Below are positions 1 through 64,000 of a stretch of DNA of 64,000 nt, one piece after another. The stretch covers positions 1 to 64,000 of IMG/VR virus record IMGVR_UViG_3300046170_000378. The stretch is one strand, 5' to 3'. Numbering within the stretch: the first letter of the stretch is position 1; each line of letters starts with the position of its first letter. A program made the translations under genes and the position numbers. Below the pieces are notes generated by a model. The model saw only the letters and a list, made by a program, of their open reading frames with translations. It did no database searches and was not told where the DNA came from.

Positions 1-53
1 AACCACACCGCGAACATACACACACCCGAAGGACTCCGAATAGCCCCTATGCG

Positions 54-90
54 AAAAAAGAGGGACCCAGTGCTATATTCTGGATCCCTC
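54..90 (-). terminator. Intrinsic terminator after the RadA-like gene
   Basis: Minus strand reads GAGGGATCCAG...CTGGGTCCCTC followed by T6. Confidence 0.7.
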
Positions 91-142
91 AGGTGTAATT
101 AAAAGTCCCGGCTTCATCTGACCCGCCGGAGGGGTATGCGAT

Positions 143-1245
143 TTATGCTGATTCTGCGTCCTGGGCAGCTTCTGCTGTCTCGGCCTCCGTCGGGAGGGAA
201 CCAAACAGGCTATCAAAGGCGCCATCCTCAGCCTTAAGCTTCTCCTTTTCTTCGGCTATCAGGGCTTCATTCAGCAGGTCTCGTGAGTAACGGCCTTCAT
301 CAAAGCTAACCCCGTTGGTGAAATCAAAGAACAGCTTTTGGCCTACATTACCCAGACGGTTCTTAGTGAATTCCATATACCTTTCAGATGAGTTCTCTCC
401 GCCCTTCCAGTTGAGGTCCATCATGGCAGTAGTCATGTGCTTCAGCTTGTTAGAGCCGACGAATGTACCACCCTTAGAGAGCTGGAGGATAGTGATAAAG
501 GTAGGTGTATACCTTGCGCTTGTTTTCACCTTTGTTTTGGGCGATCATCAGGTCTAAGGAACCACTTTTCAGTTTTAGAACGGGTTAGGCCGCACTCCTC
601 TTTAACCGTGTCATTAACCTCAGTGTAAGAGTCAGTTAAGACCAAGTCCCAACCCTGTTTAAGGGTAGCCTCGATTACTGCCTTAGGGTCTTGATCTACA
701 TAGTCACTCAAGAAGAGGATTGGTAGTTGGCCCCAGTGAGGGAATCTTTTAAGGTAACGTGCCATGTCCAACTGATTCATTTCAGCCGAGATAAAGAGTA
801 CCTTCTTGTCAGAGTTTTGTTGCACTTGGTACAGCATCTCTAGGAGCACAGTAGTCTTACCAACACCGGGTGCACCAGCGGCCATGATGTTAGAACCTGG
901 CATGAAACCACCATCATTAGAGAGGAACTTATCAGCCACAGTACCAGTAGCCATAGGCGTGAAGAGATCATCTGAGAATTTCAGATCATCTAGCTTGGTT
1001 AGTTTAACCTTAACTGACTTAGCTTTGGCATTGGCCTGCGGAGTGGTCTTGTAGTGGCCTTCATAATCTTTACGGCCTGACCAAGTACCAGACTCAGTGA
1101 TACTAAGCAGTTTACCTGCGTTGAGGTATTGAGCTACCTTGTCATATTTGGCATCTACGCCTTTGGTAACTTGAATCGTTTTAGCAGTCTCTACTGACCG
1201 CGCCTCAATAGAGGTCTTTGTCTTTTGTTTAAGTGTATATAGCAT
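143..1245 (-). CDS. RadA/Sms-like RecA-fold ATPase (split by two +1 insertions near 505-560)
   Basis: Walker A GAPGVGKTT, LFISAEM motif, Walker B LVLTDS. The second fragment has ILQLSKGGTFVGSNKLKHMTTAM, resembling the RadA 'HvtK.G..aGp..LeH.vD' region. Removing two bases fuses ORFs 526-1245 and 143-529. Confidence 0.65.
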
Positions 1246-1325
1246 ATCTTTAACTTTTAATTACATAGTAAATATACGTGAAACTTTTGACAACCCAAAA
1301 TCTGGGCTGCGAAAGTTACGAACAA

Positions 1326-1547
1326 TTATTTCTTACCAACTAGGATGCGGTTGCCGATTTTAATCTGGTCGATACTCATAAAGGCAGTGATCATACCAAG
1401 TGTAGCGGCCATCAAAAAGAAACCAGCAGCATTGGCTTCACCAGCAAAGGTGATATACTTGTCAATAGTTTCAGTTACAGTCATAGCAGCTACGGCAAAA
1501 CTAGCGATAGCGATAAGAAGGAATTTAATGTCGAATGTGATCTTCAT
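1326..1547 (-). CDS. Small two-TM membrane protein
   Basis: Two hydrophobic segments; own class I promoter at 1572-1595. Confidence 0.65.
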   Translation of the reverse strand: MKITFDIKFLLIAIASFAVAAMTVTETIDKYITFAGEANAAGFFLMAATLGMITAFMSIDQIKIGNRILVGKK

Positions 1548-1635
1548 GATTATTAGCTTTTAATTACAGTACTAATATACCACAAATAAATGACATAAAA
1601 AAATCTGGAGCTAATTATTTTCAAATTATTTTCAT

Positions 1636-1666
1636 AAAAAAAGCCAGCCTCTAAGAGAGACTGGCT
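1636..1666 (-). terminator. Intrinsic terminator
   Basis: AGCCAGTCTCT-CTT-AGAGGCTGGCT followed by a T run on the minus strand. Confidence 0.65.
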
Positions 1667-1822
1667 GGGAAGGGACTTAGATCCTGAGTCTTATTAAGCC
1701 GTTTACTGCAGGTGGCTTGATGCTCTGATCATACTCCCGGTTTTCATAAGCAATTGGTTCGGAACCTCAACGGCACTTAATAGAGTTTCGATTGTCCGTG
1801 TTCTTGGTTCCGAATAGTCCAA

Positions 1823-2975
1823 TTAGTTTAGTAGTGCACCTACTTGAGCTTGAGCGTCAAGGTGTGCGTTAGCTGCAAACGGTGAAGCCATTTGATTACC
1901 AAGATCAAACTCTTTACCAAGAATGTTACCAGCTTGAACCATCATCTCAGTAGATTCTCGGTCAGTCATATTGAAAGCCAAGTTTTCAGGAGCGTGGGTT
2001 GCACAGTGAGTAACACCGTTTACCAATGACCAGATTGATTGGTCAGTACGAGCATTCTTTTTCTGAGCTGAAGTGAAATCTGCAGGATTCATATTCATCT
2101 TAGTGTATGCTGCACGGTTATCATTCAATGGGATCCAAGAGTCAGCTGCGTCACCTGCTGCACGCTTAACAATGTTGTGTGCTCGTTCCATTTCCCAAAG
2201 AGAAGCTGGAGTTTCAGTAGCCAATTTAACAGTGTTAGCAAAGTCAGTTGGAACAAAGCCCATTCTTTTGCAATTGGTTCATGTGTTGGAAGAAGTTCTC
2301 CATAGATTCCTTACTCAAGTTGTTAAGAGAGTAGGATTCGTTAGCCAAACCAGTAGTAAGACCGTTAGTACACCACATACGGTTTACATACGGCATAACT
2401 TGAATACCACCAATCGGTGAGTTCTTAAGTGTAATACCCGAGTTGAATACCTCATCAGAAAGGCCGAGTGCACCAAGATCAAAGTTGGCGTTAGGATTCA
2501 CCGCGTTAATAATAACCGAACCCTTATTACCATCAATACCCCAATTAGTAACCTCAAAGCCGTGTTGATCAATGATCTGATCGGCAAGGTTAATGAATCG
2601 GTCGTGAGAGATAATATCCGTAGCTAGCTTAGTGAAGCCAACAACCTTCTTAGAGGTAGGGGATAGAATAATAGTAATCTCATTTAGCTGAGCCGCCATA
2701 GCGTTCTTCATTTGGTTAATGAAAGAAGCTTTTGCCTCAGGGCTAAAGAGTGATTCGAACTTACTAGCGAATGCTTGGCTCATACCAATGATTTTCATAA
2801 GACCTTTAAAAGCGTCTTTAGTGATCTCTAGTCGTTTACCTTGGTATTCGATCGTAGTATCATTGATGAGGTTGATATCGCGCACTGCAACAGTCTTACG
2901 TAGTGACTGAGAGTTACGTGTCATAGCCTTGCGGTTATCGATTTCAGTTGCGGATAATGTTGTTAATACTGGCAT
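1823..2975 (-). CDS. DUF932-like protein (frameshifted near 2270)
   Basis: VNRMWCTNGL motif and C-terminal SIWSLVNGVTHCATH are typical of DUF932. Fused length is 3n+1. Confidence 0.6.
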
Positions 2976-3039
2976 AATCTGTGTTATTTGTTTATTATAT
3001 GATTTACTTACTGAATTGTTTCAACAATAGGTAGAGTAT

Positions 3040-3330
3040 TTATTCAGCTTCTACTAACTGATTAGCCTTGATATAATCATCTTGATTACCAAGGACTGTA
3101 GGCTCTTGCCATTGGATTTCATAATCAAGATACTCGAACTTTTCTATGTCACTGTTTTGACCTTCAAGCATCTTACCGAAAACCTCACGAGGATCACTAT
3201 ACAGCAAAAGATCTGCATCCATCTCGATCTGAAAGGTGTGTCCACCCTTAGGCTTCCAGTGGAAGTTACCTTCGTGGAACCCGTAGTTTTCATAATATTG
3301 CGTCTGAACTAAAACTTTATTTACACTCAT
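3040..3330 (-). CDS. Hypothetical protein
   Basis: ORF MSVNKVLVQTQYYENYG downstream of the class I promoter at 3372-3395. Confidence 0.65.
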   Translation of the reverse strand: MSVNKVLVQTQYYENYGFHEGNFHWKPKGGHTFQIEMDADLLLYSDPREVFGKMLEGQNSDIEKFEYLDYEIQWQEPTVLGNQDDYIKANQLVEAE

Positions 3331-3432
3331 AATTTCTCTTTTTGCGTTGGCTTCAACCAACAATTACAGTACTAATATACGTGAAACTTTTGACAACCCA
3401 AAATCTGGGCGTCAAAAGTTACGAACATTTTA

Positions 3433-3829
3433 TTAAGCAACTGCAAACTTAACCATCTGAATGGAGACTTTGTAGCTTCCACCATTCTTAACTGACTTAA
3501 CAAGCACAGGAGCTTTCTTAGATCGTGGCTTATAACCAGCAATAGTATACTCATCACCTTGAAGGTAAATAGTATCTCCAACGTTGAGGTCACCTAGACC
3601 AACTAGATTCTTATACTGATCAAAGGCTTGAGCCTCTTTAGTAACAGCAACTCCACCGGAACCGATGACACCTGCGTTAACTTTAATAGTAGCAGTCTCA
3701 GCAGGTAAAAGAGATGTTACCTGCAGACAATGAAATACCGTGCTCAGCAGCTACTTTAGCCAAAGCAGCATCAAGAGATACACGAAGAGACTTAAGGGCT
3801 GGGCGATTGAAAGATTGAATTTTACTCAT
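3433..3829 (-). CDS. Hypothetical protein missed by the ORF track (one +1 insertion near 3705)
   Basis: Manual translation MSKIQSFNRPALKSLRVSLDAALAKVAAEHGISLSAGNISF/TAETATIKV...KVSIQMVKFAVA*. Length 3n+1; own class I promoter. Confidence 0.6.
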
Positions 3830-3926
3830 TTTGTTTTTGTTTAGGATTAACGATTAATTACAATACTAATATACGTGAAATAATTGACAACCCAAAATCT
3901 GGGCTGACAAAGTTACGAACAATTTA

Positions 3927-4091
3927 TTAGACTACTTTAGAGATTGCGATTTGACGACCTACAAAATAGTCGAGTTTCTGAGCGGCAAATTCAATACCGG
4001 CTTGATCAAGGTTCTCAATAGCCTTATTCATCTTATAAGTCCAGTAACCGATCTTCTCAGTGTAGCCATTAGGGTAACGTGAATTTTTCAT
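3927..4091 (-). CDS. Small hypothetical protein
   Basis: MKNSRYPNGYTEKIGYWTYKMNKA downstream of the class I promoter at 4135-4158. Confidence 0.5.
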   Translation of the reverse strand: MKNSRYPNGYTEKIGYWTYKMNKAIENLDQAGIEFAAQKLDYFVGRQIAISKVV

Positions 4092-4183
4092 AAAGGTGTT
4101 TTTTAGTGAGGCAGCAGCCTCGATTAGTATACTACTAATATACAAAAAATATTTGACAAATAAAAATCCGGAGCTAATTATTT

Positions 4184-4351
4184 TTACAGCATGCCTTCTT
4201 CAGCCAATTCAGGAAACTTAGCTCGAAGCGCAATATCAGCGGTCCACTTCATTTCGCGCAGGCTAACAACCATAGCAGCAGTATGCGCAATAACAAGGAT
4301 CTGAATCAGATTAACCGCAAAGGGGTAAGAGTTAGAAAGAATATCAATCAT
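4184..4351 (-). CDS. 55-aa hydrophobic protein (not in the ORF track)
   Basis: MIDILSNSYPFAVNLIQILVIAHTAAMVVSLREMKWTADIALRAKFPELAEEGML*, with a class I promoter at 4384-4407. Confidence 0.55.
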   Translation of the reverse strand: MIDILSNSYPFAVNLIQILVIAHTAAMVVSLREMKWTADIALRAKFPELAEEGML

Positions 4352-4456
4352 AGTATAAGAGGTTTATTAGTTAACTTACATAGCTAATATACCACAAGAA
4401 GTTGACAATAAAAAATAATTTAACAACTATTTTTAGGCCCTTATATTAGGCCATAT

Positions 4457-4548
4457 AAAAAAAATATATGTAGGGCGGAGTCTACTCTTCCTCGGTCCAA
4501 AAAGAACCGACCGCCCTTAGGTGAGGACTGACCTTCAACCTACATATA
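4457..4548 (-). ncRNA. Candidate structured small RNA (about 85-90 nt)
   Basis: Class I promoter immediately upstream and no ORF. Terminal 10-bp inverted repeat (4465-4474/4539-4548), internal 7-bp stems, then a T8 run on the minus strand. Confidence 0.5.
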
Positions 4549-4709
4549 CAATATACGAAAAATAAATGACAACCCAAAGCAATTCAGCGACTAGTTACGA
4601 ACAACTTACGAACCGAAAAAACTCGCAACTTAGCATGAAACAATAAGCAAAAATCACGTATTATATAAGGAGAACCGCGATTAAGCCTAGGGCCCCTATA
4701 ACTAACAAA

Positions 4710-4728
4710 GGCGACTATAGAAGTCGCC
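4710..4728 (-). terminator. Probable terminator hairpin after 4758-5234
   Basis: GGCGACT-TCTAT-AGTCGCC followed by TTTGTT on the minus strand. Confidence 0.5.
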
Positions 4729-4757
4729 AATGTGAATCAACTAGTGCGCGCTACCAA

Positions 4758-5234
4758 TTAAACCTCAACCAGAGTAATATTCTTAAATGAATCCTCTAGC
4801 TTATAAGCATTGTCAGCCCAAGTTTTAGAACCAATAGCCTTCCAGTGACCATGATCCGCCATCTTAGGGAAGCAGCTATGGATAGTACCAATCTTAATAT
4901 TCTCCAAGATACAGTTAGCTACAGTAACAAACTTACCAGCCTTAAGGGCCAAAGCAGTCAAGTAATGATCTGCACCTGGATGGGTAGACTTAAGCTCTAT
5001 AGTATGGAGAGCATTCTTTTGGTATCGGCTAACCAAGTTCTCTAGGGTAGACTTACCATCAGAGATACAAAAGAAACCAGCTCTACACTTAGTGATCACT
5101 CGGTATTCATACTCAACGTCCCACTTAAAGCCATACTCACTAGTATGGAAGCGGTGCATTTTACCACCTATAGCTTGCTCAATAGAGAAGGTAGTGGCAT
5201 CGGAATGTTTGTCATAGTGTTCTTTAATATACAT
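4758..5234 (-). CDS. Hypothetical protein
   Basis: 158-aa ORF with its own class I promoter at 5259-5282. Confidence 0.7.
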   Translation of the reverse strand: MYIKEHYDKHSDATTFSIEQAIGGKMHRFHTSEYGFKWDVEYEYRVITKCRAGFFCISDGKSTLENLVSRYQKNALHTIELKSTHPGADHYLTALALKAGKFVTVANCILENIKIGTIHSCFPKMADHGHWKAIGSKTWADNAYKLEDSFKNITLVEV

Positions 5235-5319
5235 ATCTTTTAGCTTTTAATTACAGTACTAATATACCACAAATAGTTGACACTAAAAAATCCAGGCTAA
5301 TAAAGTTACGAACAATTTG

Positions 5320-6620
5320 AAACCGCCAGGGGACCCGAAGCGTATAAAGAAAGTATTGGGTTCAGAGGAAAGATAAGGTCCCGGGCAAAGCTCCAGGGCA
5401 AAGTACCAGCAGAGCTCCCCAGCGAAGCTCCCGGGACTAAGCCGCCAGAGCGCTCCCAGAAGCTTCTCCAGGAGCTTACCCAGAGAAGTCCCCAGAGCGC
5501 TTCCAGGAAGCTTCCCAGGAGCTCTAGGGGCCTTAGGGCGCACCAGCACCCCATGGTCCAACTTGTACCAAGATTACCCAAAGAGTCGGCGTGCCACCAA
5601 CAGCAATTATCACCTAGAAGACCTAGAGCTCGCAGGCATATACCGGTATCAGCTGAGCTCGCACACGCACAGAAGCACCAACATAACAATCGGATACAGA
5701 GACGCAGAGGAGCGCAGGCGAGCTCGGGGAGCCTACTGGCATAAAAAACCCAGGAGTAATGATCTGGTACCCAGAGGGAGGGAGTGCAAATGAGTCTAAT
5801 CACTCAAATGAATGGAGTGTGTAAATCGGATAAAGGGTCAGAGTGTCATATGAGTCAGAGAGCTTATAATGACGCAATACGCGCATATGAGCTTAATGAG
5901 CTTAAAGAGTACCCAGGGACCCAGAGTCGCGAATTTCCTGGGGGTGACATGTGGAGTCGCGGCGATTTATGGGCCTGGAGAGTAGATAAGTAACTTAGCT
6001 ATAGCTTTATTTCATAAGTGCTATTTGCGCAATAAGTATCACAGCGGGCCCCACCTCATCCCAGGCCTCAGAGGCTTACTAAAGACCCAACTCGATATTT
6101 AGATCACTCAGAGGACTCAGAGGTCCCGACCCCCACCAAAAAAACGTATACCGCAGAGCGCTGAAAAAATATTGGGCCCCCGGGGAAGAGAGCCTCCAGG
6201 GCCTAATCTACCACCAACGCGATCTCAAATGGATCGCGGACTGGTTCTACTTAAACGCACACTTAATCGCGCGCGGTGAAGATGAAGCCTTTGGGTATCC
6301 AATACCTCATACACCAGCAATGGACCTCAGAGACCTCAGATGATTTGCAATGGTATCACTTAGAGTACACAGAGAACTCAAAGAACTCAGAGACCAGAGA
6401 CTCCATGTGGAAATCATCTCACGCGCGAACTCTGGTATCTGGACTATTATAGAATCGCGCGCCCCCGGGGGAAGGACCAACCACACCGGTATCTCAGAGG
6501 GCCAGTGATGGACCAGCGAGGGTGAGGGGCCAGGGAGAGACCTTAAGGGTATACGCGCGAACTAGCGATGCTGAATTTTTCCCCGGTTCTGGGAATTTTC
6601 CTAAATTTCCCTAATAGGAC
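5320..6620. repeat. GC-rich, apparently non-coding region with degenerate short repeats (CCAG/GAGCT), at the divergence point of the two gene blocks
   Basis: Dense CCAGAGAGCTCCC-like units at 5380-5530, and GAGCT/CAGAG/CGCG units further right. ORFs here are low-complexity and overlap in several frames. Confidence 0.55.
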
Positions 6621-6686
6621 CTAAGAGAAATGAAACTAATCAATCTAGCTTTATATAAGAATAAACCCAAATAAAGAGAGCACACT

Positions 6687-6891
6687 ATGGCTAAAGACAA
6701 CAAAAGAAAGGGAATGAAAACAGTTAAGTGTATGAATCACGACCCAGAAAACTCAAAGTGGGGCGAGTATGCACCAGAAGATGGACCATGTGAAGAGACT
6801 CTACAAATAGACGAGCGCTCAACTAAGGGTTTGTGTTGGCGATGTACCTAGTCGCTCGGTTACTATGGTTAAAACATTTAGATCTGAGTAA
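6687..6891 (+). CDS. Small Cys-containing protein (one +1 insertion near 6847)
   Basis: MAKDNKRKGMKTVKCMNHDPE...GPCEE...GLCWRCT; possible Zn ligands; class II promoter at 6632. Confidence 0.55.
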
Positions 6892-6894
6892 CTA

Positions 6895-7383
6895 ATGAGA
6901 CGTTTCTTTAGAAAGCTTAGCAGATTTATTAGCTTTATACCACATGTGTGGCGAGGATACGATTGGGATTATCGTTATGCCGTAGACCTTTTTACTTACC
7001 AACTTTCCAGAACTGCAGACTTTTTAGAAAGCGATCGAGCCTATTCTGATAGAGCTAAACAAGATGCTGCGCGCATTCGCTCAACTGTAGAGCTATTGAC
7101 TAAAGTATATGATGAGGACTATGGAATGGCATACGTAGATGTAATTAAAGAAAAGTATGGAGAGTCTAACTTTAGTTTCAAGCCGACTAATGCACTCGAC
7201 AGCGATGGTCACCCATACTACATTATGCACGAAGAGTTTGAAAAGGATTATACAGATACTGAACTGCTATTAATTGCAGAAGACAGAGAAGCTATGGTAC
7301 ACGAGTGTAGACACAAGCAAAAACGAGCCCATAAAATTGCGTGGGACATGGTAGAACATAATATACAAAAATGGTGGGATTAA
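6895..7383 (+). CDS. Hypothetical protein
   Basis: 162-aa ORF in the operon. Confidence 0.7.
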   Translation: MRRFFRKLSRFISFIPHVWRGYDWDYRYAVDLFTYQLSRTADFLESDRAYSDRAKQDAARIRSTVELLTKVYDEDYGMAYVDVIKEKYGESNFSFKPTNALDSDGHPYYIMHEEFEKDYTDTELLLIAEDREAMVHECRHKQKRAHKIAWDMVEHNIQKWWD

Positions 7384-7384
7384 T

Positions 7385-7781
7385 ATGAAACTAGCACTAA
7401 TAGCACACGATGGTAAAAAGGCAGATATGGTTGCCTTTGTAATGAAAAGAATGGATTTCTTTAAAAGAGATCATGTTGAATTGGTAGGAACTGGAACTAC
7501 AGGAACCATGATCATGCATGCTGGCTTAGAAGTCGAGTTAGTAGCAAGTGGACCAATGGGAGGCGATGCTGAAATTCGGAGCTATGGTTACTCGTGGAGA
7601 AATTGACGGAGTTGTCTTCTTTAGAGATCCACTAGACAAACACCCACATGATGTTGATATTTCTATGTTGATGAGACTATGTGATGTGCACGAAATTCCA
7701 CTAGCAACAAATTATAAGTCTGCACACATCTTAGTAAAATACTTTTCAAACAAACCTCATCAAGTAACAGATAATGTATAA
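7385..7781 (+). CDS. mgsA: Methylglyoxal synthase (frameshift near 7577)
   Basis: LALIAHDGKK, GTGTTG, SGPMGGDAEI, FFRDPL..HPHDVDI..LMRLCDVH.IPLATN. Confidence 0.9.
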
Positions 7782-8667
7782 AAATAGACTCAGCGACTAC
7801 ATAGGTGATACGCCTATGATTAAAATCAATGACAAGCTTTGGGCTAAAGCAGAAGTATTCAACCCGACTGGCTCGATTAAAGATAGACCAGCTTCATATA
7901 TTATTAACGACGCAGAAAAGAACGGAACTCTATTACCAGGTGGAACTATATGTGAAGCCACTTCTGGCAATATGGGTGTGAGCTTTGCTTGGTTAGCGGC
8001 TGAGAGAGGGTATCGCTGTGTGATTATCATGCCTTCTAATATGTCAATGGAACGTAAGAAGACGCTTGAACTCTATGGTGCTGAGCTGATTGAGGTAGAT
8101 CCTGGCGATTTTGACGGAGCTATTGCTCTCAGAGATGAAATGTGTGAAATTAATGGGTGGTTCAACTGTAACCAATTTGGCAATCCTATAAATATAGAAT
8201 CACACAAAGAAGGTACTGCTAAAGAGATCATTAAACGATTCCACGGTCTAAACGACGGTAATGGATATGTAGAATGTTTAGTGACAGGAACTGGAACTGG
8301 CGGAACTCTAATGGGATGTGGACCTCAACTTAAAACTGTTTGGCCAGGAATGAAAGTTGTTGCAGTGGAACCCGATGAATCACCGGTCATGAGTGGTGGA
8401 GAACCTGGTTTACATGGAATTCAAGGCATTGGCGATGGTAGTAAATTCTTAGTAGAGATGAAAGAAGTTTCTGAAGTTTTAAGAATTAAAACAGAAGACG
8501 CAAAATCTAGAGCTAGACAGCTTGCCAAAGAACATGGAATATTTGTTGGTATTTCGGCTGGCGCAAATATATTGGCCGCTGAAAAATGGATTGAAGATAA
8601 TAATCCAACTGGAATCGTAGTCACATTCTTATGTGACAGAGGAGATCGATACTTCAGTTGTATATAA
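7774..8667 (+). CDS. cysK: Cysteine synthase (PLP-dependent)
   Basis: IGDTP, NPTGSIKDR (PLP Lys), EATSGNMG, GTGTGGT, HGIQGIG, GISAGAN, CDRGDRY. Confidence 0.9.
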   Translation: MYKNRLSDYIGDTPMIKINDKLWAKAEVFNPTGSIKDRPASYIINDAEKNGTLLPGGTICEATSGNMGVSFAWLAAERGYRCVIIMPSNMSMERKKTLELYGAELIEVDPGDFDGAIALRDEMCEINGWFNCNQFGNPINIESHKEGTAKEIIKRFHGLNDGNGYVECLVTGTGTGGTLMGCGPQLKTVWPGMKVVAVEPDESPVMSGGEPGLHGIQGIGDGSKFLVEMKEVSEVLRIKTEDAKSRARQLAKEHGIFVGISAGANILAAEKWIEDNNPTGIVVTFLCDRGDRYFSCI

Positions 8668-8678
8668 TATAATAATAA

Positions 8679-9608
8679 ATGAGTAGCATAGAAGAACAAT
8701 ATCGTGGACTGTTAGGTTCGCTTTTGCACAATTCAACACCCAAAGACGATCGCACAGGAACTGGAACACTATCTATATTTGGCAGACAAATAAGACACGA
8801 TATGAAACAGGGGTTTCCTTTATTAACTACAAAGAAAATAGCTGTCAAAACTATGATGACAGAATTAAAGTGGTTCTTAAGAGGAGATACTAACATTAAA
8901 TATTTGGTAGACAATGGCTGTAATATTTGGAATGGCGATGCATATAAACGCTTTACCTATTATACTGACGAAAGCACGTCTATGGAGAGATTCATAGAAT
9001 TAATTAAAACTGACGATGAGTTTGCTGAAAAGTGGGGTGAATTAGGTCCTATATATGGTAAACAATGGAGAAGATGGAAAGGCGATACTTGGGTGGAAGG
9101 AAATACTGATGGAACTGAGGGATTTTATCTTCAATCTGAAACGATTGACCAAATCCAAAACCTAATCAATGACCTTAAAACAAACCCAGATTCTAGACGA
9201 TTGATGGTATCGGCGTGGAATGTTGGAGATTTACCAACTATGACTTTGCCACCTTGTCACTATGGATTTCAGTGTTACGTAAGAGATGGTAAATATCTTT
9301 CATTAATGTGGAACCAAAGATCTGTAGATACTTTCTTAGGTCTTCCATTTAATATTGCAAGTTATGCGGCATTACTTTGTTTGATCGCAGAAGAAGTCGA
9401 TATGATTCCAGATCAATTGATTGGAAACTTAGGCGATGTGCACTTATATTCTAATCATGTAGATCAAGCAATGGAACAGATTTCTAGAGAGATCTATGAT
9501 TTGCCTACAGTTTCATTTAAGAATGTAAACATGCTGGATGGTGAATTTGATTATGAGGTACACAACTATAAGCACCACCCCAGAATTTCGGCACCTTTGT
9601 CAAATTAA
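8679..9608 (+). CDS. thyA: Thymidylate synthase
   Basis: DRTGTGT, FPLLTTKK, LGPIYGKQWR, LPPCH, QRSVDTFLGLPFNIASY. Confidence 0.95.
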   Translation: MSSIEEQYRGLLGSLLHNSTPKDDRTGTGTLSIFGRQIRHDMKQGFPLLTTKKIAVKTMMTELKWFLRGDTNIKYLVDNGCNIWNGDAYKRFTYYTDESTSMERFIELIKTDDEFAEKWGELGPIYGKQWRRWKGDTWVEGNTDGTEGFYLQSETIDQIQNLINDLKTNPDSRRLMVSAWNVGDLPTMTLPPCHYGFQCYVRDGKYLSLMWNQRSVDTFLGLPFNIASYAALLCLIAEEVDMIPDQLIGNLGDVHLYSNHVDQAMEQISREIYDLPTVSFKNVNMLDGEFDYEVHNYKHHPRISAPLSN

Positions 9609-9670
9609 TAAACTTAATCATATTCTCACGTATAACACATAGAATATATTAACACAAAAAACATTACAAC

Positions 9671-10327
9671 ATGCGTAATAAAAGCGAAGATGCGTGGCAG
9701 ATCATGCGAATTCAAGGTGAGTTCACCAAAGGTTTTGATACATTTAATCAATTAGGATCATGTGTCTCTGTATTTGGAAGTGCAAGAACTTTAAATACAC
9801 ATGATTACTATAAAGAGGCCGAAAAAGTAGGAAAGCTTTTGGTAGAAGCTGGATTTGGAGTTATTACTGGCGGAGGTCCAGGAATAATGGAAGCAGCTAA
9901 CAAAGGAGCACATGAGGCTGGAGGTAAATCTATTGGAGTTGGTATTGAATTGCCATTTGAAGCTAGCATGAATGAATATGTTGATTTAGGAGTTGAGAAC
10001 AGATATTTCTTTACTCGCAAGGTGATGTTCCTTAAATACTCACAGGCATTTGTGATATTTCCAGGCGGCGTCGGCACTCTCGATGAGTTATTTGAGGCCA
10101 TCACCCTTGCACAATGTGGACATAATGTAAAATATCCAATAGTTCTTGTAGGTAAATCTTATTGGAGTGGCTTAGTAGATTGGATGCAAGAAACTTTATG
10201 GAAGCATGGTGCAATTAGTCAAAAAGACTTTGATCTATTTAGAGTTGTAGATACAGCAGAAGAAGCCGTAGAAAAGATTACAGAGTATCACGACAAATAT
10301 CGCAAAGATTCTGAAACTAATTTTTAA
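9671..10327 (+). CDS. LOG-family nucleotide phosphoribohydrolase (TIGR00730-like)
   Basis: VSVFGSAR, ITGGGPGIMEAAN, RYFFTRKVMF, PGGVGTLDELFE. Confidence 0.9.
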   Translation: MRNKSEDAWQIMRIQGEFTKGFDTFNQLGSCVSVFGSARTLNTHDYYKEAEKVGKLLVEAGFGVITGGGPGIMEAANKGAHEAGGKSIGVGIELPFEASMNEYVDLGVENRYFFTRKVMFLKYSQAFVIFPGGVGTLDELFEAITLAQCGHNVKYPIVLVGKSYWSGLVDWMQETLWKHGAISQKDFDLFRVVDTAEEAVEKITEYHDKYRKDSETNF

Positions 10328-10331
10328 GTAG

Positions 10332-10788
10332 ATGAAATTTAAAAAACTCACAGGCTATCCAGAGTTTGAATTACAAGCATATGTTAAGAAGTATTTAGAA
10401 GATCATAAAGAATATGATGTTAAAATATATTTAGGATGTGATAGTCAAACTAAAGCAGATCAAACTATTTATGCAACTACTGTGGTTTTTCACGTAGCTA
10501 GCACAGGTTGTCACGTGATATATAAAAAAGAAAAGTCTACCTGTTATCAGAGACATGTGGACCAGACTATGGAAAGAAGCAGAAAAATCAGTAGAGGTCG
10601 CAGTGTACCTAAGAGAATTTGGAATAGAAATTGATACTATAGATTTGGATTACAATATTGACCCTCAACACGGCTCTAACAAATTAGTCAAAGCAGCCGT
10701 TGGATATGTAGAGTCATTGGGTTTTCAAGCTAGGTGTAAGCCTGAACTTTTACCAGGATGTTACGCAGCAGACGATATTGTAAACTAA
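10332..10788 (+). CDS. YkuK/DUF458-like RNase H-fold protein (frameshift near 10538)
   Basis: KIYLGCDSQ, TRLWKEAEKSVEVA..L, IDLDYN, SNKLVKAAVGYVESLGF..RCKPE. Confidence 0.75.
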
Positions 10789-10841
10789 ATGAATTCGATA
10801 CATATAATACCTATAAATAAATAATACACAAAGAATAATTT

Positions 10842-12855
10842 ATGTCATTAGCAGCAGACGGTTACGAAAACGAAAAAGGAAGACGAGGTAGCAAGAAAAA
10901 GGCTACTCCGTTTTTAGATGAGTTCGGAGAAGATTTAACTCAATTAGCAGCGGAAGGCAAATTAGACCCCATTATCGGCAGAGATAAAGAGATCTATAGA
11001 ATTTGTCAAATCCTTGCACGTAGAAAGAAAAACAATCCTATTATTTTAGGAGACCCGGGCGTCGGTAAAACCGCAATCGTTGAAGCTATAGCTCAGCGCA
11101 TTGTGAATAAGAAAGTTGCACGTGTGCTTCTTAACAAAAGACTAATCTCTATCAACATGACAACCATTGTTGCAGGAACAAAGTATAGAGGAGAGTTTGA
11201 GGAGAGAATGAAAAATATAGTAGATGAATTAAAGGGTGCAGACAATGTAATTGTTTTTATCGACGAGATTCATACAATTGTTGGTGCAGGTGGAGTTAGC
11301 GGAGCATTAGACGCATCTAATATTCTCAAGCCAGCGCTAGCACGAGGACAAGTACAATGTATTGGTGCAACCACAACTGATGAGTACAGAGAAAACATTG
11401 AAGATGATGGCGCACTAACACGTAGATTCCAAGAAATCTTTATTGATGCTCCTTCGGTTCAAGACACCATTGAGATTCTAAATAGAATAAAAGGTAATTA
11501 TGAAGAGCATCACTCAGTGATATATGAAGACGATGCAGTTGAAGCTTGCGCCAAATTAAGTGAACGTTATATCAAACAACGTGAGCTACCAGACAAAGCG
11601 ATAGATCTTTTGGATGAGGCTGGTGCGAGAACACATTTACTAGAAGTTAAAATTCCAGCTAAAATTAAAAACCTTGAAAAAGAGTTAGAGATTGTTAAGC
11701 TAGAAAAGAAAATGGCAGTGGAAGAACAAGATTATGAAAAAGCTGCTAGTCACAGAGACGGTCAAATTTCATTAGAAAGTTTGATCCAAAAAGAAACTGA
11801 AAAATGGGAGTCTTCTCTAAAATCTAAAAAGAGAGCGGTAACATTTAATGATATTGCAGAAACGGTTTCAATGCAAACAGGTATTCCTATCAATAAGCTA
11901 GGTACTGATGATCTTAAGATGATCAAAAATATGGCTAAAGAAATTAAAGCGAATATCATTGGACAAGATGATGCAGTTGAGGCTTTAGCACAAGTAATTA
12001 AAAGATCAAGAACTGGAGTTGCTAGTCATAGTAAACCAAGTGGATCATTCATGTTTTTAGGACCAACTGGTGTCGGTAAAACAGAAACAGTAAAAGCGTT
12101 ATCTGAATACTTGTTCGGAGACTCTGACTCTATGATCAGAATTGACATGTCTGAATATATGGAAAAGTTTACAGTTAGTAGATTAACTGGAGCGCCTCCG
12201 GGATATGTTGGACACGAAGATGGTGGTCAGTTAACTGAAGCTGTGAGACGCAAGCCATATTCTGTAGTTCTATTCGACGAGATTGAGAAAGCTCATCCTG
12301 ACGTATTTAATACATTACTACAAGTGCTTGACGAAGGTAGATTAACAGACTCTAACGGGACGTACAGTAGATTTTACGAACACAGTAATTGTAATGACGT
12401 CAAACGTTGGTGCTAGAAAGGTATCTGACTTTGGAACTGGTATTGGATTTGCTAGTGAGTCTAATGTTGCCCAAGAGAAAGCCAAAAAAGAAGCAATCAT
12501 TAAAAAGGAATTAAAAAATAAATTTAGTCCTGAATTTTTGAATAGGCTTGATGATTTAATCTTATTTGATCAACTAAAACAAGAGCACGTAATTAAGATC
12601 GTTACTTTAGAGCTTAATAAGTTTATAGAAAGAATGGAAGATGAAGGTTACGCGTTTAAGTTTACAAACACAGCGAAAGAATTCTTAGCTAAAGAAGGTT
12701 ACGATCCAAAGTTCGGCGCAAGGCCAGTTAAGAGGGCTATTCAAAAATATGTAGAAGATTTAGTAGCTGATTTAATTTTAGACGGATTAAAAAAGTCAGA
12801 AAAAGCTATAACTATAACAAAAGATAAGTCAGAGGATAAACTAATTGTAAGATAG
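10842..12855 (+). CDS. clpC: ClpC-type Hsp100 ATPase lacking the N-domain (frameshift near 12358)
   Basis: [33 protein letters not shown]-like M-domain [35 protein letters not shown], ClpP-docking loop [14 protein letters not shown]. Confidence 0.9.
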
Positions 12856-12890
12856 TCATATAACCTTTATAAGGTTTAAAAACAATACAT

Positions 12891-13746
12891 ATGAATTTTT
12901 CAAATCAATTTATTGATACAATTATAGACATTGAATCAGATGGTGATGTATCACAACCAAGAGATCTTAAAGTAAAAGAATTACAATTTGGCCATATCGC
13001 TATAGATCCCACAAGACCGATAGCAGATTTTGAAGCAAGAGGTTTTAATTGGAAATACTTAGCAGGTGAAATGGCTTGGTATCTAAAAAAAGATAGAGAT
13101 GTAGATTACATTGGTCAATTCTCAGGATTTTGGTCTAATATAACAAACCCTAATACAAACGAAATCAATTCTAATTATGGTTCTTTAGTTTTTAATAAAG
13201 AACAATTTGGATGGGCAGTAGATTCATTACTTAAAGATAAAAATAGCCGACAAGCTATTATGTTCTTTAATCAGCCTAAATTTCAGTTTGAAGGCAATAA
13301 AGACTTTGTATGTACAATGTATGCTAATTTCTTTATTAGAAATAATAAGTTAAACATGAAAATACAAATGAGATCTAACGACATATTCTACGGTCTCACA
13401 TTTGATGCACCTTTCTTTTCATTCTTACACCAATCAGGTTTATCTAATTCTTAAAGATCAATATTCTGACCTAGAACTAGGTGTATATCACCACTTTGCA
13501 GACAATATTCATTTCTACGAAAGACACTTTGAATTAGCAGAAGAAATAAAGTCTAATAGAATATCTAGTGAAGGTCACACATTCGAGCTTAAAGATAAAT
13601 TTATTGATTACACCTCATCAGATGGTGTAAAGCTAACAAATGCAGCAACAGAATTTATAGCTAGAATAGATGACATGGTAACACGCGAACCTTTAGCAAA
13701 AAGACACGACTACAAACAAGTCCTAGAAGACTATTTTAAAATCTAA
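12891..13746 (+). CDS. Thymidylate-synthase-fold enzyme, probably a dCMP hydroxymethylase (frameshift near 13438)
   Basis: DKNSRQA, DFVCT (catalytic Cys), QMRSNDIFYGLTFD with Asp where ThyA has Asn, and NIHFYERH. Confidence 0.7.
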
Positions 13747-13762
13747 TATATAATATAAGAAT

Positions 13763-14089
13763 ATGATTCAAGAAATGAAAGAACCTGTAAAAATATACAT
13801 AGACCCGAGGTTGCTATTAAAAGGAGATTTAGATAAGGTTCTGATGAGTAAGTATGATGTATTCTATAGAAGAATGGTTGAATATGTGCTTAATGTCATA
13901 GAAGGTAAACCAGAATCAAAACTTCTAGCTGTTTTAATTGATGGAGAAGGTCTAGAATACGAAATGCAATTACCTGAATCTGGTTTTGTTAAATCTTTAA
14001 CAAAAGCTAACGAATATTTTTTAGAAATAGAAGAGTATGAAACATGTACTTTAATTAAAGACATGTTAAAAATAATAGAAAACAAATAA
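13763..14089 (+). CDS. Small protein with a C-terminal UVR-like motif
   Basis: YFLEIEEYETCTLIKD. Confidence 0.7.
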   Translation: MIQEMKEPVKIYIDPRLLLKGDLDKVLMSKYDVFYRRMVEYVLNVIEGKPESKLLAVLIDGEGLEYEMQLPESGFVKSLTKANEYFLEIEEYETCTLIKDMLKIIENK

Positions 14090-14139
14090 ACAGTTTTTAT
14101 ATTTACAATATAACTAGTAATAAAACAAATACACCATAC

Positions 14140-14814
14140 ATGGATTACGGAAAAGAATTTGAAAAATATGCGATGAGCGATCACGGTGTGAGCTCTATGA
14201 ATATGCACTATTTTAAAAATCAGGTAGATAACTCATTGACACCATATATTCTTGAAGAAAGAGAAATGAGAGTTACACAAATGGATATATTCTCAAGGTT
14301 AATGGCTGATAGGTTGTTGTGGGTTGCAGGACCAGTGAATGACAACATGTCTACTATTGTCCAAGCACAGTTAATGTTCCTTAGTAATACTTCTACAGAC
14401 GATATTACAATGCACATTGATTCTCCAGGTGGTTCAGTGAAGTCTGGGCTGTCTATGGTAGATGTAATGGATTACATTCCATGTGATATTAGAACAGTTA
14501 ATACAGGTATGGCAGCTTCAATGGGATCAGTTTTATTGGGAGCAGGCACTAAAGGTAAAAGATCTTCACTAAGACACTCGACAACAATGTTGCATCAATC
14601 TTCTGGTGGATTTAGTGGTAATATACAAGATGCTGAAGTTGATTGGGCAGAATGGAAAAAAGTTAATGAAGAATTATTTGTTTTACTTGGCTCCTACTGT
14701 GGAAAAACTGCAGCTAAAGTTAAGAAAGATGCAACACGTGATTTTTGGCTAAACGCGGAAGAAGCCAAGAAATATGGTATTATTGATGAAATCATTAAGC
14801 CTAAAACAAAATAA
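14140..14814 (+). CDS. clpP: ATP-dependent Clp protease proteolytic subunit
   Basis: MDIFSRLM, IDSPGGSV, GMAASMG (Ser), MLHQ (His), RDFWL (Asp); Flavobacterium-like N-terminus MDYGKEFEKYA. Confidence 0.95.
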   Translation: MDYGKEFEKYAMSDHGVSSMNMHYFKNQVDNSLTPYILEEREMRVTQMDIFSRLMADRLLWVAGPVNDNMSTIVQAQLMFLSNTSTDDITMHIDSPGGSVKSGLSMVDVMDYIPCDIRTVNTGMAASMGSVLLGAGTKGKRSSLRHSTTMLHQSSGGFSGNIQDAEVDWAEWKKVNEELFVLLGSYCGKTAAKVKKDATRDFWLNAEEAKKYGIIDEIIKPKTK

Positions 14815-14821
14815 AAACAAA

Positions 14822-15148
14822 ATGGCACGTAGAGATAAAATACAAGAGGTTTTTGTAGAACTAATAAACCTTCAACTCGAGCCTCATGGAAAGACATATA
14901 TAGATGTCAAGAAAGACCCAAATTGGTACATGAATTATGCTACTACTAGGGAAAATGAACAATCTTTTATGAAAGTCGGTACAGACATCATTAGAAAAAA
15001 GCTTAGAATGTCTAAAAAACAGGCAGAAATGGAAATGAGCTGGTTCATTTTACAATGGGGGTTAACCACTAAAGAATCTTTGGATTCTATAGAAAAAGAA
15101 ATAACACAACTACAAGAAAAGCCAAGTAAGACTAAGGCTAAAAAATAG
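14822..15148 (+). CDS. Hypothetical protein
   Basis: ORF beginning MARRDKIQEVF just after the clpP stop. Confidence 0.65.
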   Translation: MARRDKIQEVFVELINLQLEPHGKTYIDVKKDPNWYMNYATTRENEQSFMKVGTDIIRKKLRMSKKQAEMEMSWFILQWGLTTKESLDSIEKEITQLQEKPSKTKAKK

Positions 15149-15342
15149 TGAAATTCTCAAAAAGAATACGAATTCTTCAAAAATTAGATCATAGAGGAAG
15201 ATCTACATTCTTTATTGTACATAGGCGAGCAGGGAGAACCAGCATAAAAGACGTACCTAAATCATTTAGAGTATTTGACAACTTAGATGATGCTGAACGA
15301 CACGCAATATACCTAATACAAAATTATAAAAATATTTTTTAG
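15148..15342 (+). CDS. Small basic hypothetical protein
   Basis: GTG start overlapping the previous stop codon. Confidence 0.5.
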   Translation: MKFSKRIRILQKLDHRGRSTFFIVHRRAGRTSIKDVPKSFRVFDNLDDAERHAIYLIQNYKNIF

Positions 15343-15383
15343 ATATTTGACAACTAAGCATGACAAAATATGATAAATAATTC

Positions 15384-16085
15384 ATGCAAAGTAAGTACAA
15401 ATTACCAGATTGGGCAAATGAAGGTCCAGAAGATTTAGAATACAGGACATATATGATGTTGGCCCATGTCAAATCATTAAAGAAAGATCTTGTAAACGAA
15501 AAATTATTACCAGTATTATTTGAGGTAGACACGACTCTGGATTATTTGTACAGATACGATGCTATCAAAATGACAGAAGAGGATACCAAAATTACCGCAG
15601 GTGATTGGGGACCCTTAAATTTTGTTTTCTCTACAGAAGAAGAGACTATTGAGCAAAGTCAATTAATGGATAAATTAGTAGACAGTGCTATAGATAAATT
15701 TGAAGATCTACATTCTATGTGTAGAGAAATATGGAGAGAAATAGAAGTAAACCTCAAAGCGGGTTACATATCAGATAAAAAATATTTCTTAGCTGATGGG
15801 TTTGTATTTCTAAAAACCAAAAATAATAAATTATTAATATATTATTTTAATAAACCAGTAAAGAACTTTACATCATCGTGGAAAGACTTTAAATTACAAC
15901 ACATCAAGACACAAGATTGGAATCAAGACGATTATTTTGAGAGCTTAGAAGAAATAGTTGAAAAAAAGTCGGATAAGATTATAATAAAATCTGAATTATT
16001 AATAGACGTTACAATTGACAATCACGCAATAGCCGTAATTAATAGTTTTATATTTAGTATGCTGCGTAGAGACTACTCATTTTAA
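15384..16085 (+). CDS. Hypothetical protein
   Basis: 233-aa ORF preceded by GATAAATA (class III variant) 4 nt before the ATG. Confidence 0.75.
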   Translation: MQSKYKLPDWANEGPEDLEYRTYMMLAHVKSLKKDLVNEKLLPVLFEVDTTLDYLYRYDAIKMTEEDTKITAGDWGPLNFVFSTEEETIEQSQLMDKLVDSAIDKFEDLHSMCREIWREIEVNLKAGYISDKKYFLADGFVFLKTKNNKLLIYYFNKPVKNFTSSWKDFKLQHIKTQDWNQDDYFESLEEIVEKKSDKIIIKSELLIDVTIDNHAIAVINSFIFSMLRRDYSF

Positions 16086-16127
16086 CTTTGATATATAATA
16101 CAGAAACAAAACATATAAACTAATATT

Positions 16128-18951
16128 ATGCCACAAGCTTCAAATCAAGACATTATTGTAGTTTTACCTGAAATTAGAAGAATTATTAGAGGACAAGCTC
16201 AGAGCTTTAACTTTATAATCTATAAAAATAACATAGGTAATCAACTTAATATTAATAATGCGGTTGAGGTTATTGCAGAAATAAGCGACCAAAGCTTAAA
16301 TGTAGTAAAAACCTTTAAAAAATCTGACGGTACATTAACATACGGTCAACCAAACTCAGATGTTCAAGGAGAAGTAGTAGTATCACTGACTGCTGAAGAA
16401 TCAGCATCTCTTGTACTTTCTGACAATAACATTCAAGGAGAACTTTATGTTCGATTTATTGTACAACAAAATATTAATCAAGTCGTTGTACCTAAAGTTA
16501 AGACAGCTAATATATTCGATGCTGGACAAAACGTAGGAGATGGTATTGTTGCAAGTAGATTTACTTTGCCTGCACCTGTATATTCTATAAAATCTTTCAA
16601 TATTGCAGATAGTGTTTCTCATGGAGAGATGGTTATTAATTCTGCAGACCCTATGAGTATCACTAAAGTTAAGTTTAGTGTAACTGACGATAAGGGTTAT
16701 AGAAATGGTTTTATTGAAGGTGTTTTAGAAGATAGGTTTGATACAGATGGAACCAGCGCTTCGATATATTTGACCAACGTATACAATAATAGTGAATACA
16801 CGCTATTAAAGGTTGTAAGTTGGGGAAGAATAGATCAAAATACAGCAGATGCTGGAAACACTAGATAACAGAGATATTCATGACGCCATAGAATTAGGTT
16901 GTTCAATGGGAAGATAATTCAAAAATAGCAACAAACGATATTGCACTTGAAATAGGTGACAACATCGGTCTTTTTGCAGAAGCGTATACTAAACCAGGCA
17001 CACAAGTAAGTGTAGATGGACAAACGTATGAAGACATTACAGCCATTGAATGGCAAGGTGGTATTGCAGCATCTGATCTTGGAGATGGGTCTCTTAGACT
17101 TACTATAGCAGGTGGAGCACCTAGTACTTCAGGTACTTCTGGCTCTTCAGGTATTGATGGAGCTACAAGGTGAACAAGGTCCTCGAGGTGAAGCAGGAAG
17201 AGATGGTGTTGATGGAGCACAAGGTGAACAAGGTATCAAAGGACTTGACGGACTTAAAGGCGATGCAGGTACCGACGGAACTTCAGGAATAAGTGGAGCT
17301 GACGGAACTTCAGGTATTGATGGAACTTCAGGTATTGATGGAACTTCAGGTGTTGATGGAACTTCAGGCTATAGTGGCGAAAGAGGTGCAGATGGAACTT
17401 CAGGAAGAGATGGTATTAACGGAACTTCAGGTATTTCAGGTGTTGACGGAACTTCAGGATTAGACGGAACTTCAGGAACAAATGGTTCTTCTGGCTCTTC
17501 TGGTATTTCAGGCGCTGATGGCACTTCTGGTGTTGACGGAACTTCAGGAAGAGACGGCGAAAGAGGACTTCAAGGTGAACAAGGTATTAAAGGACTTGAC
17601 GGCATTCAAGGTATCCAAGGTGAAGCTGGAACTTCAGGAACAAATGGAACATCTGGTGTTGACGGTGCTAAAGGCGATCAAGGTGATCAAGGAATTCAAG
17701 GTGAAGTTGGACCTAAAGGTGACAAAGGTGACCAAGGTTTAACAGGTCAGACTGGACTAGTTGGACCAAAGGGTGACAAAGGGTGATCAAGGTGATCAAG
17801 GCCTTAAAGGTGATCAAGGAATTCAAGGTGAAGTTGGACCTCAAGGAATTAAAGGAGATAATGGTACTTCTGGTACTAATGGATCTTCGGGTATTAATGG
17901 TGCCTAAGGGTGACAATGGTTCTTCTGGAACTGATGGAACTTCAGGGTTCTAATGGATCAAGCGGTACTAATGGTACTAACGGATCTTCAGGTATTAATG
18001 GTGCCAAAGGTGATCAAGGTGTTAAGGGTGAAGATGGATCTTCGGGAGTTAATGGAAACAATGGTACTTCGGGTACTAATGGTACTTCAGGTATTAATGG
18101 AGTTTCTAATATTCCTGGACCTAAGGGTGATAAGGGTGACAAAGGTGATCAAGGTGATCCAGGTAATGATGGAGTTTCTAATATTCCTGGACCTAAGGGT
18201 GATCAAGGTGATCAAGGACCTAAAGGGTGACAAAGGTGATCAAGGTGATCAAGGACTTCAAGGTGATCAAGGTGATCAAGGTATTCAAGGAGCCTAAGGG
18301 TGATCAAGGTGATCAAGGACTTCAAGGTAATAACGGACCTAAGGGTGACAAAGGTGATCAAGGTATTCAAGGTATTCAAGGTCTCAAGGGTGATACTGGT
18401 AACGACGGTGTAGGAATTCCTGCCGGAGGCGTAGATGGACAAGCACTTATAAAATCCGGAGGTACAGATTATTCTGTAACTTGGGGAGATGCTATCGGTT
18501 CAGGTACTAAAAAATATTTAGCATATGTTACGTTTACTGCAGCAGAGGCGATTAACACAATTACAATGGTTGATCCTAATAGGTGACGGTAGATTTGCAA
18601 CCTGGAGGTGTAACCACTTCTACTTCTATTGGTGGCAATGGAGAAAAGTTTGCTGAGTTTACATTTGCTAACGAAGATGGAGCTCCTCTTACAATCACAG
18701 CATTAGCGGCTAACATGATTACAAATGAATATAAAATTACAAGCCTCAACGGAGGTGGAGATGACAAACAATATATACTGTCTAATGTAACTATGTCTAG
18801 CCCTAATAACAACAACGATTATGTTGGTGATGTTTGGACGGCATTCTCAAATAATAAAGTTAAATTAGATTTAACCAAATCAAATATAGATTATGTTAGA
18901 AAGGGTTTCCCAACAAAAGAGGGTCATGCTTATATCATATTCACATTTTAA
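16128..18951 (+). CDS. Structural protein with a central Gly-X-Y collagen-like region (about 10 +1 insertions)
   Basis: Globular N-terminus, then (GTSGID/GPKGDKGDQ)n triplets spread over ORF fragments 17112-18586, then a C-terminal domain shared with the next gene. Confidence 0.65.
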
Positions 18952-18972
18952 TAAACAATAAGATAGTAAAAA

Positions 18973-19942
18973 ATGGCTTACATTAAACCCGATAAAACAC
19001 ACAACCCAGGCGGTTCATTTCCGTATACTAACTTTATAGTACCAAATGATGGCGACTCAATCGTTTGGTATGGCTCATTCATTTAATATGATCGGTGCTA
19101 TAACAGAAATGCCTACAATTGAAGATAGGAATAATATTCCAGTTAACCAATATTCTTCAACTAACACTGGTTTCACTGACAACATGGATGGCATCTCTTC
19201 TGGTAGAAGAAGGATAGGTATGTTAGTATACGTGCTTGAAACACAAAAACATTACCAATTATTACCTAAGGGTTATTTTGGTAATGATGGCGATGGAACA
19301 TTAGAACAGTTTAACTCTTTACCAGAATGGGAAAGAGCAAGATTATTGCATCCAGAATCCGAAGGCATTAAGACAGATCAAAGTTCTTTTGTACCGGGTC
19401 AAGGTTTAGTTTACACAGAAATGCCTATTACTGGAGTAGCTGCTGATTGTTGGGTAGAAATTGACATGCTCAGTTCAGGTGGAATCACACGCCCAAGTGT
19501 TACAAAATATTTAGCATACATTACATTCTCTGTAGCGGAAGAAGTTGAATCAATTACTATGGTTGATCCAGCAGGAGATAATAAATACTCAACAAAAAAT
19601 GTGTCGGCATCGACTTCTATTGGCGGTAATGGAGAAAAGTTTGCAGAATTCTCATTTGGTGATGAAGCTGCAGCACCTAGCTCTATTGTTATCTTAGCAT
19701 CTAATATGATTACTAGTGAATATAAAATCACTAGTTTAAATGGCGGAGGTGACGATAAACAATATGTAATAGCCAATGCATCGATGACACAAACTGAGGG
19801 TACAGATAAATATACGAGTGATATTTTTACATCGTTCGCAAACGCAACTATAAAATTAGATTTAACCAAATCAAATATAGATTATGTTAGACGTGGCTTT
19901 CCAACTAAAGAGGCACATGCATATATCATATTCACATTTTAA
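18973..19942 (+). CDS. Putative structural protein (frameshift near 19060); C-terminal domain paralogous to the previous gene
   Basis: Starts MAYIKPDKTHNPGG. Both genes end with TK(K)YLAY.TF...STSIGGNGEKFAEF...GFPTKE.HAYIIFTF. Confidence 0.65.
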
Positions 19943-19963
19943 TAAAACAGATAAACAAATAAT

Positions 19964-21862
19964 ATGACAACATTAACTCCAATTACATTATCAGGTTCAA
20001 TTTCTGCATGGACAGGACAAAACCTATATGGTGAAAATGATGGACTAGGACTTCAGAATCAATACTCTACATACGAAATAACTGTAAGCTCTATCAATCC
20101 GCAAACACATGGTGATTCTAGTACTAGAGAACCTAACATATACAATGGATTAGATGTTTCTGAAGGAATGTTTCTTTCAAACACAGATGGTAACACCATC
20201 CTAAGAATATCTTCTATTACTGCTAAAACTGCAGATACATTTTCATGTACAGTTGAGGATGTAGATATGATGTCATATAGACTACATTCATCAAATACTA
20301 TAGATCTAAATGAACAAATAAAAATATTCTCTTTGAATCCAGAAGGTGAACCAGTTTTTGCTGGCTCTCCATTTACGGATGCACAGAGTTTACAAAAGGT
20401 ACAATCTAGATTTAGTTTAAACGAAAAAGATGATAGAGTTAAGTTTTCTCAAACTTTATCTTCAAATCTAAGCAAAGGTGATATTGTCTCTGTAGATGCT
20501 TCGGGTAATTTAGTCAAGTACGGTACTGCTGGATCTTCAGAGGTAAAGGTAGGTATTGTAGTTGACATATACAGAGGTGGTAAAGATATTTTTGTAAAAC
20601 CATTTAATGATGTTGTAAGAAATTATGCTGATGCTGAAGGTTTAGTAGGGGCACCCGGTGATGTATATTACACAGACCTAAATAATGCTGGAGAAATTAC
20701 AACAGCAACGGGTGGAAAAGCAGTATTTATGCATTTAAATACAAAAATAGCAACTACTGTAAATATCGTATCAGATGTTGATCCTTCTTCAAATGATGTA
20801 ATAGAAATTAATGGAGTAACAGTTTTTGATGGACCTAATGGCGATACTGTTAATGACGTAGAAGCTTTTAAAGATTTACTAAATACTAAAACTGCAGAAA
20901 CAAATGTTAGTGCTTCAATTACACAGGCACCTGGAGAAGTTAACGCAGAAGGAAATACTTTGGCATATACATCTGGCGATCACGGTGTTGCAGGTCAAGA
21001 TATGCTAAATATTGTTGGAGAAGTTGGTTCAACACCATCTTCAATAGCTTCTATTACTATAGGTGATGGAGTTAATGCTCCAGTGACTATTTCATTTGAT
21101 TCACCAGATATTACTATATTTGGCGGCACATATGATGCTATGTCACCTACTGCTATTTTAGCTGCATTTACAGATGCAATTTCAAGTGGTAGTTTAGATT
21201 TAGTGGCAGAGCTATATGATTCTACGGATCATGCGGGCCAAGCTATTAGAATAACTACAACGGGCAGTGCAACTGGAATATTTTTAAACAATCAATCTTC
21301 AAATGGATTTGGTGCCAACGCTGTTGGTTCAGGTGGATTTACAGGTTTAACAACCACTGCTGCATTAGGCGCTTCAACATTAACATTGACTAGAGCATCT
21401 GGTGGTGCTATCGAAATAGATGGAACTCCACTTGCAGGCGGATATATCAACCAAAACGGAGTAGTATCTTCTAAAAACGGTAGAACACCTTATTTGTTAT
21501 TAATAGAATCTGAAGGTGGTTCAGGACTAGAGGCTACTGGTGTAGATGTTAAAGAAGATTTAAATAAAGCACCATTAGAAACTACAGCCGCCGGAGACAC
21601 AACAGGAATTCAAATCACGTACACTCCATTTTCAGACGGTGCAGTTGCAATAACTGTAAACGGATTAGGTGCAAATATAGGAGACGGTGCTAAAGACGAA
21701 CCGTGTTATTTCTCAAGCGATGACGGAGTAACAGCAAAAGAAATAGCAAATATTTCAGCAGGTGATACTTTATATTGGAACGGTTCTATTGGCGGATTTG
21801 AGCTGGATGCAACTGACGAAATCGACATTATTTATCAAGCGTCTTCATTAGATATTAGCTAA
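19964..21862 (+). CDS. Putative virion structural protein (632 aa, Gly/Thr/Ser-rich, beta-type)
   Basis: Long intact ORF in the structural cluster, followed by a terminator. Confidence 0.65.
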   Translation: MTTLTPITLSGSISAWTGQNLYGENDGLGLQNQYSTYEITVSSINPQTHGDSSTREPNIYNGLDVSEGMFLSNTDGNTILRISSITAKTADTFSCTVEDVDMMSYRLHSSNTIDLNEQIKIFSLNPEGEPVFAGSPFTDAQSLQKVQSRFSLNEKDDRVKFSQTLSSNLSKGDIVSVDASGNLVKYGTAGSSEVKVGIVVDIYRGGKDIFVKPFNDVVRNYADAEGLVGAPGDVYYTDLNNAGEITTATGGKAVFMHLNTKIATTVNIVSDVDPSSNDVIEINGVTVFDGPNGDTVNDVEAFKDLLNTKTAETNVSASITQAPGEVNAEGNTLAYTSGDHGVAGQDMLNIVGEVGSTPSSIASITIGDGVNAPVTISFDSPDITIFGGTYDAMSPTAILAAFTDAISSGSLDLVAELYDSTDHAGQAIRITTTGSATGIFLNNQSSNGFGANAVGSGGFTGLTTTAALGASTLTLTRASGGAIEIDGTPLAGGYINQNGVVSSKNGRTPYLLLIESEGGSGLEATGVDVKEDLNKAPLETTAAGDTTGIQITYTPFSDGAVAITVNGLGANIGDGAKDEPCYFSSDDGVTAKEIANISAGDTLYWNGSIGGFELDATDEIDIIYQASSLDIS

Positions 21863-21891
21863 TAAAAGAATATCCTAATATTTTTATAAAT

Positions 21892-21927
21892 AAGGCCTGA
21901 ATTTAACAAAATTCGGGCCTTCTTTTT
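21892..21927 (+). terminator. Intrinsic terminator
   Basis: AAGGCCTGAAT...ATTCGGGCCTT followed by CTTTTT. Confidence 0.7.
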
Positions 21928-21989
21928 GATATATAATAATACAAGGAGGCAATAATGCTTCTTTAGGCCTAAATAAACAAACATATAAC

Positions 21990-23140
21990 ATGGCAAGATT
22001 AAAAGTAAAACAAATTAGCGACATTCAGACTTATGTACAAGGATTGATTGACAACGATAGCGATCAGAACGCAACGTTGATTTCAAACAATGCTTCTAGC
22101 ATTTCTGCTGTTTCTACTGCTTTAGTAAACGAAGCAACTTCTACTGGTAATGAAATTGATGCTTTAGAAGCTTCAGTTGATTCATTAGAGTTGATTGCTG
22201 GTGGTTCTGTAACTGCTGACTTAGCTGCTTCTGTTGATTCATTAGAGGATATTGATGCTGGATTAGCATCAGATATTGCTACTAACGAAGGCAACATTTC
22301 AACTAATGCTGGTAACATCGTTAAGGTTTCACAAGCACTTAGTGTAAATGACGCTGACAACGTGGCACTTACTGCTTCAGTTGACTCATTAGAGTTATTA
22401 GCTGGTGGTTCTATCATCGCTAACTTAGCTGCTTCTGTTTCAGATAACGACACGAGAGTGGATGCTATCTTAGAATTAGCTGATGGTGAATTAGATTCAT
22501 TTGTTGAAGTTATTGCATACGTTAACTCTGTAGACGCCGTAGGTGACTTAGACTTAACTAACGCATTAGCTGTAGTTAACGCTTCAATTGACTCTTTAGA
22601 GGAGCGTTGATACTGCGCTTTCAACTGCATTAGAACAATGAGATTAACACTACAAACGGTGAGATCAAAGCTCTTCAAGATGCAGTTAGCTCGTTAGATA
22701 CTTTCGAAGATGAAGCTATCGCTTCTATTGACTCATTAGAGTTATTAGCTGGTGGTTCTACTATTGCAGATTTACAGTCTGATTTAGATGCTGTATCTGA
22801 TGCATTAAGTACTGAGATTTCAACTACTAATGATGAGGTTTCTGATCTTCAAGATTCAGTTGATGCACTTGAAGCTGCTGACGTAATGCTACATCAAGAA
22901 GGTACTGTTACCGCTATTGATACATTTAGCTTAGTTGCTCCAGTTAGATTTGGTATAAGTGACGATATTCACGTACACGTGAATGGTCATACTATCAAGC
23001 CTGTATCACTGGTTGACGGTGAAGCTGCACCTAATGATCACGGTTGGATTTCTGCTGACGGTAGAACGTTTAACTTCGTTGGAATCGGTTACGATATTGA
23101 TGCTGAAGACGTAGTTTACGTACAAGCTATCAAAGCGTAA
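21990..23140 (+). CDS. Acidic coiled-coil repeat structural (fibre/whisker-like) protein (two +1 insertions near 22605-22635)
   Basis: Repeated ASVDSLE(L/D)LAGGS units and heptad pattern. N-terminus MARLKVKQI resembles MQLRIKQI of the gene at 26814. Confidence 0.6.
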
Positions 23141-23181
23141 TCATAGTCGATTAACGAATGTCTAATTTGTAGGCAAATTTT

Positions 23182-23212
23182 AAGGGCCTCAGGAAACTGA
23201 GGCCCTTTTTTT
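23182..23212 (+). terminator. Intrinsic terminator
   Basis: AAGGGCCTCAG-GAAA-CTGAGGCCCTT followed by a T run. Confidence 0.85.
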
Positions 23213-23251
23213 ATGAGATATATAATCTAAGTTAAATAAATTAATTTTCAC

Positions 23252-24476
23252 ATGTACATAGGAATTACAATAGGCCTTCAGACAGAAAACGAATCTATCT
23301 GGATTAATGGTATTAAAATGAATGCTATATTTTTGATGAACGCACTACAAGTAGCAGGGACACAAGGTAGTATTATTAGATACTCAAACCACCATAGATG
23401 AAAAGGATCTTGATGAAAAAACAGTTTGGGATACTAAAAAATTCCCAATAAAAAAATATATTAGAGAGGCTAACAACACAGACCTCCTAATAATGTTAGG
23501 TACTTCATTGCAAGATTCTACATTAGAGCACTATAAGAAATCTGGACCCAACAAACGCATCATTAAGTATGCATGTGGTAATAACTATGTAATAGATATG
23601 GAGAGATGTATCTTTCCAAAAGAAGGCTCGGAAGACAGTAAGACATATTATCAAAAACTTATTGATGAAGTGTGGTATGTACCTCAACAAGGAATTCATA
23701 ACCACCACTACTATATGTCACTCCATAATTTAGAAGAAGACAAAGTAAAGCCAGTGCCCTTTATATGGGACCCTCTTTTTTTAGATGAAGAATGTGAGAA
23801 TTATATGACTAGACTAAAAGACAACGAAAAAACAGGAGGTTCCCCAGTATATCAAACAGGTAAGCTAGCAGAAAATATAAAATTGTCAGTTTATGAACCT
23901 AATATGAACGTTGTTAAATTTAGTATGATTCCTACTTTAATAGCAAACGAATATCATAAATCAGGTGGCAAATTTGCAGAATTAAATATTATTAGCAGCA
24001 CACGCTTGGCTAAAAACAAATACTGGAAAAGTATAGTATCTTCTTTAGAAATGTGGAAAGCAGAAAGGCCACATGTTAAACTAATGGGAAGATATAATGT
24101 TATTGACATTTTAGCACAAAAAACAGATATTGTTATTTCACATCAATGGGATAATCCTTTAAACTATGCATATTTAGATGCAATGTATTTACAGTTTCCT
24201 GTAATACACAACGCACCTATGATACAGGATGCTGGTTATTATTATGAAGGTTTTAATATACAAGAAGGCACTAAACTACTAAAAGAAGTTATCGAAACCC
24301 ACGATGAAAATCATGAAGCATATGTAGAAAGGTGTGAAGAAGTACTAACAAGATACACCATATACAACGAAGGCCTAATAGAAACATATAATAAATTATT
24401 AGATAATCTAGTAGACGGTAAAAATACACATGGATTATCATATGAATATGATTGGAAAACAAACCTTTATAAGTAA
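23252..24476 (+). CDS. DUF2827-like putative glycosyltransferase (frameshift near 23358)
   Basis: MYIGITIG...ESIWINGIKMN, DIVISHQWDNPLNYAYLDAMY..FPVIHNAPMI..AGYYY. Confidence 0.7.
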
Positions 24477-24478
24477 GT

Positions 24479-25955
24479 ATGAAATACGTTATATCAATGA
24501 CGTCTGTTCCTAGCAGATTTAAAGACACATTACCTCAAGTAATTTCTATGATCAAAGAGAATCTACAAGGTACTCAAATAATTTTATCACTGCCTAAAAC
24601 ATATAGAAAGGGCTGGGAATGGGACATAAAAGACATAGAACATTTATCTGGAGTTACAGTTAATATATTAGATGAAGATTATGGACCAGCTACTAAATTA
24701 TTAGGTGGTATTAAATACGTCAAAGAAAATAAATTAAACATAGATGGTATTATTACATTAGATGATGATATTTTATTTGACAACATAAACGAGGTTGTAT
24801 CTGATTTATTAGAATCGACAATAGAACACAAGGATGAAATTATTACATCAAGCGGATTATTAGTTTGTAATCCACCGTTTAGAATCGGTAATGGAATAAA
24901 AATAGCCATAAATGAATATTCACACTCGGTCGCTGGCTATATGGGTGTTTTTTATCCTAGTAAATTCTGGGACTCATCTTTACCATTTACGGTGCTAGAG
25001 GATTTAAGCGAAGGTTTTTATTCGGATGATGATGCATATTTTGGAGCGGTAGCTCACATAGCTGGAATAAAGATATGGTCAAAATCTAAATCTAAATATA
25101 AATTTAGTGCTATAGATGACATTTCGGTGGTGAGTTTGAGTCAAGAAGGTAATAGACACGAAAGAGAGTCATTGTTGTATAAAGAACTTATTGAAAAGAA
25201 ATTTATAGACACGTCTAATATATCTGATAAAGAAAATAAAGTATGTGCAGTGTTAACATCATGTGGTAGATTAGATCTTCTTAAGGACACATTAAATAGT
25301 TTTATTTTAAACAACACATATTATATAGAAAAGTTTATTATTATTGAAGATTCAGGTGATAAAGAAATTGGCGAGGAATTAATCAAACTTAATAAAGAAA
25401 AATATAAATCAATGTTTACTATTGTTTTAAACGAAAAACAAATAGGCCAAACTGCATCTATAGATAAAGCATATGACATGATCAAAGACGAATGCGATTA
25501 CATATTTCACTGCGAAAACGATTGGCTTTTTTATAAACGAGGTTTTATTGAAGATTCTATCAAAGTATTAGAAACTCAGCCTAAAGTTTTACAAGCATGG
25601 ATTAGACCTAAAAATGACGGCATACTTAATAAAATAGAAGATAAGGTGTTTATGCTTCCAAGTGGAGTGGCTGTTAGAAGGGTTTTGCCAGGTTAATTAT
25701 TCTACTGGTCAAATAAATGAAGATGGAACACCTAGAATAGTACATAATTATATGGGATTTAGTTTTAATCCTGGACTAAAACGAGTTTCTGATTATAAAT
25801 TGATAGGCAATTATAAATCAAAAAACGAAGAGCATTTGGTTGATGCATTTTACAGAGATAATGGATACATGGTAGTAAGCTTATCTACTAATGATCAAGA
25901 AGGTTACGTTAGACATAACGGATGGGATAATAGAACAGAAAATTATGAAGTATGA
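24479..25955 (+). CDS. Two-domain GT-A glycosyltransferase (frameshift near 25688)
   Basis: Domain 1: SMTSVPSRF, DYGPATKLLG, DDDI, DDDAYFG. Domain 2: TSCGRLDLL..TLNSF, IIEDSG, FHCENDW. Confidence 0.75.
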
Positions 25956-26736
25956 TATAAGTTGGATAATGCAAAGTTATTTGGGTGAATATCCAGGTTC
26001 TAGAGCAGATTCAGATAAAAAGTTTATTAGAGCTGTGCGTTCATTTCTTGCAATGAAAAATCCAAAAACTCAGCTTGTAATAGCTAGTGATGGTTGTGAA
26101 ATCACACATGAATTATATTATAAGCATTTTAAAAAACACGATAATATAGCATACGTCTTTGTAGATAAATCTACCCAAAATATGTATGAAAAAATAGAAG
26201 GTCAAACAGAAACCACTAAATTTTATAGAGGTATTCCTAGAGAAGCTGGAAGATCCATAGCAGAAGGTTATCTAATAGCATATATGGATAGTGATGATTT
26301 TTTAATGCCAAACGCAGCCCAAATAATATGCACATATTGGAATGCTAATGTTAAAAATAAACCAGATGCTGACTATAAGTGGACATTTATACAAAATTGG
26401 ATAGAGAACATAGCATTCGAAAATAAAAACAACACATCACAAGATGAGAAGTTTCTTGTAATGCCTACTGGTGATTCATTTAAAATTAAAGGTTTAAAAA
26501 GTAAATGGCAGAAATTTAAAATGAGAAGTGAAGGTAATGTGCTTTCTTCTACTTGGGCCAGTGTACACAGACATGATTGTAATTCTAAATGGAAAGATCA
26601 TGTTTCAGATCCTAAAACCGGTGGAGTTTCAGAGGACACTATATTTTGGAGAAGCATTAGAAAAGAAGGAAAGGGTTTTTTAACACCCGACGGTTTTTAT
26701 GTAAGGTGTCACTATAACGGCATATGGGATTATTAA
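25945..26736 (+). CDS. GT2-like glycosyltransferase
   Basis: LVIASDGC, IAYMDSDDF (DxD), SEDTIF. Confidence 0.75.
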   Translation: MKYDISWIMQSYLGEYPGSRADSDKKFIRAVRSFLAMKNPKTQLVIASDGCEITHELYYKHFKKHDNIAYVFVDKSTQNMYEKIEGQTETTKFYRGIPREAGRSIAEGYLIAYMDSDDFLMPNAAQIICTYWNANVKNKPDADYKWTFIQNWIENIAFENKNNTSQDEKFLVMPTGDSFKIKGLKSKWQKFKMRSEGNVLSSTWASVHRHDCNSKWKDHVSDPKTGGVSEDTIFWRSIRKEGKGFLTPDGFYVRCHYNGIWDY

Positions 26737-26813
26737 AAATATATTATCGAATTGAGCCTTGGCAGAATAAAAGAAAAGATATATACATTAACGCGAAAAA
26801 ATTAAAATAGAGC

Positions 26814-29800
26814 ATGCAACTAAGAATTAAGCAAATTTTAGATTTAATCAGTAGTAATCCCAGTAACGGCGATTACTTTTCATACAACTCTAATACTGGA
26901 CAATATGAAAATACTGCGGCTCCACTTGATGGGACCTCTGTAAAATATGCGACAACGTTTAATGGTCCACATGGAACGGATGAAAGTCGTGGTCCTGGTG
27001 AAGACTTGGGTAGTTTAACTGTAGAAGAAGGTTTATCATATATTGGAGGTGAACTTATTACAATTGTACCAGTCGTTAACCCTGAAAATATTCAAGTAGC
27101 AAGAGTAACCAGCTATAGCGGTACAACTTTGACAATTGAACATATCTCACACACAGGAACTCAATCGTATTCTGGTAGTGAAGATTGGAATATTAATTTA
27201 ACGGGTTTAAGTGGCACGTCTGGCACATCAGTAAAATATGCTACAGTATTTGACGCTCCTCATGGAACAGCTGAAAGCCGTGGTCCTAGTGAAGACTTAG
27301 GTTCTTTAACAATAGAAACAGGCTTATCATATATCGGCGGTGAATATATTACTATTTCACCAGTTGTTAGCCCTGAAAATATTCAAGTAGCAAGAGTAAC
27401 TAGTTACAATGCGACTACTGGTGTTATAACATTTGAACACATATCACACACAGGAACTCAATCATATTCAGGTAGTGAAGATTGGAATCTTAATCTAAGT
27501 GGTGAAAACGGTTCTTCGGGAACTTCTGGAACTTCAGGAACTGATGGCTCTTCAGGAACTGACGGAACTTCAGGAACTGATGGCTCTTCTGGTACAAATG
27601 GTACAGATGGATCAAGCGGTTCTTCAGGTACAAATGGTACAAATGGTTCTTCAGGTGTTGATGGTTCTTCAGGTACTGATGGTACTTCTGGTACAAACGG
27701 TACTGATGGATCAAGCGGTTCTTCTGGAACAAACGGTACAGATGGTTCTTCAGGAACTGATGGCACAAATGGTTCTTCTGGAACTAATGGTACTGATGGA
27801 TCAAGCGGTTCTTCAGGTATTGATGGTAGTCCAGGTTGGGGTATTCAAATGCAAGGCCAAGTTGCAACAGAAGATGATTTACCTGCTGACGATGATTCAA
27901 CACGCTTAGAAGATGGTTATGCTTATATAGTACAATCAGACGATTCTATATGGGTTTGGACTCAAGAAGATGGCTGGATTTCTGGTGGTTCTATTCAAGG
28001 GCCTTCGGGTTCTTCAGGTACTGACGGTACTAATGGAACTTCAGGTACAGATGGTTCTTCTGGCACAAATGGCACAAATGGTTCTTCTGGAACTAACGGA
28101 ACTTCTGGAACTAACGGAACTTCTGGAACTAATGGTACTGATGGATCAAGCGGTTCTTCTGGAACTGATGGAACTTCTGGTACAAATGGCTCTTCAGGTA
28201 CTGATGGCTCTTCTGGAACTGACGGAACAAATGGCTCTTCAGGTACTGATGGCTCTTCAGGTACTGATGGAACTTCAGGAACTGATGGAACTTCAGGTAC
28301 AAATGGTACAGATGGTTCGAGCGGTTCTTCTGGAACTGATGGAACTTCAGGAACAAATGGCTCTTCTGGTACTAATGGAACAAATGGATCAAGTGGTTCT
28401 TCTGGAACTGACGGAACTTCAGGTTCTAATGGATCAAGTGGTTCTTCAGGGTCGAGCGGTGTAAGTGCACAGCAATGTGACGGTTATTCAAGAATAACTT
28501 CAGGTAATTTATTAAGTCCTAATCCATTAGCAGAAGGAAATATTCAACTACTACAAAGCTATAGCGTACATACTACAACAGCAGCTAATGTTGGTTATAT
28601 AAGAATTGGAGAAAATACTCCAGGAACAATTTCGACCATTGCAGGCGGAGAACGTTTTATAAAAATAGAAAACATAGGAGATCCTACTGCATATACTTTA
28701 TTTAATATAAGTAACTACAACGGTGCCTACAAAATATGGTATATTAGTAACGCATTACAATATGGTGGCGGTGCAGACTTAAGTCAAGATGAATTTTGTG
28801 TTTCATCACATACACAATATCTACCGGTAGTAGACGAAGATGGTAGTGCTCCAAGCGAAAGAGGCGTTCCTAATACAAATCTTACATTTCTTTGGGACAA
28901 CGTAAGCGCAACTAGTATATCTTCTGGTGACATAAACATTGATGTAAATTTACAAAATGCAGTCGTAGGAGATCTATATCAATTTAATATTTCGGCTACT
29001 AACTCAAAGGGTACATCAGTGGCCACTGAATTACAGGCAATCAACAGTGTTAATAACACAATGGGTTCTGGATTCTTAACAATATATGATCAAAATTCGG
29101 ACAGTACAGCAACATTTATTGTTCCTTCTAGTCATTCGCAGACTTCAGCTGGATTAAACTTTAGAGATGCAGAGCTTGTTCAAATAAAAGGTCTTTGGGA
29201 AACTACAAAGGGCTTAGATTCTAATGGAAACGAAATATCTATAGATACTGAAGTATTGCTAGGATATGAGTTATTTGGAAACGATGGAACAAGCGGTACT
29301 AATGGTACTAATGGATCAAGCGGATCAAGTGGTTCTTCAGGTTCAAACGGTACAGATGGATCAAGCGGATCTTCAGGTTCGAATGGTTCGAGTGGAACGA
29401 GTGGATCTTCGGGTTCAAGTGGATCTTCAGGAACTGATGGAACTTCAGGAACTGATGGATCAAGCGGATCTTCAGGAACTGACGGAACTTCAGGAACTGA
29501 CGGAACTTCAGGAACAAATGGAACTTCAGGAACTGATGGATCAAGTGGATCTTCGGGTTCAAGTGGATCTTCGGGTTCAAGTGGATCAAGTGGATCTTCG
29601 GGATACGACGTTCCAACAGGTGCAACAGTCGGTGACTTACCAAATGGAGAATACGAAGGACAGATTGGTTTTACTGGAGAAGGTTTAGTTTACATTTGGA
29701 AAGGCGGAGCATGGTCTCCATATTTAGACATGAACGGAACTAGTGGAACAACTGGAACTTCAGGTTCTGATGGATCAAGCGGTTCTTCAGGAACTGATGG

Positions 29801-31802
29801 ATCAAGTGGCTCTTCAGGTTCGAGTGGTAGAAGTGGTACTTCAGGAACTGATGGATCAAGCGGATCTTCAGGAACTGATGGATCAAGCGGATCTTCAGGT
29901 TCAAATGGTTCAAGTGGATCAAGCGGTGTAGACGGCGACAGAGGTGGAAAAGGAATTGAATCATCTAACAATGACGACCCGAATGATGCTGGTATTGTAG
30001 GAGATTACGAAGGAGTGTTATACTATTCTGCTATTGGAACAGTTTGGGTATGGGACAAAGCATCAAACATATGGAAATTTGTAGGAAGCATAAGCGGTTC
30101 TTCAGGAACTAATGGAACAAATGGTTCTTCAGGAACTGATGGTTCTTCAGGAACAAATGGTACAAATGGTTCTTCAGGAACTGATGGTTCTTCAGGAACA
30201 AATGGTACAAATGGATCGAGTGGTTCTTCGGGAACTGATGGCTCTTCAGGAACTGATGGCTCTTCAGGAACTAATGGAACAAATGGCTCTTCAGGAACTG
30301 ATGGCTCTTCAGGAACTGATGGAACAAATGGATCAAGTGGTTCTTCAGGAACTGATGGATCTTCAGGTACTAATGGATCGAGTGGTTCTTCAGGAACTGA
30401 TGGCTCTTCAGGTACAAGTGGTTCTAATGGATCTTCAGGATCGAGTGGTTCTAATGGATCTTCAGGGTCGAGTGGTACTAATGGTACTGATGGATCGAGT
30501 GGTTCTTCGGGTTACCAAGGTGCTTTAACAGGTGAAGAGAGTAATCCAAACAACAATTATACTGGCTCTTTTGCTGGACAGTTATACTTTGCATTTGATG
30601 GAACAGTTTGGTTCTGGGACGGTGCGAGTTGGAAAATAATTAACGATTTAAATGGAACTTCAGGTACTAATGGTACTAATGGATCAAGCGGTTCTTCAGG
30701 GTCAGATGGCTCTTCTGGTTCTAGTGGATCGAGCGGATCTTCAGGAACTAATGGAACTTCAGGAACTAATGGAACTAATGGTTCAAGCGGTTCTTCTGGA
30801 ACTGATGGATCAAGTGGATCAAGTGGATCTTCTGGATCTAGCGGAAAAAACGGAACTAATGGAACTTCAGGTTACCAAGGTGCGCTATCAGGTGAAGAAA
30901 ACGATCCAAATGGCACATACACTGGCTCTTTTGTAAATCAGTTATACTTTGCATTTAATGGATCAGTTTGGTTCTGGGACGGTGTGAGTTGGAAACAAGT
31001 TACTGATTTAAATGGTTCTTCTGGAACTGATGGAACTTCAGGTTCTAATGGATCAAGCGGTACTAATGGTACTAACGGTTCAAGTGGTTCAAGTGGTTCT
31101 TCAGGAACAACTACTATTGACTACAACGTAAAAGATAGAATCTTAGTATCTACTGGAAATTCTACAATAGAAGCTGAAGAAGCTCTAACATATCACAGAG
31201 AACAGAGTATTTTACACACAGCAACAAATAGAAATATCTTTGGTATTGCTGAAGAACATACAATATATGCTGGTGGTTTCGGTATAGGTAACGGTTTAGA
31301 TAAAATGGTTACTGATTATGGCCTAACTGAATGGTATAGATTTGTACCTACTGCTGAAAGATCAGAATATGGAGGAAAATCTCACTTCTCAATAGGAACA
31401 GGTTCTATGTTGGACGAAAGAGATATGTCAGCCCCACAAAATGTTATATGGGACGCATCTTGGCCAAATGGATTTGGTATACAAAAATCTACTAGAAAGC
31501 TCAAGCATGATATTATTGATTTAGATTTTAATGCTGATGAATTCTTTAAACACATGAGACCAGTTTCTTTCAAATGGAACGGAACCGATAGATTAGATTC
31601 AGGTTTTATTGCAGAAGAAGTTGCAGAATTTGATTCTAGATTGGTAGCATGGATGCCAAGTAAAGACGAAGAAAGTGGAGAAGACATTATGGAAGTATCT
31701 TCTGTAAACTATGACAAGATAACTGCATACTTAGTGAAAGTTGTTGGAGATCTTAGAGAAGAAGTTAAGTCTTTAAAAGATGAAATTAAGAAACTTAAAT
31801 AA
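26814..31802 (+). CDS. Tail fibre with Ser/Thr-rich Gly-X-Y repeats and a C-terminal peptidase S74 intramolecular chaperone
   Basis: Long (GTSGTDGSS)n runs; duplicated ~100-aa N-terminal domain; STRKLKHDI...RPVSFKWN...GFIAEEV...VNYDKI plus a terminal coiled coil. Confidence 0.8.
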   Translation: MQLRIKQILDLISSNPSNGDYFSYNSNTGQYENTAAPLDGTSVKYATTFNGPHGTDESRGPGEDLGSLTVEEGLSYIGGELITIVPVVNPENIQVARVTSYSGTTLTIEHISHTGTQSYSGSEDWNINLTGLSGTSGTSVKYATVFDAPHGTAESRGPSEDLGSLTIETGLSYIGGEYITISPVVSPENIQVARVTSYNATTGVITFEHISHTGTQSYSGSEDWNLNLSGENGSSGTSGTSGTDGSSGTDGTSGTDGSSGTNGTDGSSGSSGTNGTNGSSGVDGSSGTDGTSGTNGTDGSSGSSGTNGTDGSSGTDGTNGSSGTNGTDGSSGSSGIDGSPGWGIQMQGQVATEDDLPADDDSTRLEDGYAYIVQSDDSIWVWTQEDGWISGGSIQGPSGSSGTDGTNGTSGTDGSSGTNGTNGSSGTNGTSGTNGTSGTNGTDGSSGSSGTDGTSGTNGSSGTDGSSGTDGTNGSSGTDGSSGTDGTSGTDGTSGTNGTDGSSGSSGTDGTSGTNGSSGTNGTNGSSGSSGTDGTSGSNGSSGSSGSSGVSAQQCDGYSRITSGNLLSPNPLAEGNIQLLQSYSVHTTTAANVGYIRIGENTPGTISTIAGGERFIKIENIGDPTAYTLFNISNYNGAYKIWYISNALQYGGGADLSQDEFCVSSHTQYLPVVDEDGSAPSERGVPNTNLTFLWDNVSATSISSGDINIDVNLQNAVVGDLYQFNISATNSKGTSVATELQAINSVNNTMGSGFLTIYDQNSDSTATFIVPSSHSQTSAGLNFRDAELVQIKGLWETTKGLDSNGNEISIDTEVLLGYELFGNDGTSGTNGTNGSSGSSGSSGSNGTDGSSGSSGSNGSSGTSGSSGSSGSSGTDGTSGTDGSSGSSGTDGTSGTDGTSGTNGTSGTDGSSGSSGSSGSSGSSGSSGSSGYDVPTGATVGDLPNGEYEGQIGFTGEGLVYIWKGGAWSPYLDMNGTSGTTGTSGSDGSSGSSGTDGSSGSSGSSGRSGTSGTDGSSGSSGTDGSSGSSGSNGSSGSSGVDGDRGGKGIESSNNDDPNDAGIVGDYEGVLYYSAIGTVWVWDKASNIWKFVGSISGSSGTNGTNGSSGTDGSSGTNGTNGSSGTDGSSGTNGTNGSSGSSGTDGSSGTDGSSGTNGTNGSSGTDGSSGTDGTNGSSGSSGTDGSSGTNGSSGSSGTDGSSGTSGSNGSSGSSGSNGSSGSSGTNGTDGSSGSSGYQGALTGEESNPNNNYTGSFAGQLYFAFDGTVWFWDGASWKIINDLNGTSGTNGTNGSSGSSGSDGSSGSSGSSGSSGTNGTSGTNGTNGSSGSSGTDGSSGSSGSSGSSGKNGTNGTSGYQGALSGEENDPNGTYTGSFVNQLYFAFNGSVWFWDGVSWKQVTDLNGSSGTDGTSGSNGSSGTNGTNGSSGSSGSSGTTTIDYNVKDRILVSTGNSTIEAEEALTYHREQSILHTATNRNIFGIAEEHTIYAGGFGIGNGLDKMVTDYGLTEWYRFVPTAERSEYGGKSHFSIGTGSMLDERDMSAPQNVIWDASWPNGFGIQKSTRKLKHDIIDLDFNADEFFKHMRPVSFKWNGTDRLDSGFIAEEVAEFDSRLVAWMPSKDEESGEDIMEVSSVNYDKITAYLVKVVGDLREEVKSLKDEIKKLK

Positions 31803-31828
31803 TTATATAAAAAAAAGTAACTAGTAAA

Positions 31829-34800
31829 ATGCCTAGAAGATCACTAAAAAGTATTGCCAATATGGTTGCAGCTATGAAGTTTGGCAGAAATGCAACAAAT
31901 ATAGCTAACGCAAAAAACGCAAAAATAGGTTTAAATAATCCTGGTTTTAAAGATGCGCATAAACCAAGTGCTTATTCTGCTTCGCAAGAATACACTGATT
32001 TATACACACTTGGCCCAATAATAGACGACATCTTAGATGCAATTCATGCTCTTGAAGATGAATCTGCCGGAATAGGTGAGTATTTACATGATCACTTTGG
32101 ATCCGAAGAAGATAAGATTCAAATACCTGCAGATTTAAGAGTAGAAATAGGAGGCGCTTTTGTTCAAGCTCTATATGAAAACTCAGACAATATAATTATA
32201 GGTGCAGACGTCTTTTTGCCTAATTCAGGTATAGTTAATTTTCAAATAACTGGAAATAATACATTACAAGTAGGTGGAGTACCAATCATTAACGCAAGTG
32301 GAGAATGGATTGGACCTTCTACGGGACTTAAGGGCCAGAAAGGTCAGAGAGGTGTAGCTGGAACTTCAGGAACTGATGGTACATCAGGATCTTCAGGTTC
32401 AAGTGGATCTTCGGGTACTGACGGATCTTCAGGTACTAATGGAACAAATGGATCTTCAGGTACTGACGGATCTTCAGGTACTAATGGAACTAGTGGTGTT
32501 GACGGAGCTAAAGGTCAAAAAGGACAGACAGGCCAAAAAGGACAAAAGGGTCAAACCGGTGCGGCAGGAACTAGTGGTACTAATGGAACCGATGGAACTA
32601 GCGGAATTAAAGGCCAAAAGGGTCAAAAAGGACAAACAGGTTCAACAGGTGCCAAGGGTAACACAGGTAACTTCGGTGGAGCTAGTTTTGATTACACGCA
32701 TGATTCTTCTACAAATGCAATGTCTGACCCAGGAAGAGGTAGAGTTAGAACAAACAGCAATACAATGTCGAGCGTTAGCTCATTAGCAATAGACGCTGAA
32801 GACGATTTTGGTAATGATATTAGTAATTTCTTAACTACTGTAGATGCATCAACATCTGCAGTTAAAGGTTTTGTAAGATTTGCAGAAAAGACAAATACTA
32901 CTTCATTTGTAACATATGCAATATATGATTTAATAAACAGATCAGGTTGGTGGGAATTAAGTGTCGATATGACTGCAACATCTGCACCAACTATTCCATT
33001 TGCAAACGGAGCAGACATTATAATGTCCTTTGTTGTAACTGGTAATGTGGGTGATAAAGGTCAAAAAGGAGCGTCAGGTGTTGATGGAATCTCTGGAACA
33101 TCTGGTCAAGACGGAACATCTGGAACTGATGGTACATCAGGATCTAGTGGATCAAGCGGTTCTTCTGGAACCGATGGATCTTCAGGTACTAATGGTACTA
33201 ATGGATCTTCAGGTTCATCTGGTTCAAGCGGAACTTCAGGTTCATCTGGTTCAAGCGGTACTAATGGTACTAATGGATCTTCGGGTTCTTCAGGATCTAG
33301 TGGATCTTCAGGTTCTTCAGGATCTAGTGGTTATCAAGGCGCAAAAAGTGGTGAATATGGAGATCCAAATAGTGTAAATCTACTTGGAGAATTTAACGGC
33401 CAATTATACTTTGATGGAAACGGTTTTGTTTGGACATGGATCTCAGCAGAAGGCGCTTGGATAAAGGTAAATAATTTAACTGGTCAAAAAGGACAAAAAG
33501 GGCAAACTGGAGCCCAAGGTATTAAAGGTGTTACTGGACCAAAAGGTAATGCTGGTTCTTCTGGAACCGATGGATCAAGTGGATCAAGTGGTTCTTCAGG
33601 ATCGAGCGGAAGAAATGGAACTAGTGGAGTTAACGGTGCTAAAGGACAAACTGGGGCACAAGGTGCTCAAGGTGCACAAGGACCACAGGGTGCTCAAGGT
33701 GTACAAGGTATTAAAGGTCAGAAAGGTCAAAAAGGTCAAACAGGAGCTCAAGGTCCTCAGGGACAAAAAGGTCAAACAGGTTCTCAAGGTTTTCAAGGAC
33801 ATGGTTATACAAAAGCTGCCTTAGATGGTGTAGATTTAGTATTAACACACACGTTAGATGGAGACATTAATGTCGGTAGAGTTTACGGAAATCAAGGTGC
33901 TCAAGGTGCTCAAGGTCAGAAAGGTCAGAAAGGTCAAACTGGTGGTCAAGGTGGTCAAGGTGCTCAAGGTATTAAAGGTGTTACTGGGCCGACCGGACCG
34001 CAAGGTGCTACTGGACCACAGGGTATTAAAGGTGTTACTGGGCCGACCGGACCGCAAGGTGCTACTGGACCACAGGGTATTAAAGGTGCTACTGGTGCTA
34101 AAGGTGTTACTGGACCTAAAGGAAACACCGGTGCTCAAGGACCTACCGGACCACAGGGACCTCAAGGTCATGGCGTTAAAACAGCCTACTTATCAGGCAC
34201 TGATTTAATTATAGATCATACATTAGAAGGTTTAATAAATGTCGGTAGAGTTTATGGAAATCAAGGTGCTAAAGGTCAGAAAGGACAAACCGGTGGCCAA
34301 GGTGGCCAAGGTGCACAAGGTATTAAAGGTGTTACTGGACCGACCGGACCTCAAGGGCCAACAGGTGCACAAGGTGCACAAGGTATAAAAGGTCAGAAAG
34401 GTCAGAAAGGTCAAACTGGAAATACTGGACCTAAAGGAAGTACAGGTGCTCAAGGACCACAGGGTCATGGCTATACAAGAGCCACTCTAGTTGGTGCAAA
34501 TTTAGTATTAACACATACACTAGACGGAGATCTTGATATTGGTAGAGTTTACGGAAATCAAGGTGCTCAAGGACCAACAGGTGCACAAGGTGCTCAAGGA
34601 CCAACAGGTGCTGGCGGTGCTAAGGGACAAAAAGGTCAAAAAGGACAAACCGGTGCTCAAGGTGGTGGAGGTGCTCAAGGAGCTAAAGGTGCAACTGGGC
34701 CAACCGGACCAAAGGGTGCTATTGGTGTTACAGGTGCTCAAGGTCCAACTGGAGCTAAGGGTCAAAAAGGACAAACTGGTGCTCAAGGTGGACAAGGTGC

Positions 34801-35059
34801 TCAAGGTATTAAAGGTGCAACTGGGCCGACAGGACCAAAGGGTTCTACCGGGCCAACTGGGCCGCAAGGTGCAACCGGACCACAAGGTGCAACCGGACCA
34901 ACACTAAACGTTTCCAATAATTCTAACAATAGAATTATCACGGCAACTGGTGGATCTACAGTAAATGCTGAGTCTGCATTAACATTCGATGGAACATATT
35001 TAAATATTAACGGAGCTGGAATATCACACGATGGCACCGTAATGAGATTTACAGTATAA
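31829..35059 (+). CDS. Collagen-like fibre protein (1076 aa), possibly the proximal long-tail-fibre (gp34-position) subunit
   Basis: Long GQK/GAQ/GPT/GIK triplet runs interrupted by repeated HTL(D/E)G..VGRVYG modules; directly precedes the gp35-like gene. Confidence 0.75.
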
Positions 35060-35083
35060 TAATAAGATAACAAATAACTTAAT

Positions 35084-36984
35084 ATGCAGTTAAATACAGA
35101 AAGAGAAACCAGAGTAAATATCGCAGGTGAAGCCGGAGGTCCATGTTCAGCTACATTGTCTGCATATGGAACATCATATAATTGCTCAGATACAAGTGCT
35201 GGTCACTTTGCTTTAGCCATTAAAGGGCAAGTAAAAGAGTATGCAGCTTCAACTAGGGGCTTGACATTATTAATCATAGATCACAGCTCACTTGAAGTAA
35301 TAACACATACAACACTTGATACATACGGTGACGATCAAGCTAGAATTAAACTGGCGGGTCTTTTAACAAATATAGTCAACGGTGAGTATGGAAATGTTAT
35401 TTTTGCACTCGCATCTCAAGACGCTATAGGTACTAATGCCACTTTGGCAGCTGCATTTAGAGAACTAAGAGCATATCATTGGTTTCAACTTCCAGGTTTA
35501 TCTAACGGTCCAACGCACAGACATCCATACGCTGCAATAGGAACAAGCAACTTAGGTATTATTAAAGAAGCTTTACATTCTAACACAGTAGGTGCAGCAC
35601 CTTCTCAGGTGACTATGAATATTCCAGATGATTGGGATACTATTGGTCACGAGGGCTATGGTCCAGATTTAAATTTTGGATCTAAGTTATCAGAATTTTC
35701 GTACACCGGAACTGGATATAGTTTTAATCATGGACCACATTTAACAGTCGAAAACTCTGGATATAAACACATAAAAGACGGTGAATATGTTAGAATGACT
35801 GGACAGATGAAAATAAGTTTAGAAAGAAAAGAAGCTGGTGGCTATGTGAGATCTTATTTTTGGAGTGCATCTACTACTGATGGATGGATTACATCTGCTA
35901 GTCACGGTAGTTATTCTACAGAATGGGAAAGATTTGAACTTTATTTTAGATGGAATAAATCATCTCAAACGGCGTCTGGTAGCAATAGTGGCGGAGGCGA
36001 ATCTATTTATTTAAGATGGGGACAATATCATTATCCTAGTAGTATTGATCCTGGAACTTCTTATATAAAAGACATTACTATACAAAAATGTGGATTTAAA
36101 CCAAACCAAGATCGCGACATAACTTTAAATTTAACCTAGTGATGCAATAGATGGTAAACAAATAAATGAATCTGTTGGTCCATTTGGAATTACAAATCCA
36201 GATAATTATTGGACCGTATTTCATTCAGAAAGAAATTTAACAGGCCGACCAAATTTAGGTGATTCTAGAATGGGTTCAGGCTTTGATACAAATAATGTAA
36301 AATGGTTTGATAGAGAGTTGACAGATAGATCACAGTACTCTATACACTGAAGGCAAGAATTTTACTGGAGACTCTAACAGATACAACGACATTGGATATG
36401 TAAATATTGACCCTACTAAAATGTACGCAGGTATGATTTGGCATTATTGTCATGAAAAGGGAAATGGTAACACATATCTAGGAACACACACTAGAAATGC
36501 ATCAGGAAGTACCGTACCAACATACGCATATGCAGGAACTAGTAACACAACTAACCCATATTGTATGTACCCTGCGGCATCTAATGTAGAGAAGAATACT
36601 TGGACACTTTGGACATATTTCTTTTTACCACATTGGTTCACTGATCAACAAGGTACAGATTTTTACAATGAAAACTGGTGTTATTGGGCTGGCAATTATG
36701 AAAACGCGAGTGCAGATAATTTATCAAAAACAGCAGGTTCTAGAGGTAGTAATGGCGGTAACATCAGAGTTTCTAGATTTAAAGAATCAGATGCACAGAT
36801 ACATTTAAGGTGGCTAGATTATTACAACACAAATGCTAACCATAAAACATGGTGGGCTTTACCTATGATTATTGAAATAGATCCACTAGATTTAGGAGCA
36901 AATGGTGCAATAGATCCATTTAAATTAATTGAAGATAATACTCAATTTAATAGTCAGTTTGGAAACATAAAAGGAATGAGTTAA
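35084..36984 (+). CDS. ILEI-domain protein resembling the T4 gp35 tail-fibre hinge (two +1 insertions near 36136 and 36345)
   Basis: RGLTLLIID...LDTYGD (ILEI-like), PYAAIGTS, DWDTIGHEGYG; continuous reading restored by removing two bases. Confidence 0.55.
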
Positions 36985-36995
36985 ATATATAGAAT

Positions 36996-37097
36996 ATGAG
37001 CAACGAAGAAAAATATACATGTCAAGTTTGTGGAAGCGACTCTAGTGGTTGTACTTCTGATCAATGCTTACCGACATTAAATCAAAACTTAGAATAA
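36996..37097 (+). CDS. 33-aa Cys-rich peptide (not in the ORF track)
   Basis: MSNEEKYTCQVCGSDSSGCTSDQCLPTLNQNLE*; fills the gap between two fibre genes; AATATATA 4 nt before the ATG. Confidence 0.5.
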   Translation: MSNEEKYTCQVCGSDSSGCTSDQCLPTLNQNLE

Positions 37098-37100
37098 GAA

Positions 37101-38351
37101 ATGGCAGATTTAAAACAAGGAACAACAGTAGGAGGTAACGAAGTATTACATACCGGAAACTTTATTACAGCCAATTACCCAGGATTTAAAGGTTCTACTG
37201 GAGCCCAAGGTGCTAAAGGTGCTACTGGACCCCAAGGTGCTACAGGACCTAAAGGTTCTACTGGAAACACTGGAGCCCAAGGTGCTAAAGGTGCTACTGG
37301 CCCTCAAGGTGGTACAGGACCACAGGGGATTAAAGGTCAAAAAGGTCAAACTGGTGCTACAGGTGCTATTGGACCGAAGGGTACTACTGGAAATACTGGG
37401 GCACAAGGTGCTAAAGGTGCTACTGGACCGACTGGTGCTACCGGCCCTCAAGGAGCACAAGGTGCTACCGGCCCTCAAGGTGGTGGAGGTGCAACTGGTG
37501 CCAAAGGTCAAAAAGGTCAAAAGGGTGCAACGGGTGCTCAAGGAGCTCAAGGTGTAATTGGACCAAAAGGAAACGTAGGAAGTACAGGACCAACGGGTGC
37601 TCAAGGTGCTAAAGGTCAGAAAGGACAAACAGGTGCTCAAGGTGGCGGTGGTGCTAAAGGTGCTACTGGACCCACTGGACCTACCGGACCTAAAGGAAGT
37701 ACAGGCGCTCAAGGGCCACAAGGTCATGGCGTTAAAACAGCCTACTTATCAGGTGTTGATTTAATTATAGACCACACATTAGATGGTTTAATAAATGTTG
37801 GTAGAGTTTACGGTGCTCAAGGTGCTAAAGGTCAGAAAGGACAAACAGGTGCTCAAGGTGGCGGTGGTGCCACTGGAGCTAAAGGTCAGAAAGGACAAAC
37901 AGGTGCCACTGGACCACAAGGTGCTCAAGGTGGTGGAGGTGCTCAAGGCGCTAAAGGCCAGAAAGGTGCACCAGGTGCTACCGGACCGATCGGACCAGAA
38001 GGTAAAACTGGAGCCCAAGGTGCAACAGGTGCTCAAGGTGGAATTGGACCAAAAGGTAATACAGGAAATACCGGTGCCGCTGGAGCTAAAGGTCAAAAAG
38101 GTGCACCAGGTGCTACCGGACCGACTGGACCTAAAGGAAATACTGGTGCTACTGGACCTACCGGTGCTACTGGACCTACCGGTGCTACTGGACCTGCTGG
38201 TCAAGATGGCGGTGGAGGATGTATTGCCCTATTCGTAGACGGTCGAGATTCAAACGCATGTCTTGATTCTGTAAATGTCGATACTAGAGCTGGCGCTATG
38301 CAACTGGTATTTGATAACGGCGATGCTTTCACAGCAATGTTACTAAAATAA
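37101..38351 (+). CDS. Collagen-like fibre protein with a T4 gp36-like N-terminus
   Basis: [21 protein letters not shown], then roughly 100 Gly-X-Y triplets rich in GAK/GQK/GPK/GPT. Confidence 0.75.
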
Positions 38352-38368
38352 ATACATACTAAATAATT

Positions 38369-38398
38369 AAAAGACCTAATTCGTTAGGTCTTTTTTTT
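38369..38398 (+). terminator. Intrinsic terminator
   Basis: AAAAGACCTAA-TTCG-TTAGGTCTTTT followed by a T run. Confidence 0.8.
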
Positions 38399-38454
38399 GC
38401 TCTAAACTTTTGTAAGATATATAATATAATAGTATGATATTAATAATACACTAA

Positions 38455-39051
38455 ATGGCTTATAGTTTTAAAAGAGATCAAAACGATCCACAACAATATT
38501 ATTGGTTTGAGTCAGGTTTGACTAAAGAAGAACTTATTAAATTTAATAACCTTATTCTAAATTTAGAATATCATGATGCCACGATCATCGGTGATTCTGC
38601 CAGTGGAGAGAAATCATTAGATGTTAGATCTTCTAAAATTAAATGGATTCCGCATTCTAATGATTGGACTTGGTTATATAATAAATTTCAGGATATGATT
38701 ACCGAAGCCAATGGTGAATTATGGAATTTCAATATCTATGACATTGTTGAAGAAATTCAATATACAGAATATCACGCATCTGATAGTGGTCATTATGACT
38801 GGCACCAAGATATTGGCCCTGGAGATGCATCTCTAAGAAAGATTTCGTTGACGGTTCAATTGACAGATTCTGATCTATACGAAGGAGGAGACCTAGAAAT
38901 ATGGCAAGGCGGTGAAGTTAGAGATAAAACACCGAGAGGATCAGGAATAGTTATTATATTTCCAAGCTACATGATGCATAGAGTTACACCAGTTACAAAA
39001 GGTGTTAGAAGGAGTTTAGTATTGTGGGTCGGAGGAGAACATTATAAATAA
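38455..39051 (+). CDS. 2OG-Fe(II) oxygenase (prolyl-4-hydroxylase/PKHD-like)
   Basis: YDWHQD (HxD), RKISLTVQL, YEGGDL, IFPSYMMHRVTPVTKGVRRSLV.W. Confidence 0.85.
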   Translation: MAYSFKRDQNDPQQYYWFESGLTKEELIKFNNLILNLEYHDATIIGDSASGEKSLDVRSSKIKWIPHSNDWTWLYNKFQDMITEANGELWNFNIYDIVEEIQYTEYHASDSGHYDWHQDIGPGDASLRKISLTVQLTDSDLYEGGDLEIWQGGEVRDKTPRGSGIVIIFPSYMMHRVTPVTKGVRRSLVLWVGGEHYK

Positions 39052-39057
39052 TTAAAT

Positions 39058-40092
39058 ATGAGGATTTTGTTTTATGCAGGCTATCAAAGAGTCCCATTAA
39101 ATCAAACAATAAACACTGGAGGAGGGACAGAAATAGCTTTAGTTTCTATAGCCGAAGAAATGGTAAAATTTGGATATGAGGTAATAATCTCAGGTGAAGT
39201 AGAAAAATTAGGTAAAATAAATGGAGTTACTTGGCTGCCTACCCATGAGATTCACCAAACATATGATTATTTTGATGTTATAATAAGTGCAAGCTATATT
39301 CACTTTTTGCATGAATTTAAAAACTATACTTCTGCAAAAAAAGTATTTTGGGCACACAACACACACCACCATGCATGGTATAATGGGTTTGAACTTACTA
39401 GTGCAGATGAGTTAGTCAAAGAAGTAGACGCTACGGTGTGTTTAACAAATTGGCACGCAGACATATGGTCAAAAAAATATAACATCGATAGAGATTCTAT
39501 AAAAATTATAGGAAATGGAATTAACACCAATAGCTTTATTGGAAATCCACCTAAAATTAAAAATAAATTTATATGGTCATCAGAGCCAGAAAGAGGTTTG
39601 ATGTCTTTATTGCACAATTGGCCTAAAATAAAAATGATTAATAATAGTGCATCATTGGACATATATTCACCTGAGTATGGTCTAGATCAATTAGAGCATA
39701 TGATGCCTATTATTAATATGTTAGAAGATGTAAACGTTATTGGAAATAAAAGTCAATCAGAACTGCATGATGCTATGTTAAGAGCAGAATATTGGTGTTA
39801 TATTACAGATTATGAAGAAACATATTGTATCACCGCTTTAGAAATGCAATATGCTAAAGTAATACCTATTGCCACCAAAGCAGCTGCACTTAATGAAACT
39901 ATAAAATCGGGAATTATATGTGACTCTACAGATGAAACAAATTGGAATAGCGCTATATTATCTATAGGTAGAGCGGGTTCACAAATAAAAGAAAAGGTCA
40001 TTGAGTCTAATTATAATTGGGCAAAGTGTCAAACATGGAACCAAAGATCATATGATTGGAAAAACCTAATAGAGAAATTAACACATGAGTAA
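39058..40092 (+). CDS. GT4-like (GT-B) glycosyltransferase
   Basis: GGGTEIAL, IIGNGI, FIWSSEPERGL, EETYCITALE. Confidence 0.8.
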   Translation: MRILFYAGYQRVPLNQTINTGGGTEIALVSIAEEMVKFGYEVIISGEVEKLGKINGVTWLPTHEIHQTYDYFDVIISASYIHFLHEFKNYTSAKKVFWAHNTHHHAWYNGFELTSADELVKEVDATVCLTNWHADIWSKKYNIDRDSIKIIGNGINTNSFIGNPPKIKNKFIWSSEPERGLMSLLHNWPKIKMINNSASLDIYSPEYGLDQLEHMMPIINMLEDVNVIGNKSQSELHDAMLRAEYWCYITDYEETYCITALEMQYAKVIPIATKAAALNETIKSGIICDSTDETNWNSAILSIGRAGSQIKEKVIESNYNWAKCQTWNQRSYDWKNLIEKLTHE

Positions 40093-41380
40093 ATTAAATT
40101 TTGATAAAATCTATATAATATCACTGGACCATAGTCAAAGCGGATATGATAAGATAGCTAAAAAATTAAATGACTTAGGCCTAACTAAATCTGTGCCGTA
40201 TGAGATAATAAATGCACATGATGGAAATACAGATAAGTTGCCAGAAAATTATCACGTTTATGATAAGTGGCAATTATCAGGAAGTAACAATAAATGGTGG
40301 TCTCAAGATGTAACTGCCTCAGAAATAGGATGTGCAATAAGCCATATCAAATGTTGGCAAAAAATAATTAAAGATAATGTTAGATCAGCTTTAATTTTAG
40401 AAGAAGACTTTTTACCGCAAAAACCAATATCTGATTTAAATCAACCTGAGCTAATTTATGATTTAGCGTACTTAGGTAAGTGGTTATTGCCTGAAAAAGA
40501 AGATACTAAAATACCAAATGATGCACAGTGGTTTTATTCAGGTGCGTCTTATAATACACATGCATATATTATTACTAATTCATGTGCTCTTAAATTCCTA
40601 GACTATAACTTACATAAAAATATAATTCCAGTAGATGAGTTTATTATAGCAACATACAGCGATCACCCTAGAAAAGACGTGAGAGAATTGTATGCAAATA
40701 AAAACATAGTAACTATTACACCTAGTGAAGATTATATTGAACAAGAAACTAACACTATGAAAAATACAACATACTTTGAAATATTAGATGATTCTAATTG
40801 GGAAGAATGGAAATCAAAATATGTCAATCACACATTAGCTAAAGGCGAATATGATCTAATGCTAGATGATTTAGGCAACAACGTATACGAATTTCAATTA
40901 TTTACAGAAAAATTCTGTAAAGAAGCTGTTGCACTTGCAGAAGCCAAAGATAATTGGACAATAGACAGACATGAATTTTATCCAACAAACGATGTTCTTT
41001 TACAGGACATTGATTTACAAAAAATATATCATAGAGTATTAAAGGAAGTTGTATATCCTCTTTGTATCCACGTATGGACTCTAGAGGGTGCAGGATGGAA
41101 AGATATGTTTAGTGAAAACTTTATGGCTAGATATACAACAGACAGACAATCACACCTATCATTGCACCACGATTTTAGTCATGTAACTATGGTGGTTAAA
41201 CTTAACGATGAGTTTGAGGGTGGAGGAACTTGGTTTCCAAAATACAACTTGCTATCAAATCCTAAAAAGATAGGAACAGCAACACTGCATCCAGGAATGG
41301 TAACTCACTTACACGGTGCTAGACCAATAGATTCTGGAAAAAGATACATTATAGTATCGTTTATGAGAAAGGAAAAGTAA
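40085..41380 (+). CDS. Fusion of a GT25/COLGALT-like glycosyltransferase and a PLOD-like lysyl hydroxylase domain
   Basis: N-half: KIYIISL, EIGCAISHIKCW, ALILEED, SYNTHAYII, IIPVDEFI...HP. C-half: FTEKFC, LHHDFS (HxD), FEGGGTWF, LHPGMVTHLHGA, GKRYIIVSF. Confidence 0.8.
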   Translation: MSKLNFDKIYIISLDHSQSGYDKIAKKLNDLGLTKSVPYEIINAHDGNTDKLPENYHVYDKWQLSGSNNKWWSQDVTASEIGCAISHIKCWQKIIKDNVRSALILEEDFLPQKPISDLNQPELIYDLAYLGKWLLPEKEDTKIPNDAQWFYSGASYNTHAYIITNSCALKFLDYNLHKNIIPVDEFIIATYSDHPRKDVRELYANKNIVTITPSEDYIEQETNTMKNTTYFEILDDSNWEEWKSKYVNHTLAKGEYDLMLDDLGNNVYEFQLFTEKFCKEAVALAEAKDNWTIDRHEFYPTNDVLLQDIDLQKIYHRVLKEVVYPLCIHVWTLEGAGWKDMFSENFMARYTTDRQSHLSLHHDFSHVTMVVKLNDEFEGGGTWFPKYNLLSNPKKIGTATLHPGMVTHLHGARPIDSGKRYIIVSFMRKEK

Positions 41381-41397
41381 CACATAATAAACATTTA

Positions 41398-41826
41398 ATG
41401 AAAAAAGAAATAACATTTAACAAAGTAGTTGGTGATGATGGTCACTTAGTTTCACCAGTCTTAAAGAATGGTGCAAAAAACTACTTAATCGACATCGACG
41501 GTACAATCACAGATGACGTGCCAAATGAAGAACCCGAAAGAATGTCAGTAGTATTACCATATAATGGCTCTGTAGAAACATTAAATAAATGGTATGACGA
41601 AGGACATGTAATTACTTTCTTTACTTCAAGAACTGAAGAGGTAAGAGATATTACAGAAACGTGGCTAAATAAACACGGATTCAAATACCACGGTCTATTA
41701 ATGGGTAAACCTAGGGGTGGAAACTACCATTGGGTTGATAATCATATCGTAAAGGGTACTAGATACGAAGGCAAGTGGGCAGACTTGGTTAGAGAAGAAA
41801 GAACAATAGAAGTTTTTCCCTCTTAG
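41398..41826 (+). CDS. HAD-superfamily phosphatase
   Basis: LIDIDGTI, FFTSRTEE, LMGKPRGG. Confidence 0.8.
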   Translation: MKKEITFNKVVGDDGHLVSPVLKNGAKNYLIDIDGTITDDVPNEEPERMSVVLPYNGSVETLNKWYDEGHVITFFTSRTEEVRDITETWLNKHGFKYHGLLMGKPRGGNYHWVDNHIVKGTRYEGKWADLVREERTIEVFPS

Positions 41827-41837
41827 ATATATAGTAC

Positions 41838-42833
41838 ATGATTATAAAAGATTTCCAAACATTTTTAAACGAAAGGTTTGCTGAACATGAGATTCCGCAA
41901 ATTCAAATCATTATGCGAGATATTGGCTTATCGCCAAAACAAGAGGATTTTACAAAAAGAATGTTGGCGGAAATATATGAAAAATATGCTCACTTAGTAC
42001 TAGTTGACGATGATGGGTATAATCAAGACGAGAGGATTCCAGACAATAGAAGACATAACAAAACTAAATATGATGAACCTATTTTAAACTTTATGTCGGT
42101 GTCTCATGTTGAACTTGAAAAAATGAAAGCTCGAGTCTATAACAAAGTAGAAGATATTCAAATAGCTGCAGATAAAATTAAATTCTACAAAGAATTTGAT
42201 CAAACAGATTTTGTTCCAAACTGTGCATACAAACTAGACGACATAGAAAAATTAGAACTTCCAATTATAGCTAAGCCAGCGATAGGTGAAAGTGCACAAG
42301 GAATCGAGAAGTTTGATACGTATGAAGATGCTAAGAGTTCTAAAATGAAATTCGATGTTTGGCAAGAGGCTAAAGAAATAGACAGAGAATTTAGAGCCTT
42401 TGTTATGAATAATAAAATTATCCACTTGTGCGAAAGAGTTACCAATACTAAAAACGACAAATCAGTTGGTAAAAAAGATGCTGATGAAAAAATAGATCTA
42501 GTGTACCTTGATCAAGACATGTCCAAGTTTCCACACATGGATGAAATAGAGAAAATTAAAGAGGAGCTTAGTAAAAAAGTAAAGCTAGAATTTTATAACA
42601 TTGATTTAATGTTAGATAAAGACGGGACGATGTGGGTACCAGAACTTAATGGAAATCCAGGAATTGGTCCAGGTAGTTTTACGGTAATTTACAAGCATTG
42701 GATAGAATGGGTTTATGATCAAGAATTGAGTGAAGAAGTAGATAAAGACCTTAAAGAAATGGCAAAAGCATACCGAGAAGGTATGAAAAAGGAGCATCCT
42801 GATGAATACGCGGGTAGTTTATCACCAATATAA
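41838..42833 (+). CDS. ATP-grasp (RimK-like) ligase with a capsid-targeting-like N-terminus
   Basis: LPIIAKPAIGESAQGI, EFRAFV, IDLM, ELNGNPG; starts MIIKDFQTFLNE. Confidence 0.75.
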   Translation: MIIKDFQTFLNERFAEHEIPQIQIIMRDIGLSPKQEDFTKRMLAEIYEKYAHLVLVDDDGYNQDERIPDNRRHNKTKYDEPILNFMSVSHVELEKMKARVYNKVEDIQIAADKIKFYKEFDQTDFVPNCAYKLDDIEKLELPIIAKPAIGESAQGIEKFDTYEDAKSSKMKFDVWQEAKEIDREFRAFVMNNKIIHLCERVTNTKNDKSVGKKDADEKIDLVYLDQDMSKFPHMDEIEKIKEELSKKVKLEFYNIDLMLDKDGTMWVPELNGNPGIGPGSFTVIYKHWIEWVYDQELSEEVDKDLKEMAKAYREGMKKEHPDEYAGSLSPI

Positions 42834-42868
42834 AAAAGTAAGATAATTCTTACTGCGATATATAATTT

Positions 42869-43798
42869 ATGAAAATTAAAGATTTCCAAACATTTATTAA
42901 TGAACGCGATAGTCAATTGCGCAAAGTAATCATGTGTGTTTCTACCGAACTAAGTGACTTTGAGTTTGTAATAGGTGATGATTTTCATGCTAGTCAATAT
43001 ATGGAATTATTTACAAAGGGAGATAATCCTAAAAAAGCCACATTACCTGTAATTAATTTTTGCAATACACACACTGAAAGATTATTAGAAGCGGGTACTC
43101 CAAAGGAATTAATTTATAATCCTAAAGAGAAAAAGATGGAAATAGCATCTAAAGTAAAATGGCATAAAACTCACAACAATTCTGAGCACGTGCCTAAAAC
43201 TATCTTAAACGTAGATGACATTGATCAACTTAAATTTCCTATTATAGCAAAACCTGAGAACAGATTTTCAGGCCAAGGTATAATTAAAATCGATTCACTC
43301 GAGGATGCTAAGGATATGGATCTTTCTGACTTTGAAGTTTTCAGCGAGAAGATAGACATCGATGAAGAACATAGAATAATGATGTGGAGAGGCGAGCCTG
43401 TTATGTGGGTACAAAGAGTACATGGTAACGAGGAGACCAAAAAGATGACTAAGAAAAAGGACGATAAGTTATACTTTAAATATGTACTTAAGAAAATGGA
43501 AGACATGCCACAGGATTGGCAAGCAGTCTTTGATGAATTTGCAGAAGCACATAATGAATTAGACATATATTCAGTTGACTTGATGGTAGATACAGACGGA
43601 AAACCGTGGGTAGTAGAAATGTCTTCTGAATTTATGCCGCTATATGGTGTAATGTCATATTACTATAAAAAAGTTTTTGAAGATTTTTATGGTAAAAAAC
43701 TAAATAAAGAAGAAGAGTCACAGATAGATATGCTTCAGCAAAAAGACGTTGAAGCTACTATTAATTTTGATCAAAAAAGATTTTCAGTAGAAAAATAA
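42869..43798 (+). CDS. ATP-grasp ligase paralog with a capsid-targeting-like N-terminus
   Basis: FPIIAKPENRFSGQGI, EHRIMM, VDLM...WVVEMS; starts MKIKDFQTFINE. Confidence 0.7.
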   Translation: MKIKDFQTFINERDSQLRKVIMCVSTELSDFEFVIGDDFHASQYMELFTKGDNPKKATLPVINFCNTHTERLLEAGTPKELIYNPKEKKMEIASKVKWHKTHNNSEHVPKTILNVDDIDQLKFPIIAKPENRFSGQGIIKIDSLEDAKDMDLSDFEVFSEKIDIDEEHRIMMWRGEPVMWVQRVHGNEETKKMTKKKDDKLYFKYVLKKMEDMPQDWQAVFDEFAEAHNELDIYSVDLMVDTDGKPWVVEMSSEFMPLYGVMSYYYKKVFEDFYGKKLNKEEESQIDMLQQKDVEATINFDQKRFSVEK

Positions 43799-43803
43799 AA
43801 AAC

Positions 43804-44037
43804 ATGGGACAAGCTAACATGGAATGTATGATCGTTAACGTATGGGTTCACCATATGCAAGTCGACGAGTTATTTGATTTTTTAAATGACAGGATAGATA
43901 CTGCTCCTGATTATTGGTTTAATTATGAGTCAACACCTGCGTCTATCACAGGTGGTCACGTAATGATAAGCCTTACATTTGAATCTTATTCTAAACTTTC
44001 AGCATACAAATCTTGGGACGATACCGTCTGGCAATAA
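43804..44037 (+). CDS. Hypothetical protein
   Basis: 77-aa ORF in line with its neighbours. Confidence 0.6.
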   Translation: MGQANMECMIVNVWVHHMQVDELFDFLNDRIDTAPDYWFNYESTPASITGGHVMISLTFESYSKLSAYKSWDDTVWQ

Positions 44038-44104
44038 ACTTTTTTATTCTTTAGTGTATAAGTAATACCTACATAGTTAGGAAGTTTACTTTAAAGGATA
44101 TATT

Positions 44105-44849
44105 ATGTACACATCACAGGAATTAAAGCAGATGATCTTTATTGATATAGAGACATCAACACAGAAAGAAACATTACAAGAAGTAATTGATGAAAATCCA
44201 ACTTTAGAAGAGTATTGGAACTTAAAAACTACTCAACTTCTAGAAAATCAACCAGAAACACTTAAAGATTTTAAAGATCCACATAAAATGTGGTCAAGAA
44301 TGGCAGGGCTTTATCCAGAATGGGGTAAAATAGTCTGTATTTCTATGGGCCAAATACAATTTGATGAGACTGGTCACCCAAATGATTTTAAAGCTGTCTC
44401 GTTTCATGGTGATGATGAAACTAATATTCTTAAAGAATTTATGACGACTGCAGCCAAGATCATGCAGAAGTACCCAAAGATGCAGTGGGTTGGGCATAAT
44501 ATTAAAGGATTCGATATGCCATATCTAATTAAAAGGTCATTGATCAATAGAGTTAGTGTACCTTCACCGTTTCATCTACATAAGCAAAAGCCATGGGAAA
44601 ACTGTTTATTGGACACACAAGACGTTTGGAAATTTGGAGGCTGGAACTCAGCTAAATTAGGTTTAATCTCAGAACTACTGGGTATTCCATCGCCCTAAGG
44701 ACGCAATGTCAGGTCCAGAAGTAAATGAGTATTATTGGAACGGTAGACTTGAAGAAATAAAAACTTATTGTGAAAAGGATATTCAAGCTACTGCTAACAT
44801 CATGTTGAAGTTGGCTAATATGCCAATTGTTGCAGAGGCACCGTTTTAA
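44105..44849 (+). CDS. Predicted DEDD 3'-5' exonuclease, PolB-exo-like (frameshift near 44695)
   Basis: FIDIET, VGHNIKGFDMPYL, DTQDVWKFG, EIKTYCEKDI. Confidence 0.8.
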
Positions 44850-44963
44850 ACCTGACAAACTGACATACGCTTAAGACAATAAGTCTTAAATACTACATTG
44901 GAATAATATTTTCAGTATACCTATCGAGCACGTTGCTCATATAAACAAATAAAAAACAAAATT

Positions 44964-45338
44964 ATGTATTTAACAAATTTATCAAACTTAGGTAACGGTG
45001 CATTGGAAGATGCATTCGACAATTTTTTTAACTTTCCAGTTGCGAGAGAAACATGGGACACATTAGGAATTACAGGACCTCAATATAAGACTGCAAAAGA
45101 CATGCTAATGGTTAGTCTTCCAGGATTTAGTAAAAAAGATATTAATCTAGAAATCAAAGGTCAAGTAATTACCATTAGTGCTGAAGACAAAGACAATTCT
45201 TTTGCTAAAGGCTTTACCAAAAAATTTAGATTTCCTGAAGAAATCGACATGGACTCTATTACGGCTAAAATGTCAGACGGTATCTTAACGCTTAACTTTA
45301 AGCCATCGAATGACACTAAGAAAATAAATATAAAATAA
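44964..45338 (+). CDS. Small heat-shock protein (Hsp20)
   Basis: LPGFSKKDINLE, FTKKFRFPEEID...ITAKMSDGILTL. Confidence 0.85.
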   Translation: MYLTNLSNLGNGALEDAFDNFFNFPVARETWDTLGITGPQYKTAKDMLMVSLPGFSKKDINLEIKGQVITISAEDKDNSFAKGFTKKFRFPEEIDMDSITAKMSDGILTLNFKPSNDTKKINIK

Positions 45339-45399
45339 TTTAGCCAGGATTTTTTTATGTCAATTATTTGTGGTATATTAGTACTATAATAATCAAAAT

Positions 45400-45711
45400 A
45401 TGGAAGAAGATAACTTTGACTTTGACGACTTTTTAGAAAATTCTAATAACGAGTTTAATCACAAGCTAGAAAAATATAAGGAAGCCATGATTTCGGCGGC
45501 GATCGATCAGAACTATCAAAACATCGTGAACCAAGGTATAAGCGATTGGCATCTTAGAATGATGGAGCCTACTGAATTAAACGAATTGATGCAAACGTTT
45601 AACGTGATGATCAAACATTATGAAGACCTAGAAGAGTTTGAAAAATGTGCAGAGTTGGCAAAACATAGAAAAATCATAGATCAAAGCATGTCGCTAAGGC
45701 AAGATATATAA
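45400..45711 (+). CDS. Small protein with a C-terminal UVR-like motif
   Basis: HYEDLEEFEKCAELAK. Confidence 0.7.
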   Translation: MEEDNFDFDDFLENSNNEFNHKLEKYKEAMISAAIDQNYQNIVNQGISDWHLRMMEPTELNELMQTFNVMIKHYEDLEEFEKCAELAKHRKIIDQSMSLRQDI

Positions 45712-45755
45712 TCTATAACGTGTTAGTGCTATCTAACTAACGCGGGCCCCCGATT

Positions 45756-45785
45756 AAACCCAGTCAGAAACGACTGGGTTTTTTA
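45756..45785 (+). terminator. Intrinsic terminator
   Basis: AAACCCAGTC-AGAAAC-GACTGGGTTT followed by a T run. Confidence 0.8.
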
Positions 45786-45798
45786 TGATATATAATGT

Positions 45799-46143
45799 AT
45801 GAAACACCTTAAATCTCTAAAAGAATTTTTAAATGAAGAGTATGTTATGCAGCATTTGGAAAAAGAGTATAATATTATTCTTGATATATGGGACAATGGA
45901 GAGTATTTAGAACTGGGTAAAATAGAAGTTCCTAAAAATCTTAGATCTTTAGGCGTCGGCACCAAAGTCATGAAAAGAATTGTGAAAATGGCAGACGAAC
46001 AAAACAAAGATATTAGGCTTACGCCTTCTAAAGATTTTGGTGCTACCTCGGTATCTAGACTTGAAAAATTCTATAGAACTTTTGGTTTTGTAAAGAATAA
46101 AGATTTAAAATATAAGGACACTATGGTCCGATATAGTAAGTAA
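45799..46143 (+). CDS. GNAT acetyltransferase with a capsid-targeting-like N-terminus
   Basis: IEVPKNLRSLGVGTKVM (acetyl-CoA motif), LEKFYRTFGF; starts MKHLKSLKEFLNE. Confidence 0.75.
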   Translation: MKHLKSLKEFLNEEYVMQHLEKEYNIILDIWDNGEYLELGKIEVPKNLRSLGVGTKVMKRIVKMADEQNKDIRLTPSKDFGATSVSRLEKFYRTFGFVKNKDLKYKDTMVRYSK

Positions 46144-46147
46144 CAAT

Positions 46148-46675
46148 ATGAAATATCTAAAATTATTTGAACAATTTCTTTTAGAAAAAGAACCAGAGTG
46201 GCAAGACGCCGATTGGCCTGATGCTGAAGGTAGATTTAGAGATTTATCTATTAAGGATTTAGCAGCATGGCTAATTAAAACCAGAAAGAAAGATCTAAAA
46301 GCAATTAGTGGATCATTGACGCAACAGATAGTCTTTAACAGAAATGAAGATCCTGAATATGCTGAAAAAATGGAAAAGACTAGACAGGAAGTTTATAAAC
46401 AATTAGATAGACAAGATCTTATGGAAGATTTTGAAACAGATAATCCAGAACTGGACAGAATTAGAAAATTTGCAGGATCTATACAAGATTTACACACATG
46501 GATGAGAAGAGCGATGCAAGATCAGGGTCGTGATGGTGAAACAAATCCGTATAAAGACACTATAATGGTAAATGGTCCACAAACTGGCGAATTAGATCAG
46601 TCTTTACCATATCAAGATTTTCAAAATGGTAAATCAGACCTAGTAAAGAATAGACATGGAAGAAAAGACAGCTAA
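46148..46675 (+). CDS. Hypothetical protein with a capsid-targeting-like N-terminus
   Basis: Starts MKYLKLFEQFLLE. Confidence 0.7.
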   Translation: MKYLKLFEQFLLEKEPEWQDADWPDAEGRFRDLSIKDLAAWLIKTRKKDLKAISGSLTQQIVFNRNEDPEYAEKMEKTRQEVYKQLDRQDLMEDFETDNPELDRIRKFAGSIQDLHTWMRRAMQDQGRDGETNPYKDTIMVNGPQTGELDQSLPYQDFQNGKSDLVKNRHGRKDS

Positions 46676-46838
46676 AGAAATTGCAATTCAACTAAAAAGA
46701 ATTGCCGATGCTCTTGAATCTAAGAGTAAACTAGAGATGCAAAGAGAAAAACGTAAAATCAAGTTAGAAAAACTTGAAGAACGTAAATTAAGATCTGACC
46801 TTCGTATTAACGAAAATTCTAGAAATGAATCATTATGA
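46656..46838 (+). CDS. Small coiled-coil hypothetical protein
   Basis: IAIQLKRIADALE; overlaps both neighbours. Confidence 0.55.
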   Translation: MEEKTAKEIAIQLKRIADALESKSKLEMQREKRKIKLEKLEERKLRSDLRINENSRNESL

Positions 46839-47634
46839 TACATTAGGTGTAGACAGAACTGCAACACAAGAAGAAATTAAGAAGGCTTATAGAAAGCTAG
46901 CCAAAGAATATCATCCAGACAGATCTGGCGGTGATGATTCAAAATTCAAAAAAGTTGCTGAAGCATATGATGTTATCGGTGATGAATCCAAAAGAAGCAT
47001 GTACGACATGCAAGGCTCAGGTGATAATTTCTTTGGGCAATTTCAAGATTCAAATGTAAATTTAAGCGACATCTTTGATCAGATGTTTGGCGGTGCACAA
47101 CAACCACAGCAGCGCGGTCTAGATCTTAGAATGGAAATGCACGTTAGTTTTATGGAAGCCATGAATGGCTTAGATAAACAATTTACTATTAACGGTACTT
47201 TAGTTAATGTGAGTTTTAAACCTGGTTTAAAAACTGGCCAGAAATTTAGATTACACGGTAAGGGTCAACCCCATCCGTACAATTCTAATCTTCCAAACGG
47301 AGATCTAGTAATTCATACACACGTTGAAGTAAATCCTAATTTTATTTTACAAGGCGATGATATTTGGATAGAACATAATCTGCCATGGTACGATATTATG
47401 AGTGGCTGTAAAATCGAAGTATGGTCTCCTGATGGACTGCTAGCAATAAATGTACCTAAAGGCACAAAACCTGGAAAAACACTACGAATAAAAGATAAAG
47501 GCTACCCAATATATGGCAAAAATAGACGAGGTGCTCTTTTATGTAGAATAAACGCAGTGTACCCAGAATTAAATGAAGAATCTCTTGAATATATAAATAA
47601 AATAAAACAAGTACAGGAGAGTAATAATGAATAA
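46825..47634 (+). CDS. dnaJ: DnaJ/CbpA-type co-chaperone (no Zn finger)
   Basis: J-domain YDTLGV...IKKAYRKLAKEYHPDR; C-terminal domain with LRIKDKGYP. Confidence 0.9.
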   Translation: MNHYDTLGVDRTATQEEIKKAYRKLAKEYHPDRSGGDDSKFKKVAEAYDVIGDESKRSMYDMQGSGDNFFGQFQDSNVNLSDIFDQMFGGAQQPQQRGLDLRMEMHVSFMEAMNGLDKQFTINGTLVNVSFKPGLKTGQKFRLHGKGQPHPYNSNLPNGDLVIHTHVEVNPNFILQGDDIWIEHNLPWYDIMSGCKIEVWSPDGLLAINVPKGTKPGKTLRIKDKGYPIYGKNRRGALLCRINAVYPELNEESLEYINKIKQVQESNNE

Positions 47635-47908
47635 TTCATTTTTTGATAAGAATAGAAACGAAGAAGGCGACATGTGGTATAACATTGTCAATAATATTAT
47701 GTTATTGAATTCTGAGGCTTTCTTTAGAGCTGTATTTGATGCAATGCAAAATCATCCAACTTATGTAATATTATCTGATTTTGAAAGTGATAGAAAGATT
47801 TATATAATGGATCAAATGTTAGAACATTATGAAAAAAAGGAAGACTTTGAAAAGTGTAAAGTTATTTTTGAAATTAAAAAGCAAATAGAAATAGAAAATA
47901 GATGCTAA
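47627..47908 (+). CDS. Small protein with a C-terminal UVR-like motif
   Basis: HYEKKEDFEKCKVIFE. Confidence 0.7.
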   Translation: MNNSFFDKNRNEEGDMWYNIVNNIMLLNSEAFFRAVFDAMQNHPTYVILSDFESDRKIYIMDQMLEHYEKKEDFEKCKVIFEIKKQIEIENRC

Positions 47909-48090
47909 AAATAGAAGTTAATAAAGGGGGAATAGAAAGAGCCCTAAAAAACTATAAATCCAAGGTAATTAGAACTAAGCAATTAAAAAAACTTAGAGAT
48001 AGAAAACAATTTACCAAGCCTAGCGAAACAAGACGCAAGCAAATAGCTAAGGCTAAATACGTCCAATCTAAGAAGGATTCAAACGAATAA
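47902..48090 (+). CDS. rpsU: 30S ribosomal protein bS21
   Basis: IERALKNYKSKV.RTKQLKKLRDRKQFTKPSETRR...KAKY. Confidence 0.85.
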   Translation: MLKIEVNKGGIERALKNYKSKVIRTKQLKKLRDRKQFTKPSETRRKQIAKAKYVQSKKDSNE

Positions 48091-48193
48091 AGTAATATCC
48101 TAATATTTTAGGTATCAAATTATTCTTCATTACCATTTCACACAAAATATATACCTAGAGTGTTAGTCATACGACACACTTAATAAAAAACAA

Positions 48194-48466
48194 TTGGACA
48201 AGGAGATGAGCGATTTTATTTCTAATTCTGACAAAGATAGCTTGATGAGAGCATCATACTATCAAATAACTAGAAACTTTACAAAGACTGTAAATAGGTT
48301 CATCGCGTTTAAGGATAGTGATCATATTGTAGAAATTCCACATGGTATTGGCCAAAGAAGCCACTTCATAGATCTTATGATCAAATACTTTGAATCTTTA
48401 GAAGAGTACGAAAAATGTAATAAATTACTTAAGTTAAAGGAACTTGTCATGATGGCAGGTGATTAA
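48194..48466 (+). CDS. Small protein with a C-terminal UVR-like motif
   Basis: YFESLEEYEKCNKLLK. Confidence 0.7.
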   Translation: MDKEMSDFISNSDKDSLMRASYYQITRNFTKTVNRFIAFKDSDHIVEIPHGIGQRSHFIDLMIKYFESLEEYEKCNKLLKLKELVMMAGD

Positions 48467-49169
48467 AAATATTAAAACTATGGCAAAAAGGAGTCAACCA
48501 ACAACAGGCGATTCACTAAAAAGAGTGCAACTAAGAGAATCTCAAAAACACTATGTTAGAAATATTGAAGAAAACGAAATCACATTTTGTTACGGACCAG
48601 CAGGAACGTCTAAAACATTTACAGCATGTTATGTAGCATTAAAGATGTTATCTGAAAAAAAGATTAAAGAGATTATTCTTTGTAAGCCTATTCAAGAGGC
48701 TGGCGAAAAATTAGGTTTTTTGCCGGGAGACAAAGACGAAAAGATTGACCCTTATATGAAATCTTATAAATCCAATATCGAGAAGATTATTGGTGTCACT
48801 GCAGCAAAAACGCTGTTTGATAAAAACATAATCAGATTTGAGCCACTTGCTTATATGAGAGGAGACACATTCGATAATTCTCTTATGATATTAGATGAGG
48901 CTCAAAACGCAACCTTTAAACAACTGATGTTATTCGTAACCAGAATGGGAAAGGATAGTAAAGTTGTAGTAACAGGTGATGTTAGTCAACATGATATTGC
49001 GGCGTCGCAGGTTAGTTTACCAGATTTTATAGAACTTATAGACAGCGTAAAGGGTGTAGGAACCCATATATTTACAGAAAACGACATCGTAAGGGCTAAA
49101 ATATTACAAGAGGTTGTTAAGCGATACGACAAATGGAAATCAACGAACCCGAATCACAACAAGAGATAA
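48459..49169 (+). CDS. phoH: PhoH-family ATPase
   Basis: GPAGTSKT, GEKLGFLPGD, PLAYMRGDTF, LDEAQN, TGDVSQHD. Confidence 0.9.
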   Translation: MIKNIKTMAKRSQPTTGDSLKRVQLRESQKHYVRNIEENEITFCYGPAGTSKTFTACYVALKMLSEKKIKEIILCKPIQEAGEKLGFLPGDKDEKIDPYMKSYKSNIEKIIGVTAAKTLFDKNIIRFEPLAYMRGDTFDNSLMILDEAQNATFKQLMLFVTRMGKDSKVVVTGDVSQHDIAASQVSLPDFIELIDSVKGVGTHIFTENDIVRAKILQEVVKRYDKWKSTNPNHNKR

Positions 49170-49594
49170 TTGTTAGATTAGCGAAGACCGACGATTTAAC
49201 AAGAATTTGTGAAATATACAGCCAACACTTTGGCTACACAGAAGCACCATTAAGACAATGGTGGAACATATTAGAAGACGATAGTATTACATATATAGTT
49301 GCGGAAGATGATGGCCGAGTTATCGGTGCAGCCAGCATGATCACTATTAACAAGATCATTAGATCTGGTAATAGGGTTGCACTTATTGAGGACGTGGCCG
49401 TAGATGACAACTCTATGGGCATGGGCGTAGGTAGATTACTTATATCGTATTTACAGGATTTAGCGGTAGAAAAGAATTGCTACAAGACAATTTTAAACTG
49501 TAGCAAAAAGAACGTAAAGTTTTATGAAAAATTAGGGTTCTACAAAAAAGAAATTCAAATGAGGTGGGATAGACCTCAAAGGAAACAAATATAA
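49133..49594 (+). CDS. GNAT acetyltransferase, glucosamine-6-phosphate N-acetyltransferase-like
   Basis: ALIEDVAVD...GMGVGRLL...CYKTILNCS..NVKFYEKLGF. Confidence 0.75.
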   Translation: MEINEPESQQEIIVRLAKTDDLTRICEIYSQHFGYTEAPLRQWWNILEDDSITYIVAEDDGRVIGAASMITINKIIRSGNRVALIEDVAVDDNSMGMGVGRLLISYLQDLAVEKNCYKTILNCSKKNVKFYEKLGFYKKEIQMRWDRPQRKQI

Positions 49595-49626
49595 ATTAGT
49601 GTGTATAACAGTCATAAAACAAACTT

Positions 49627-50256
49627 ATGGCAAAGCACATATTACTTAAGTCTAATTATCACGAAGACTTCTCGGTTGTTGAAATCGGCGTAGACGAAGC
49701 TGGAAGAGGCGCACTAGCAGGTCCAGTAACAGTTGCGGCATGCATTATGCCCCACGGATTTCAACATGAATTGATCAAAGATTCTAAACTTTTAAATGAA
49801 GGACAAAGAGCTGATGCCAGAAAAATGGTATTGGAAAACTGTATCGCATATTCTATTCAGCATGTCAGTGTTGAAGATATTGAAAATACTAATATCTTAA
49901 AAGCAACACTTGAAGGCATGAGAAGGTGCTTAGAAGATGTAAAGCAAAACACTAACTTTGAATTTATCCTAATTGATGGAGATCAATTTCACGGGTTTGA
50001 AGGCATTCCATTTGAAACGGTAGTGGGTGGAGATAACATGTATACTAGTATCGCTGCTGCTTCTATTTTGGCCAAAACAGAACGCGATCTATTAATGAAA
50101 TCATTAAGCGAAGGAAACGAAGTGTATGGCTGGGGATCAAATAAAGGATATGGCACTAAACAACACAGGGATGCTATCGTAGAAAGCGGAGCTACTGAAC
50201 ACCATAGAAATTCATTCATTAGTCACATGTTGACTAAAACTACTACATTGTTTTGA
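49627..50256 (+). CDS. rnhB: Ribonuclease HII
   Basis: GVDEAGRGALAGPV, IKDSKLL, LIDG, IAAASILAKTERD, NKGYGTKQH. Confidence 0.95.
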   Translation: MAKHILLKSNYHEDFSVVEIGVDEAGRGALAGPVTVAACIMPHGFQHELIKDSKLLNEGQRADARKMVLENCIAYSIQHVSVEDIENTNILKATLEGMRRCLEDVKQNTNFEFILIDGDQFHGFEGIPFETVVGGDNMYTSIAAASILAKTERDLLMKSLSEGNEVYGWGSNKGYGTKQHRDAIVESGATEHHRNSFISHMLTKTTTLF

Positions 50257-50597
50257 GAGGGCTAATAATAGGAATGTTATTGTTTTTAGGTGGACAAACA
50301 CTGATCTGGTTTCAAACTAATGGCCAATTTATAAGCACATGGGCCAAAAAGAATCCACTGATTATTAGTGTTTTAGGCGGAACAATTATTAGTTATATGT
50401 TTATTAAAGCAACGGCATTAATTGCAGGTTATTATGATGGCGCGTTATGGCCGGGAAGATTTATAGGATTTTCTATGGGCATAACTTCATTCGCATTCTT
50501 AACGTGGTACTTCTTAGATGAGGGTATTAATATAAAGACTGCAGTTTCTTTGTGCTTAGCATTTGCACTTATTTCTGTACAATTATTTTGGAAATGA
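50253..50597 (+). CDS. Small multi-TM membrane protein
   Basis: Four hydrophobic segments. Confidence 0.7.
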   Translation: MRGLIIGMLLFLGGQTLIWFQTNGQFISTWAKKNPLIISVLGGTIISYMFIKATALIAGYYDGALWPGRFIGFSMGITSFAFLTWYFLDEGINIKTAVSLCLAFALISVQLFWK

Positions 50598-50848
50598 AAA
50601 AGTTAAAATTACCTTGGTTAGAAAAAGATAAGCCAACAAATGTTGTAGTTTATAAAAAACAAAAGAATAGCAACACATACTATATGATAGTAACAGATAT
50701 ACATGTAGATGTGATCAACAATGCTCGAGCTACTAAACCAATAGTAGACCATAAGTATGAAATAGTAGAACTTGGCATTGGATTTAACTTCATATCTGAG
50801 TGGTCAAAAAAATATAATATAAAAAGCCCTAAAGTTTTAGCTAAATAA
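50594..50848 (+). CDS. Hypothetical protein
   Basis: ATG overlaps the previous stop; MKKLKLPWLEK. Confidence 0.6.
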   Translation: MKKLKLPWLEKDKPTNVVVYKKQKNSNTYYMIVTDIHVDVINNARATKPIVDHKYEIVELGIGFNFISEWSKKYNIKSPKVLAK

Positions 50849-50905
50849 TTTTTTTATGTCATTTATTTTTTGTATATTAGCTAAGTAATAATAAAGATAA
50901 GAATT

Positions 50906-51124
50906 ATGAAAAACAAATCAATTGGATTTATCATTGGCGCTGCCATTGTTTTAGTAGGCGCAGCCGCAGCCGCAGGTTTAATTACACAAATACTTTGGAA
51001 TAAGTGTTTGGTTCCTGCAATAGACTCTGTAAATACAGTAACATATCTACAAGGTCTGGGCATTTATGTGCTAGCAAACGCATTATTCAAAAACGTTAAC
51101 CTAAAATCTAATAATGCCAAATAA
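50906..51124 (+). CDS. Small membrane protein
   Basis: Two hydrophobic segments; class I promoter at 50857. Confidence 0.65.
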   Translation: MKNKSIGFIIGAAIVLVGAAAAAGLITQILWNKCLVPAIDSVNTVTYLQGLGIYVLANALFKNVNLKSNNAK

Positions 51125-51575
51125 AAAAATCATATACGTAGATTTAGACGGTGTCATTGTTGACCTTTTAGGTTTTATTGACAGTGAATACAATAAAGAG
51201 TATATCGATCAAATAGGATATGGCACTATTATTGACAGAGACGCTAGACCTTTCTATAAAGCAAAACCAATCACAGGCGCTATCGATGCAATTAATCAAT
51301 TACAAGCGTCTGAAAAGTACGAAGTATATTTATTGTCTACTGCACCTTGGGCCAATGAAGAAGCATGGAAAGCCAAAAGAATTTGGGTAGATGATCACTT
51401 AGGACACATAATGAATAGAAGATTAATCCTATCTCACAATAAAAATCTACTAAAAGGTGATTATCTGATAGATGATAGGCCTAACAACGGTGCTGATAAA
51501 TTTGAAGGAGAGCTAATTAAGTTTGGAGAAACTTATAAAGACTGGAAACAAGTAATTAACTATCTAAATCCATAA
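51114..51575 (+). CDS. 5'(3')-deoxyribonucleotidase (HAD, NT5C-like)
   Basis: IYVDLDGVIVD, LSTAPW, KNLLKGDYLIDDRP. Confidence 0.85.
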   Translation: MPNKKIIYVDLDGVIVDLLGFIDSEYNKEYIDQIGYGTIIDRDARPFYKAKPITGAIDAINQLQASEKYEVYLLSTAPWANEEAWKAKRIWVDDHLGHIMNRRLILSHNKNLLKGDYLIDDRPNNGADKFEGELIKFGETYKDWKQVINYLNP

Positions 51576-51580
51576 GATGA

Positions 51581-51820
51581 ATGGTATTCGAAAAAAACAT
51601 TTCTCAAATATTTGACATTAACAGAAAATCACATGCAGTTATTCAAAGCTGCCACACCCTAGATCAACTAGAAGGTGCTACTAAGTATGTAGAAATAGTA
51701 GAAAACTTTTATAGTCATATTGAGTGCACAGACAAATTACAATCTGATTATTTAAAAAAATCACTAGACAACATCAGGTCTGTTCTTAAGATCCAAAAGA
51801 AAAAAATGGCATCTTATTGA
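51581..51820 (+). CDS. Hypothetical protein
   Basis: 79-aa ORF in the operon. Confidence 0.55.
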   Translation: MVFEKNISQIFDINRKSHAVIQSCHTLDQLEGATKYVEIVENFYSHIECTDKLQSDYLKKSLDNIRSVLKIQKKKMASY

Positions 51821-51896
51821 AAATAATTAGCTCTAGATTTTTTTTTGTCAAATATTTGTGGTATATTAGTACTGTATCATTAATCAAAACAAAAAC

Positions 51897-52032
51897 ATGA
51901 ACTACGAAATCGAGCTTCTCCAAACTGCAGGCTACACTGCTGACGAAATTAACAATATGTCTCAGCATCGCCGTCCGAAATTTGGCCCTTGAAATTGAGA
52001 TGGAACTAGAAGCTATTGGTGAAAGTATTTAA
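51897..52032 (+). CDS. Very small acidic protein, probably frameshifted
   Basis: MNYEIELLQTAGYTADEINNM... directly after the class I promoter at 51846. Confidence 0.35.
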
Positions 52033-52042
52033 AAACAAAATT

Positions 52043-52458
52043 ATGAGTAAATTTATTGCAACAAAAGTAAAGTGTAATGGAACCGGCGGAGCTGGTTATC
52101 AGGGTGCACTTAAAGCACAAAGACACTATTTTTAAAATAGTAGAAGAAGTTAGGAGTAGTATGAGCCCAGAGTCTTTTTGGCAATTAGTACAGCTTCAAA
52201 ATCAAAAGGAAGCATATTCTGCCTGAGCTCTATGCCGGTAGGAGATATAATAGCAATGACGATATTACATATAGGCTCGTTTCAGGATTGGCTAGGCACT
52301 GCTACTCTTATCTAGAATCTGATGAGCTGATAGAAATGCACTTAATTCATGTCCTAAAAACATTGTCACTCGAAGAGAAACAATATCTAGTTGTTGATGC
52401 TGCCAGAGATTGTGCAGGTGCAGATCATTGGTATACATTTGAAAAGGACTGGGGATAA
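52043..52458 (+). CDS. Hypothetical protein, frameshifted
   Basis: MSKFIATKVKCNGTGGAGYQG... with coding-like sequence continuing to EKDWG*. Confidence 0.4.
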
Positions 52459-52670
52459 TGAGTATTGAAGAGCGATACTATCGCATAGATTCAGCACCTT
52501 ATGTAGTGTTTCCAGATGACAAGACAATTCACACAGTTGAAAGCATCGAAGTCATTGGCGATACGATCTTAATTGAGACCAACACGGGTTGGCTATTTAA
52601 TGACATGGATGTATTTACTGTTGAAGAAATGGTGGACATTGAAAATAAATTAGAAGACCTCCTAAAATAA
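52458..52670 (+). CDS. Hypothetical protein
   Basis: 70-aa acidic ORF. Confidence 0.6.
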   Translation: MSIEERYYRIDSAPYVVFPDDKTIHTVESIEVIGDTILIETNTGWLFNDMDVFTVEEMVDIENKLEDLLK

Positions 52671-52736
52671 ACGCTCAAATATTTTTTTATGTCAAATATT
52701 TGTGGTATATTAGTAGTATAATTAAAAGCAAAAGAA

Positions 52737-53204
52737 ATGAAAAAAGTAATATTTGATTTAGACGGAACTTTGGCTCTCATCGATAAGCGAAGAGCAATTT
52801 CTACAAAGGACAATGGTAAAATGGATTGGGACACTTTCTTTGATCCTAAAAACATTGATCTTGACCAGCCACACGATGCCGTAATTAAGATGGCTCAAAT
52901 GTTAGATGCCGCTGGACACATGATTGTTATTTTTAGTGGAAGATCTAAAGCTACTAAAGATGCTACTAAAGCTTGGTTAAAAAAGTTTGATGTACCATTT
53001 GATGTATTGAAGATGAGACCAACTAGTAGCGACTTTAAGTTTATGCCAGATGACGATCTTAAGAAGAAATGGTTTAACGACTTATTTCCAACACAAAATC
53101 ACATTGACGATATAGTTTGTGTATTTGATGACAGACAAAAAGTAGTTGATATGTGGAGAGACATGGGTTTAACTTGTATGCAAGTTGCTCCTGGTAATTT
53201 TTAA
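52737..53204 (+). CDS. HAD phosphatase (T4 PseT phosphatase-domain-like)
   Basis: IFDLDGTLA, IFSGRS, MRP...DDDLKK, VFDDRQKVVDMWR..GLTCMQV. Confidence 0.85.
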   Translation: MKKVIFDLDGTLALIDKRRAISTKDNGKMDWDTFFDPKNIDLDQPHDAVIKMAQMLDAAGHMIVIFSGRSKATKDATKAWLKKFDVPFDVLKMRPTSSDFKFMPDDDLKKKWFNDLFPTQNHIDDIVCVFDDRQKVVDMWRDMGLTCMQVAPGNF

Positions 53205-53208
53205 AATT

Positions 53209-53805
53209 ATGAGTAGTAGACAATTTACATGGTGGCGTAGATTTCATGGGAGCGTAAAGCTCCCTAAGAAATATATGTTTAAAGGTGCTAGTCAATTACT
53301 CCAACGAATTGAATTTGGAGAGTTCGAGTTTGATCATTTGGGCAGGGAAGTATATTTAGAAGATGCTATTTATGAAAAACAAGTAAATGACCTGACAATA
53401 GAAAAAACATATCTTAGAACTAAAGATGCACTCGAAGACCAAATCATAACCTTTAGAAAGCAATATCACAAACGAAAGACTGTAATAATGAAAAACCACT
53501 TAGAAGCGGAGAATAAATTATTGCGAAAACTTTCTGAAGAATTAGATGCCGAATTTAAATTAGGAGTTGATGTTATTAGAGATATTATGGAAACATTTGA
53601 TGGAACCACACGTGAGTTGTATTTCAAGTGTATGAGTATGAAAACTGGTAAAAACATAGATCCTAATAAAATGCAGAGATTTATTAATGAACAGCCTAGG
53701 CATATCTTAAAACCTAAAGAAAGAAAATATGCTAAACTTTGGATGAAATTAGTTAAAGAAAAGAAATGGCAAGAATTTCTCAATTGGGATCAATTGAAAC
53801 AATAG
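53209..53805 (+). CDS. Hypothetical protein
   Basis: ORF MSSRQFTWWRRF. Confidence 0.65.
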   Translation: MSSRQFTWWRRFHGSVKLPKKYMFKGASQLLQRIEFGEFEFDHLGREVYLEDAIYEKQVNDLTIEKTYLRTKDALEDQIITFRKQYHKRKTVIMKNHLEAENKLLRKLSEELDAEFKLGVDVIRDIMETFDGTTRELYFKCMSMKTGKNIDPNKMQRFINEQPRHILKPKERKYAKLWMKLVKEKKWQEFLNWDQLKQ

Positions 53806-53827
53806 CGACACTTAACATATAAGAAAT

Positions 53828-54049
53828 ATGCTAACAACTTATTATGCCGAATTTTATTTTATCCTCACTTATTTGACATGTGGTGTGGTTCTAAATCTAT
53901 TCTATGACCTACTTATTTCTTGGATCAAGGAGGAACCACTAAGATTTGGTAATTGGGAAAGACTAGGCGTAACTATCATTTGGCCTATATTTCTAATCAT
54001 ATTTATTATTAATTTTATAAAAGCCTTATTTGGAAATGACAAACAGTAA
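53828..54049 (+). CDS. Small membrane protein
   Basis: Two hydrophobic segments with IIWP; class II promoter at 53796. Confidence 0.6.
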   Translation: MLTTYYAEFYFILTYLTCGVVLNLFYDLLISWIKEEPLRFGNWERLGVTIIWPIFLIIFIINFIKALFGNDKQ

Positions 54050-54965
54050 TTATGGATATTGTTGTATTAATACAACCCTACAGAAATCAGATAAAATTAC
54101 AACAAACCGCAGCATGATCAAGCGAACATTTGCGGCTAAAGGTATTGAGTACGCTTCAGAGTTGGCACTGCTTAACGCTAAAGACTTAGTTAAAATTATC
54201 AATTGGAATAATCGTAATGGCATCAAGCTGTTCCGTATCAGTTCTGACATGTTTCCATGGATGAGCGAGTACAATCTTAGTGATTTACCAGATTATACTA
54301 AGATTGCCAATACCCTTAAAGGTGCCGGCAAAATTGCAATGGATAATGGTCAACGCTTGACGTTTCATCCTGGCCCGTTTGATGTTTTGGCATCGCTCAC
54401 TCAGCGAGTAGTTGATAAATGTATTATTGATCTCAACAAACACGGTGAAATTATGGATTTGTTAGGTCTACCTAGAGATCATTCTGCACCTATTAATATT
54501 CACGTTAACACCACACAAGGTGGCAAGGAAGCTGCAATGCAACGATTCGTAGACAACTTTCATCTACTAGATGCATCTGTGCGCAAACGTCTTGTTGTAG
54601 AAAATGACGATAAAGAAAGTCAATACACTACAGAGGACCTATATGTAGGTGTATACAATAAAATTGGTGTGCCTATTACATTTGACTATCACCACCATTG
54701 GTGTCATCCTGGTGAATTATCTCAAGAAGAAGCCCTTAAATTAGCATCTACGACATGGCCTAAAGGTATTCGTCAACTTGTACATTTTTCTTCCTGCCAA
54801 CAGATACACGAAGACAGTACACAAACCAATAAGCGTGCACACGCAGATTATATTTATGAGCACATAGACGATTACGGTTTAGATTTAGACATTGAGTTAG
54901 AAGCTAAAGCTAAGGAATTAGCGCTACAACAATATGTGAAACAATTTAAACACCAATTAGTATAA
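54036..54965 (+). CDS. uvsE: UV-damage endonuclease
   Basis: YGYCCIN, LFRISSD, RLTFHPG, RLVVENDD, ITFDYHHH, HADYI, ELEAKAKELA. Confidence 0.9.
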   Translation: MTNSNYGYCCINTTLQKSDKITTNRSMIKRTFAAKGIEYASELALLNAKDLVKIINWNNRNGIKLFRISSDMFPWMSEYNLSDLPDYTKIANTLKGAGKIAMDNGQRLTFHPGPFDVLASLTQRVVDKCIIDLNKHGEIMDLLGLPRDHSAPINIHVNTTQGGKEAAMQRFVDNFHLLDASVRKRLVVENDDKESQYTTEDLYVGVYNKIGVPITFDYHHHWCHPGELSQEEALKLASTTWPKGIRQLVHFSSCQQIHEDSTQTNKRAHADYIYEHIDDYGLDLDIELEAKAKELALQQYVKQFKHQLV

Positions 54966-54983
54966 ACATTATAAAAAACGATT

Positions 54984-55184
54984 ATGAAGTATTTAAACAA
55001 TTTTTTTGGCGCATTTGGAAGATTCTTAAATTATTTACTAGATAACCAAATGGGTGTACAGTCAAATATATTTTGGCTTATAGCAATTCTTAAAATTAAC
55101 ACAAATAGTTTTTGGACTTTTGCTATACCCGCAATTCTATTTAGAGGATTGCAAATAATAATTGATGAATTAAAAAAGAAATAA
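54984..55184 (+). CDS. Small hydrophobic protein
   Basis: 66-aa ORF. Confidence 0.5.
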   Translation: MKYLNNFFGAFGRFLNYLLDNQMGVQSNIFWLIAILKINTNSFWTFAIPAILFRGLQIIIDELKKK

Positions 55185-55188
55185 ACTT

Positions 55189-55434
55189 ATGAATTTAAAA
55201 GTAGAAGCTTTAAGATTAAAGTATGAAGCTCAAAAACTAGAGGCCCTTGCAACACTAGAGGTTTACATGAAAAACTCAGCAGGTATTGGTGAACATCCAC
55301 AAGTAATTGAAGAAATGGACAATTTAGTAAAATCTGTGGCTGAAGCTACGGATTGTTTAGAAACACTAAATGAAATATTTACTAGCTCTGATGAGGGTAC
55401 AGCATTGACAGATTCAGGCTCCGTTAACAGTTGA
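55189..55434 (+). CDS. Small conserved-type phage protein
   Basis: LEVYMKNSAGIGEHPQVIEEMD. Confidence 0.7.
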   Translation: MNLKVEALRLKYEAQKLEALATLEVYMKNSAGIGEHPQVIEEMDNLVKSVAEATDCLETLNEIFTSSDEGTALTDSGSVNS

Positions 55435-55463
55435 ATTATTTAGGCATAATATACTAACGAGCC

Positions 55464-55494
55464 AGGGGGAAGATAGCATCTTCCCCCTTTTTTT
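55464..55494 (+). terminator. Intrinsic terminator
   Basis: AGGGGGAAGAT-AGC-ATCTTCCCCCT followed by a T run. Confidence 0.85.
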
Positions 55495-55506
55495 GATATA
55501 TAAAGT

Positions 55507-56205
55507 ATGAAACACATTAAGGCATACGAAAGTTTTGTGAATGAAGGTAGATCTAAGTATGATGGTCTTGCCTCAAAACTGACTAAATTAACGTTTAGGA
55601 AATGGGTAAACACATATAAAGGTGGCAAAGCAGTTATCAATTATATGGACCAAATCGAAGAACGAGGTTTAGAATTTGACTTTGATGCAACTATTCATAT
55701 CGATAAGAAATATAAAGGCTTTGAAGTTTTACCTTCAACTGGTGCAGATGGTAGAGATGAAGACGATGATGGTGATTATCAAACTCCATATATTCTAATA
55801 GATTTTGGTATAAATCCTGATTGGATTCCAGGAGAATGGTCTACTGTATATTTTCATTTAGCAGATGTTATTAGACATGAAATGGAACACATAACACAGG
55901 ATGGCGTAGACACTGGTAATTATAGAGCTGGCAAACCTATTGAAGATGATAGCGAAATAAGAAATCTAATTAAATTAGGTCTTCTACCATACTTTCATTA
56001 TTTAATGTTACCTAAAGAAGTAGATGCTAATTTACAGGGACTTAGATATGAGGCTAAAAAAAGAAAAGAGCCAATGAGTGATGCAGTTAACAGATACTTA
56101 GACACTCAAATAGAAGGTGACGTAATTAGTAAACAAGAAAAAGAAGAAGTGTTAGATCTTTGGAGAAAACGCGCTGCAAAAATAGGTGGTATACCGAAAT
56201 TTTAA
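55507..56205 (+). CDS. HExxH zincin-motif protein with a capsid-targeting-like N-terminus
   Basis: VIRHEMEHITQ and downstream EVDA; starts MKHIKAYESFVNE. Confidence 0.65.
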   Translation: MKHIKAYESFVNEGRSKYDGLASKLTKLTFRKWVNTYKGGKAVINYMDQIEERGLEFDFDATIHIDKKYKGFEVLPSTGADGRDEDDDGDYQTPYILIDFGINPDWIPGEWSTVYFHLADVIRHEMEHITQDGVDTGNYRAGKPIEDDSEIRNLIKLGLLPYFHYLMLPKEVDANLQGLRYEAKKRKEPMSDAVNRYLDTQIEGDVISKQEKEEVLDLWRKRAAKIGGIPKF

Positions 56206-56206
56206 T

Positions 56207-59200
56207 ATGAAATACATTAATGAAAAGGCGCCTAGCGTAAAAAGCAAAATTAAGGACATCAATAAAAAGATTGGTAAACTGGTTTCTAAAAAAGAGGATG
56301 CTATTAGTAAAGCCAAAGAAATGGCAGATTCTGAAGAACCTTCTGGAAAAATGCAAGCTTCATTGGCAAAGATACAACTTAGACAATCTGAAAGCGAAGC
56401 TGAAAAATTAATGTTGCAAAAGCAGGCTGAAATACTTAAAGCTAAAATAGACACTGCTAAGAAAAAAGAAAAAACAACCAAAGACATAGATATAGAAGAA
56501 ATGGAAAATAGATCAATTACAATATTAGAAGGTGTTATGTCTGATATACACCAGATGATTAACAACCATAAAAACTTTGATTCTTTTCAAAAAGAATTCT
56601 TCAAAGAGTACGGACATAAAAAGGTAATGAAGAAAACACCAGAATTTTTGGAATGGCTAGAAGCTCTTTATAACGACAGTCAATTTGCAGTCGCTGAAGC
56701 AGATGCAAAACCAGGACCAGATCCATACATGAGAGGTTTAGATGACGATGATGAAGAGAAAAAAGAAGATAAAATGAAAAAGCAAGCTGAAATGGACGAT
56801 GACGATCCAGATGCTTATAAAGAATTACCAGGTGACAAAGAGGCCAAAGCTAAAGGTGAAGTAAAAACTTCTAAACATGTAAAAAAATATCACGAATTAT
56901 ATGGTGATAAAAAAGATGAATCAGTAGTTACTGAAGCTAAAGGTTTACCAAGCCATGCTAGAAATTTATCTATAAAACTAAAAACGCACTGGTTACCTGA
57001 CACAGACAACAAGGATATTTATTTCTTAGCTGATACAAACAAAGGTCAAACAATAACCATTGATTTATCTGTAAGAACTGGAGAATATAAAGTTATTGAT
57101 AAAAAAGATAATGTTATTTATCAGGGCGGAGACCCTTATGCTGCCGCTAAGTTAATTGAATCAGTAGAAATATCTGAAAAGGCTAAGCCTTATGCTTTTG
57201 TACTCAATGATTGGTTTAACGCAGTAGAAAAGGCTGGTAATTTTGAAAATATTGGAAAAGAATTAAAAGCAGCTGGATACGAATTTGAATTTGAAGATAA
57301 TAAAAACAATCCAGCATATAAAGTTGAACATGATGAAGCTACTTTTGCAATTGCTAATAAGAAATATTGGGGAAGACAATGGCGGGCCATTGAGAAACAA
57401 ATAGGTGATATCGCAATAGGTTGGGTTTTTCCAAATGATACGTATAATGAATCTAATATTAATGAAGAAAAGGCAGAAGGCGATAGAGGTAAAATAGCCG
57501 ATGCTAAAATAGAAACTGCTCTTAAAACTAAGGCTGAAGAAACTGGAGTACCAATTGGTTTAATTAGAATCATAATGAGAAGAGGTATGGCCGCGTGGAA
57601 AACTGGTCACAGGCCAGGTGCAAGTGAACAACAATGGGGATATGCACGAGTAAATGCATTTTTAACTAAAGGTGAAGGTACATGGGGTGGAGCAGACAAA
57701 GATGTCGCTAAAGAAGTTAGAGATGGCGGTCATGACAAAGGACTTAAAGAGAGAATAGAATCAGATATTAGATTGAGTGATAAAGTAGTTGCCTTTAAAA
57801 CTGATGATTCTAGTTTCAACGGACAATCTCCTAATACAATTACATGTAATAACTGTACATGGACTTGGATGAAACAAGACGGTGGAGATGATATGTACGT
57901 GTGTCATAAATGTGGAACAAATAATGCACCTCTATTGGGTGAATCTACATTAAACGAAGAAGATACTTACAACGACTATCCTGCTGCCGCAAAGAAAAAT
58001 GCTAAGAAAGCTCTTGATTGGAGAGACGAGCATGGAAGAGATGAAGTTGATGCGGGAACAGCAGTTGGCTGGACTCGTGCAAATCAATTAGCAAAGGGTG
58101 AAAAGATCTCAGCTGACACTGTAAAAAGAATGGCATCGTTCAATAGACACAGAAAGAATTCTTCAATAAAGGCTGAATTAAAAGGAACTCCATGGAAAGA
58201 CAAAGGTTATGTTTCTTGGTTAATTTGGGGCGGAGATGAAGGCGTCGATTGGGCTATGAAAAAATCAAAAGAAATAGACGATATGAAAAAAGAGTCAAAA
58301 CAAATGAAGTACGTTAAACCACTTAATGAAGCTGAGAAGTATATCACTGATGAATTTAAAGTAGGTGATAAAATTAAAACTAATTTTGGTGAATGGGAAG
58401 TAATTGAAACTGACTATGCACCTAATAAAAGTTTTATAGCACCTTTTGTATTTAAAGGAAAAGATATGGAAAGAGTAAACATACCTAATCCTCCTAAGAC
58501 TAATAAGAAAGCTGTAGGCTATAAAGTTACTGATGGTGGCAAATACCCTATTATTGGTTTCTTGTATCAATATAAAGATATTACTAAACTTGCAACAGTT
58601 GGCGTTGATGAATCAGTGGTTAACGAAAAAGATAAACACACATCAACTGATTTTTCTAAACCAGGAAATAATGGTGACATTTACTTTTCAAAAAGAGAAG
58701 GTGATGCTGTTGGTATTAGATTAGAAGATAAATTACAAATGATTTATGTTTTTCAAGAAGAACCTAAATTAGGAAGGATTCAAAAAACAGATAAACGTTG
58801 GGAAAACATGGGTCCAGCTTCTGAAGAACTTTTAATTGATTTAAGAGGTAGAACAAATGGTAAAATATTATTTGACTTTGTTTCAACTCTTGAAGAATCA
58901 GTAGTTACTGAAGCATTCATCGATCATGATAAAATGAAGTACGTTAAACCACTATATGAAGCTAAAATCAAAGTCACTAAAGATAAATGGCCTTACTTAG
59001 AGTTTAAAGTAGGTAGCAAGAAACACAAAGTAGAGTTTGATTATGAAGATATTATTGATGATCATGGAAATGAGGGTCAAGATCAATATTGGATAGGTAA
59101 AGATGATGAAGGTCAGGAATGGATGATTGATGTTTATGCAAACTATATGGGCGATGTTGAAGAGGTTCACTATGATACTATTGTAAAAGAATCTGTTTCG

Positions 59201-60199
59201 TCTGAATTTTCTCCAATGGGATATGCTAAGCGCGTGGTTTCAGGAGCAATTAAAATAAAAGATGCAATGAAAGAAGCTGGAATTTCTCTAGCTAACATGG
59301 CCAAATTAATTAAGAGAATCGATAAATCTTTTGATGTCGATGCAGCATTTTTAGAAAAGAATGTTATGCAAGATGATCCTGAAAAATTCGTTGAATCTAG
59401 TAAGCGTAAGCTTAAGTATATTAGAGTACTTAATGAAGACTACTCTCAAAGAGCAAGAAATTTTAGAGTTAATCTTAGAACAAGACTTGAAGCTATGAAG
59501 AAAGGAGAAAAGATTAGTTATGGTAAACTTGCTTGGACGGCATTAGGTAATGGTAATTTCAAAGACAGTAAAGGTAGAACAGTACCTTATCAAGATATAG
59601 TACAAGATTTGAAACATGCAGTAAAACCTGATATATTGAGACATCGTGGTGCAAGCGGTGCTGATATGGTAGATGCTTATTTAGCATTTGAAAGTAAAGT
59701 AAATGAAGGTTACTGGTCTAGTTATGAATATGACAAGTGGACTAAAGAGAATGGCAAACCTAAATATCCAAAATGGGTAAGGACTACTTTAAAAGAAATC
59801 GTTAAAGGTGGTTTTATGGAGCCAGTCTATGATGCTGAACACAACTACATGGTTTTATGGTTAGCTTCATTAGAGAACAAGAATAGAGCTGAATTATATG
59901 CATATGATAAGAAGGGTGAAAAAGCTCTCGGTAAAGTAGGTTATGCAATGTATCAAAGATTCTATAACGACTTAACTGGATACAATATGTTCTTTATGCA
60001 AGGGGCGATGTATGCCTTAGAAGTATCTAAGAATATTAAAGATAGAGTGGCTAATGGCGAACCAGTTGAACCTGCATATTATATGATGAAAGAATTCTTT
60101 AACAACATGGGCATGGACACTAAGAGAAGTAGAGTTTTTAATGCAGCTTATGAAAAGTTAGAAAAATGGATGAAAGAAAACAGCATTCCAACTTTATAA
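56207..60199 (+). CDS. Large multi-module protein (about 1330 aa), putative head-internal polyprotein
   Basis: Starts MKYINE; recurring ES-x-[VIL]-[NT]-E and KYV/I..L.E linkers; Zn-ribbon CNNC..CHKC; RRGMAAWKTGHRPG..QQWGYARVN module; YP...KNA...GWTRANQLA...WLIWGG module. Confidence 0.75.
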   Translation: MKYINEKAPSVKSKIKDINKKIGKLVSKKEDAISKAKEMADSEEPSGKMQASLAKIQLRQSESEAEKLMLQKQAEILKAKIDTAKKKEKTTKDIDIEEMENRSITILEGVMSDIHQMINNHKNFDSFQKEFFKEYGHKKVMKKTPEFLEWLEALYNDSQFAVAEADAKPGPDPYMRGLDDDDEEKKEDKMKKQAEMDDDDPDAYKELPGDKEAKAKGEVKTSKHVKKYHELYGDKKDESVVTEAKGLPSHARNLSIKLKTHWLPDTDNKDIYFLADTNKGQTITIDLSVRTGEYKVIDKKDNVIYQGGDPYAAAKLIESVEISEKAKPYAFVLNDWFNAVEKAGNFENIGKELKAAGYEFEFEDNKNNPAYKVEHDEATFAIANKKYWGRQWRAIEKQIGDIAIGWVFPNDTYNESNINEEKAEGDRGKIADAKIETALKTKAEETGVPIGLIRIIMRRGMAAWKTGHRPGASEQQWGYARVNAFLTKGEGTWGGADKDVAKEVRDGGHDKGLKERIESDIRLSDKVVAFKTDDSSFNGQSPNTITCNNCTWTWMKQDGGDDMYVCHKCGTNNAPLLGESTLNEEDTYNDYPAAAKKNAKKALDWRDEHGRDEVDAGTAVGWTRANQLAKGEKISADTVKRMASFNRHRKNSSIKAELKGTPWKDKGYVSWLIWGGDEGVDWAMKKSKEIDDMKKESKQMKYVKPLNEAEKYITDEFKVGDKIKTNFGEWEVIETDYAPNKSFIAPFVFKGKDMERVNIPNPPKTNKKAVGYKVTDGGKYPIIGFLYQYKDITKLATVGVDESVVNEKDKHTSTDFSKPGNNGDIYFSKREGDAVGIRLEDKLQMIYVFQEEPKLGRIQKTDKRWENMGPASEELLIDLRGRTNGKILFDFVSTLEESVVTEAFIDHDKMKYVKPLYEAKIKVTKDKWPYLEFKVGSKKHKVEFDYEDIIDDHGNEGQDQYWIGKDDEGQEWMIDVYANYMGDVEEVHYDTIVKESVSSEFSPMGYAKRVVSGAIKIKDAMKEAGISLANMAKLIKRIDKSFDVDAAFLEKNVMQDDPEKFVESSKRKLKYIRVLNEDYSQRARNFRVNLRTRLEAMKKGEKISYGKLAWTALGNGNFKDSKGRTVPYQDIVQDLKHAVKPDILRHRGASGADMVDAYLAFESKVNEGYWSSYEYDKWTKENGKPKYPKWVRTTLKEIVKGGFMEPVYDAEHNYMVLWLASLENKNRAELYAYDKKGEKALGKVGYAMYQRFYNDLTGYNMFFMQGAMYALEVSKNIKDRVANGEPVEPAYYMMKEFFNNMGMDTKRSRVFNAAYEKLEKWMKENSIPTL

Positions 60200-60242
60200 A
60201 CTAAATTTGATATATAATAAAAGAAAACAATAATACAATATT

Positions 60243-60803
60243 ATGGCAAAACAAATATTATCGTTCGAAGAGTACAGCAAGAATCTTAAAGCTTCTGATG
60301 TAGGAGAACACGAAAACCCTGAAGGGTATCCAGCACCAGAAGGTGAAACTGATGACGTCGAAGATTTTAATGACGAAGAGGTTGAAGAAGACGAGGAAAG
60401 AGAAGAAGAAGTTGCAGACGCAGAAGATGTTGAAGAAGCTGAACTAGAGGCAGATCCTGAACAAAGATCTGAAGACGAAAACGATGCTGAAGTTTTAGTT
60501 GTTTCAGAAATGGTTGCTAAGGTTTATAAGAACGTAGTTATGGAAGCATGTAATTATGCAGGAGATGATTACGATGACCACACTTTAGAAACATATATGA
60601 AAGAAAATGCTGCACTAGTTGCAGGTATGGCAGCACAAGCACTCGAAGAAGCTTACAAAGAAATCAACGAAGCTGATGAAATGGCTAACGAAACTTACGA
60701 AGCTATGATGAATGAGATGAAAGAGGCTTATTGTAATAAAATTGATCAATGTAGAGAATCTTTTACTGGTGCACCAAGAGGTTACGCTGAAGACGAAGCA
60801 TAA
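60243..60803 (+). CDS. Highly acidic protein, possible head-internal or scaffold-like
   Basis: D/E-rich; MAKQILSFEEY start; class III promoter at 60209. Confidence 0.65.
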   Translation: MAKQILSFEEYSKNLKASDVGEHENPEGYPAPEGETDDVEDFNDEEVEEDEEREEEVADAEDVEEAELEADPEQRSEDENDAEVLVVSEMVAKVYKNVVMEACNYAGDDYDDHTLETYMKENAALVAGMAAQALEEAYKEINEADEMANETYEAMMNEMKEAYCNKIDQCRESFTGAPRGYAEDEA

Positions 60804-60820
60804 AAATAACGAGAAGAATC

Positions 60821-61117
60821 ATGAAATACTTGAAATTATTTGAACAGTTTGTTAACGAAAAATTTAATTCTAAGAGAGCAGCGAAAGAGCTAATAGCAAT
60901 GGGATTTAAAAACGTTGATGGCAATGGCGGTGAAATCTCAGTTGAAACTGCAGAAATGGAAAATCCATTCGGTCATGATGCGGCGTTTACGTTCTTTTGG
61001 AACGGTAAAGACGTATGGGCAGAAGCTGAAGATGGTTCTTATGTAGAACAAACCCAAGAAATCGAAACTGTAGAGCAGTTTGCAGACTGTCTTGAATTTG
61101 GAGAGGGCTGGTCATAA
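60821..61117 (+). CDS. Hypothetical protein with a capsid-targeting-like N-terminus
   Basis: Starts MKYLKLFEQFVNE. Confidence 0.7.
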   Translation: MKYLKLFEQFVNEKFNSKRAAKELIAMGFKNVDGNGGEISVETAEMENPFGHDAAFTFFWNGKDVWAEAEDGSYVEQTQEIETVEQFADCLEFGEGWS

Positions 61118-61189
61118 ACAGGCACACATTTTAATAAACTTTTTAAGAAGTCCGTGTATAATACATGGACTTTTTTATTTTAACAAGAT

Positions 61190-61696
61190 ATGCCTAGAAT
61201 ACCCGTAGATTTAATATACATGCAAATGGCTTACCAAATAGCCAAACTATCCTATGCTAAAAGAAAGCGCGTTGGTTGCATTATAGTAAAAGATAATCAA
61301 GTTATATCGACTGGATACAATGGTACGCCACATGGCTTTAAAAACGATTGTGAAGAGATACAAACCAGAAAGGTAGAAAACGACAATCACAAAACAGTGC
61401 TTGAAGAAAAAGGATATGACTGTCACGATGGTTGTTGTTCTAAAGAAGTGACTAAGAGAGTAGTATTACACGCAGAGTCTAACGCTCTTGCAAAGGTCAG
61501 TAAATCTACACTAAGTTCAGATGGCGCAGACATGTATATTACAATGTCCCCTTGTTTTGACTGTGCAAAATTAATTATTCAATCAGGTATTAAAAAGGTT
61601 TTTTATTCGGAAAGCTATCGAGACACTAGCGGTATTGATATTCTAGAAGAGGCAGGAATCGAAGTAAAAGAAGTTATATGTTGGAACGCGGAATAA
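61190..61696 (+). CDS. dCMP deaminase
   Basis: VGCIIVKD..VISTGYNGTP, LHAESNAL, SPCFDCAKLIIQSGI. Confidence 0.9.
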   Translation: MPRIPVDLIYMQMAYQIAKLSYAKRKRVGCIIVKDNQVISTGYNGTPHGFKNDCEEIQTRKVENDNHKTVLEEKGYDCHDGCCSKEVTKRVVLHAESNALAKVSKSTLSSDGADMYITMSPCFDCAKLIIQSGIKKVFYSESYRDTSGIDILEEAGIEVKEVICWNAE

Positions 61697-63408
61697 ATGA
61701 AATTATCGAAAGTGGATTAGATTCTAATGTATTTGGAAAAGACTTTAAGTTTAGAAAAAACCAACGTGAAATTATTACAAAAATATGCGAAGCTTATCTA
61801 AAAGATCCGGATTCAACAGTTGTCATAGATGCGCCAACGGGCTCAGGCAAATCTCTTATCGCAATGTGGTCTTCATACGTTCTCAAAGAATTGGGGAATC
61901 GAGGTTATCTTGTCACAAGCGATCTTACATTGCAAGATCAATACGAGTCGGACTTCATGAGGCTCAAACTGAATTGGCCTTCAATTCGAGGTGTTGACAA
62001 TTATGAATGTTCTGTAAACGGCTTGCCGTTTTCATTAGGTGATTGTAAACTTAAAGGCTTAGGTTACGAGGCCGCTAAAGAATTATCTTGTTACAATTCG
62101 TGTGAGTATCTACAAAACAGATCGAGAGCAATTAATCAACCTGTCGCTTTACTAAATTACGCGTTTTGGTTAATTCAACGAAATTATGTAGATGCTAAAA
62201 TGAAATTAGATGATAGACCTATTCCATTTGAAAAAAGAGATTTTGTGTTTTTTGACGAAGCACATAAAATAGATGAAATTGTTCAAAACCATTTTAGTCC
62301 GAGAGTTGATCCTTCCTTAGTAGATAAAATCTTAGACGCAACTAAATTTTCAAATAAACAAGGATTTGGTAGTAGTGCATATACTAGAGGTAAATTAACA
62401 AGCCTAGTTAATGACATGATGAAAGGTGATAAGACAACTGTTTTTGAGGCTCTTCAGGAATTTGACGCTATTCTCAAAGTATATGGTAAAATTAAAAATG
62501 AAGGAAGTAAAGTAGCTAAATTAAGATATAAAAATCAAACACTTCCAAGAGATTGGCAAAAGGCATTCGGGCTATTCGATAGATTAAAAGACACTCACTG
62601 TAAAATAAACGATTATGTTGCATTGATAAAAACAGTAGGTGTTGATAAAATGGTACTGGATCAGAGAGAAGAAGAATCAACATTTAAATGTGTTGAAGAA
62701 GCTCTTATGATTAATAAGTATTTACATGAACAGTCTGGATTTAAAGTATTTATGAGTGCAACTATTGGTGATCCTAGATCTTTTGTAAAAATTATGGGAA
62801 TCAAGAACGCTCAGTTTATTAGATTAGACAATGCGTTCAATTATGATAAATCTCCAGTGGTTTTTATTAATAGGCACAAATTAACATATAGAGAGAAAGT
62901 TAAAAGTCTACCACATGTGGTTGCTATCTTAGATCAAATCATAGACAAGCATAAGGGTCAGCGTGGAATCATTCACACAGGATCATATGAGTTTACTAAT
63001 TATATTAAACAGAACACTAAGCATCCTTTTAGAATTATGGATTATGAAAATTCTAAAGAGAAGGCTGGGATGATTGATCTATTCAAGAAAAAAGAAAATG
63101 CTATATTAATGGGACCATCTCTGTTAGAAGGGTTAGATCTTAAAGACGATACTAGTAGATTTCAAATATTTTTTAAAGTACCTTATCCTAATTTAAACGA
63201 GCCTCTTATTAAAGCCAAATTAAATACATCTAATGAGTGGTATGATTGGAAAACTGGCATTAGTGTTATGCAAGGTGTAGGTAGATCTGTAAGAAGTGAA
63301 GATGATTGGGCTATTACATATATCCTGGACGCTAGCTTTAAAAACCTGATAAATAAGAAGGGATTCTTCCCTCCATCCTTTTTAGAAAGGCTTAAAACTA
63401 TAAAATAA
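61678..63408 (+). CDS. DinG/YoaA-like SF2 helicase
   Basis: DAPTGSGKS, FFDEAH, MSATI, SLLEGLDLK, KVPYP, QGVGRSVRSEDD. Confidence 0.85.
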   Translation: MLERGINEIIESGLDSNVFGKDFKFRKNQREIITKICEAYLKDPDSTVVIDAPTGSGKSLIAMWSSYVLKELGNRGYLVTSDLTLQDQYESDFMRLKLNWPSIRGVDNYECSVNGLPFSLGDCKLKGLGYEAAKELSCYNSCEYLQNRSRAINQPVALLNYAFWLIQRNYVDAKMKLDDRPIPFEKRDFVFFDEAHKIDEIVQNHFSPRVDPSLVDKILDATKFSNKQGFGSSAYTRGKLTSLVNDMMKGDKTTVFEALQEFDAILKVYGKIKNEGSKVAKLRYKNQTLPRDWQKAFGLFDRLKDTHCKINDYVALIKTVGVDKMVLDQREEESTFKCVEEALMINKYLHEQSGFKVFMSATIGDPRSFVKIMGIKNAQFIRLDNAFNYDKSPVVFINRHKLTYREKVKSLPHVVAILDQIIDKHKGQRGIIHTGSYEFTNYIKQNTKHPFRIMDYENSKEKAGMIDLFKKKENAILMGPSLLEGLDLKDDTSRFQIFFKVPYPNLNEPLIKAKLNTSNEWYDWKTGISVMQGVGRSVRSEDDWAITYILDASFKNLINKKGFFPPSFLERLKTIK

Positions 63409-63989
63409 TGGCATACACATCAATAATTATTGACGACTTTTATGAAAACCCAGATGATGTTAGAGAATTTGCACTAACTCAAGAATATAATGTTAGTGGC
63501 AATTTTCCTGGTAATAGGACGATTCCATTTTTAAACGAAAGCACAGCCGGACACATTGCTGAACACATCGAGCCATATCATGGTAAAATATCATGGGTTA
63601 CAGAAGAATATACGGGTGCTTTTCAATACACAACACAAGAAGATAGAAGTTGGATCCATGCTGATGAAAATAATCATTGGGCTGGAGTTTTATATTTAAC
63701 ACCTAACGCACCTCTTTCTGGTGGAACTGGAATTTTTAAACATAAGGCAACCAACACGTATAAAATACCAAGACTGCCGTCAGGTGAAATAAACGAACCA
63801 ATGATGGAATTAATTTATCAAGACTCAAGGGATATGACAAAATGGGAAATGGTAGATTTTATTGGTAATAAGTATAATAGATTAGTCATTTATCAAGGTG
63901 ATCTTTTTCATTCTTCACTTGACTATTTTGGAACAGATATTAACAATGGAAGATTGTTTCAAACATTCTTTTTTGACACAGAAAAATAA
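63408..63989 (+). CDS. DUF6445-like 2OG-Fe(II) oxygenase
   Basis: IIIDDFYENPD.VR, WIHAD...WAGVLYLTP..P..GGT, NRLVIY.GDLFHS, RLFQTFFF. Confidence 0.75.
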   Translation: MAYTSIIIDDFYENPDDVREFALTQEYNVSGNFPGNRTIPFLNESTAGHIAEHIEPYHGKISWVTEEYTGAFQYTTQEDRSWIHADENNHWAGVLYLTPNAPLSGGTGIFKHKATNTYKIPRLPSGEINEPMMELIYQDSRDMTKWEMVDFIGNKYNRLVIYQGDLFHSSLDYFGTDINNGRLFQTFFFDTEK

Positions 63990-64000
63990 ACAATATGGGA

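What the first reader, a model, noticed from the sequence alone, without database searches (positions are those of the whole stretch)
41838..61117. A shared capsid-targeting-like N-terminal tag on unrelated enzymes suggests virion-packaged effectors
Seen: unrelated proteins share an N-terminal K..(F/Y)..F(L/I/V)NE tag. These are 41838 MIIKDFQTFLNE, 42869 MKIKDFQTFINE, 45799 MKHLKSLKEFLNE, 46148 MKYLKLFEQFLLE, 55507 MKHIKAYESFVNE, 60821 MKYLKLFEQFVNE and 56207 MKYINE, with a weaker match at 60243. Four of them have GATATATA exactly 4 nt before the ATG. Established: T4 internal proteins carry a capsid-targeting sequence (MKTYQEFIAE) that the gp21 protease removes after [ILV]-X-E. Inference: two ATP-grasp ligases, a GNAT and a zincin are packaged, processed and injected.
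Basis: partly seen in the sequence, partly recalled or inferred. Interest (0 to 1): 0.72.

Follow-up and report, generated by a model that had tools for sequence, protein, structure and literature searches.

The report
Capsid-targeting-like tags on phage enzymes
An uncultured marine jumbo phage puts a short N-terminal tag, matching phage T4's capsid-targeting and cleavage signal, on many unrelated enzymes, so it probably loads them into its head, though no experiment has shown this.

Summary
All eight N-termini and the four GATATATA-N4-ATG arrangements are in the sequence. The tag is far commoner at N-termini than chance allows: 9 observed against 1.3 expected, or 4 against 0.05 for the strict form.

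The window is the first 64 kb of a 212-kb uncultured marine jumbo phage. It has a T4-type head module: portal, gp21-type Peptidase_S77 protease fused to a scaffold, and Gp23-type capsid protein.

The tag consensus is M-K-[YH]-[IL]-K-x-[FY]-E-x-F-[LIV]-N-E. Its conserved positions P7, P4, P3 and P1 coincide with the four residues of T4's MKTYQEFIAE that were mapped as needed for targeting (4, 7) and for processing (8, 10). The same regular expression recovers T4's internal proteins as a positive control.

- 48 of 59 ATP-grasp orthologues keep the tag.
- About 25-40 unrelated proteins of a related 462-kb phage carry it.
- Tagged genes share the GATATATA(A) element of the head genes (13 of 16 against 28 of 280).
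- The same ...[LIV]-N-E junction separates shuffled modules inside the 1330-aa protein at 56207.

Packaging, cleavage and injection remain inferences. The GNAT and zincin labels are only tentative. Verdict: a new, expanded variant of the T4 capsid-targeting system; confidence about 0.6.

The parts
41826..41833 (+). GATATATA promoter-like element, 4 nt before the ATG of 41838
   Evidence: The same element lies 20-35 nt upstream of the portal, protease and tail-sheath genes, and 93 nt upstream of the capsid gene.
41838..41873 (+). N-terminal tag MIIKDFQTFLNE of ATP-grasp ligase 1
   Evidence: 48 of 59 orthologues keep aromatic-x-x-aromatic-[LIVMF]-x-E near the N-terminus. In the AF2 model helix 6-15 is detached, and residues 11-17 have pLDDT below 50.
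41838..42833 (+). ATP-grasp ligase, RimK/LysX-like fold (331 aa)
   Evidence: Pfam Dala_Dala_lig_C scores 27 bits against a cut-off of 24. AF2 pLDDT is 92. Foldseek PDB matches ArgX, RimK and LysX at E 1e-11 to 1e-10.
42857..42864 (+). GATATATA promoter-like element, 4 nt before the ATG of 42869, preceded by a hairpin
42869..43798 (+). ATP-grasp ligase 2 (309 aa), paralogue of 41838, with tag MKIKDFQTFINE (42869-42904)
   Evidence: Pfam TTL scores 20.9 bits against a cut-off of 20.1; R2K_3 scores 24 bits. 29% identity to 41838 in alignment A2.
45759..45784 (+). Terminator-like hairpin CCCAGTC...GACTGGG followed by T6, directly upstream of the promoter-like element
   Evidence: Read from the sequence.
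45787..45794 (+). GATATATA promoter-like element, 4 nt before the ATG of 45799
45799..46143 (+). Mini-GNAT-like protein (114 aa) with tag MKHLKSLKEFLNE (45799-45837)
   Evidence: GNAT Pfam families hit at E 3e-4 to 2e-3, all below their cut-offs. The best PDB sequence hits are N-acetyltransferases at E 0.017-0.08. An RSLGVG acetyl-CoA-motif-like stretch is visible in the sequence. phrog_10691 matches at E 6e-14; there the module sits inside a 3925-position profile.
46148..46675 (+). Protein of unknown function (175 aa) with tag MKYLKLFEQFLLE (46148-46186)
   Evidence: No Pfam or PHROG hit. The ESM Atlas gives only viral hypothetical clusters.
55465..55494 (+). Terminator-like hairpin GGGGGAAGA...TCTTCCCCC followed by T7
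   Evidence: Read from the sequence.
55495..55502 (+). GATATATA promoter-like element, 4 nt before the ATG of 55507
55507..56205 (+). HExxH-motif protein (232 aa), a putative zincin-like metalloenzyme, with tag MKHIKAYESFVNE (55507-55545)
   Evidence: R123, H124, E125, E127, H128, R152, Y165 and E171 are invariant in 44 homologues. AF2 pLDDT is 93, with residues 1-12 a separate low-confidence helix. No significant PDB fold match; the weak matches are mostly zincins. Most copies in the 44-sequence alignment, N-terminal or internal, are preceded by [LIVM]-x-E and then G-R-Y-D.
56207..60199 (+). 1330-aa mosaic protein with short tag MKYINE and six internal [LIV]NE junctions. P1 Glu at residues 420, 584, 708, 807, 1077 and 1167, that is codons at 57464, 57956, 58328, 58625, 59435 and 59705.
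   Evidence: DUF5824 at residues 442-498. E[SQ].[LIV]NE occurs 10 times in the proteome against 0.4 in shuffles, 4 of them in this protein. BLAST HSP boundaries against 119 homologues cluster at all six junctions. The junction motif is kept whatever lies upstream. The module after Glu584 occurs at the N-terminus of two homologues behind the tags MKFIESVLNE and MLYIKESVLNE.
60209..60216 (+). GATATATA(A) promoter-like element, 26 nt upstream of 60243
60243..60803 (+). Very acidic 186-aa protein with a weak tag-like N-terminus MAKQILSFEEYSK and no [LIV]xE after it
   Evidence: No family hit.
60821..61117 (+). 98-aa protein of unknown function with tag MKYLKLFEQFVNE (60821-60859). It has no promoter-like element of its own and lies directly downstream of 60243.

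Best explanation
The tags are capsid-targeting and processing propeptides of the T4 type, used on an expanded scale.

The phage is an uncultured marine jumbo phage. It has a T4-like head and a translation-start signature typical of Bacteroidota. It makes a set of unrelated proteins from the same promoter-like element as its head genes.

Each carries a 10-13-residue amphipathic N-terminal helix, M-K-[YH]-[IL]-K-x-[FY]-E-x-F-[LIV]-N-E. The proposed steps are:
1. The aromatic residues at P7 and P4 dock the protein onto the scaffolding core, so that it is enclosed when the capsid shell assembles.
2. The gp21-type serine protease, fused to the scaffold (G000 147160-149622), cuts after the Glu of [LIV]-x-E and frees the mature protein inside the head.
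3. The same junction motif between modules of the large mosaic proteins lets the protease cut them into separate modules.
4. The freed proteins leave with the DNA at infection and act on host targets.

**Read from the sequence or computed:** the motif and its enrichment, its match to the T4 signal, the T4-type protease and capsid protein, the shared promoter-like element, the conservation, and the junctions at module boundaries.

**Inferred:** docking, cleavage, presence in virions, injection, and the activity of the cargo.
For: 1. **T4-type head module.** Portal phrog_213. An 820-aa protein with Peptidase_S77 at residues 26-138. Capsid protein matching Pfam Gp23 at E 1e-44.
2. **Match to the T4 signal.** T4 IPII and IPIII start MKTYQEFIAE then A. 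Residues 4 and 7 matter for targeting, 8 and 10 for processing (PMC9026906). These are P7, P4, P3 and P1, the conserved tag positions here. Lys at P9 is also shared. Short orthologue tags such as MKNYRYFLNE are 10 residues long, like T4's.
3. **Enrichment and controls.** 9 N-termini against 1.3 expected. T4 is a positive control and PTm1 a negative one.
4. **Co-regulation.** [AG]ATATATA occurs 56 times on the + strand and 3 times on the - strand, mostly between genes. It precedes the portal, protease, capsid and sheath genes. It lies within 60 nt upstream of 13 of 16 tagged genes against 28 of 280 others, Fisher p = 4e-10. For the set defined by regular expression alone the figures are 7 of 9 against 34 of 287, p = 2e-5.
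5. **Tags in the head module.** Two tagged genes sit there: 146729, between portal and protease, and 151308, after the capsid gene.
6. **Conservation on unrelated proteins.** 48 of 59 ATP-grasp orthologues at 42-97% identity keep the tag, with variable length. The 462-kb phage LR756500, whose capsid protein is 50% identical, has 25 matching N-termini against 3.4 expected. They are of the type MKYIKEYEEFLNE and include LRR proteins and a DUF2201 metallopeptidase.
7. **Candidate sites in known protease substrates.** The capsid protein starts MANLINE then SEI; LR756500 has MIKLINE then AEI. T4 gp23 has SFLTE before AEI, ending at residue 65 of the record. The protease has RVNE then S just after its S77 domain.
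8. **Internal junctions.** E[SQ].[LIV]NE occurs 10 times against 0.4 in shuffles. All six internal sites of the 56207 protein coincide with module boundaries. The motif is kept whether a module is internal or N-terminal. The HExxH domain shows the same.
9. **Structure.** The tag is a detached, low-confidence helix in two unrelated AF2 models. In the ATP-grasp model the residues just around the predicted cut have the lowest confidence.
Against: - There is no experimental datum. The phage is uncultured, with no virion proteome and no N-terminal data.
- The protease-tag complex prediction gave no answer.
- Some tag-like N-termini lack a Glu at P1: 151308, 198242 and 60243 here, and about a third of those in LR756500, which have FVND, FILD or FKSE. 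Cleavage therefore cannot be universal. In T4, Asp at position 10 blocks processing but not targeting (PMC9026906).
- P1' is often Arg, Lys or Glu, not the Ala seen in T4.
- PTm1 has the same head type and no tags.
- That the GATATATA element is a late promoter rests on the genes it precedes, not on RNA data. The metatranscriptome contigs were uninformative.
- Most cargo functions are weakly assigned or unknown.
Confidence: 0.6

Rival explanations
1. The motif is a cleavage signal only. [LIV]-N-E junctions and N-terminal propeptides are cut by the prohead protease or another phage protease to mature or activate polyprotein-like enzymes in the infected cell. The proteins are not loaded into the capsid and not injected.
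For: The motif occurs at internal module junctions as well as at N-termini. The cargo consists of enzymes, not the small basic proteins typical of T4 internal proteins.
Against: In T4-like phages gp21-type proteases are active only inside the assembled prohead (established knowledge; PMC5694885). The best-conserved tag positions include the aromatic P7 and P4 residues, which in T4 serve targeting rather than cleavage (PMC9026906). Many LR756500 tags keep MKYIKEYEEF but lose the P1 Glu.
Confidence: 0.12
2. The tag has nothing to do with the capsid. It could be an N-terminal amphipathic helix used for membrane association, oligomerisation or recognition by a chaperone or degradation machinery. 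Or it could be a coding-sequence feature that favours translation of leaderless or Shine-Dalgarno-less mRNAs.
For: Most genes with the promoter-like element only 4-7 nt from the ATG carry tag-like N-termini. Only 3.6% of genes have a Shine-Dalgarno-like motif. ATG AAA starts are A-rich.
Against: Tags also occur on genes with 25-40 nt leaders and on genes inside operons. Conservation is at the amino-acid level, with synonymous changes. The key positions lie at codons 7-13, far from the start codon. The same motif recurs hundreds of residues inside proteins, at module junctions. The match to the T4 signal and the T4 positive control would then be coincidence.
Confidence: 0.12
3. The tags are hitch-hiking remnants of a mobile terminator-promoter-start cassette. 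Such a cassette would be comparable to the promoter-stem-loop cassettes of T4-type phages, which shuffle genes in variable regions. The encoded peptide would have no function of its own.
For: A hairpin, then GATATATA, then 4 nt and the ATG recur at 42869, 45799 and 55507. Tagged genes are scattered among non-structural genes.
Against: Tags diverge at synonymous sites and in length while keeping P9, P7, P4, P3 and P1 across orthologues of 42-97% identity. Tags exist without the cassette, and the promoter-like element exists without tags. Internal junction copies have no promoter.
Confidence: 0.06

Closest known systems
Capsid-targeting sequence (CTS) of phage T4 internal proteins IPI, IPII and IPIII (MKTYQEFIAE, removed by gp21)
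   Same: Both are N-terminal peptides of 10-13 residues. Lys at P9, an aromatic residue at P7 and P4, [LIV] at P3 and Glu at P1 are shared. Both phages have a gp21-type S77 protease and a Gp23-type capsid protein. In both, the genes lie scattered among non-structural genes. The same regular expression finds both sets.
   Different: - P2 is nearly always Asn here and Ala in T4.
- The tag is usually 3 residues longer (MK-Y-I-K...).
- At least 9-16 carriers here and about 25-40 in LR756500, against 3-4 in T4.
- The cargo is enzymes and effector-like modules (ATP-grasp, GNAT-like, HExxH, LRR, metallopeptidase), not small basic proteins.
- The motif also separates modules within mosaic proteins.
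- The host and phage lineage are far from the T-even phages.
T4 Alt, a packaged ADP-ribosyltransferase processed by gp21
   Same: An enzyme loaded into the head, trimmed by the prohead protease, and injected to modify host proteins (PMC5694885, PMC9026906). This is the functional model for the tagged enzymes here.
   Different: No sequence relation. The enzyme classes differ. Packaging of the proteins studied here is not shown.
Propeptide-bearing ejection and inner-body proteins of phiKZ, 201phi2-1 and SPN3US, cut by S80 proteases
   Same: These are jumbo phages whose many head-internal proteins carry propeptides. Large proteins are cut at several sites, always after Glu (PMC5694885).
   Different: Their motif is A/S/G-x-E, with a small residue at P3; here P3 is Leu, Ile or Val, as in T4. 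Pfam places this protease with S77 (42 bits) rather than S80 (24.5 bits). No stereotyped N-terminal tag has been described for those phages.
Promoter-stem-loop gene cassettes in variable regions of T4-type phages (recalled from memory: Arbiol, Comeau, Krisch and colleagues 2010; not checked here)
   Same: A stem-loop plus a promoter directly flanks small, variable, non-essential genes.
   Different: Here the promoter-like element is the one used by the structural genes. The shared part extends into the coding sequence as a conserved peptide.

Membership tests
T4-type capsid-targeting sequence / internal head proteins | Short N-terminal peptide with the residues needed for targeting (T4 positions 4 and 7: aromatic at P7 and P4) | tested here: met
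   P7 is F/Y in 8 of 9 tags of this genome (Leu in the other) and P4 is F/Y in 9 of 9. The same holds in the 27 LR756500 tags and the 48 orthologue tags, but those sets were selected with a pattern that fixes these positions. T4 sequences were read from NC_000866. Residue roles are from PMC9026906.
T4-type capsid-targeting sequence / internal head proteins | Processing site [LIV]-x-E at the end of the tag (T4 positions 8 and 10) | tested here: met
   Present in 41838, 42869, 45799, 46148, 55507, 56207 and 60821. Absent in 60243. P2 is Asn in most, and this position was not imposed by the search pattern.
T4-type capsid-targeting sequence / internal head proteins | The phage encodes a gp21-type (Peptidase_S77) prohead protease, a scaffolding core and a Gp23-type capsid protein | tested here: met
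   PF03420 at E 9.5e-11, 42 bits against a cut-off of 27. PF07068 at E 1e-44. phrog_207 and phrog_138. The stretches GELDHP, ISSRAAG and YDLVADPG are visible in the protease; I take them to be the catalytic His, Ser and Asp motifs from memory of related proteases, and I made no alignment to T4 gp21.
T4-type capsid-targeting sequence / internal head proteins | Expressed together with the head genes | tested here: inconclusive
   Tagged genes and head genes share the [AG]ATATATA upstream element: 13 of 16 against 28 of 280, p = 4e-10. No usable RNA data.
T4-type capsid-targeting sequence / internal head proteins | The protein is present in virions with the tag removed, and enters the host with the DNA | not testable with these tools
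   Uncultured phage. No proteome available.
T4-type capsid-targeting sequence / internal head proteins | The cargo is a small basic DNA-associated protein (classical IPs) | tested here: not met
   The cargo is 98-1330 aa and includes an ATP-grasp fold, a GNAT-like protein, an HExxH protein and an acidic protein. In this respect it is closer to T4 Alt.
phiKZ/SPN3US-type propeptides (S80 protease) | Cleavage motif with a small residue at P3 (A/S/G-x-E) | tested here: not met
   P3 is L/I/V in all tags and in nearly all junctions, where Met also occurs. The motif is described in PMC5694885.
ATP-grasp ligases (RimK/LysX/ArgX-like) | ATP-grasp fold with its conserved nucleotide-binding residues | tested here: met
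   For 41838: Foldseek PDB matches at probability 1.00 to 3vpb, 4iwx and 5k2m. Lys, Glu, Arg and Asp columns are invariant in A2. Pfam score is above the cut-off. 42869 is included only as a 29%-identical paralogue.
GNAT acetyltransferases | Full GNAT fold with the acetyl-CoA-binding motif A | tested here: inconclusive
   45799 has only 114 aa. All Pfam GNAT hits fall below their cut-offs. PDB sequence hits are at E 0.017 or worse. An RSLGVG motif-A-like stretch is present. No structure was predicted.
Zincin metallopeptidases | HExxH helix plus a third zinc ligand within a zincin fold | tested here: inconclusive
   HExxH and a downstream Glu171 are invariant. Foldseek PDB finds nothing below E 0.1. 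VIA-align gives Z of 5.1 or less, with many weak zincin matches. AFDB gives weak ImmA/IrrE, M48 and M3 matches.

The most novel reading that the evidence does not exclude
A lineage of uncultured marine huge phages has turned the T4 capsid-targeting and cleavage signal into a general address code. Dozens of unrelated enzymes and protein-binding modules carry it. Some are single genes. Others are strung together as freely shuffled modules in polyprotein-like giants, separated by prohead-protease sites. All are loaded into the head, cut apart there and delivered with the DNA. The capsid would then be a modular, fast-evolving effector delivery device, much richer than in any characterised T4-like phage.
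Probability: 0.4. Interest if true: 0.8.

Novelty: new variant of a known kind. Interest (0 to 1): 0.66.

Why it matters
If these tags do load proteins into the head, three things follow.
- A simple sequence rule would predict the injected protein arsenal of a whole clade of uncultured jumbo phages directly from metagenomes.
- The first minutes of their infections would involve protein ligases, acetyltransferase-like and metalloenzyme-like modules, and LRR proteins acting on the host.
- The mosaic proteins with protease-site junctions would be a new way for phages to shuffle and co-deliver effector modules.

It also gives a second, very divergent natural version of the T4 targeting tag, which has been used to pack foreign proteins into capsids. 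Comparing the two shows which positions are essential: P9, P7, P4, P3 and P1.

The main limit is that everything beyond the sequence pattern is still inference.

Tried and rejected
- **Complex prediction.** Protease domain (residues 1-190) with the first 40 residues of the 55507 protein. No answer, score 0.00, controls not run. This is not evidence either way.
- **Metatranscriptomes.** Contigs from four seawater metatranscriptome runs were laid on 41500-47000. Only short, low-depth pieces matched, so there is no information on transcript starts, and DNA carry-over cannot be excluded.
- **Strict DNA pattern in LR756500.** A pattern for F-x-x-F-[LIVMF]-N-E gave 2 hits, no more than the control. 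This was misleading: that phage mostly has Tyr at P7 and varies at P2. The protein-level scan found 25 tags.
- **GATATATAA in PTm1.** Not enriched. PTm1 has no tags either.
- **Literature.** Searches for the tag strings, and for capsid targeting in huge or marine phages, found no prior description in the library. The PTm1 paper with possible virion proteomics is not in the library, and its GenBank annotation carries no proteomic labels.
- **Fold of the HExxH protein.** Foldseek against the PDB gave no significant match.
- **Function of 46148.** The ESM Atlas gave only viral hypothetical clusters.
- **Compositional artefact considered and rejected.** AT-rich N-termini alone do not explain the tags: PTm1 is a negative control and internal positions show no such enrichment.
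- **Recent DNA duplication considered and rejected.** Synonymous differences between tags argue against it.

Full report
**What the window is.** The window is the first 64 kb of a 212,342-bp IMG/VR virus record, estimated 76% complete. The same sequence is held by many seawater metagenome runs.
- The genes are almost all on the + strand (258 of 296 called ORFs).
- Only 3.6% of genes have a Shine-Dalgarno-like motif, and the regions upstream of starts are A-rich.
- The capsid protein (G000 149727-151187) matches Pfam Gp23 at E 1e-44. It is 50% identical to that of the uncultured 462-kb phage LR756500.1, about 40% to the Prevotella Lak phages, and 35% to Tenacibaculum phage PTm1.
- Together these point to a marine jumbo phage of a Bacteroidota-type host. 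The host is an inference.

**The head module.**
- A T4-like portal (phrog_213) at G000 145106.
- A 122-aa acidic ORF at 146729.
- An 820-aa protease-scaffold fusion at 147160, with Peptidase_S77 (the T4 gp21 family) at residues 26-138, 42 bits against a cut-off of 27.
- The capsid protein.
- A 326-aa Lys/Glu/Ala-rich ORF at 151308.

**Checking the observation.** GATATATA lies exactly 4 nt before the ATG at 41838, 42869, 45799 and 55507.

I called 296 ORFs in the whole record and asked how often [FYL]..[FY][LIVA].E begins within the first 11 residues.
- It does so in 9 proteins. The rate at internal positions predicts 1.3.
- The strict form [FY]..F[LIV]NE gives 4 against 0.05.
- More tagged or tag-like genes lie outside the window, at G000 105634, 106688, 112324, 114092, 117258, 146729, 151308 and 198242.
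- The tags differ at synonymous codon positions, so what is conserved is the peptide, not a recently copied piece of DNA.

Two controls used the same script.
- In phage T4 the pattern picks out IPII and IPIII, the proteins on which the capsid-targeting sequence was defined, plus the 54-aa gp61.1. The looser core pattern adds IPI.
- In the AT-rich jumbo phage PTm1 there is no enrichment, 3 against 1.2.

**What the tag looks like, and its match to T4.** I aligned the tags on their final Glu, taken as P1.
- The consensus is M-K-[YH]-[IL]-K-x-[FY]-E-[EQ]-F-[LIV]-N-E.
- Positions P13, P12, P10, P9 and P2 were not imposed by the search pattern and are conserved all the same.
- T4 IPII and IPIII begin MKTYQEFIAE followed by Ala (read from NC_000866).
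- The review PMC9026906 reports from amber-suppression experiments that T4 residues 4 and 7 matter most for targeting and residues 8 and 10 for processing. Those are P7, P4, P3 and P1: an aromatic residue, Phe, Ile and Glu. They are the conserved positions here, and Lys at P9 is shared as well.
- Some orthologue tags are exactly ten residues long, for example MKNYRYFLNE.
- The T4 gp23 site reads SFLTE before AEI and ends at residue 65 of the T4 record. gp24 begins MAKINELLRE then S. That these are the maturation sites is established knowledge.
- The capsid protein here begins MANLINE then SEI, and that of LR756500 MIKLINE then AEI.
- The protease has LIVE at residues 8-11 and RVNE then S just after its catalytic domain.

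**Co-regulation with the head genes.** [AG]ATATATA occurs 56 times on the + strand and 3 times on the - strand, mostly between genes.
- It lies 20-35 nt upstream of the ATG of the portal, protease, tail sheath and many other structural genes, and 93 nt upstream of the capsid gene.
- By its position and by its likeness to the T4 late promoter TATAAATA (established knowledge), I read it as the promoter of the structural genes. No RNA data confirm this.
- It lies within 60 nt upstream of 13 of 16 tagged or tag-like genes against 28 of 280 others (odds ratio 39, p = 4e-10). For the nine genes defined by the regular expression alone the figures are 7 of 9 against 34 of 287, p = 2e-5.
- The two remaining window genes, 56207 and 60821, directly follow tagged genes that have the element.
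- In nine genes the element sits only 4 nt from the ATG, which would give leaderless or nearly leaderless mRNAs. Several of these are preceded by a terminator-like hairpin.
- Tags also occur on genes with 25-40 nt leaders, so the tag is not simply a feature of leaderless genes.

**Conservation.** The ATP-grasp protein 41838 has 59 relatives at 42-97% identity in marine metagenomes, on contigs of up to about 250 kb.
- 48 of them keep aromatic-x-x-aromatic-[LIVMF]-x-E near the N-terminus.
- The distance from the tag to the conserved core (PQLQIIMRG...) varies.

In LR756500, 25 N-termini match the pattern against 3.4 expected. About 40 begin MKYIKEYEEF or something close to it.
- The carriers include three LRR proteins and a DUF2201 metallopeptidase-VWA protein.
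- About a third of them lack Glu at P1 (FVND, FILD, FKSE). This fits T4, where Asp at position 10 blocks processing but not targeting (PMC9026906). It means that cleavage need not accompany every tag.

Another marine phage contig carries a different flavour, MENFDLKKYLAEGKLLNE then S on three proteins and MNQLTKFLVDGILNE then D on a 1329-aa protein.

**The motif also marks internal junctions.**
- [LIV]NE is the most over-represented [LIV]xE tripeptide in the proteome, 113 against 58 expected.
- The extended form E[SQ].[LIV]NE occurs 10 times against 0.4 in within-protein shuffles. Two are the N-terminal tags of 55507 and 60821, four lie inside the 1330-aa protein at 56207, and two inside G000 112324.
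- The 56207 protein is a mosaic. BLAST against 119 homologues gives alignment boundaries that pile up at all six of its internal [LIV]NE sites, with P1 at residues 420, 584, 708, 807, 1077 and 1167.
- For each module the sequence upstream differs between homologues but ends in [LIV]-[NST]-E. The module EKAEGDRG... is preceded by VFESTVNE, KDESVVNE, KFTVNE, SESNINE or KESLITE.
- The internal junctions look like tags without the Met: KYIKPLNE inside proteins, and MKFIKPLNE at the N-terminus of homologues.
- The module that follows Glu584 here (LGESTLNE then EDTY...) occurs in two homologues at the very N-terminus, behind MKFIESVLNE or MLYIKESVLNE.
- The HExxH domain of 55507 behaves the same way. 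Most copies in a 44-sequence alignment, stand-alone or embedded in proteins of 450-1580 aa, are preceded by [LIVM]-x-E and then G-R-Y-D.
- A motif kept at the N-terminal border of a module wherever that module sits is what one expects of a processing site that creates the mature N-terminus.

**The cargo.**
- **41838** is an ATP-grasp enzyme. The AF2 model has pLDDT 92, and Foldseek matches ArgX, LysX and RimK at E about 1e-11. Those enzymes ligate amino acids to protein C-termini.
- **42869** is a 29%-identical paralogue of 41838.
- **45799** is a 114-aa protein with sub-threshold GNAT hits and a motif-A-like RSLGVG stretch. Its best PHROG match is a segment of a 3925-position profile, so in other phages this module too sits inside giant proteins.
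- **55507** has an invariant RHExEH motif and a downstream invariant Glu. Its confident model (pLDDT 93) has no significant PDB counterpart, and the weak matches are mostly zincins. The zincin label is therefore tentative.
- **46148, 60243 and 60821** have no recognisable family.
- In both AF2 models the tag is a separate helix of low confidence. In the ATP-grasp model the residues just around the predicted cut (11-17) have pLDDT below 50.
- The tagged genes lie among non-structural genes: a glycosyltransferase, HAD phosphatases, an exonuclease, Hsp20, DnaJ, PhoH, RNase HII, UvdE, dCMP deaminase and a helicase. T4's ip genes are similarly scattered among non-structural genes.

**Interpretation.** The best explanation is a T4-type capsid-targeting and processing system on an expanded scale. 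The tag would dock the protein to the scaffolding core. The gp21-type protease would cut after the Glu, both at N-terminal tags and at module junctions. The freed proteins would leave with the DNA.
- Read from the sequence or computed: the motif, its statistics, its match to T4, the head machinery, the shared upstream element, the conservation, and the junction pattern.
- Inferred: docking, cleavage, presence in virions, injection and enzymatic targets.
- Confidence: about 0.6. The rivals are cleavage without packaging, a helix with an unrelated role or a translation feature, and a functionless cassette remnant. Each explains part of the data, but none explains the match to T4 together with the junction pattern.

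**Novelty.** The T4 capsid-targeting sequence, and tag-like sequences in close T-even relatives, are known (PMC9026906). Multi-site processing of head proteins is known in phiKZ-like phages, with a different motif (PMC5694885). A survey of jumbo phages lists ATP-grasp, GNAT and zincin enzymes as likely host-modifying proteins; the passages I read do not mention a targeting tag (PMC7824862). I found no description of such tags in huge or marine phages. This is therefore a new variant of a known kind. It stands out for the number and diversity of carriers and for the polyprotein-like mosaic proteins.

Noticed in passing
window 17300-18400, 27500-31100, 32360-34900, 37190-38200: Long arrays of 9-, 18- and 27-nt repeats encode Gly-X-Y collagen-like stretches. 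They lie inside very large ORFs (26814-31802, 1662 aa; 31829-35059, 1076 aa; 37101-38351) and in a region at 17.1-18.9 kb where the ORF caller splits the frame. They are probably fibre proteins.
   Followed up: no
whole record; in the window e.g. 16090, 21928, 26778, 38416, 60209: GATATATA(A) looks like the promoter of the structural genes, with 56 copies on the + strand and 3 on the - strand. In nine genes it lies only 4 nt from the ATG, implying leaderless or nearly leaderless mRNAs. It is often preceded directly by a terminator-like hairpin.
   Followed up: partly
whole record: Only 3.6% of genes have a Shine-Dalgarno-like motif within 20 nt upstream, and the upstream regions are about 50% A. 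This is the translation-start signature of Bacteroidota and their phages.
   Followed up: partly
window 1-6800: The first 7 kb differ from the rest. They hold small ORFs on the minus strand, have higher G+C (0.40-0.44 against about 0.33) and show no positive GC skew. This may be a separate module or the end region of the genome.
   Followed up: no
window 44964-45338 and 46825-47634: The phage encodes its own Hsp20 small heat-shock protein and a full DnaJ (J domain plus C-terminal domain). They sit among the tagged genes.
   Followed up: no
window 55507-60199: The gene pair 55507/56207 has its stop and start 1 nt apart. In relatives the HExxH domain of 55507 is an internal or C-terminal domain of proteins of 450-1580 aa, often together with cytidylyltransferase-like domains, and the modules occur in many different orders. 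This points to gene fission and fusion at the tag junctions.
   Followed up: partly
L051 / T4 NC_000866 18966-19130 (minus strand): T4 gp61.1, an unannotated 54-aa protein next to the primase gene, begins MKTFKEFIKE then D. That is a close copy of the internal-protein targeting sequence.
   Followed up: no
G000 183000-185400 and 185439-186578 (outside the window): Short ORFs that look like tRNA genes read in the wrong frame suggest a tRNA cluster. It lies next to a CCA-adding enzyme (Pfam PolyA_pol head domain), whose gene is also preceded by the GATATATA element. No tRNA scan was run there; the window itself has no tRNA genes.
   Followed up: no
L052 (ENA contig, 27.8 kb): A different AT-rich marine phage contig carries another tag flavour, MENFDLKKYLAEGKLL[NK]E, on three small proteins, and MNQLTKFLVDGILNE on a 1329-aa mosaic protein. 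The use of such tags may be wider than one clade.
   Followed up: partly

What the first reader, a model, noticed from the sequence alone, without database searches (positions are those of the whole stretch)
56207..60199. A 1.3-kaa apparent polyprotein built from modules joined by protease-site linkers, some identical at DNA level
Seen: recurring linkers DESVVTE, ESVEISE, ESNINE, ESTLNE, ESVVNE, ESVVTE and ESKVNE, plus internal tag copies MKYVKPLNE, MKYVKPLYE and LKYIRVLNE, separate unrelated modules of roughly 50-150 aa. The modules include a Zn ribbon, the GHRPG..QQWGYARVN module and the GWTRANQLA..WLIWGG module. Two linkers are exact DNA repeats: GAATCAGTAGTTACTGAAGC (56918 and 58895) and AAATGAAGTACGTTAAACCACT (58302 and 58932). 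Inference: the head protease releases about a dozen small effectors, and the linker repeats allow modules to be gained or lost by recombination.
Basis: partly seen in the sequence, partly recalled or inferred. Interest (0 to 1): 0.7.

Follow-up and report, generated by a model that had tools for sequence, protein, structure and literature searches.

The report
Shuffled phage head-cargo polyprotein gene
A giant marine phage encodes one 1,330-residue protein made of about a dozen unrelated small domains joined by copies of the short signal that T4-like phages use to trim head-packaged proteins, and related phages have reshuffled these domains exactly at the joints, which suggests a way for phages to build and swap sets of proteins that travel with their DNA.

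Summary
Window 56207-60199 (+) is one 1,330-aa ORF of 11-12 modules. They are separated by E-S-x-[VIL]-x-E linkers (6 copies against 0.01 expected) and three internal MKYVKPLNE-type tags. Both exact DNA repeats exist and are unique in the 212-kb genome.

The genome is an uncultured jumbo phage with a T4-type major capsid protein and a gp21-family prohead protease. That family cleaves after Glu. The linkers match the last six residues of the N-terminal tags (MKHIKAYESFVNE and similar) on small neighbouring genes. The same modules occur elsewhere as free-standing proteins with such a tag directly before the same boundary.

At least 389 metagenomic relatives exist. The best 120 show 85 different module orders. 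Two indels against close relatives lie exactly between 10-11-nt linker or tag repeats, so module gain, loss and reordering at the linkers is demonstrated.

Cleavage by the head protease and packaging are well-supported inferences, not shown. "Effector" function is untested: only DUF5824 has a family name, and no module matches a solved structure.

Closest known are the T4 internal proteins with their capsid targeting sequence, and the polyvalent proteins of phages. I found no description of this polyprotein architecture. I rate it a new variant of a known kind.

The parts
55464..55488 (+). Intrinsic-terminator-like hairpin with a T run, closing the upstream unit
   Evidence: 11-bp stem, 6 GC pairs, T run; sequence seen
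55495..55503 (+). GATATATAA, a late-promoter-like motif 12 nt before the tagged HEXXH gene. No such motif lies between that gene and the polyprotein.
   Evidence: 27 copies on the + strand and 1 on the - strand. 19 copies lie within 50 nt upstream of ORF starts. The copies at 145075, 149626, 151270 and 112282 lie within about 100 nt upstream of the portal, MCP, the 326-aa ORF at 151308 and the second polyprotein. Calling it a promoter is inference.
55507..56205 (+). 232-aa protein with an N-terminal tag MKHIKAYESFVNE and an HEXXH motif (RHEMEH). It is conserved directly upstream of the polyprotein in relatives.
   Evidence: No Pfam hit. Atlas gives only weak leads to SprT-like and LPD23.
56207..60199 (+). 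Polyprotein ORF, 1,330 aa, 152 kDa, starting with the short tag MKYINE
56225..56935 (+). Module N (res 7-243): charged, coiled-coil-like leader ending in linker DESVVTE (56915-56935). It is shared by 28 of 120 relatives, nearly always as the first module.
56936..57178 (+). Module M1 (res 244-324), ending in ESVEISE (57158-57178). It is absent from relative L004, with the junction inside the shared GAATCAGTAG.
57179..57466 (+). Module M2 (res 325-420), ending in ESNINE (57449-57466)
57467..57751 (+). Module M3a (res 421-515): DUF5824, a small helical domain with pLDDT above 90, in 51 of 120 relatives. Free-standing copies carry a tag directly before the same boundary.
   Evidence: (P0241)
57752..57958 (+). 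Module M3b (res 516-584): CxxC..CxxC putative zinc ribbon, ending in ESTLNE (57941-57958)
   Evidence: weak; low pLDDT
57959..58330 (+). Module M4 (res 585-708): helical domain GWTRANQLA..WLIWGG, pLDDT about 97, in 114 of 120 relatives. In other viruses it is fused to portal, prohead protease or capsid proteins. It ends in the internal tag MKYVKPLNE (58304-58330).
58331..58627 (+). Module M5 (res 709-807), beta-rich and poorly modelled, ending in ESVVNE (58610-58627)
58628..58912 (+). Module M6 (res 808-902), ending in ESVVTE (58895-58912). This is an exact 20-nt DNA copy of the first linker.
58913..58960 (+). Spacer M7 (res 903-918) holding the second internal tag MKYVKPLYE (58934-58960). It shares 22 nt exactly with the tag at 58302.
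58961..59206 (+). Module M8 (res 919-1000), ending in the degenerate linker ESVSSE
   Evidence: P0247, P0213
59207..59437 (+). Module M9 (res 1001-1077): small helical domain, pLDDT about 87, ending in tag LKYIRVLNE (59411-59437). Its Leu codon is CTT, which is not a start codon.
59438..59707 (+). Module M10 (res 1078-1167), ending in ESKVNE (59690-59707). In several relatives it sits near the N-terminus instead.
   Evidence: P0234
59708..60196 (+). Module M11 (res 1168-1330): helical domain, pLDDT about 90, in 93 of 120 relatives and always the last module
   Evidence: (P0133)
60209..60217 (+). Second GATATATAA promoter-like motif
60243..60803 (+). 186-aa very acidic protein, conserved downstream of the polyprotein block in relatives
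60821..61117 (+). 98-aa protein with the full tag MKYLKLFEQFVNE
61145..61175 (+). Terminator-like hairpin closing the block

Best explanation
The ORF is a head-cargo polyprotein of a T4-like jumbo phage.

**Proposed mechanism**
1. It is transcribed with the tagged HEXXH gene just upstream, from a promoter-like motif that also precedes the head genes.
2. Its N-terminal MKYINE tag and charged leader take it into the prohead core.
3. There the gp21-family prohead protease cuts after the Glu of each E-S-x-[VIL]-x-E linker and each MKY..L.E tag.
4. This releases about eleven folded pieces of 8-20 kDa, which stay in the head and enter the cell with the DNA.

**Origin of the linkers.** Each linker is the processing end of the T4-type capsid targeting sequence. 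Only the first copy keeps the targeting end.

**Recombination.** Because all joints are encoded by near-identical DNA, recombination between them, within a genome or between co-infecting relatives, deletes, inserts and reorders modules without breaking the frame. This gives a large family of mosaics.

**Shown here:** the mosaic structure, the motif, its identity with the tags, the protease gene, and the breakpoints.

**Inferred:** late expression, packaging, cleavage and ejection.

**Speculative:** that the pieces act on the host, for example against defence.
For: **Motif and tags**
- The motif is enriched about 600-fold over shuffles.
- A logo from 171 distinct linker contexts has P6 E, P5 S, P4 V, P3 V/I/L, P2 N/T, P1 E and a hydrophobic P8, which makes a tandem hydrophobic-x-E site.
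- The same six residues end the N-terminal tags of neighbouring small genes: ESFVNE at 55507, QFVNE at 60821, EFLNE at 45799.
- In the family, 83 of 117 proteins that start with Met carry a full tag and 25 more carry a short one. Only 7 of 280 ORFs in the genome do.

**Protease**
- The genome encodes Peptidase_S77 (T4 gp21), 42.5-45.3 bits against a cut-off of 27.
- The same protein also matches S80 (phiKZ type). A T4-type Gp23 capsid protein is present.
- Both protease families cleave after Glu, and in T4 the tag residues 8 and 10 govern processing (PMC9026906).

**Modules as independent units**
- Free-standing proteins carry a tag directly before the same module boundary. Examples are P0241 for M3a, P0154 and P0191 for M4, P0234 for M10 and P0247 for M8. 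P0252 starts MKKVKLFEEFIAE.
- Each module recurs on its own in other proteins: 5,225 representative clusters match.
- AF2 gives confident separate domains. All five linkers inside the modelled stretches fall in segments with pLDDT below 50, and pTM is 0.44 and 0.52.

**Shuffling**
- The best 120 relatives show 85 architectures, and 36 module pairs occur in both orders.
- 50% of module junctions have a linker within 8 aa, against 8.7% of random positions.
- HSP ends pile up at the linkers.
- Breakpoints lie inside GAATCAGTAG and ATGAAATACAT.

**Link to the head.** M4 and DUF5824 are fused to portal, prohead protease, MuF or capsid proteins in unrelated viruses.

**Expression.** The GATATATAA motif is shared with the portal, the capsid gene and the second polyprotein gene, with near copies before the protease-scaffold gene.
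Against: - There are no protein-level data. Cleavage, packaging and ejection are all inferred.
- The protease is only distantly related to T4 gp21, and its specificity is unknown.
- In the capsid protein, the position that matches the T4 gp23 cleavage site has no Glu. This is my own reading against the T4 sequence as I remember it, so it is weak. The capsid protein does have INE|S twice within its first 26 residues.
- Plain hydrophobic-x-E sites also occur inside modules. Specificity would therefore have to come from the longer motif or from exposure.
- Docking of the protease with a linker peptide gave no answer.
- No module has a recognisable activity or a solved structural relative.
- M4 also occurs as a lone gene among DNA-metabolism genes in phage PaBG, so it is not always coded beside head genes.
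Confidence: 0.62

Rival explanations
1. It is an uncleaved giant multidomain virion or injected protein, a polyvalent protein in the sense of Iyer et al. 2017. The conserved linkers act only as flexible spacers and recombination sites.
For: The multidomain mosaic architecture and the head-associated domains fit. Some polyvalent proteins, such as the N4 virion RNA polymerase, are packaged unprocessed (PMC5512222). No cleavage data exist.
Against: A spacer need not keep an invariant Glu at P1 and P6 and a hydrophobic P3 across 171 contexts. The same motif ends the N-terminal tags of single-domain proteins, where no spacer is needed. None of the domain families that define polyvalent proteins is detected.
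Confidence: 0.15
2. It is a scaffold or core component. Like T4 gp22, gp67 and gp68, it is cut into pieces that leave the head before DNA packaging, so the modules are not delivered and have no role in the host.
For: The N module is charged and coiled-coil-like. T4 core proteins are cleaved at many sites and expelled (PMC9026906). The overall pI is near neutral and several modules are acidic.
Against: Scaffold fragments need not be compact, conserved, confidently folding domains. They also need not be swapped combinatorially among close relatives. A separate protease-scaffold protein with a long acidic region already exists. M4 and DUF5824 persist as fusions to portal proteins, which stay in the virion.
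Confidence: 0.12
3. A different protease does the processing. The candidate is the tagged HEXXH protein encoded directly upstream, acting in the head or after injection, as proposed for zincin domains of polyvalent proteins.
For: The HEXXH gene is directly upstream in this window, and its homologue stays just upstream in every relative examined, with one small tagged gene in between. It carries a tag itself. There are weak atlas leads to SprT-like and LPD23 clusters. Precedent comes from PMC5512222.
Against: Pfam finds no peptidase family in it, even at E 10. The atlas leads are below the tool's reliability marks. The linker motif fits the after-Glu rule of the gp21/gp175 family. The HEXXH protein's own tag ends in the same motif, which marks it as a substrate.
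Confidence: 0.06
4. The internal MKY.. tags are internal translation starts, so the ORF is a set of nested genes that each make their own tagged protein.
For: Two of the three internal tags in this ORF begin with ATG.
Against: The third tag starts with CTT. In relatives the internal tags often start with CTA or CTT Leu codons, which are not start codons. Family-wide, LKYIKPLNE (23) outnumbers MKYIKPLNE (14). Most joints (ES.V.E) have no Met at all.
Confidence: 0.05

Closest known systems
T4 internal proteins (IPI, IPII, IPIII, Alt) with the capsid targeting sequence, processed by prohead protease gp21
   Same: A short N-terminal tag starts MK and ends hydrophobic-x-Glu. A family member starts MKKVKLFEEFIAE; from memory, the T4 tag is MKTYQEFIAE. 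A gp21-family protease is in the genome. The cargo behind a constant tag is diverse, fast-evolving and unrelated. The genes cluster in a variable locus.
   Different: In T4 each cargo is a separate gene with its own tag. Here up to a dozen cargos are fused in one ORF. Only the processing half of the tag is repeated at each joint, and the joints serve as recombination sites. There is no sequence similarity to the T4 internal proteins (no PHROG hit). The phage is only distantly T4-like.
Polyvalent proteins of phages and conjugative elements (Iyer, Burroughs, Anand, de Souza, Aravind 2017, PMC5512222)
   Same: Many unrelated domains sit in one phage polypeptide, with extensive mosaicism. Delivery with the DNA is presumed, and proteolytic release of the domains has been proposed.
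   Different: Those proteins are defined by a known domain set (zincin peptidase, DarB-like methylase/helicase, ADP-ribosyltransferase, LPD domains). Their processing is ascribed to their own peptidase domain. Here none of these domains is detected, and the joints are explicit sites for the head maturation protease.
Ejection and inner-body proteins of phiKZ and SPN3US, processed by gp175 and gp245
   Same: Jumbo phages with a gp21-related protease that cuts many head proteins after Glu within a short motif. The protease here also matches Peptidase_S80.
   Different: There the motif is S/A/G-x-E or A-x-E. Proteins lose propeptides or are cut once or a few times. No combinatorial polyprotein with repeated linkers has been described in the papers I could search.
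Cargo domains fused to portal, MuF, prohead protease or capsid proteins (for example HRTV-28 gp9, HGTV-1 gp11, Roseobacter phage CRP-811 gp45; MuF-toxin fusions)
   Same: The M4 and DUF5824 domains of this ORF are the same domains that ride on head-assembly proteins in those viruses.
   Different: There a head protein carries one or two such cargo domains. Here a tag and leader carry a string of cargos.
Polyproteins of eukaryotic RNA viruses
   Same: One translation product is cut by a viral protease at short repeated recognition sites.
   Different: There is no evolutionary relation. Those polyproteins have a fixed gene order and encode the replication and structural machinery, not an exchangeable accessory set.

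Membership tests
T4-type internal head proteins with capsid targeting sequence | N-terminal tag of about 10 residues starting MK and ending hydrophobic-x-Glu | tested here: met
   The ORF starts MKYINE, the short form. Full 13-residue forms are on neighbours at 55507, 60821, 45799 and 46148, and on 83 of 117 family members.
T4-type internal head proteins with capsid targeting sequence | gp21-family (Peptidase_S77) prohead protease and T4-type capsid protein in the same genome | tested here: met
   PF03420 at 45.3 and 42.5 bits, over the cut-off of 27. PF07068 Gp23 at 154 bits.
T4-type internal head proteins with capsid targeting sequence | Incorporated into the prohead core, tag removed by the protease, protein ejected with the DNA | not testable with these tools
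   This needs virion proteomics or biochemistry. The docking attempt gave no answer.
T4-type internal head proteins with capsid targeting sequence | Sequence homology of the mature part to IPI, IPII, IPIII or Alt | tested here: not met
   PHROGs gave only phrog_3041 for the DUF5824 part. Pfam gave no internal-protein family. T4-like phages themselves do not conserve the mature parts (PMC9026906).
T4-type internal head proteins with capsid targeting sequence | Expressed late with the head genes | tested here: inconclusive
   The GATATATAA motif is shared with the portal, capsid and other + strand genes. No transcript data exist.
Polyvalent proteins (Iyer et al. 2017) | Two to fifteen unrelated domains in one polypeptide of a phage or conjugative element, with mosaic architectures | tested here: met
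   11-12 modules here, and 85 architectures among 120 relatives.
Polyvalent proteins (Iyer et al. 2017) | Domains from the characteristic set (zincin MPTase, DarB-like methylase/helicase, ART, GNAT, LPD domains and others) | tested here: not met
   Pfam and NCBIfam find only DUF5824. One weak structural row names an LPD protein at E 0.065.
Polyvalent proteins (Iyer et al. 2017) | Linkage to head packaging (MuF or portal neighbourhood, or fusion) | tested here: inconclusive
   The gene lies 85 kb from the head genes. Its M4 and DUF5824 domains are fused to portal, MuF or protease in other viruses.
Pfam DUF5824 (PF19141) | Match over the gathering score | tested here: met
   52-53 bits against a cut-off of 25, residues 442-498. 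Only profile positions 63-122 of 127 are covered.
phiKZ-type processed head proteins (Peptidase_S80 substrates) | S/A/G-x-E cleavage motif and a gp175-type protease | tested here: inconclusive
   The protease also matches PF20034, at 25.4 bits against a cut-off of 23.4. The linker has V/I/L at P3, which is the T4 pattern.

The most novel reading that the evidence does not exclude
The locus is a combinatorial cassette system for injected proteins. The processing half of the capsid targeting sequence serves both as the protease site and, at DNA level, as a portable recombination joint. Marine jumbo phages can thereby assemble, swap and reorder whole sets of head-delivered host-takeover or anti-defence proteins in one ORF behind a single targeting signal. 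This would be a phage counterpart of polymorphic toxin cassettes, and a natural multi-cargo version of the T4 packaging tag used in engineering.
Probability: 0.35. Interest if true: 0.85.

Novelty: new variant of a known kind. Interest (0 to 1): 0.7.

Why it matters
**Biology.** If the pieces are cut out and delivered, one gene supplies a dozen proteins that reach the host before any phage gene is expressed. Its architecture also explains how such sets diversify quickly: 85 arrangements were found among 120 relatives.

**Discovery.** The finding gives a simple sequence rule, the tag plus E-S-x-[VIL]-x-E joints, for finding head-packaged proteins in uncultured T4-like and jumbo phages. The modules match thousands of metagenomic protein clusters (5,225 representatives). 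Two widespread unnamed domains, DUF5824 and the GWTRANQLA/WLIWGG domain, thereby become candidate capsid cargo.

**Engineering.** It suggests a natural design for packaging several cargos behind one targeting sequence.

Tried and rejected
- **Family searches.** Per-module Pfam at E up to 5, NCBIfam, PHROGs, and PDB sequence searches with the whole protein and with a profile gave nothing beyond DUF5824 and phrog_3041.
- **Structure searches.** Foldseek against the PDB for both models, the VIA wide search for model 1, and AlphaFold DB clusters for model 2 gave no significant match. M3a resembles sigma-factor region 2 only at Z about 5, which the tool's own notes call uninformative.
- **Docking.** Protease domain plus a 25-residue linker peptide scored 0.00, which the tool reports as no answer.
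- **Module clustering.** Single-linkage clustering of regex-cut segments collapsed into one cluster. I replaced it with greedy reference-module annotation. Some large X references there (X1, X6, X8, X12) probably still hold several modules, so the count of about 75 module types is approximate.
- **Paralogues.** I looked for paralogues of the modules in the same genome and found none.
- **Assembly chimera.** Rejected, because hundreds of independent contigs carry such ORFs.
- **Nested genes.** Largely rejected on codon grounds.
- **Capsid protein as calibration.** I tried to use the phage's own capsid protein to calibrate the cleavage site. It has INE|S twice in its first 26 residues, but nothing at the position I recall for T4, so I treat it as weak.

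Full report
**What is in the sequence**

Window 56207-60199 (+) is a single ORF of 1,330 codons from ATG. The longer GTG start at 56186 would overlap the upstream gene.

- 56918 and 58895, 20 nt.
- 58302 and 58932, 22 nt.
- Each occurs only at these two places in the 212-kb genome.

ES.[VIL][NTS]E occurs six times, against 0.01 expected from shuffling and five times in the other 62,338 aa of the genome. The bare [VIL]xE motif is not enriched. Identical codons for the same peptide would arise by chance with probability about 0.006 to 0.01. The DNA identity therefore points to common descent or conversion of the joints, not only to selection on the peptide.

**Genome context**

- The window is the first 64 kb of a 212,342-bp IMG/VR virus record, judged 76% complete.
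- The genome has a T4-type capsid protein (PF07068, 154 bits) and a prohead protease of the gp21 family. The protease scores 45.3 and 42.5 bits for PF03420 and is also over the cut-off for the phiKZ-type PF20034. It is fused to a long acidic scaffold-like tail.
- The capsid protein's best relatives are an uncultured huge phage (50%), Tenacibaculum phage PTm1 (35%) and the Lak phages. This suggests a jumbo phage of marine Bacteroidota.
- Both protease families cut after Glu within a short motif. In T4, residues 8 and 10 of the ten-residue capsid targeting sequence govern processing and residues 4 and 7 govern targeting (PMC9026906).

**The linkers are the processing end of N-terminal tags**

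- Small genes nearby start MKHIKAYESFVNE (55507), MKYLKLFEQFVNE (60821), MKHLKSLKEFLNE (45799) and MKYLKLFEQFLLE (46148). Only 7 of 280 ORFs in the genome fit a tag pattern.
- The last six residues of these tags are the linker motif.
- A logo from 171 distinct linker contexts in the family has Glu at P1 and P6 (fixed by the search pattern) and Ser at P5 in 167 of 171. P4 is mostly V, P3 is V/I/L, P2 is N/T, and P8 is hydrophobic. Each joint is thus a tandem hydrophobic-x-Glu site.
- The polyprotein itself starts with the short form MKYINE.
- In the family, 83 of 117 proteins that start with Met have a full tag, and 25 more have the short form.

**The modules are independent units**

- An exhaustive HMMER search with residues 244-1330 found 5,225 representative clusters. 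Each module matched separately, in proteins of all sizes.
- Free-standing proteins carry a tag directly before the same boundary as in the polyprotein:
  - P0241 for DUF5824
  - P0154 and P0191 for M4
  - P0234 for M10
  - P0247 for M8
  - P0133 for M11
- AF2 models of residues 421-807 and 1000-1330 give confident separate domains: M3a above 90, M4 about 97, M9 about 87 and M11 about 90.
- All five linkers inside the modelled stretches fall in segments below pLDDT 50, and pTM is 0.44 and 0.52.
- M3b, M5 and M10 were poorly modelled.

**Shuffling is real and happens at the joints**

- Two close relatives, L004 and L005, share the N and C modules but differ in the middle. One of them has M5 before M3-M4.
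- A word-seeded search found at least 389 relatives of 733-1,534 aa.
- Annotating the best 120 with reference modules gave 85 architectures, and 36 module pairs occur in both orders.
- M4 is in 114 of the 120 proteins. M11 is in 93 and is always the last module.
- 50% of junctions have a linker within 8 aa, against 8.7% of random positions.
- HSP ends against the window protein pile up at the linkers.
- At DNA level, L004 lacks M1 exactly between two copies of GAATCAGTAG.
- A 203-aa tagged gene present in L004 and L005 is absent from the window exactly between two copies of ATGAAATACAT.
- The locus is syntenic in more distant relatives (UvdE, HEXXH gene, small tagged gene, polyprotein, acidic protein, dCMP deaminase, helicase). 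There it holds a further mini-polyprotein and a collagen-like protein.

**Link to the head**

M4 is fused to a prohead protease in HGTV-1, to the N-terminus of the capsid protein in Roseobacter phage CRP-811, and to a portal-MuF protein in HRTV-28. The same fold is found in portal, XkdF/S78 and Clp protease fusions, often together with DUF5824. It is not always coded beside head genes: in PaBG it is a lone gene beside topoisomerase.

**Expression**

A terminator-like hairpin (55464-55488) and a GATATATAA motif (55495) precede the HEXXH gene. One base (T, 56206) separates that gene's stop codon from the polyprotein's ATG. The motif occurs 27 times on the + strand and once on the - strand. It precedes the portal, capsid and second polyprotein genes, with near copies (ATATATA) before the protease-scaffold gene. 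Late co-expression is therefore plausible but not shown.

**Interpretation**

The best reading is a head-cargo polyprotein. It would be targeted once, cut at each joint by the gp21-family protease, and built so that the joints double as recombination sites.
- Demonstrated: the mosaic structure and the recombination.
- Inferred: cleavage and packaging.
- Untested: what the pieces do. No module has a known activity or a solved structural relative.
- Rivals: an uncleaved polyvalent protein, a disposable scaffold, cleavage by the neighbouring HEXXH protein, or nested genes. The last is largely excluded because many internal tags start with CTT or CTA codons.

**Comparison with what is known**

It works like the T4 internal-protein system. 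It resembles the polyvalent proteins of Iyer et al. (PMC5512222), but it is not a sequence member of either set. Full-text searches for a phage polyprotein tied to the prohead protease, or for the three domain names, found nothing. The library lacks most subscription journals, so prior description cannot be excluded.

I rate it a new variant of a known kind, with interest 0.7.

Noticed in passing
G000:C1:112324-114039 (outside the window): A second, smaller polyprotein of the same design. It is 571 aa, starts MEKLKSFEQFAKV, and has joints GIEVNE, AFESVVNE, CNESVVNE and VKALNE. GATATATAA lies upstream at 112282.
   Followed up: partly
G000:C1:147160-149622 (outside the window): The prohead protease domain (S77/S80) is fused in one 820-aa ORF to a long, extremely acidic region with EEEVEA repeats and a C-terminal part. 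This looks like a protease-scaffold fusion. VNE|S follows the protease domain at about residue 166.
   Followed up: partly
window 55495, 60209, 45787, 42857 and 23 further sites in G000: GATATATAA occurs 27 times on the + strand and once on the - strand, mostly 10-40 nt before ORF starts, including the portal. The copy before the capsid gene lies about 100 nt upstream. It is a candidate late promoter, related to but distinct from the T4 TATAAATA.
   Followed up: partly
window 55507-56205: Tagged 232-aa protein with HEXXH (RHEMEH). Its homologue stays just upstream of the polyprotein in all relatives examined, directly adjacent in this window. Pfam finds no family. It is a possible packaged metallopeptidase.
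   Followed up: partly
L004:3810-4400 and L005:4455-5045: Relatives carry an extra 196-aa tagged gene (MKYINTYNSFLNE) between the HEXXH gene and the polyprotein. The window lacks it, with the junction inside the shared ATGAAATACAT.
   Followed up: yes
L010:14004-17186 and L011:13653-16874: Relatives have a protein of about 1,060 aa with long collagen-like GTS/GEx triplet repeats inserted in the same locus. It may be a fibre. The window's genome lacks it here.
   Followed up: no
window 42869-43798, 45799-46143, 46148-46675, 60821-61117: Further small genes with N-terminal tags (MKIKDFQTFINE, MKHLKSLKEFLNE, MKYLKLFEQFLLE, MKYLKLFEQFVNE). They are candidate single-cargo head proteins.
   Followed up: partly
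window 26814-31802 and 31829-35059: Two very large ORFs (1,662 and 1,076 aa) on the + strand. I did not examine them.
   Followed up: no
window 1-6000: The first 6 kb have higher GC (0.40-0.44) and minus-strand ORFs. The rest of the window is almost entirely + strand with positive GC skew. This may be a module boundary or a replication-related switch.
   Followed up: no
family proteins P0030-P0091 etc.: M11 is always the last module and M4 is nearly universal, while everything between them varies. This suggests fixed end pieces with a variable middle.
   Followed up: partly
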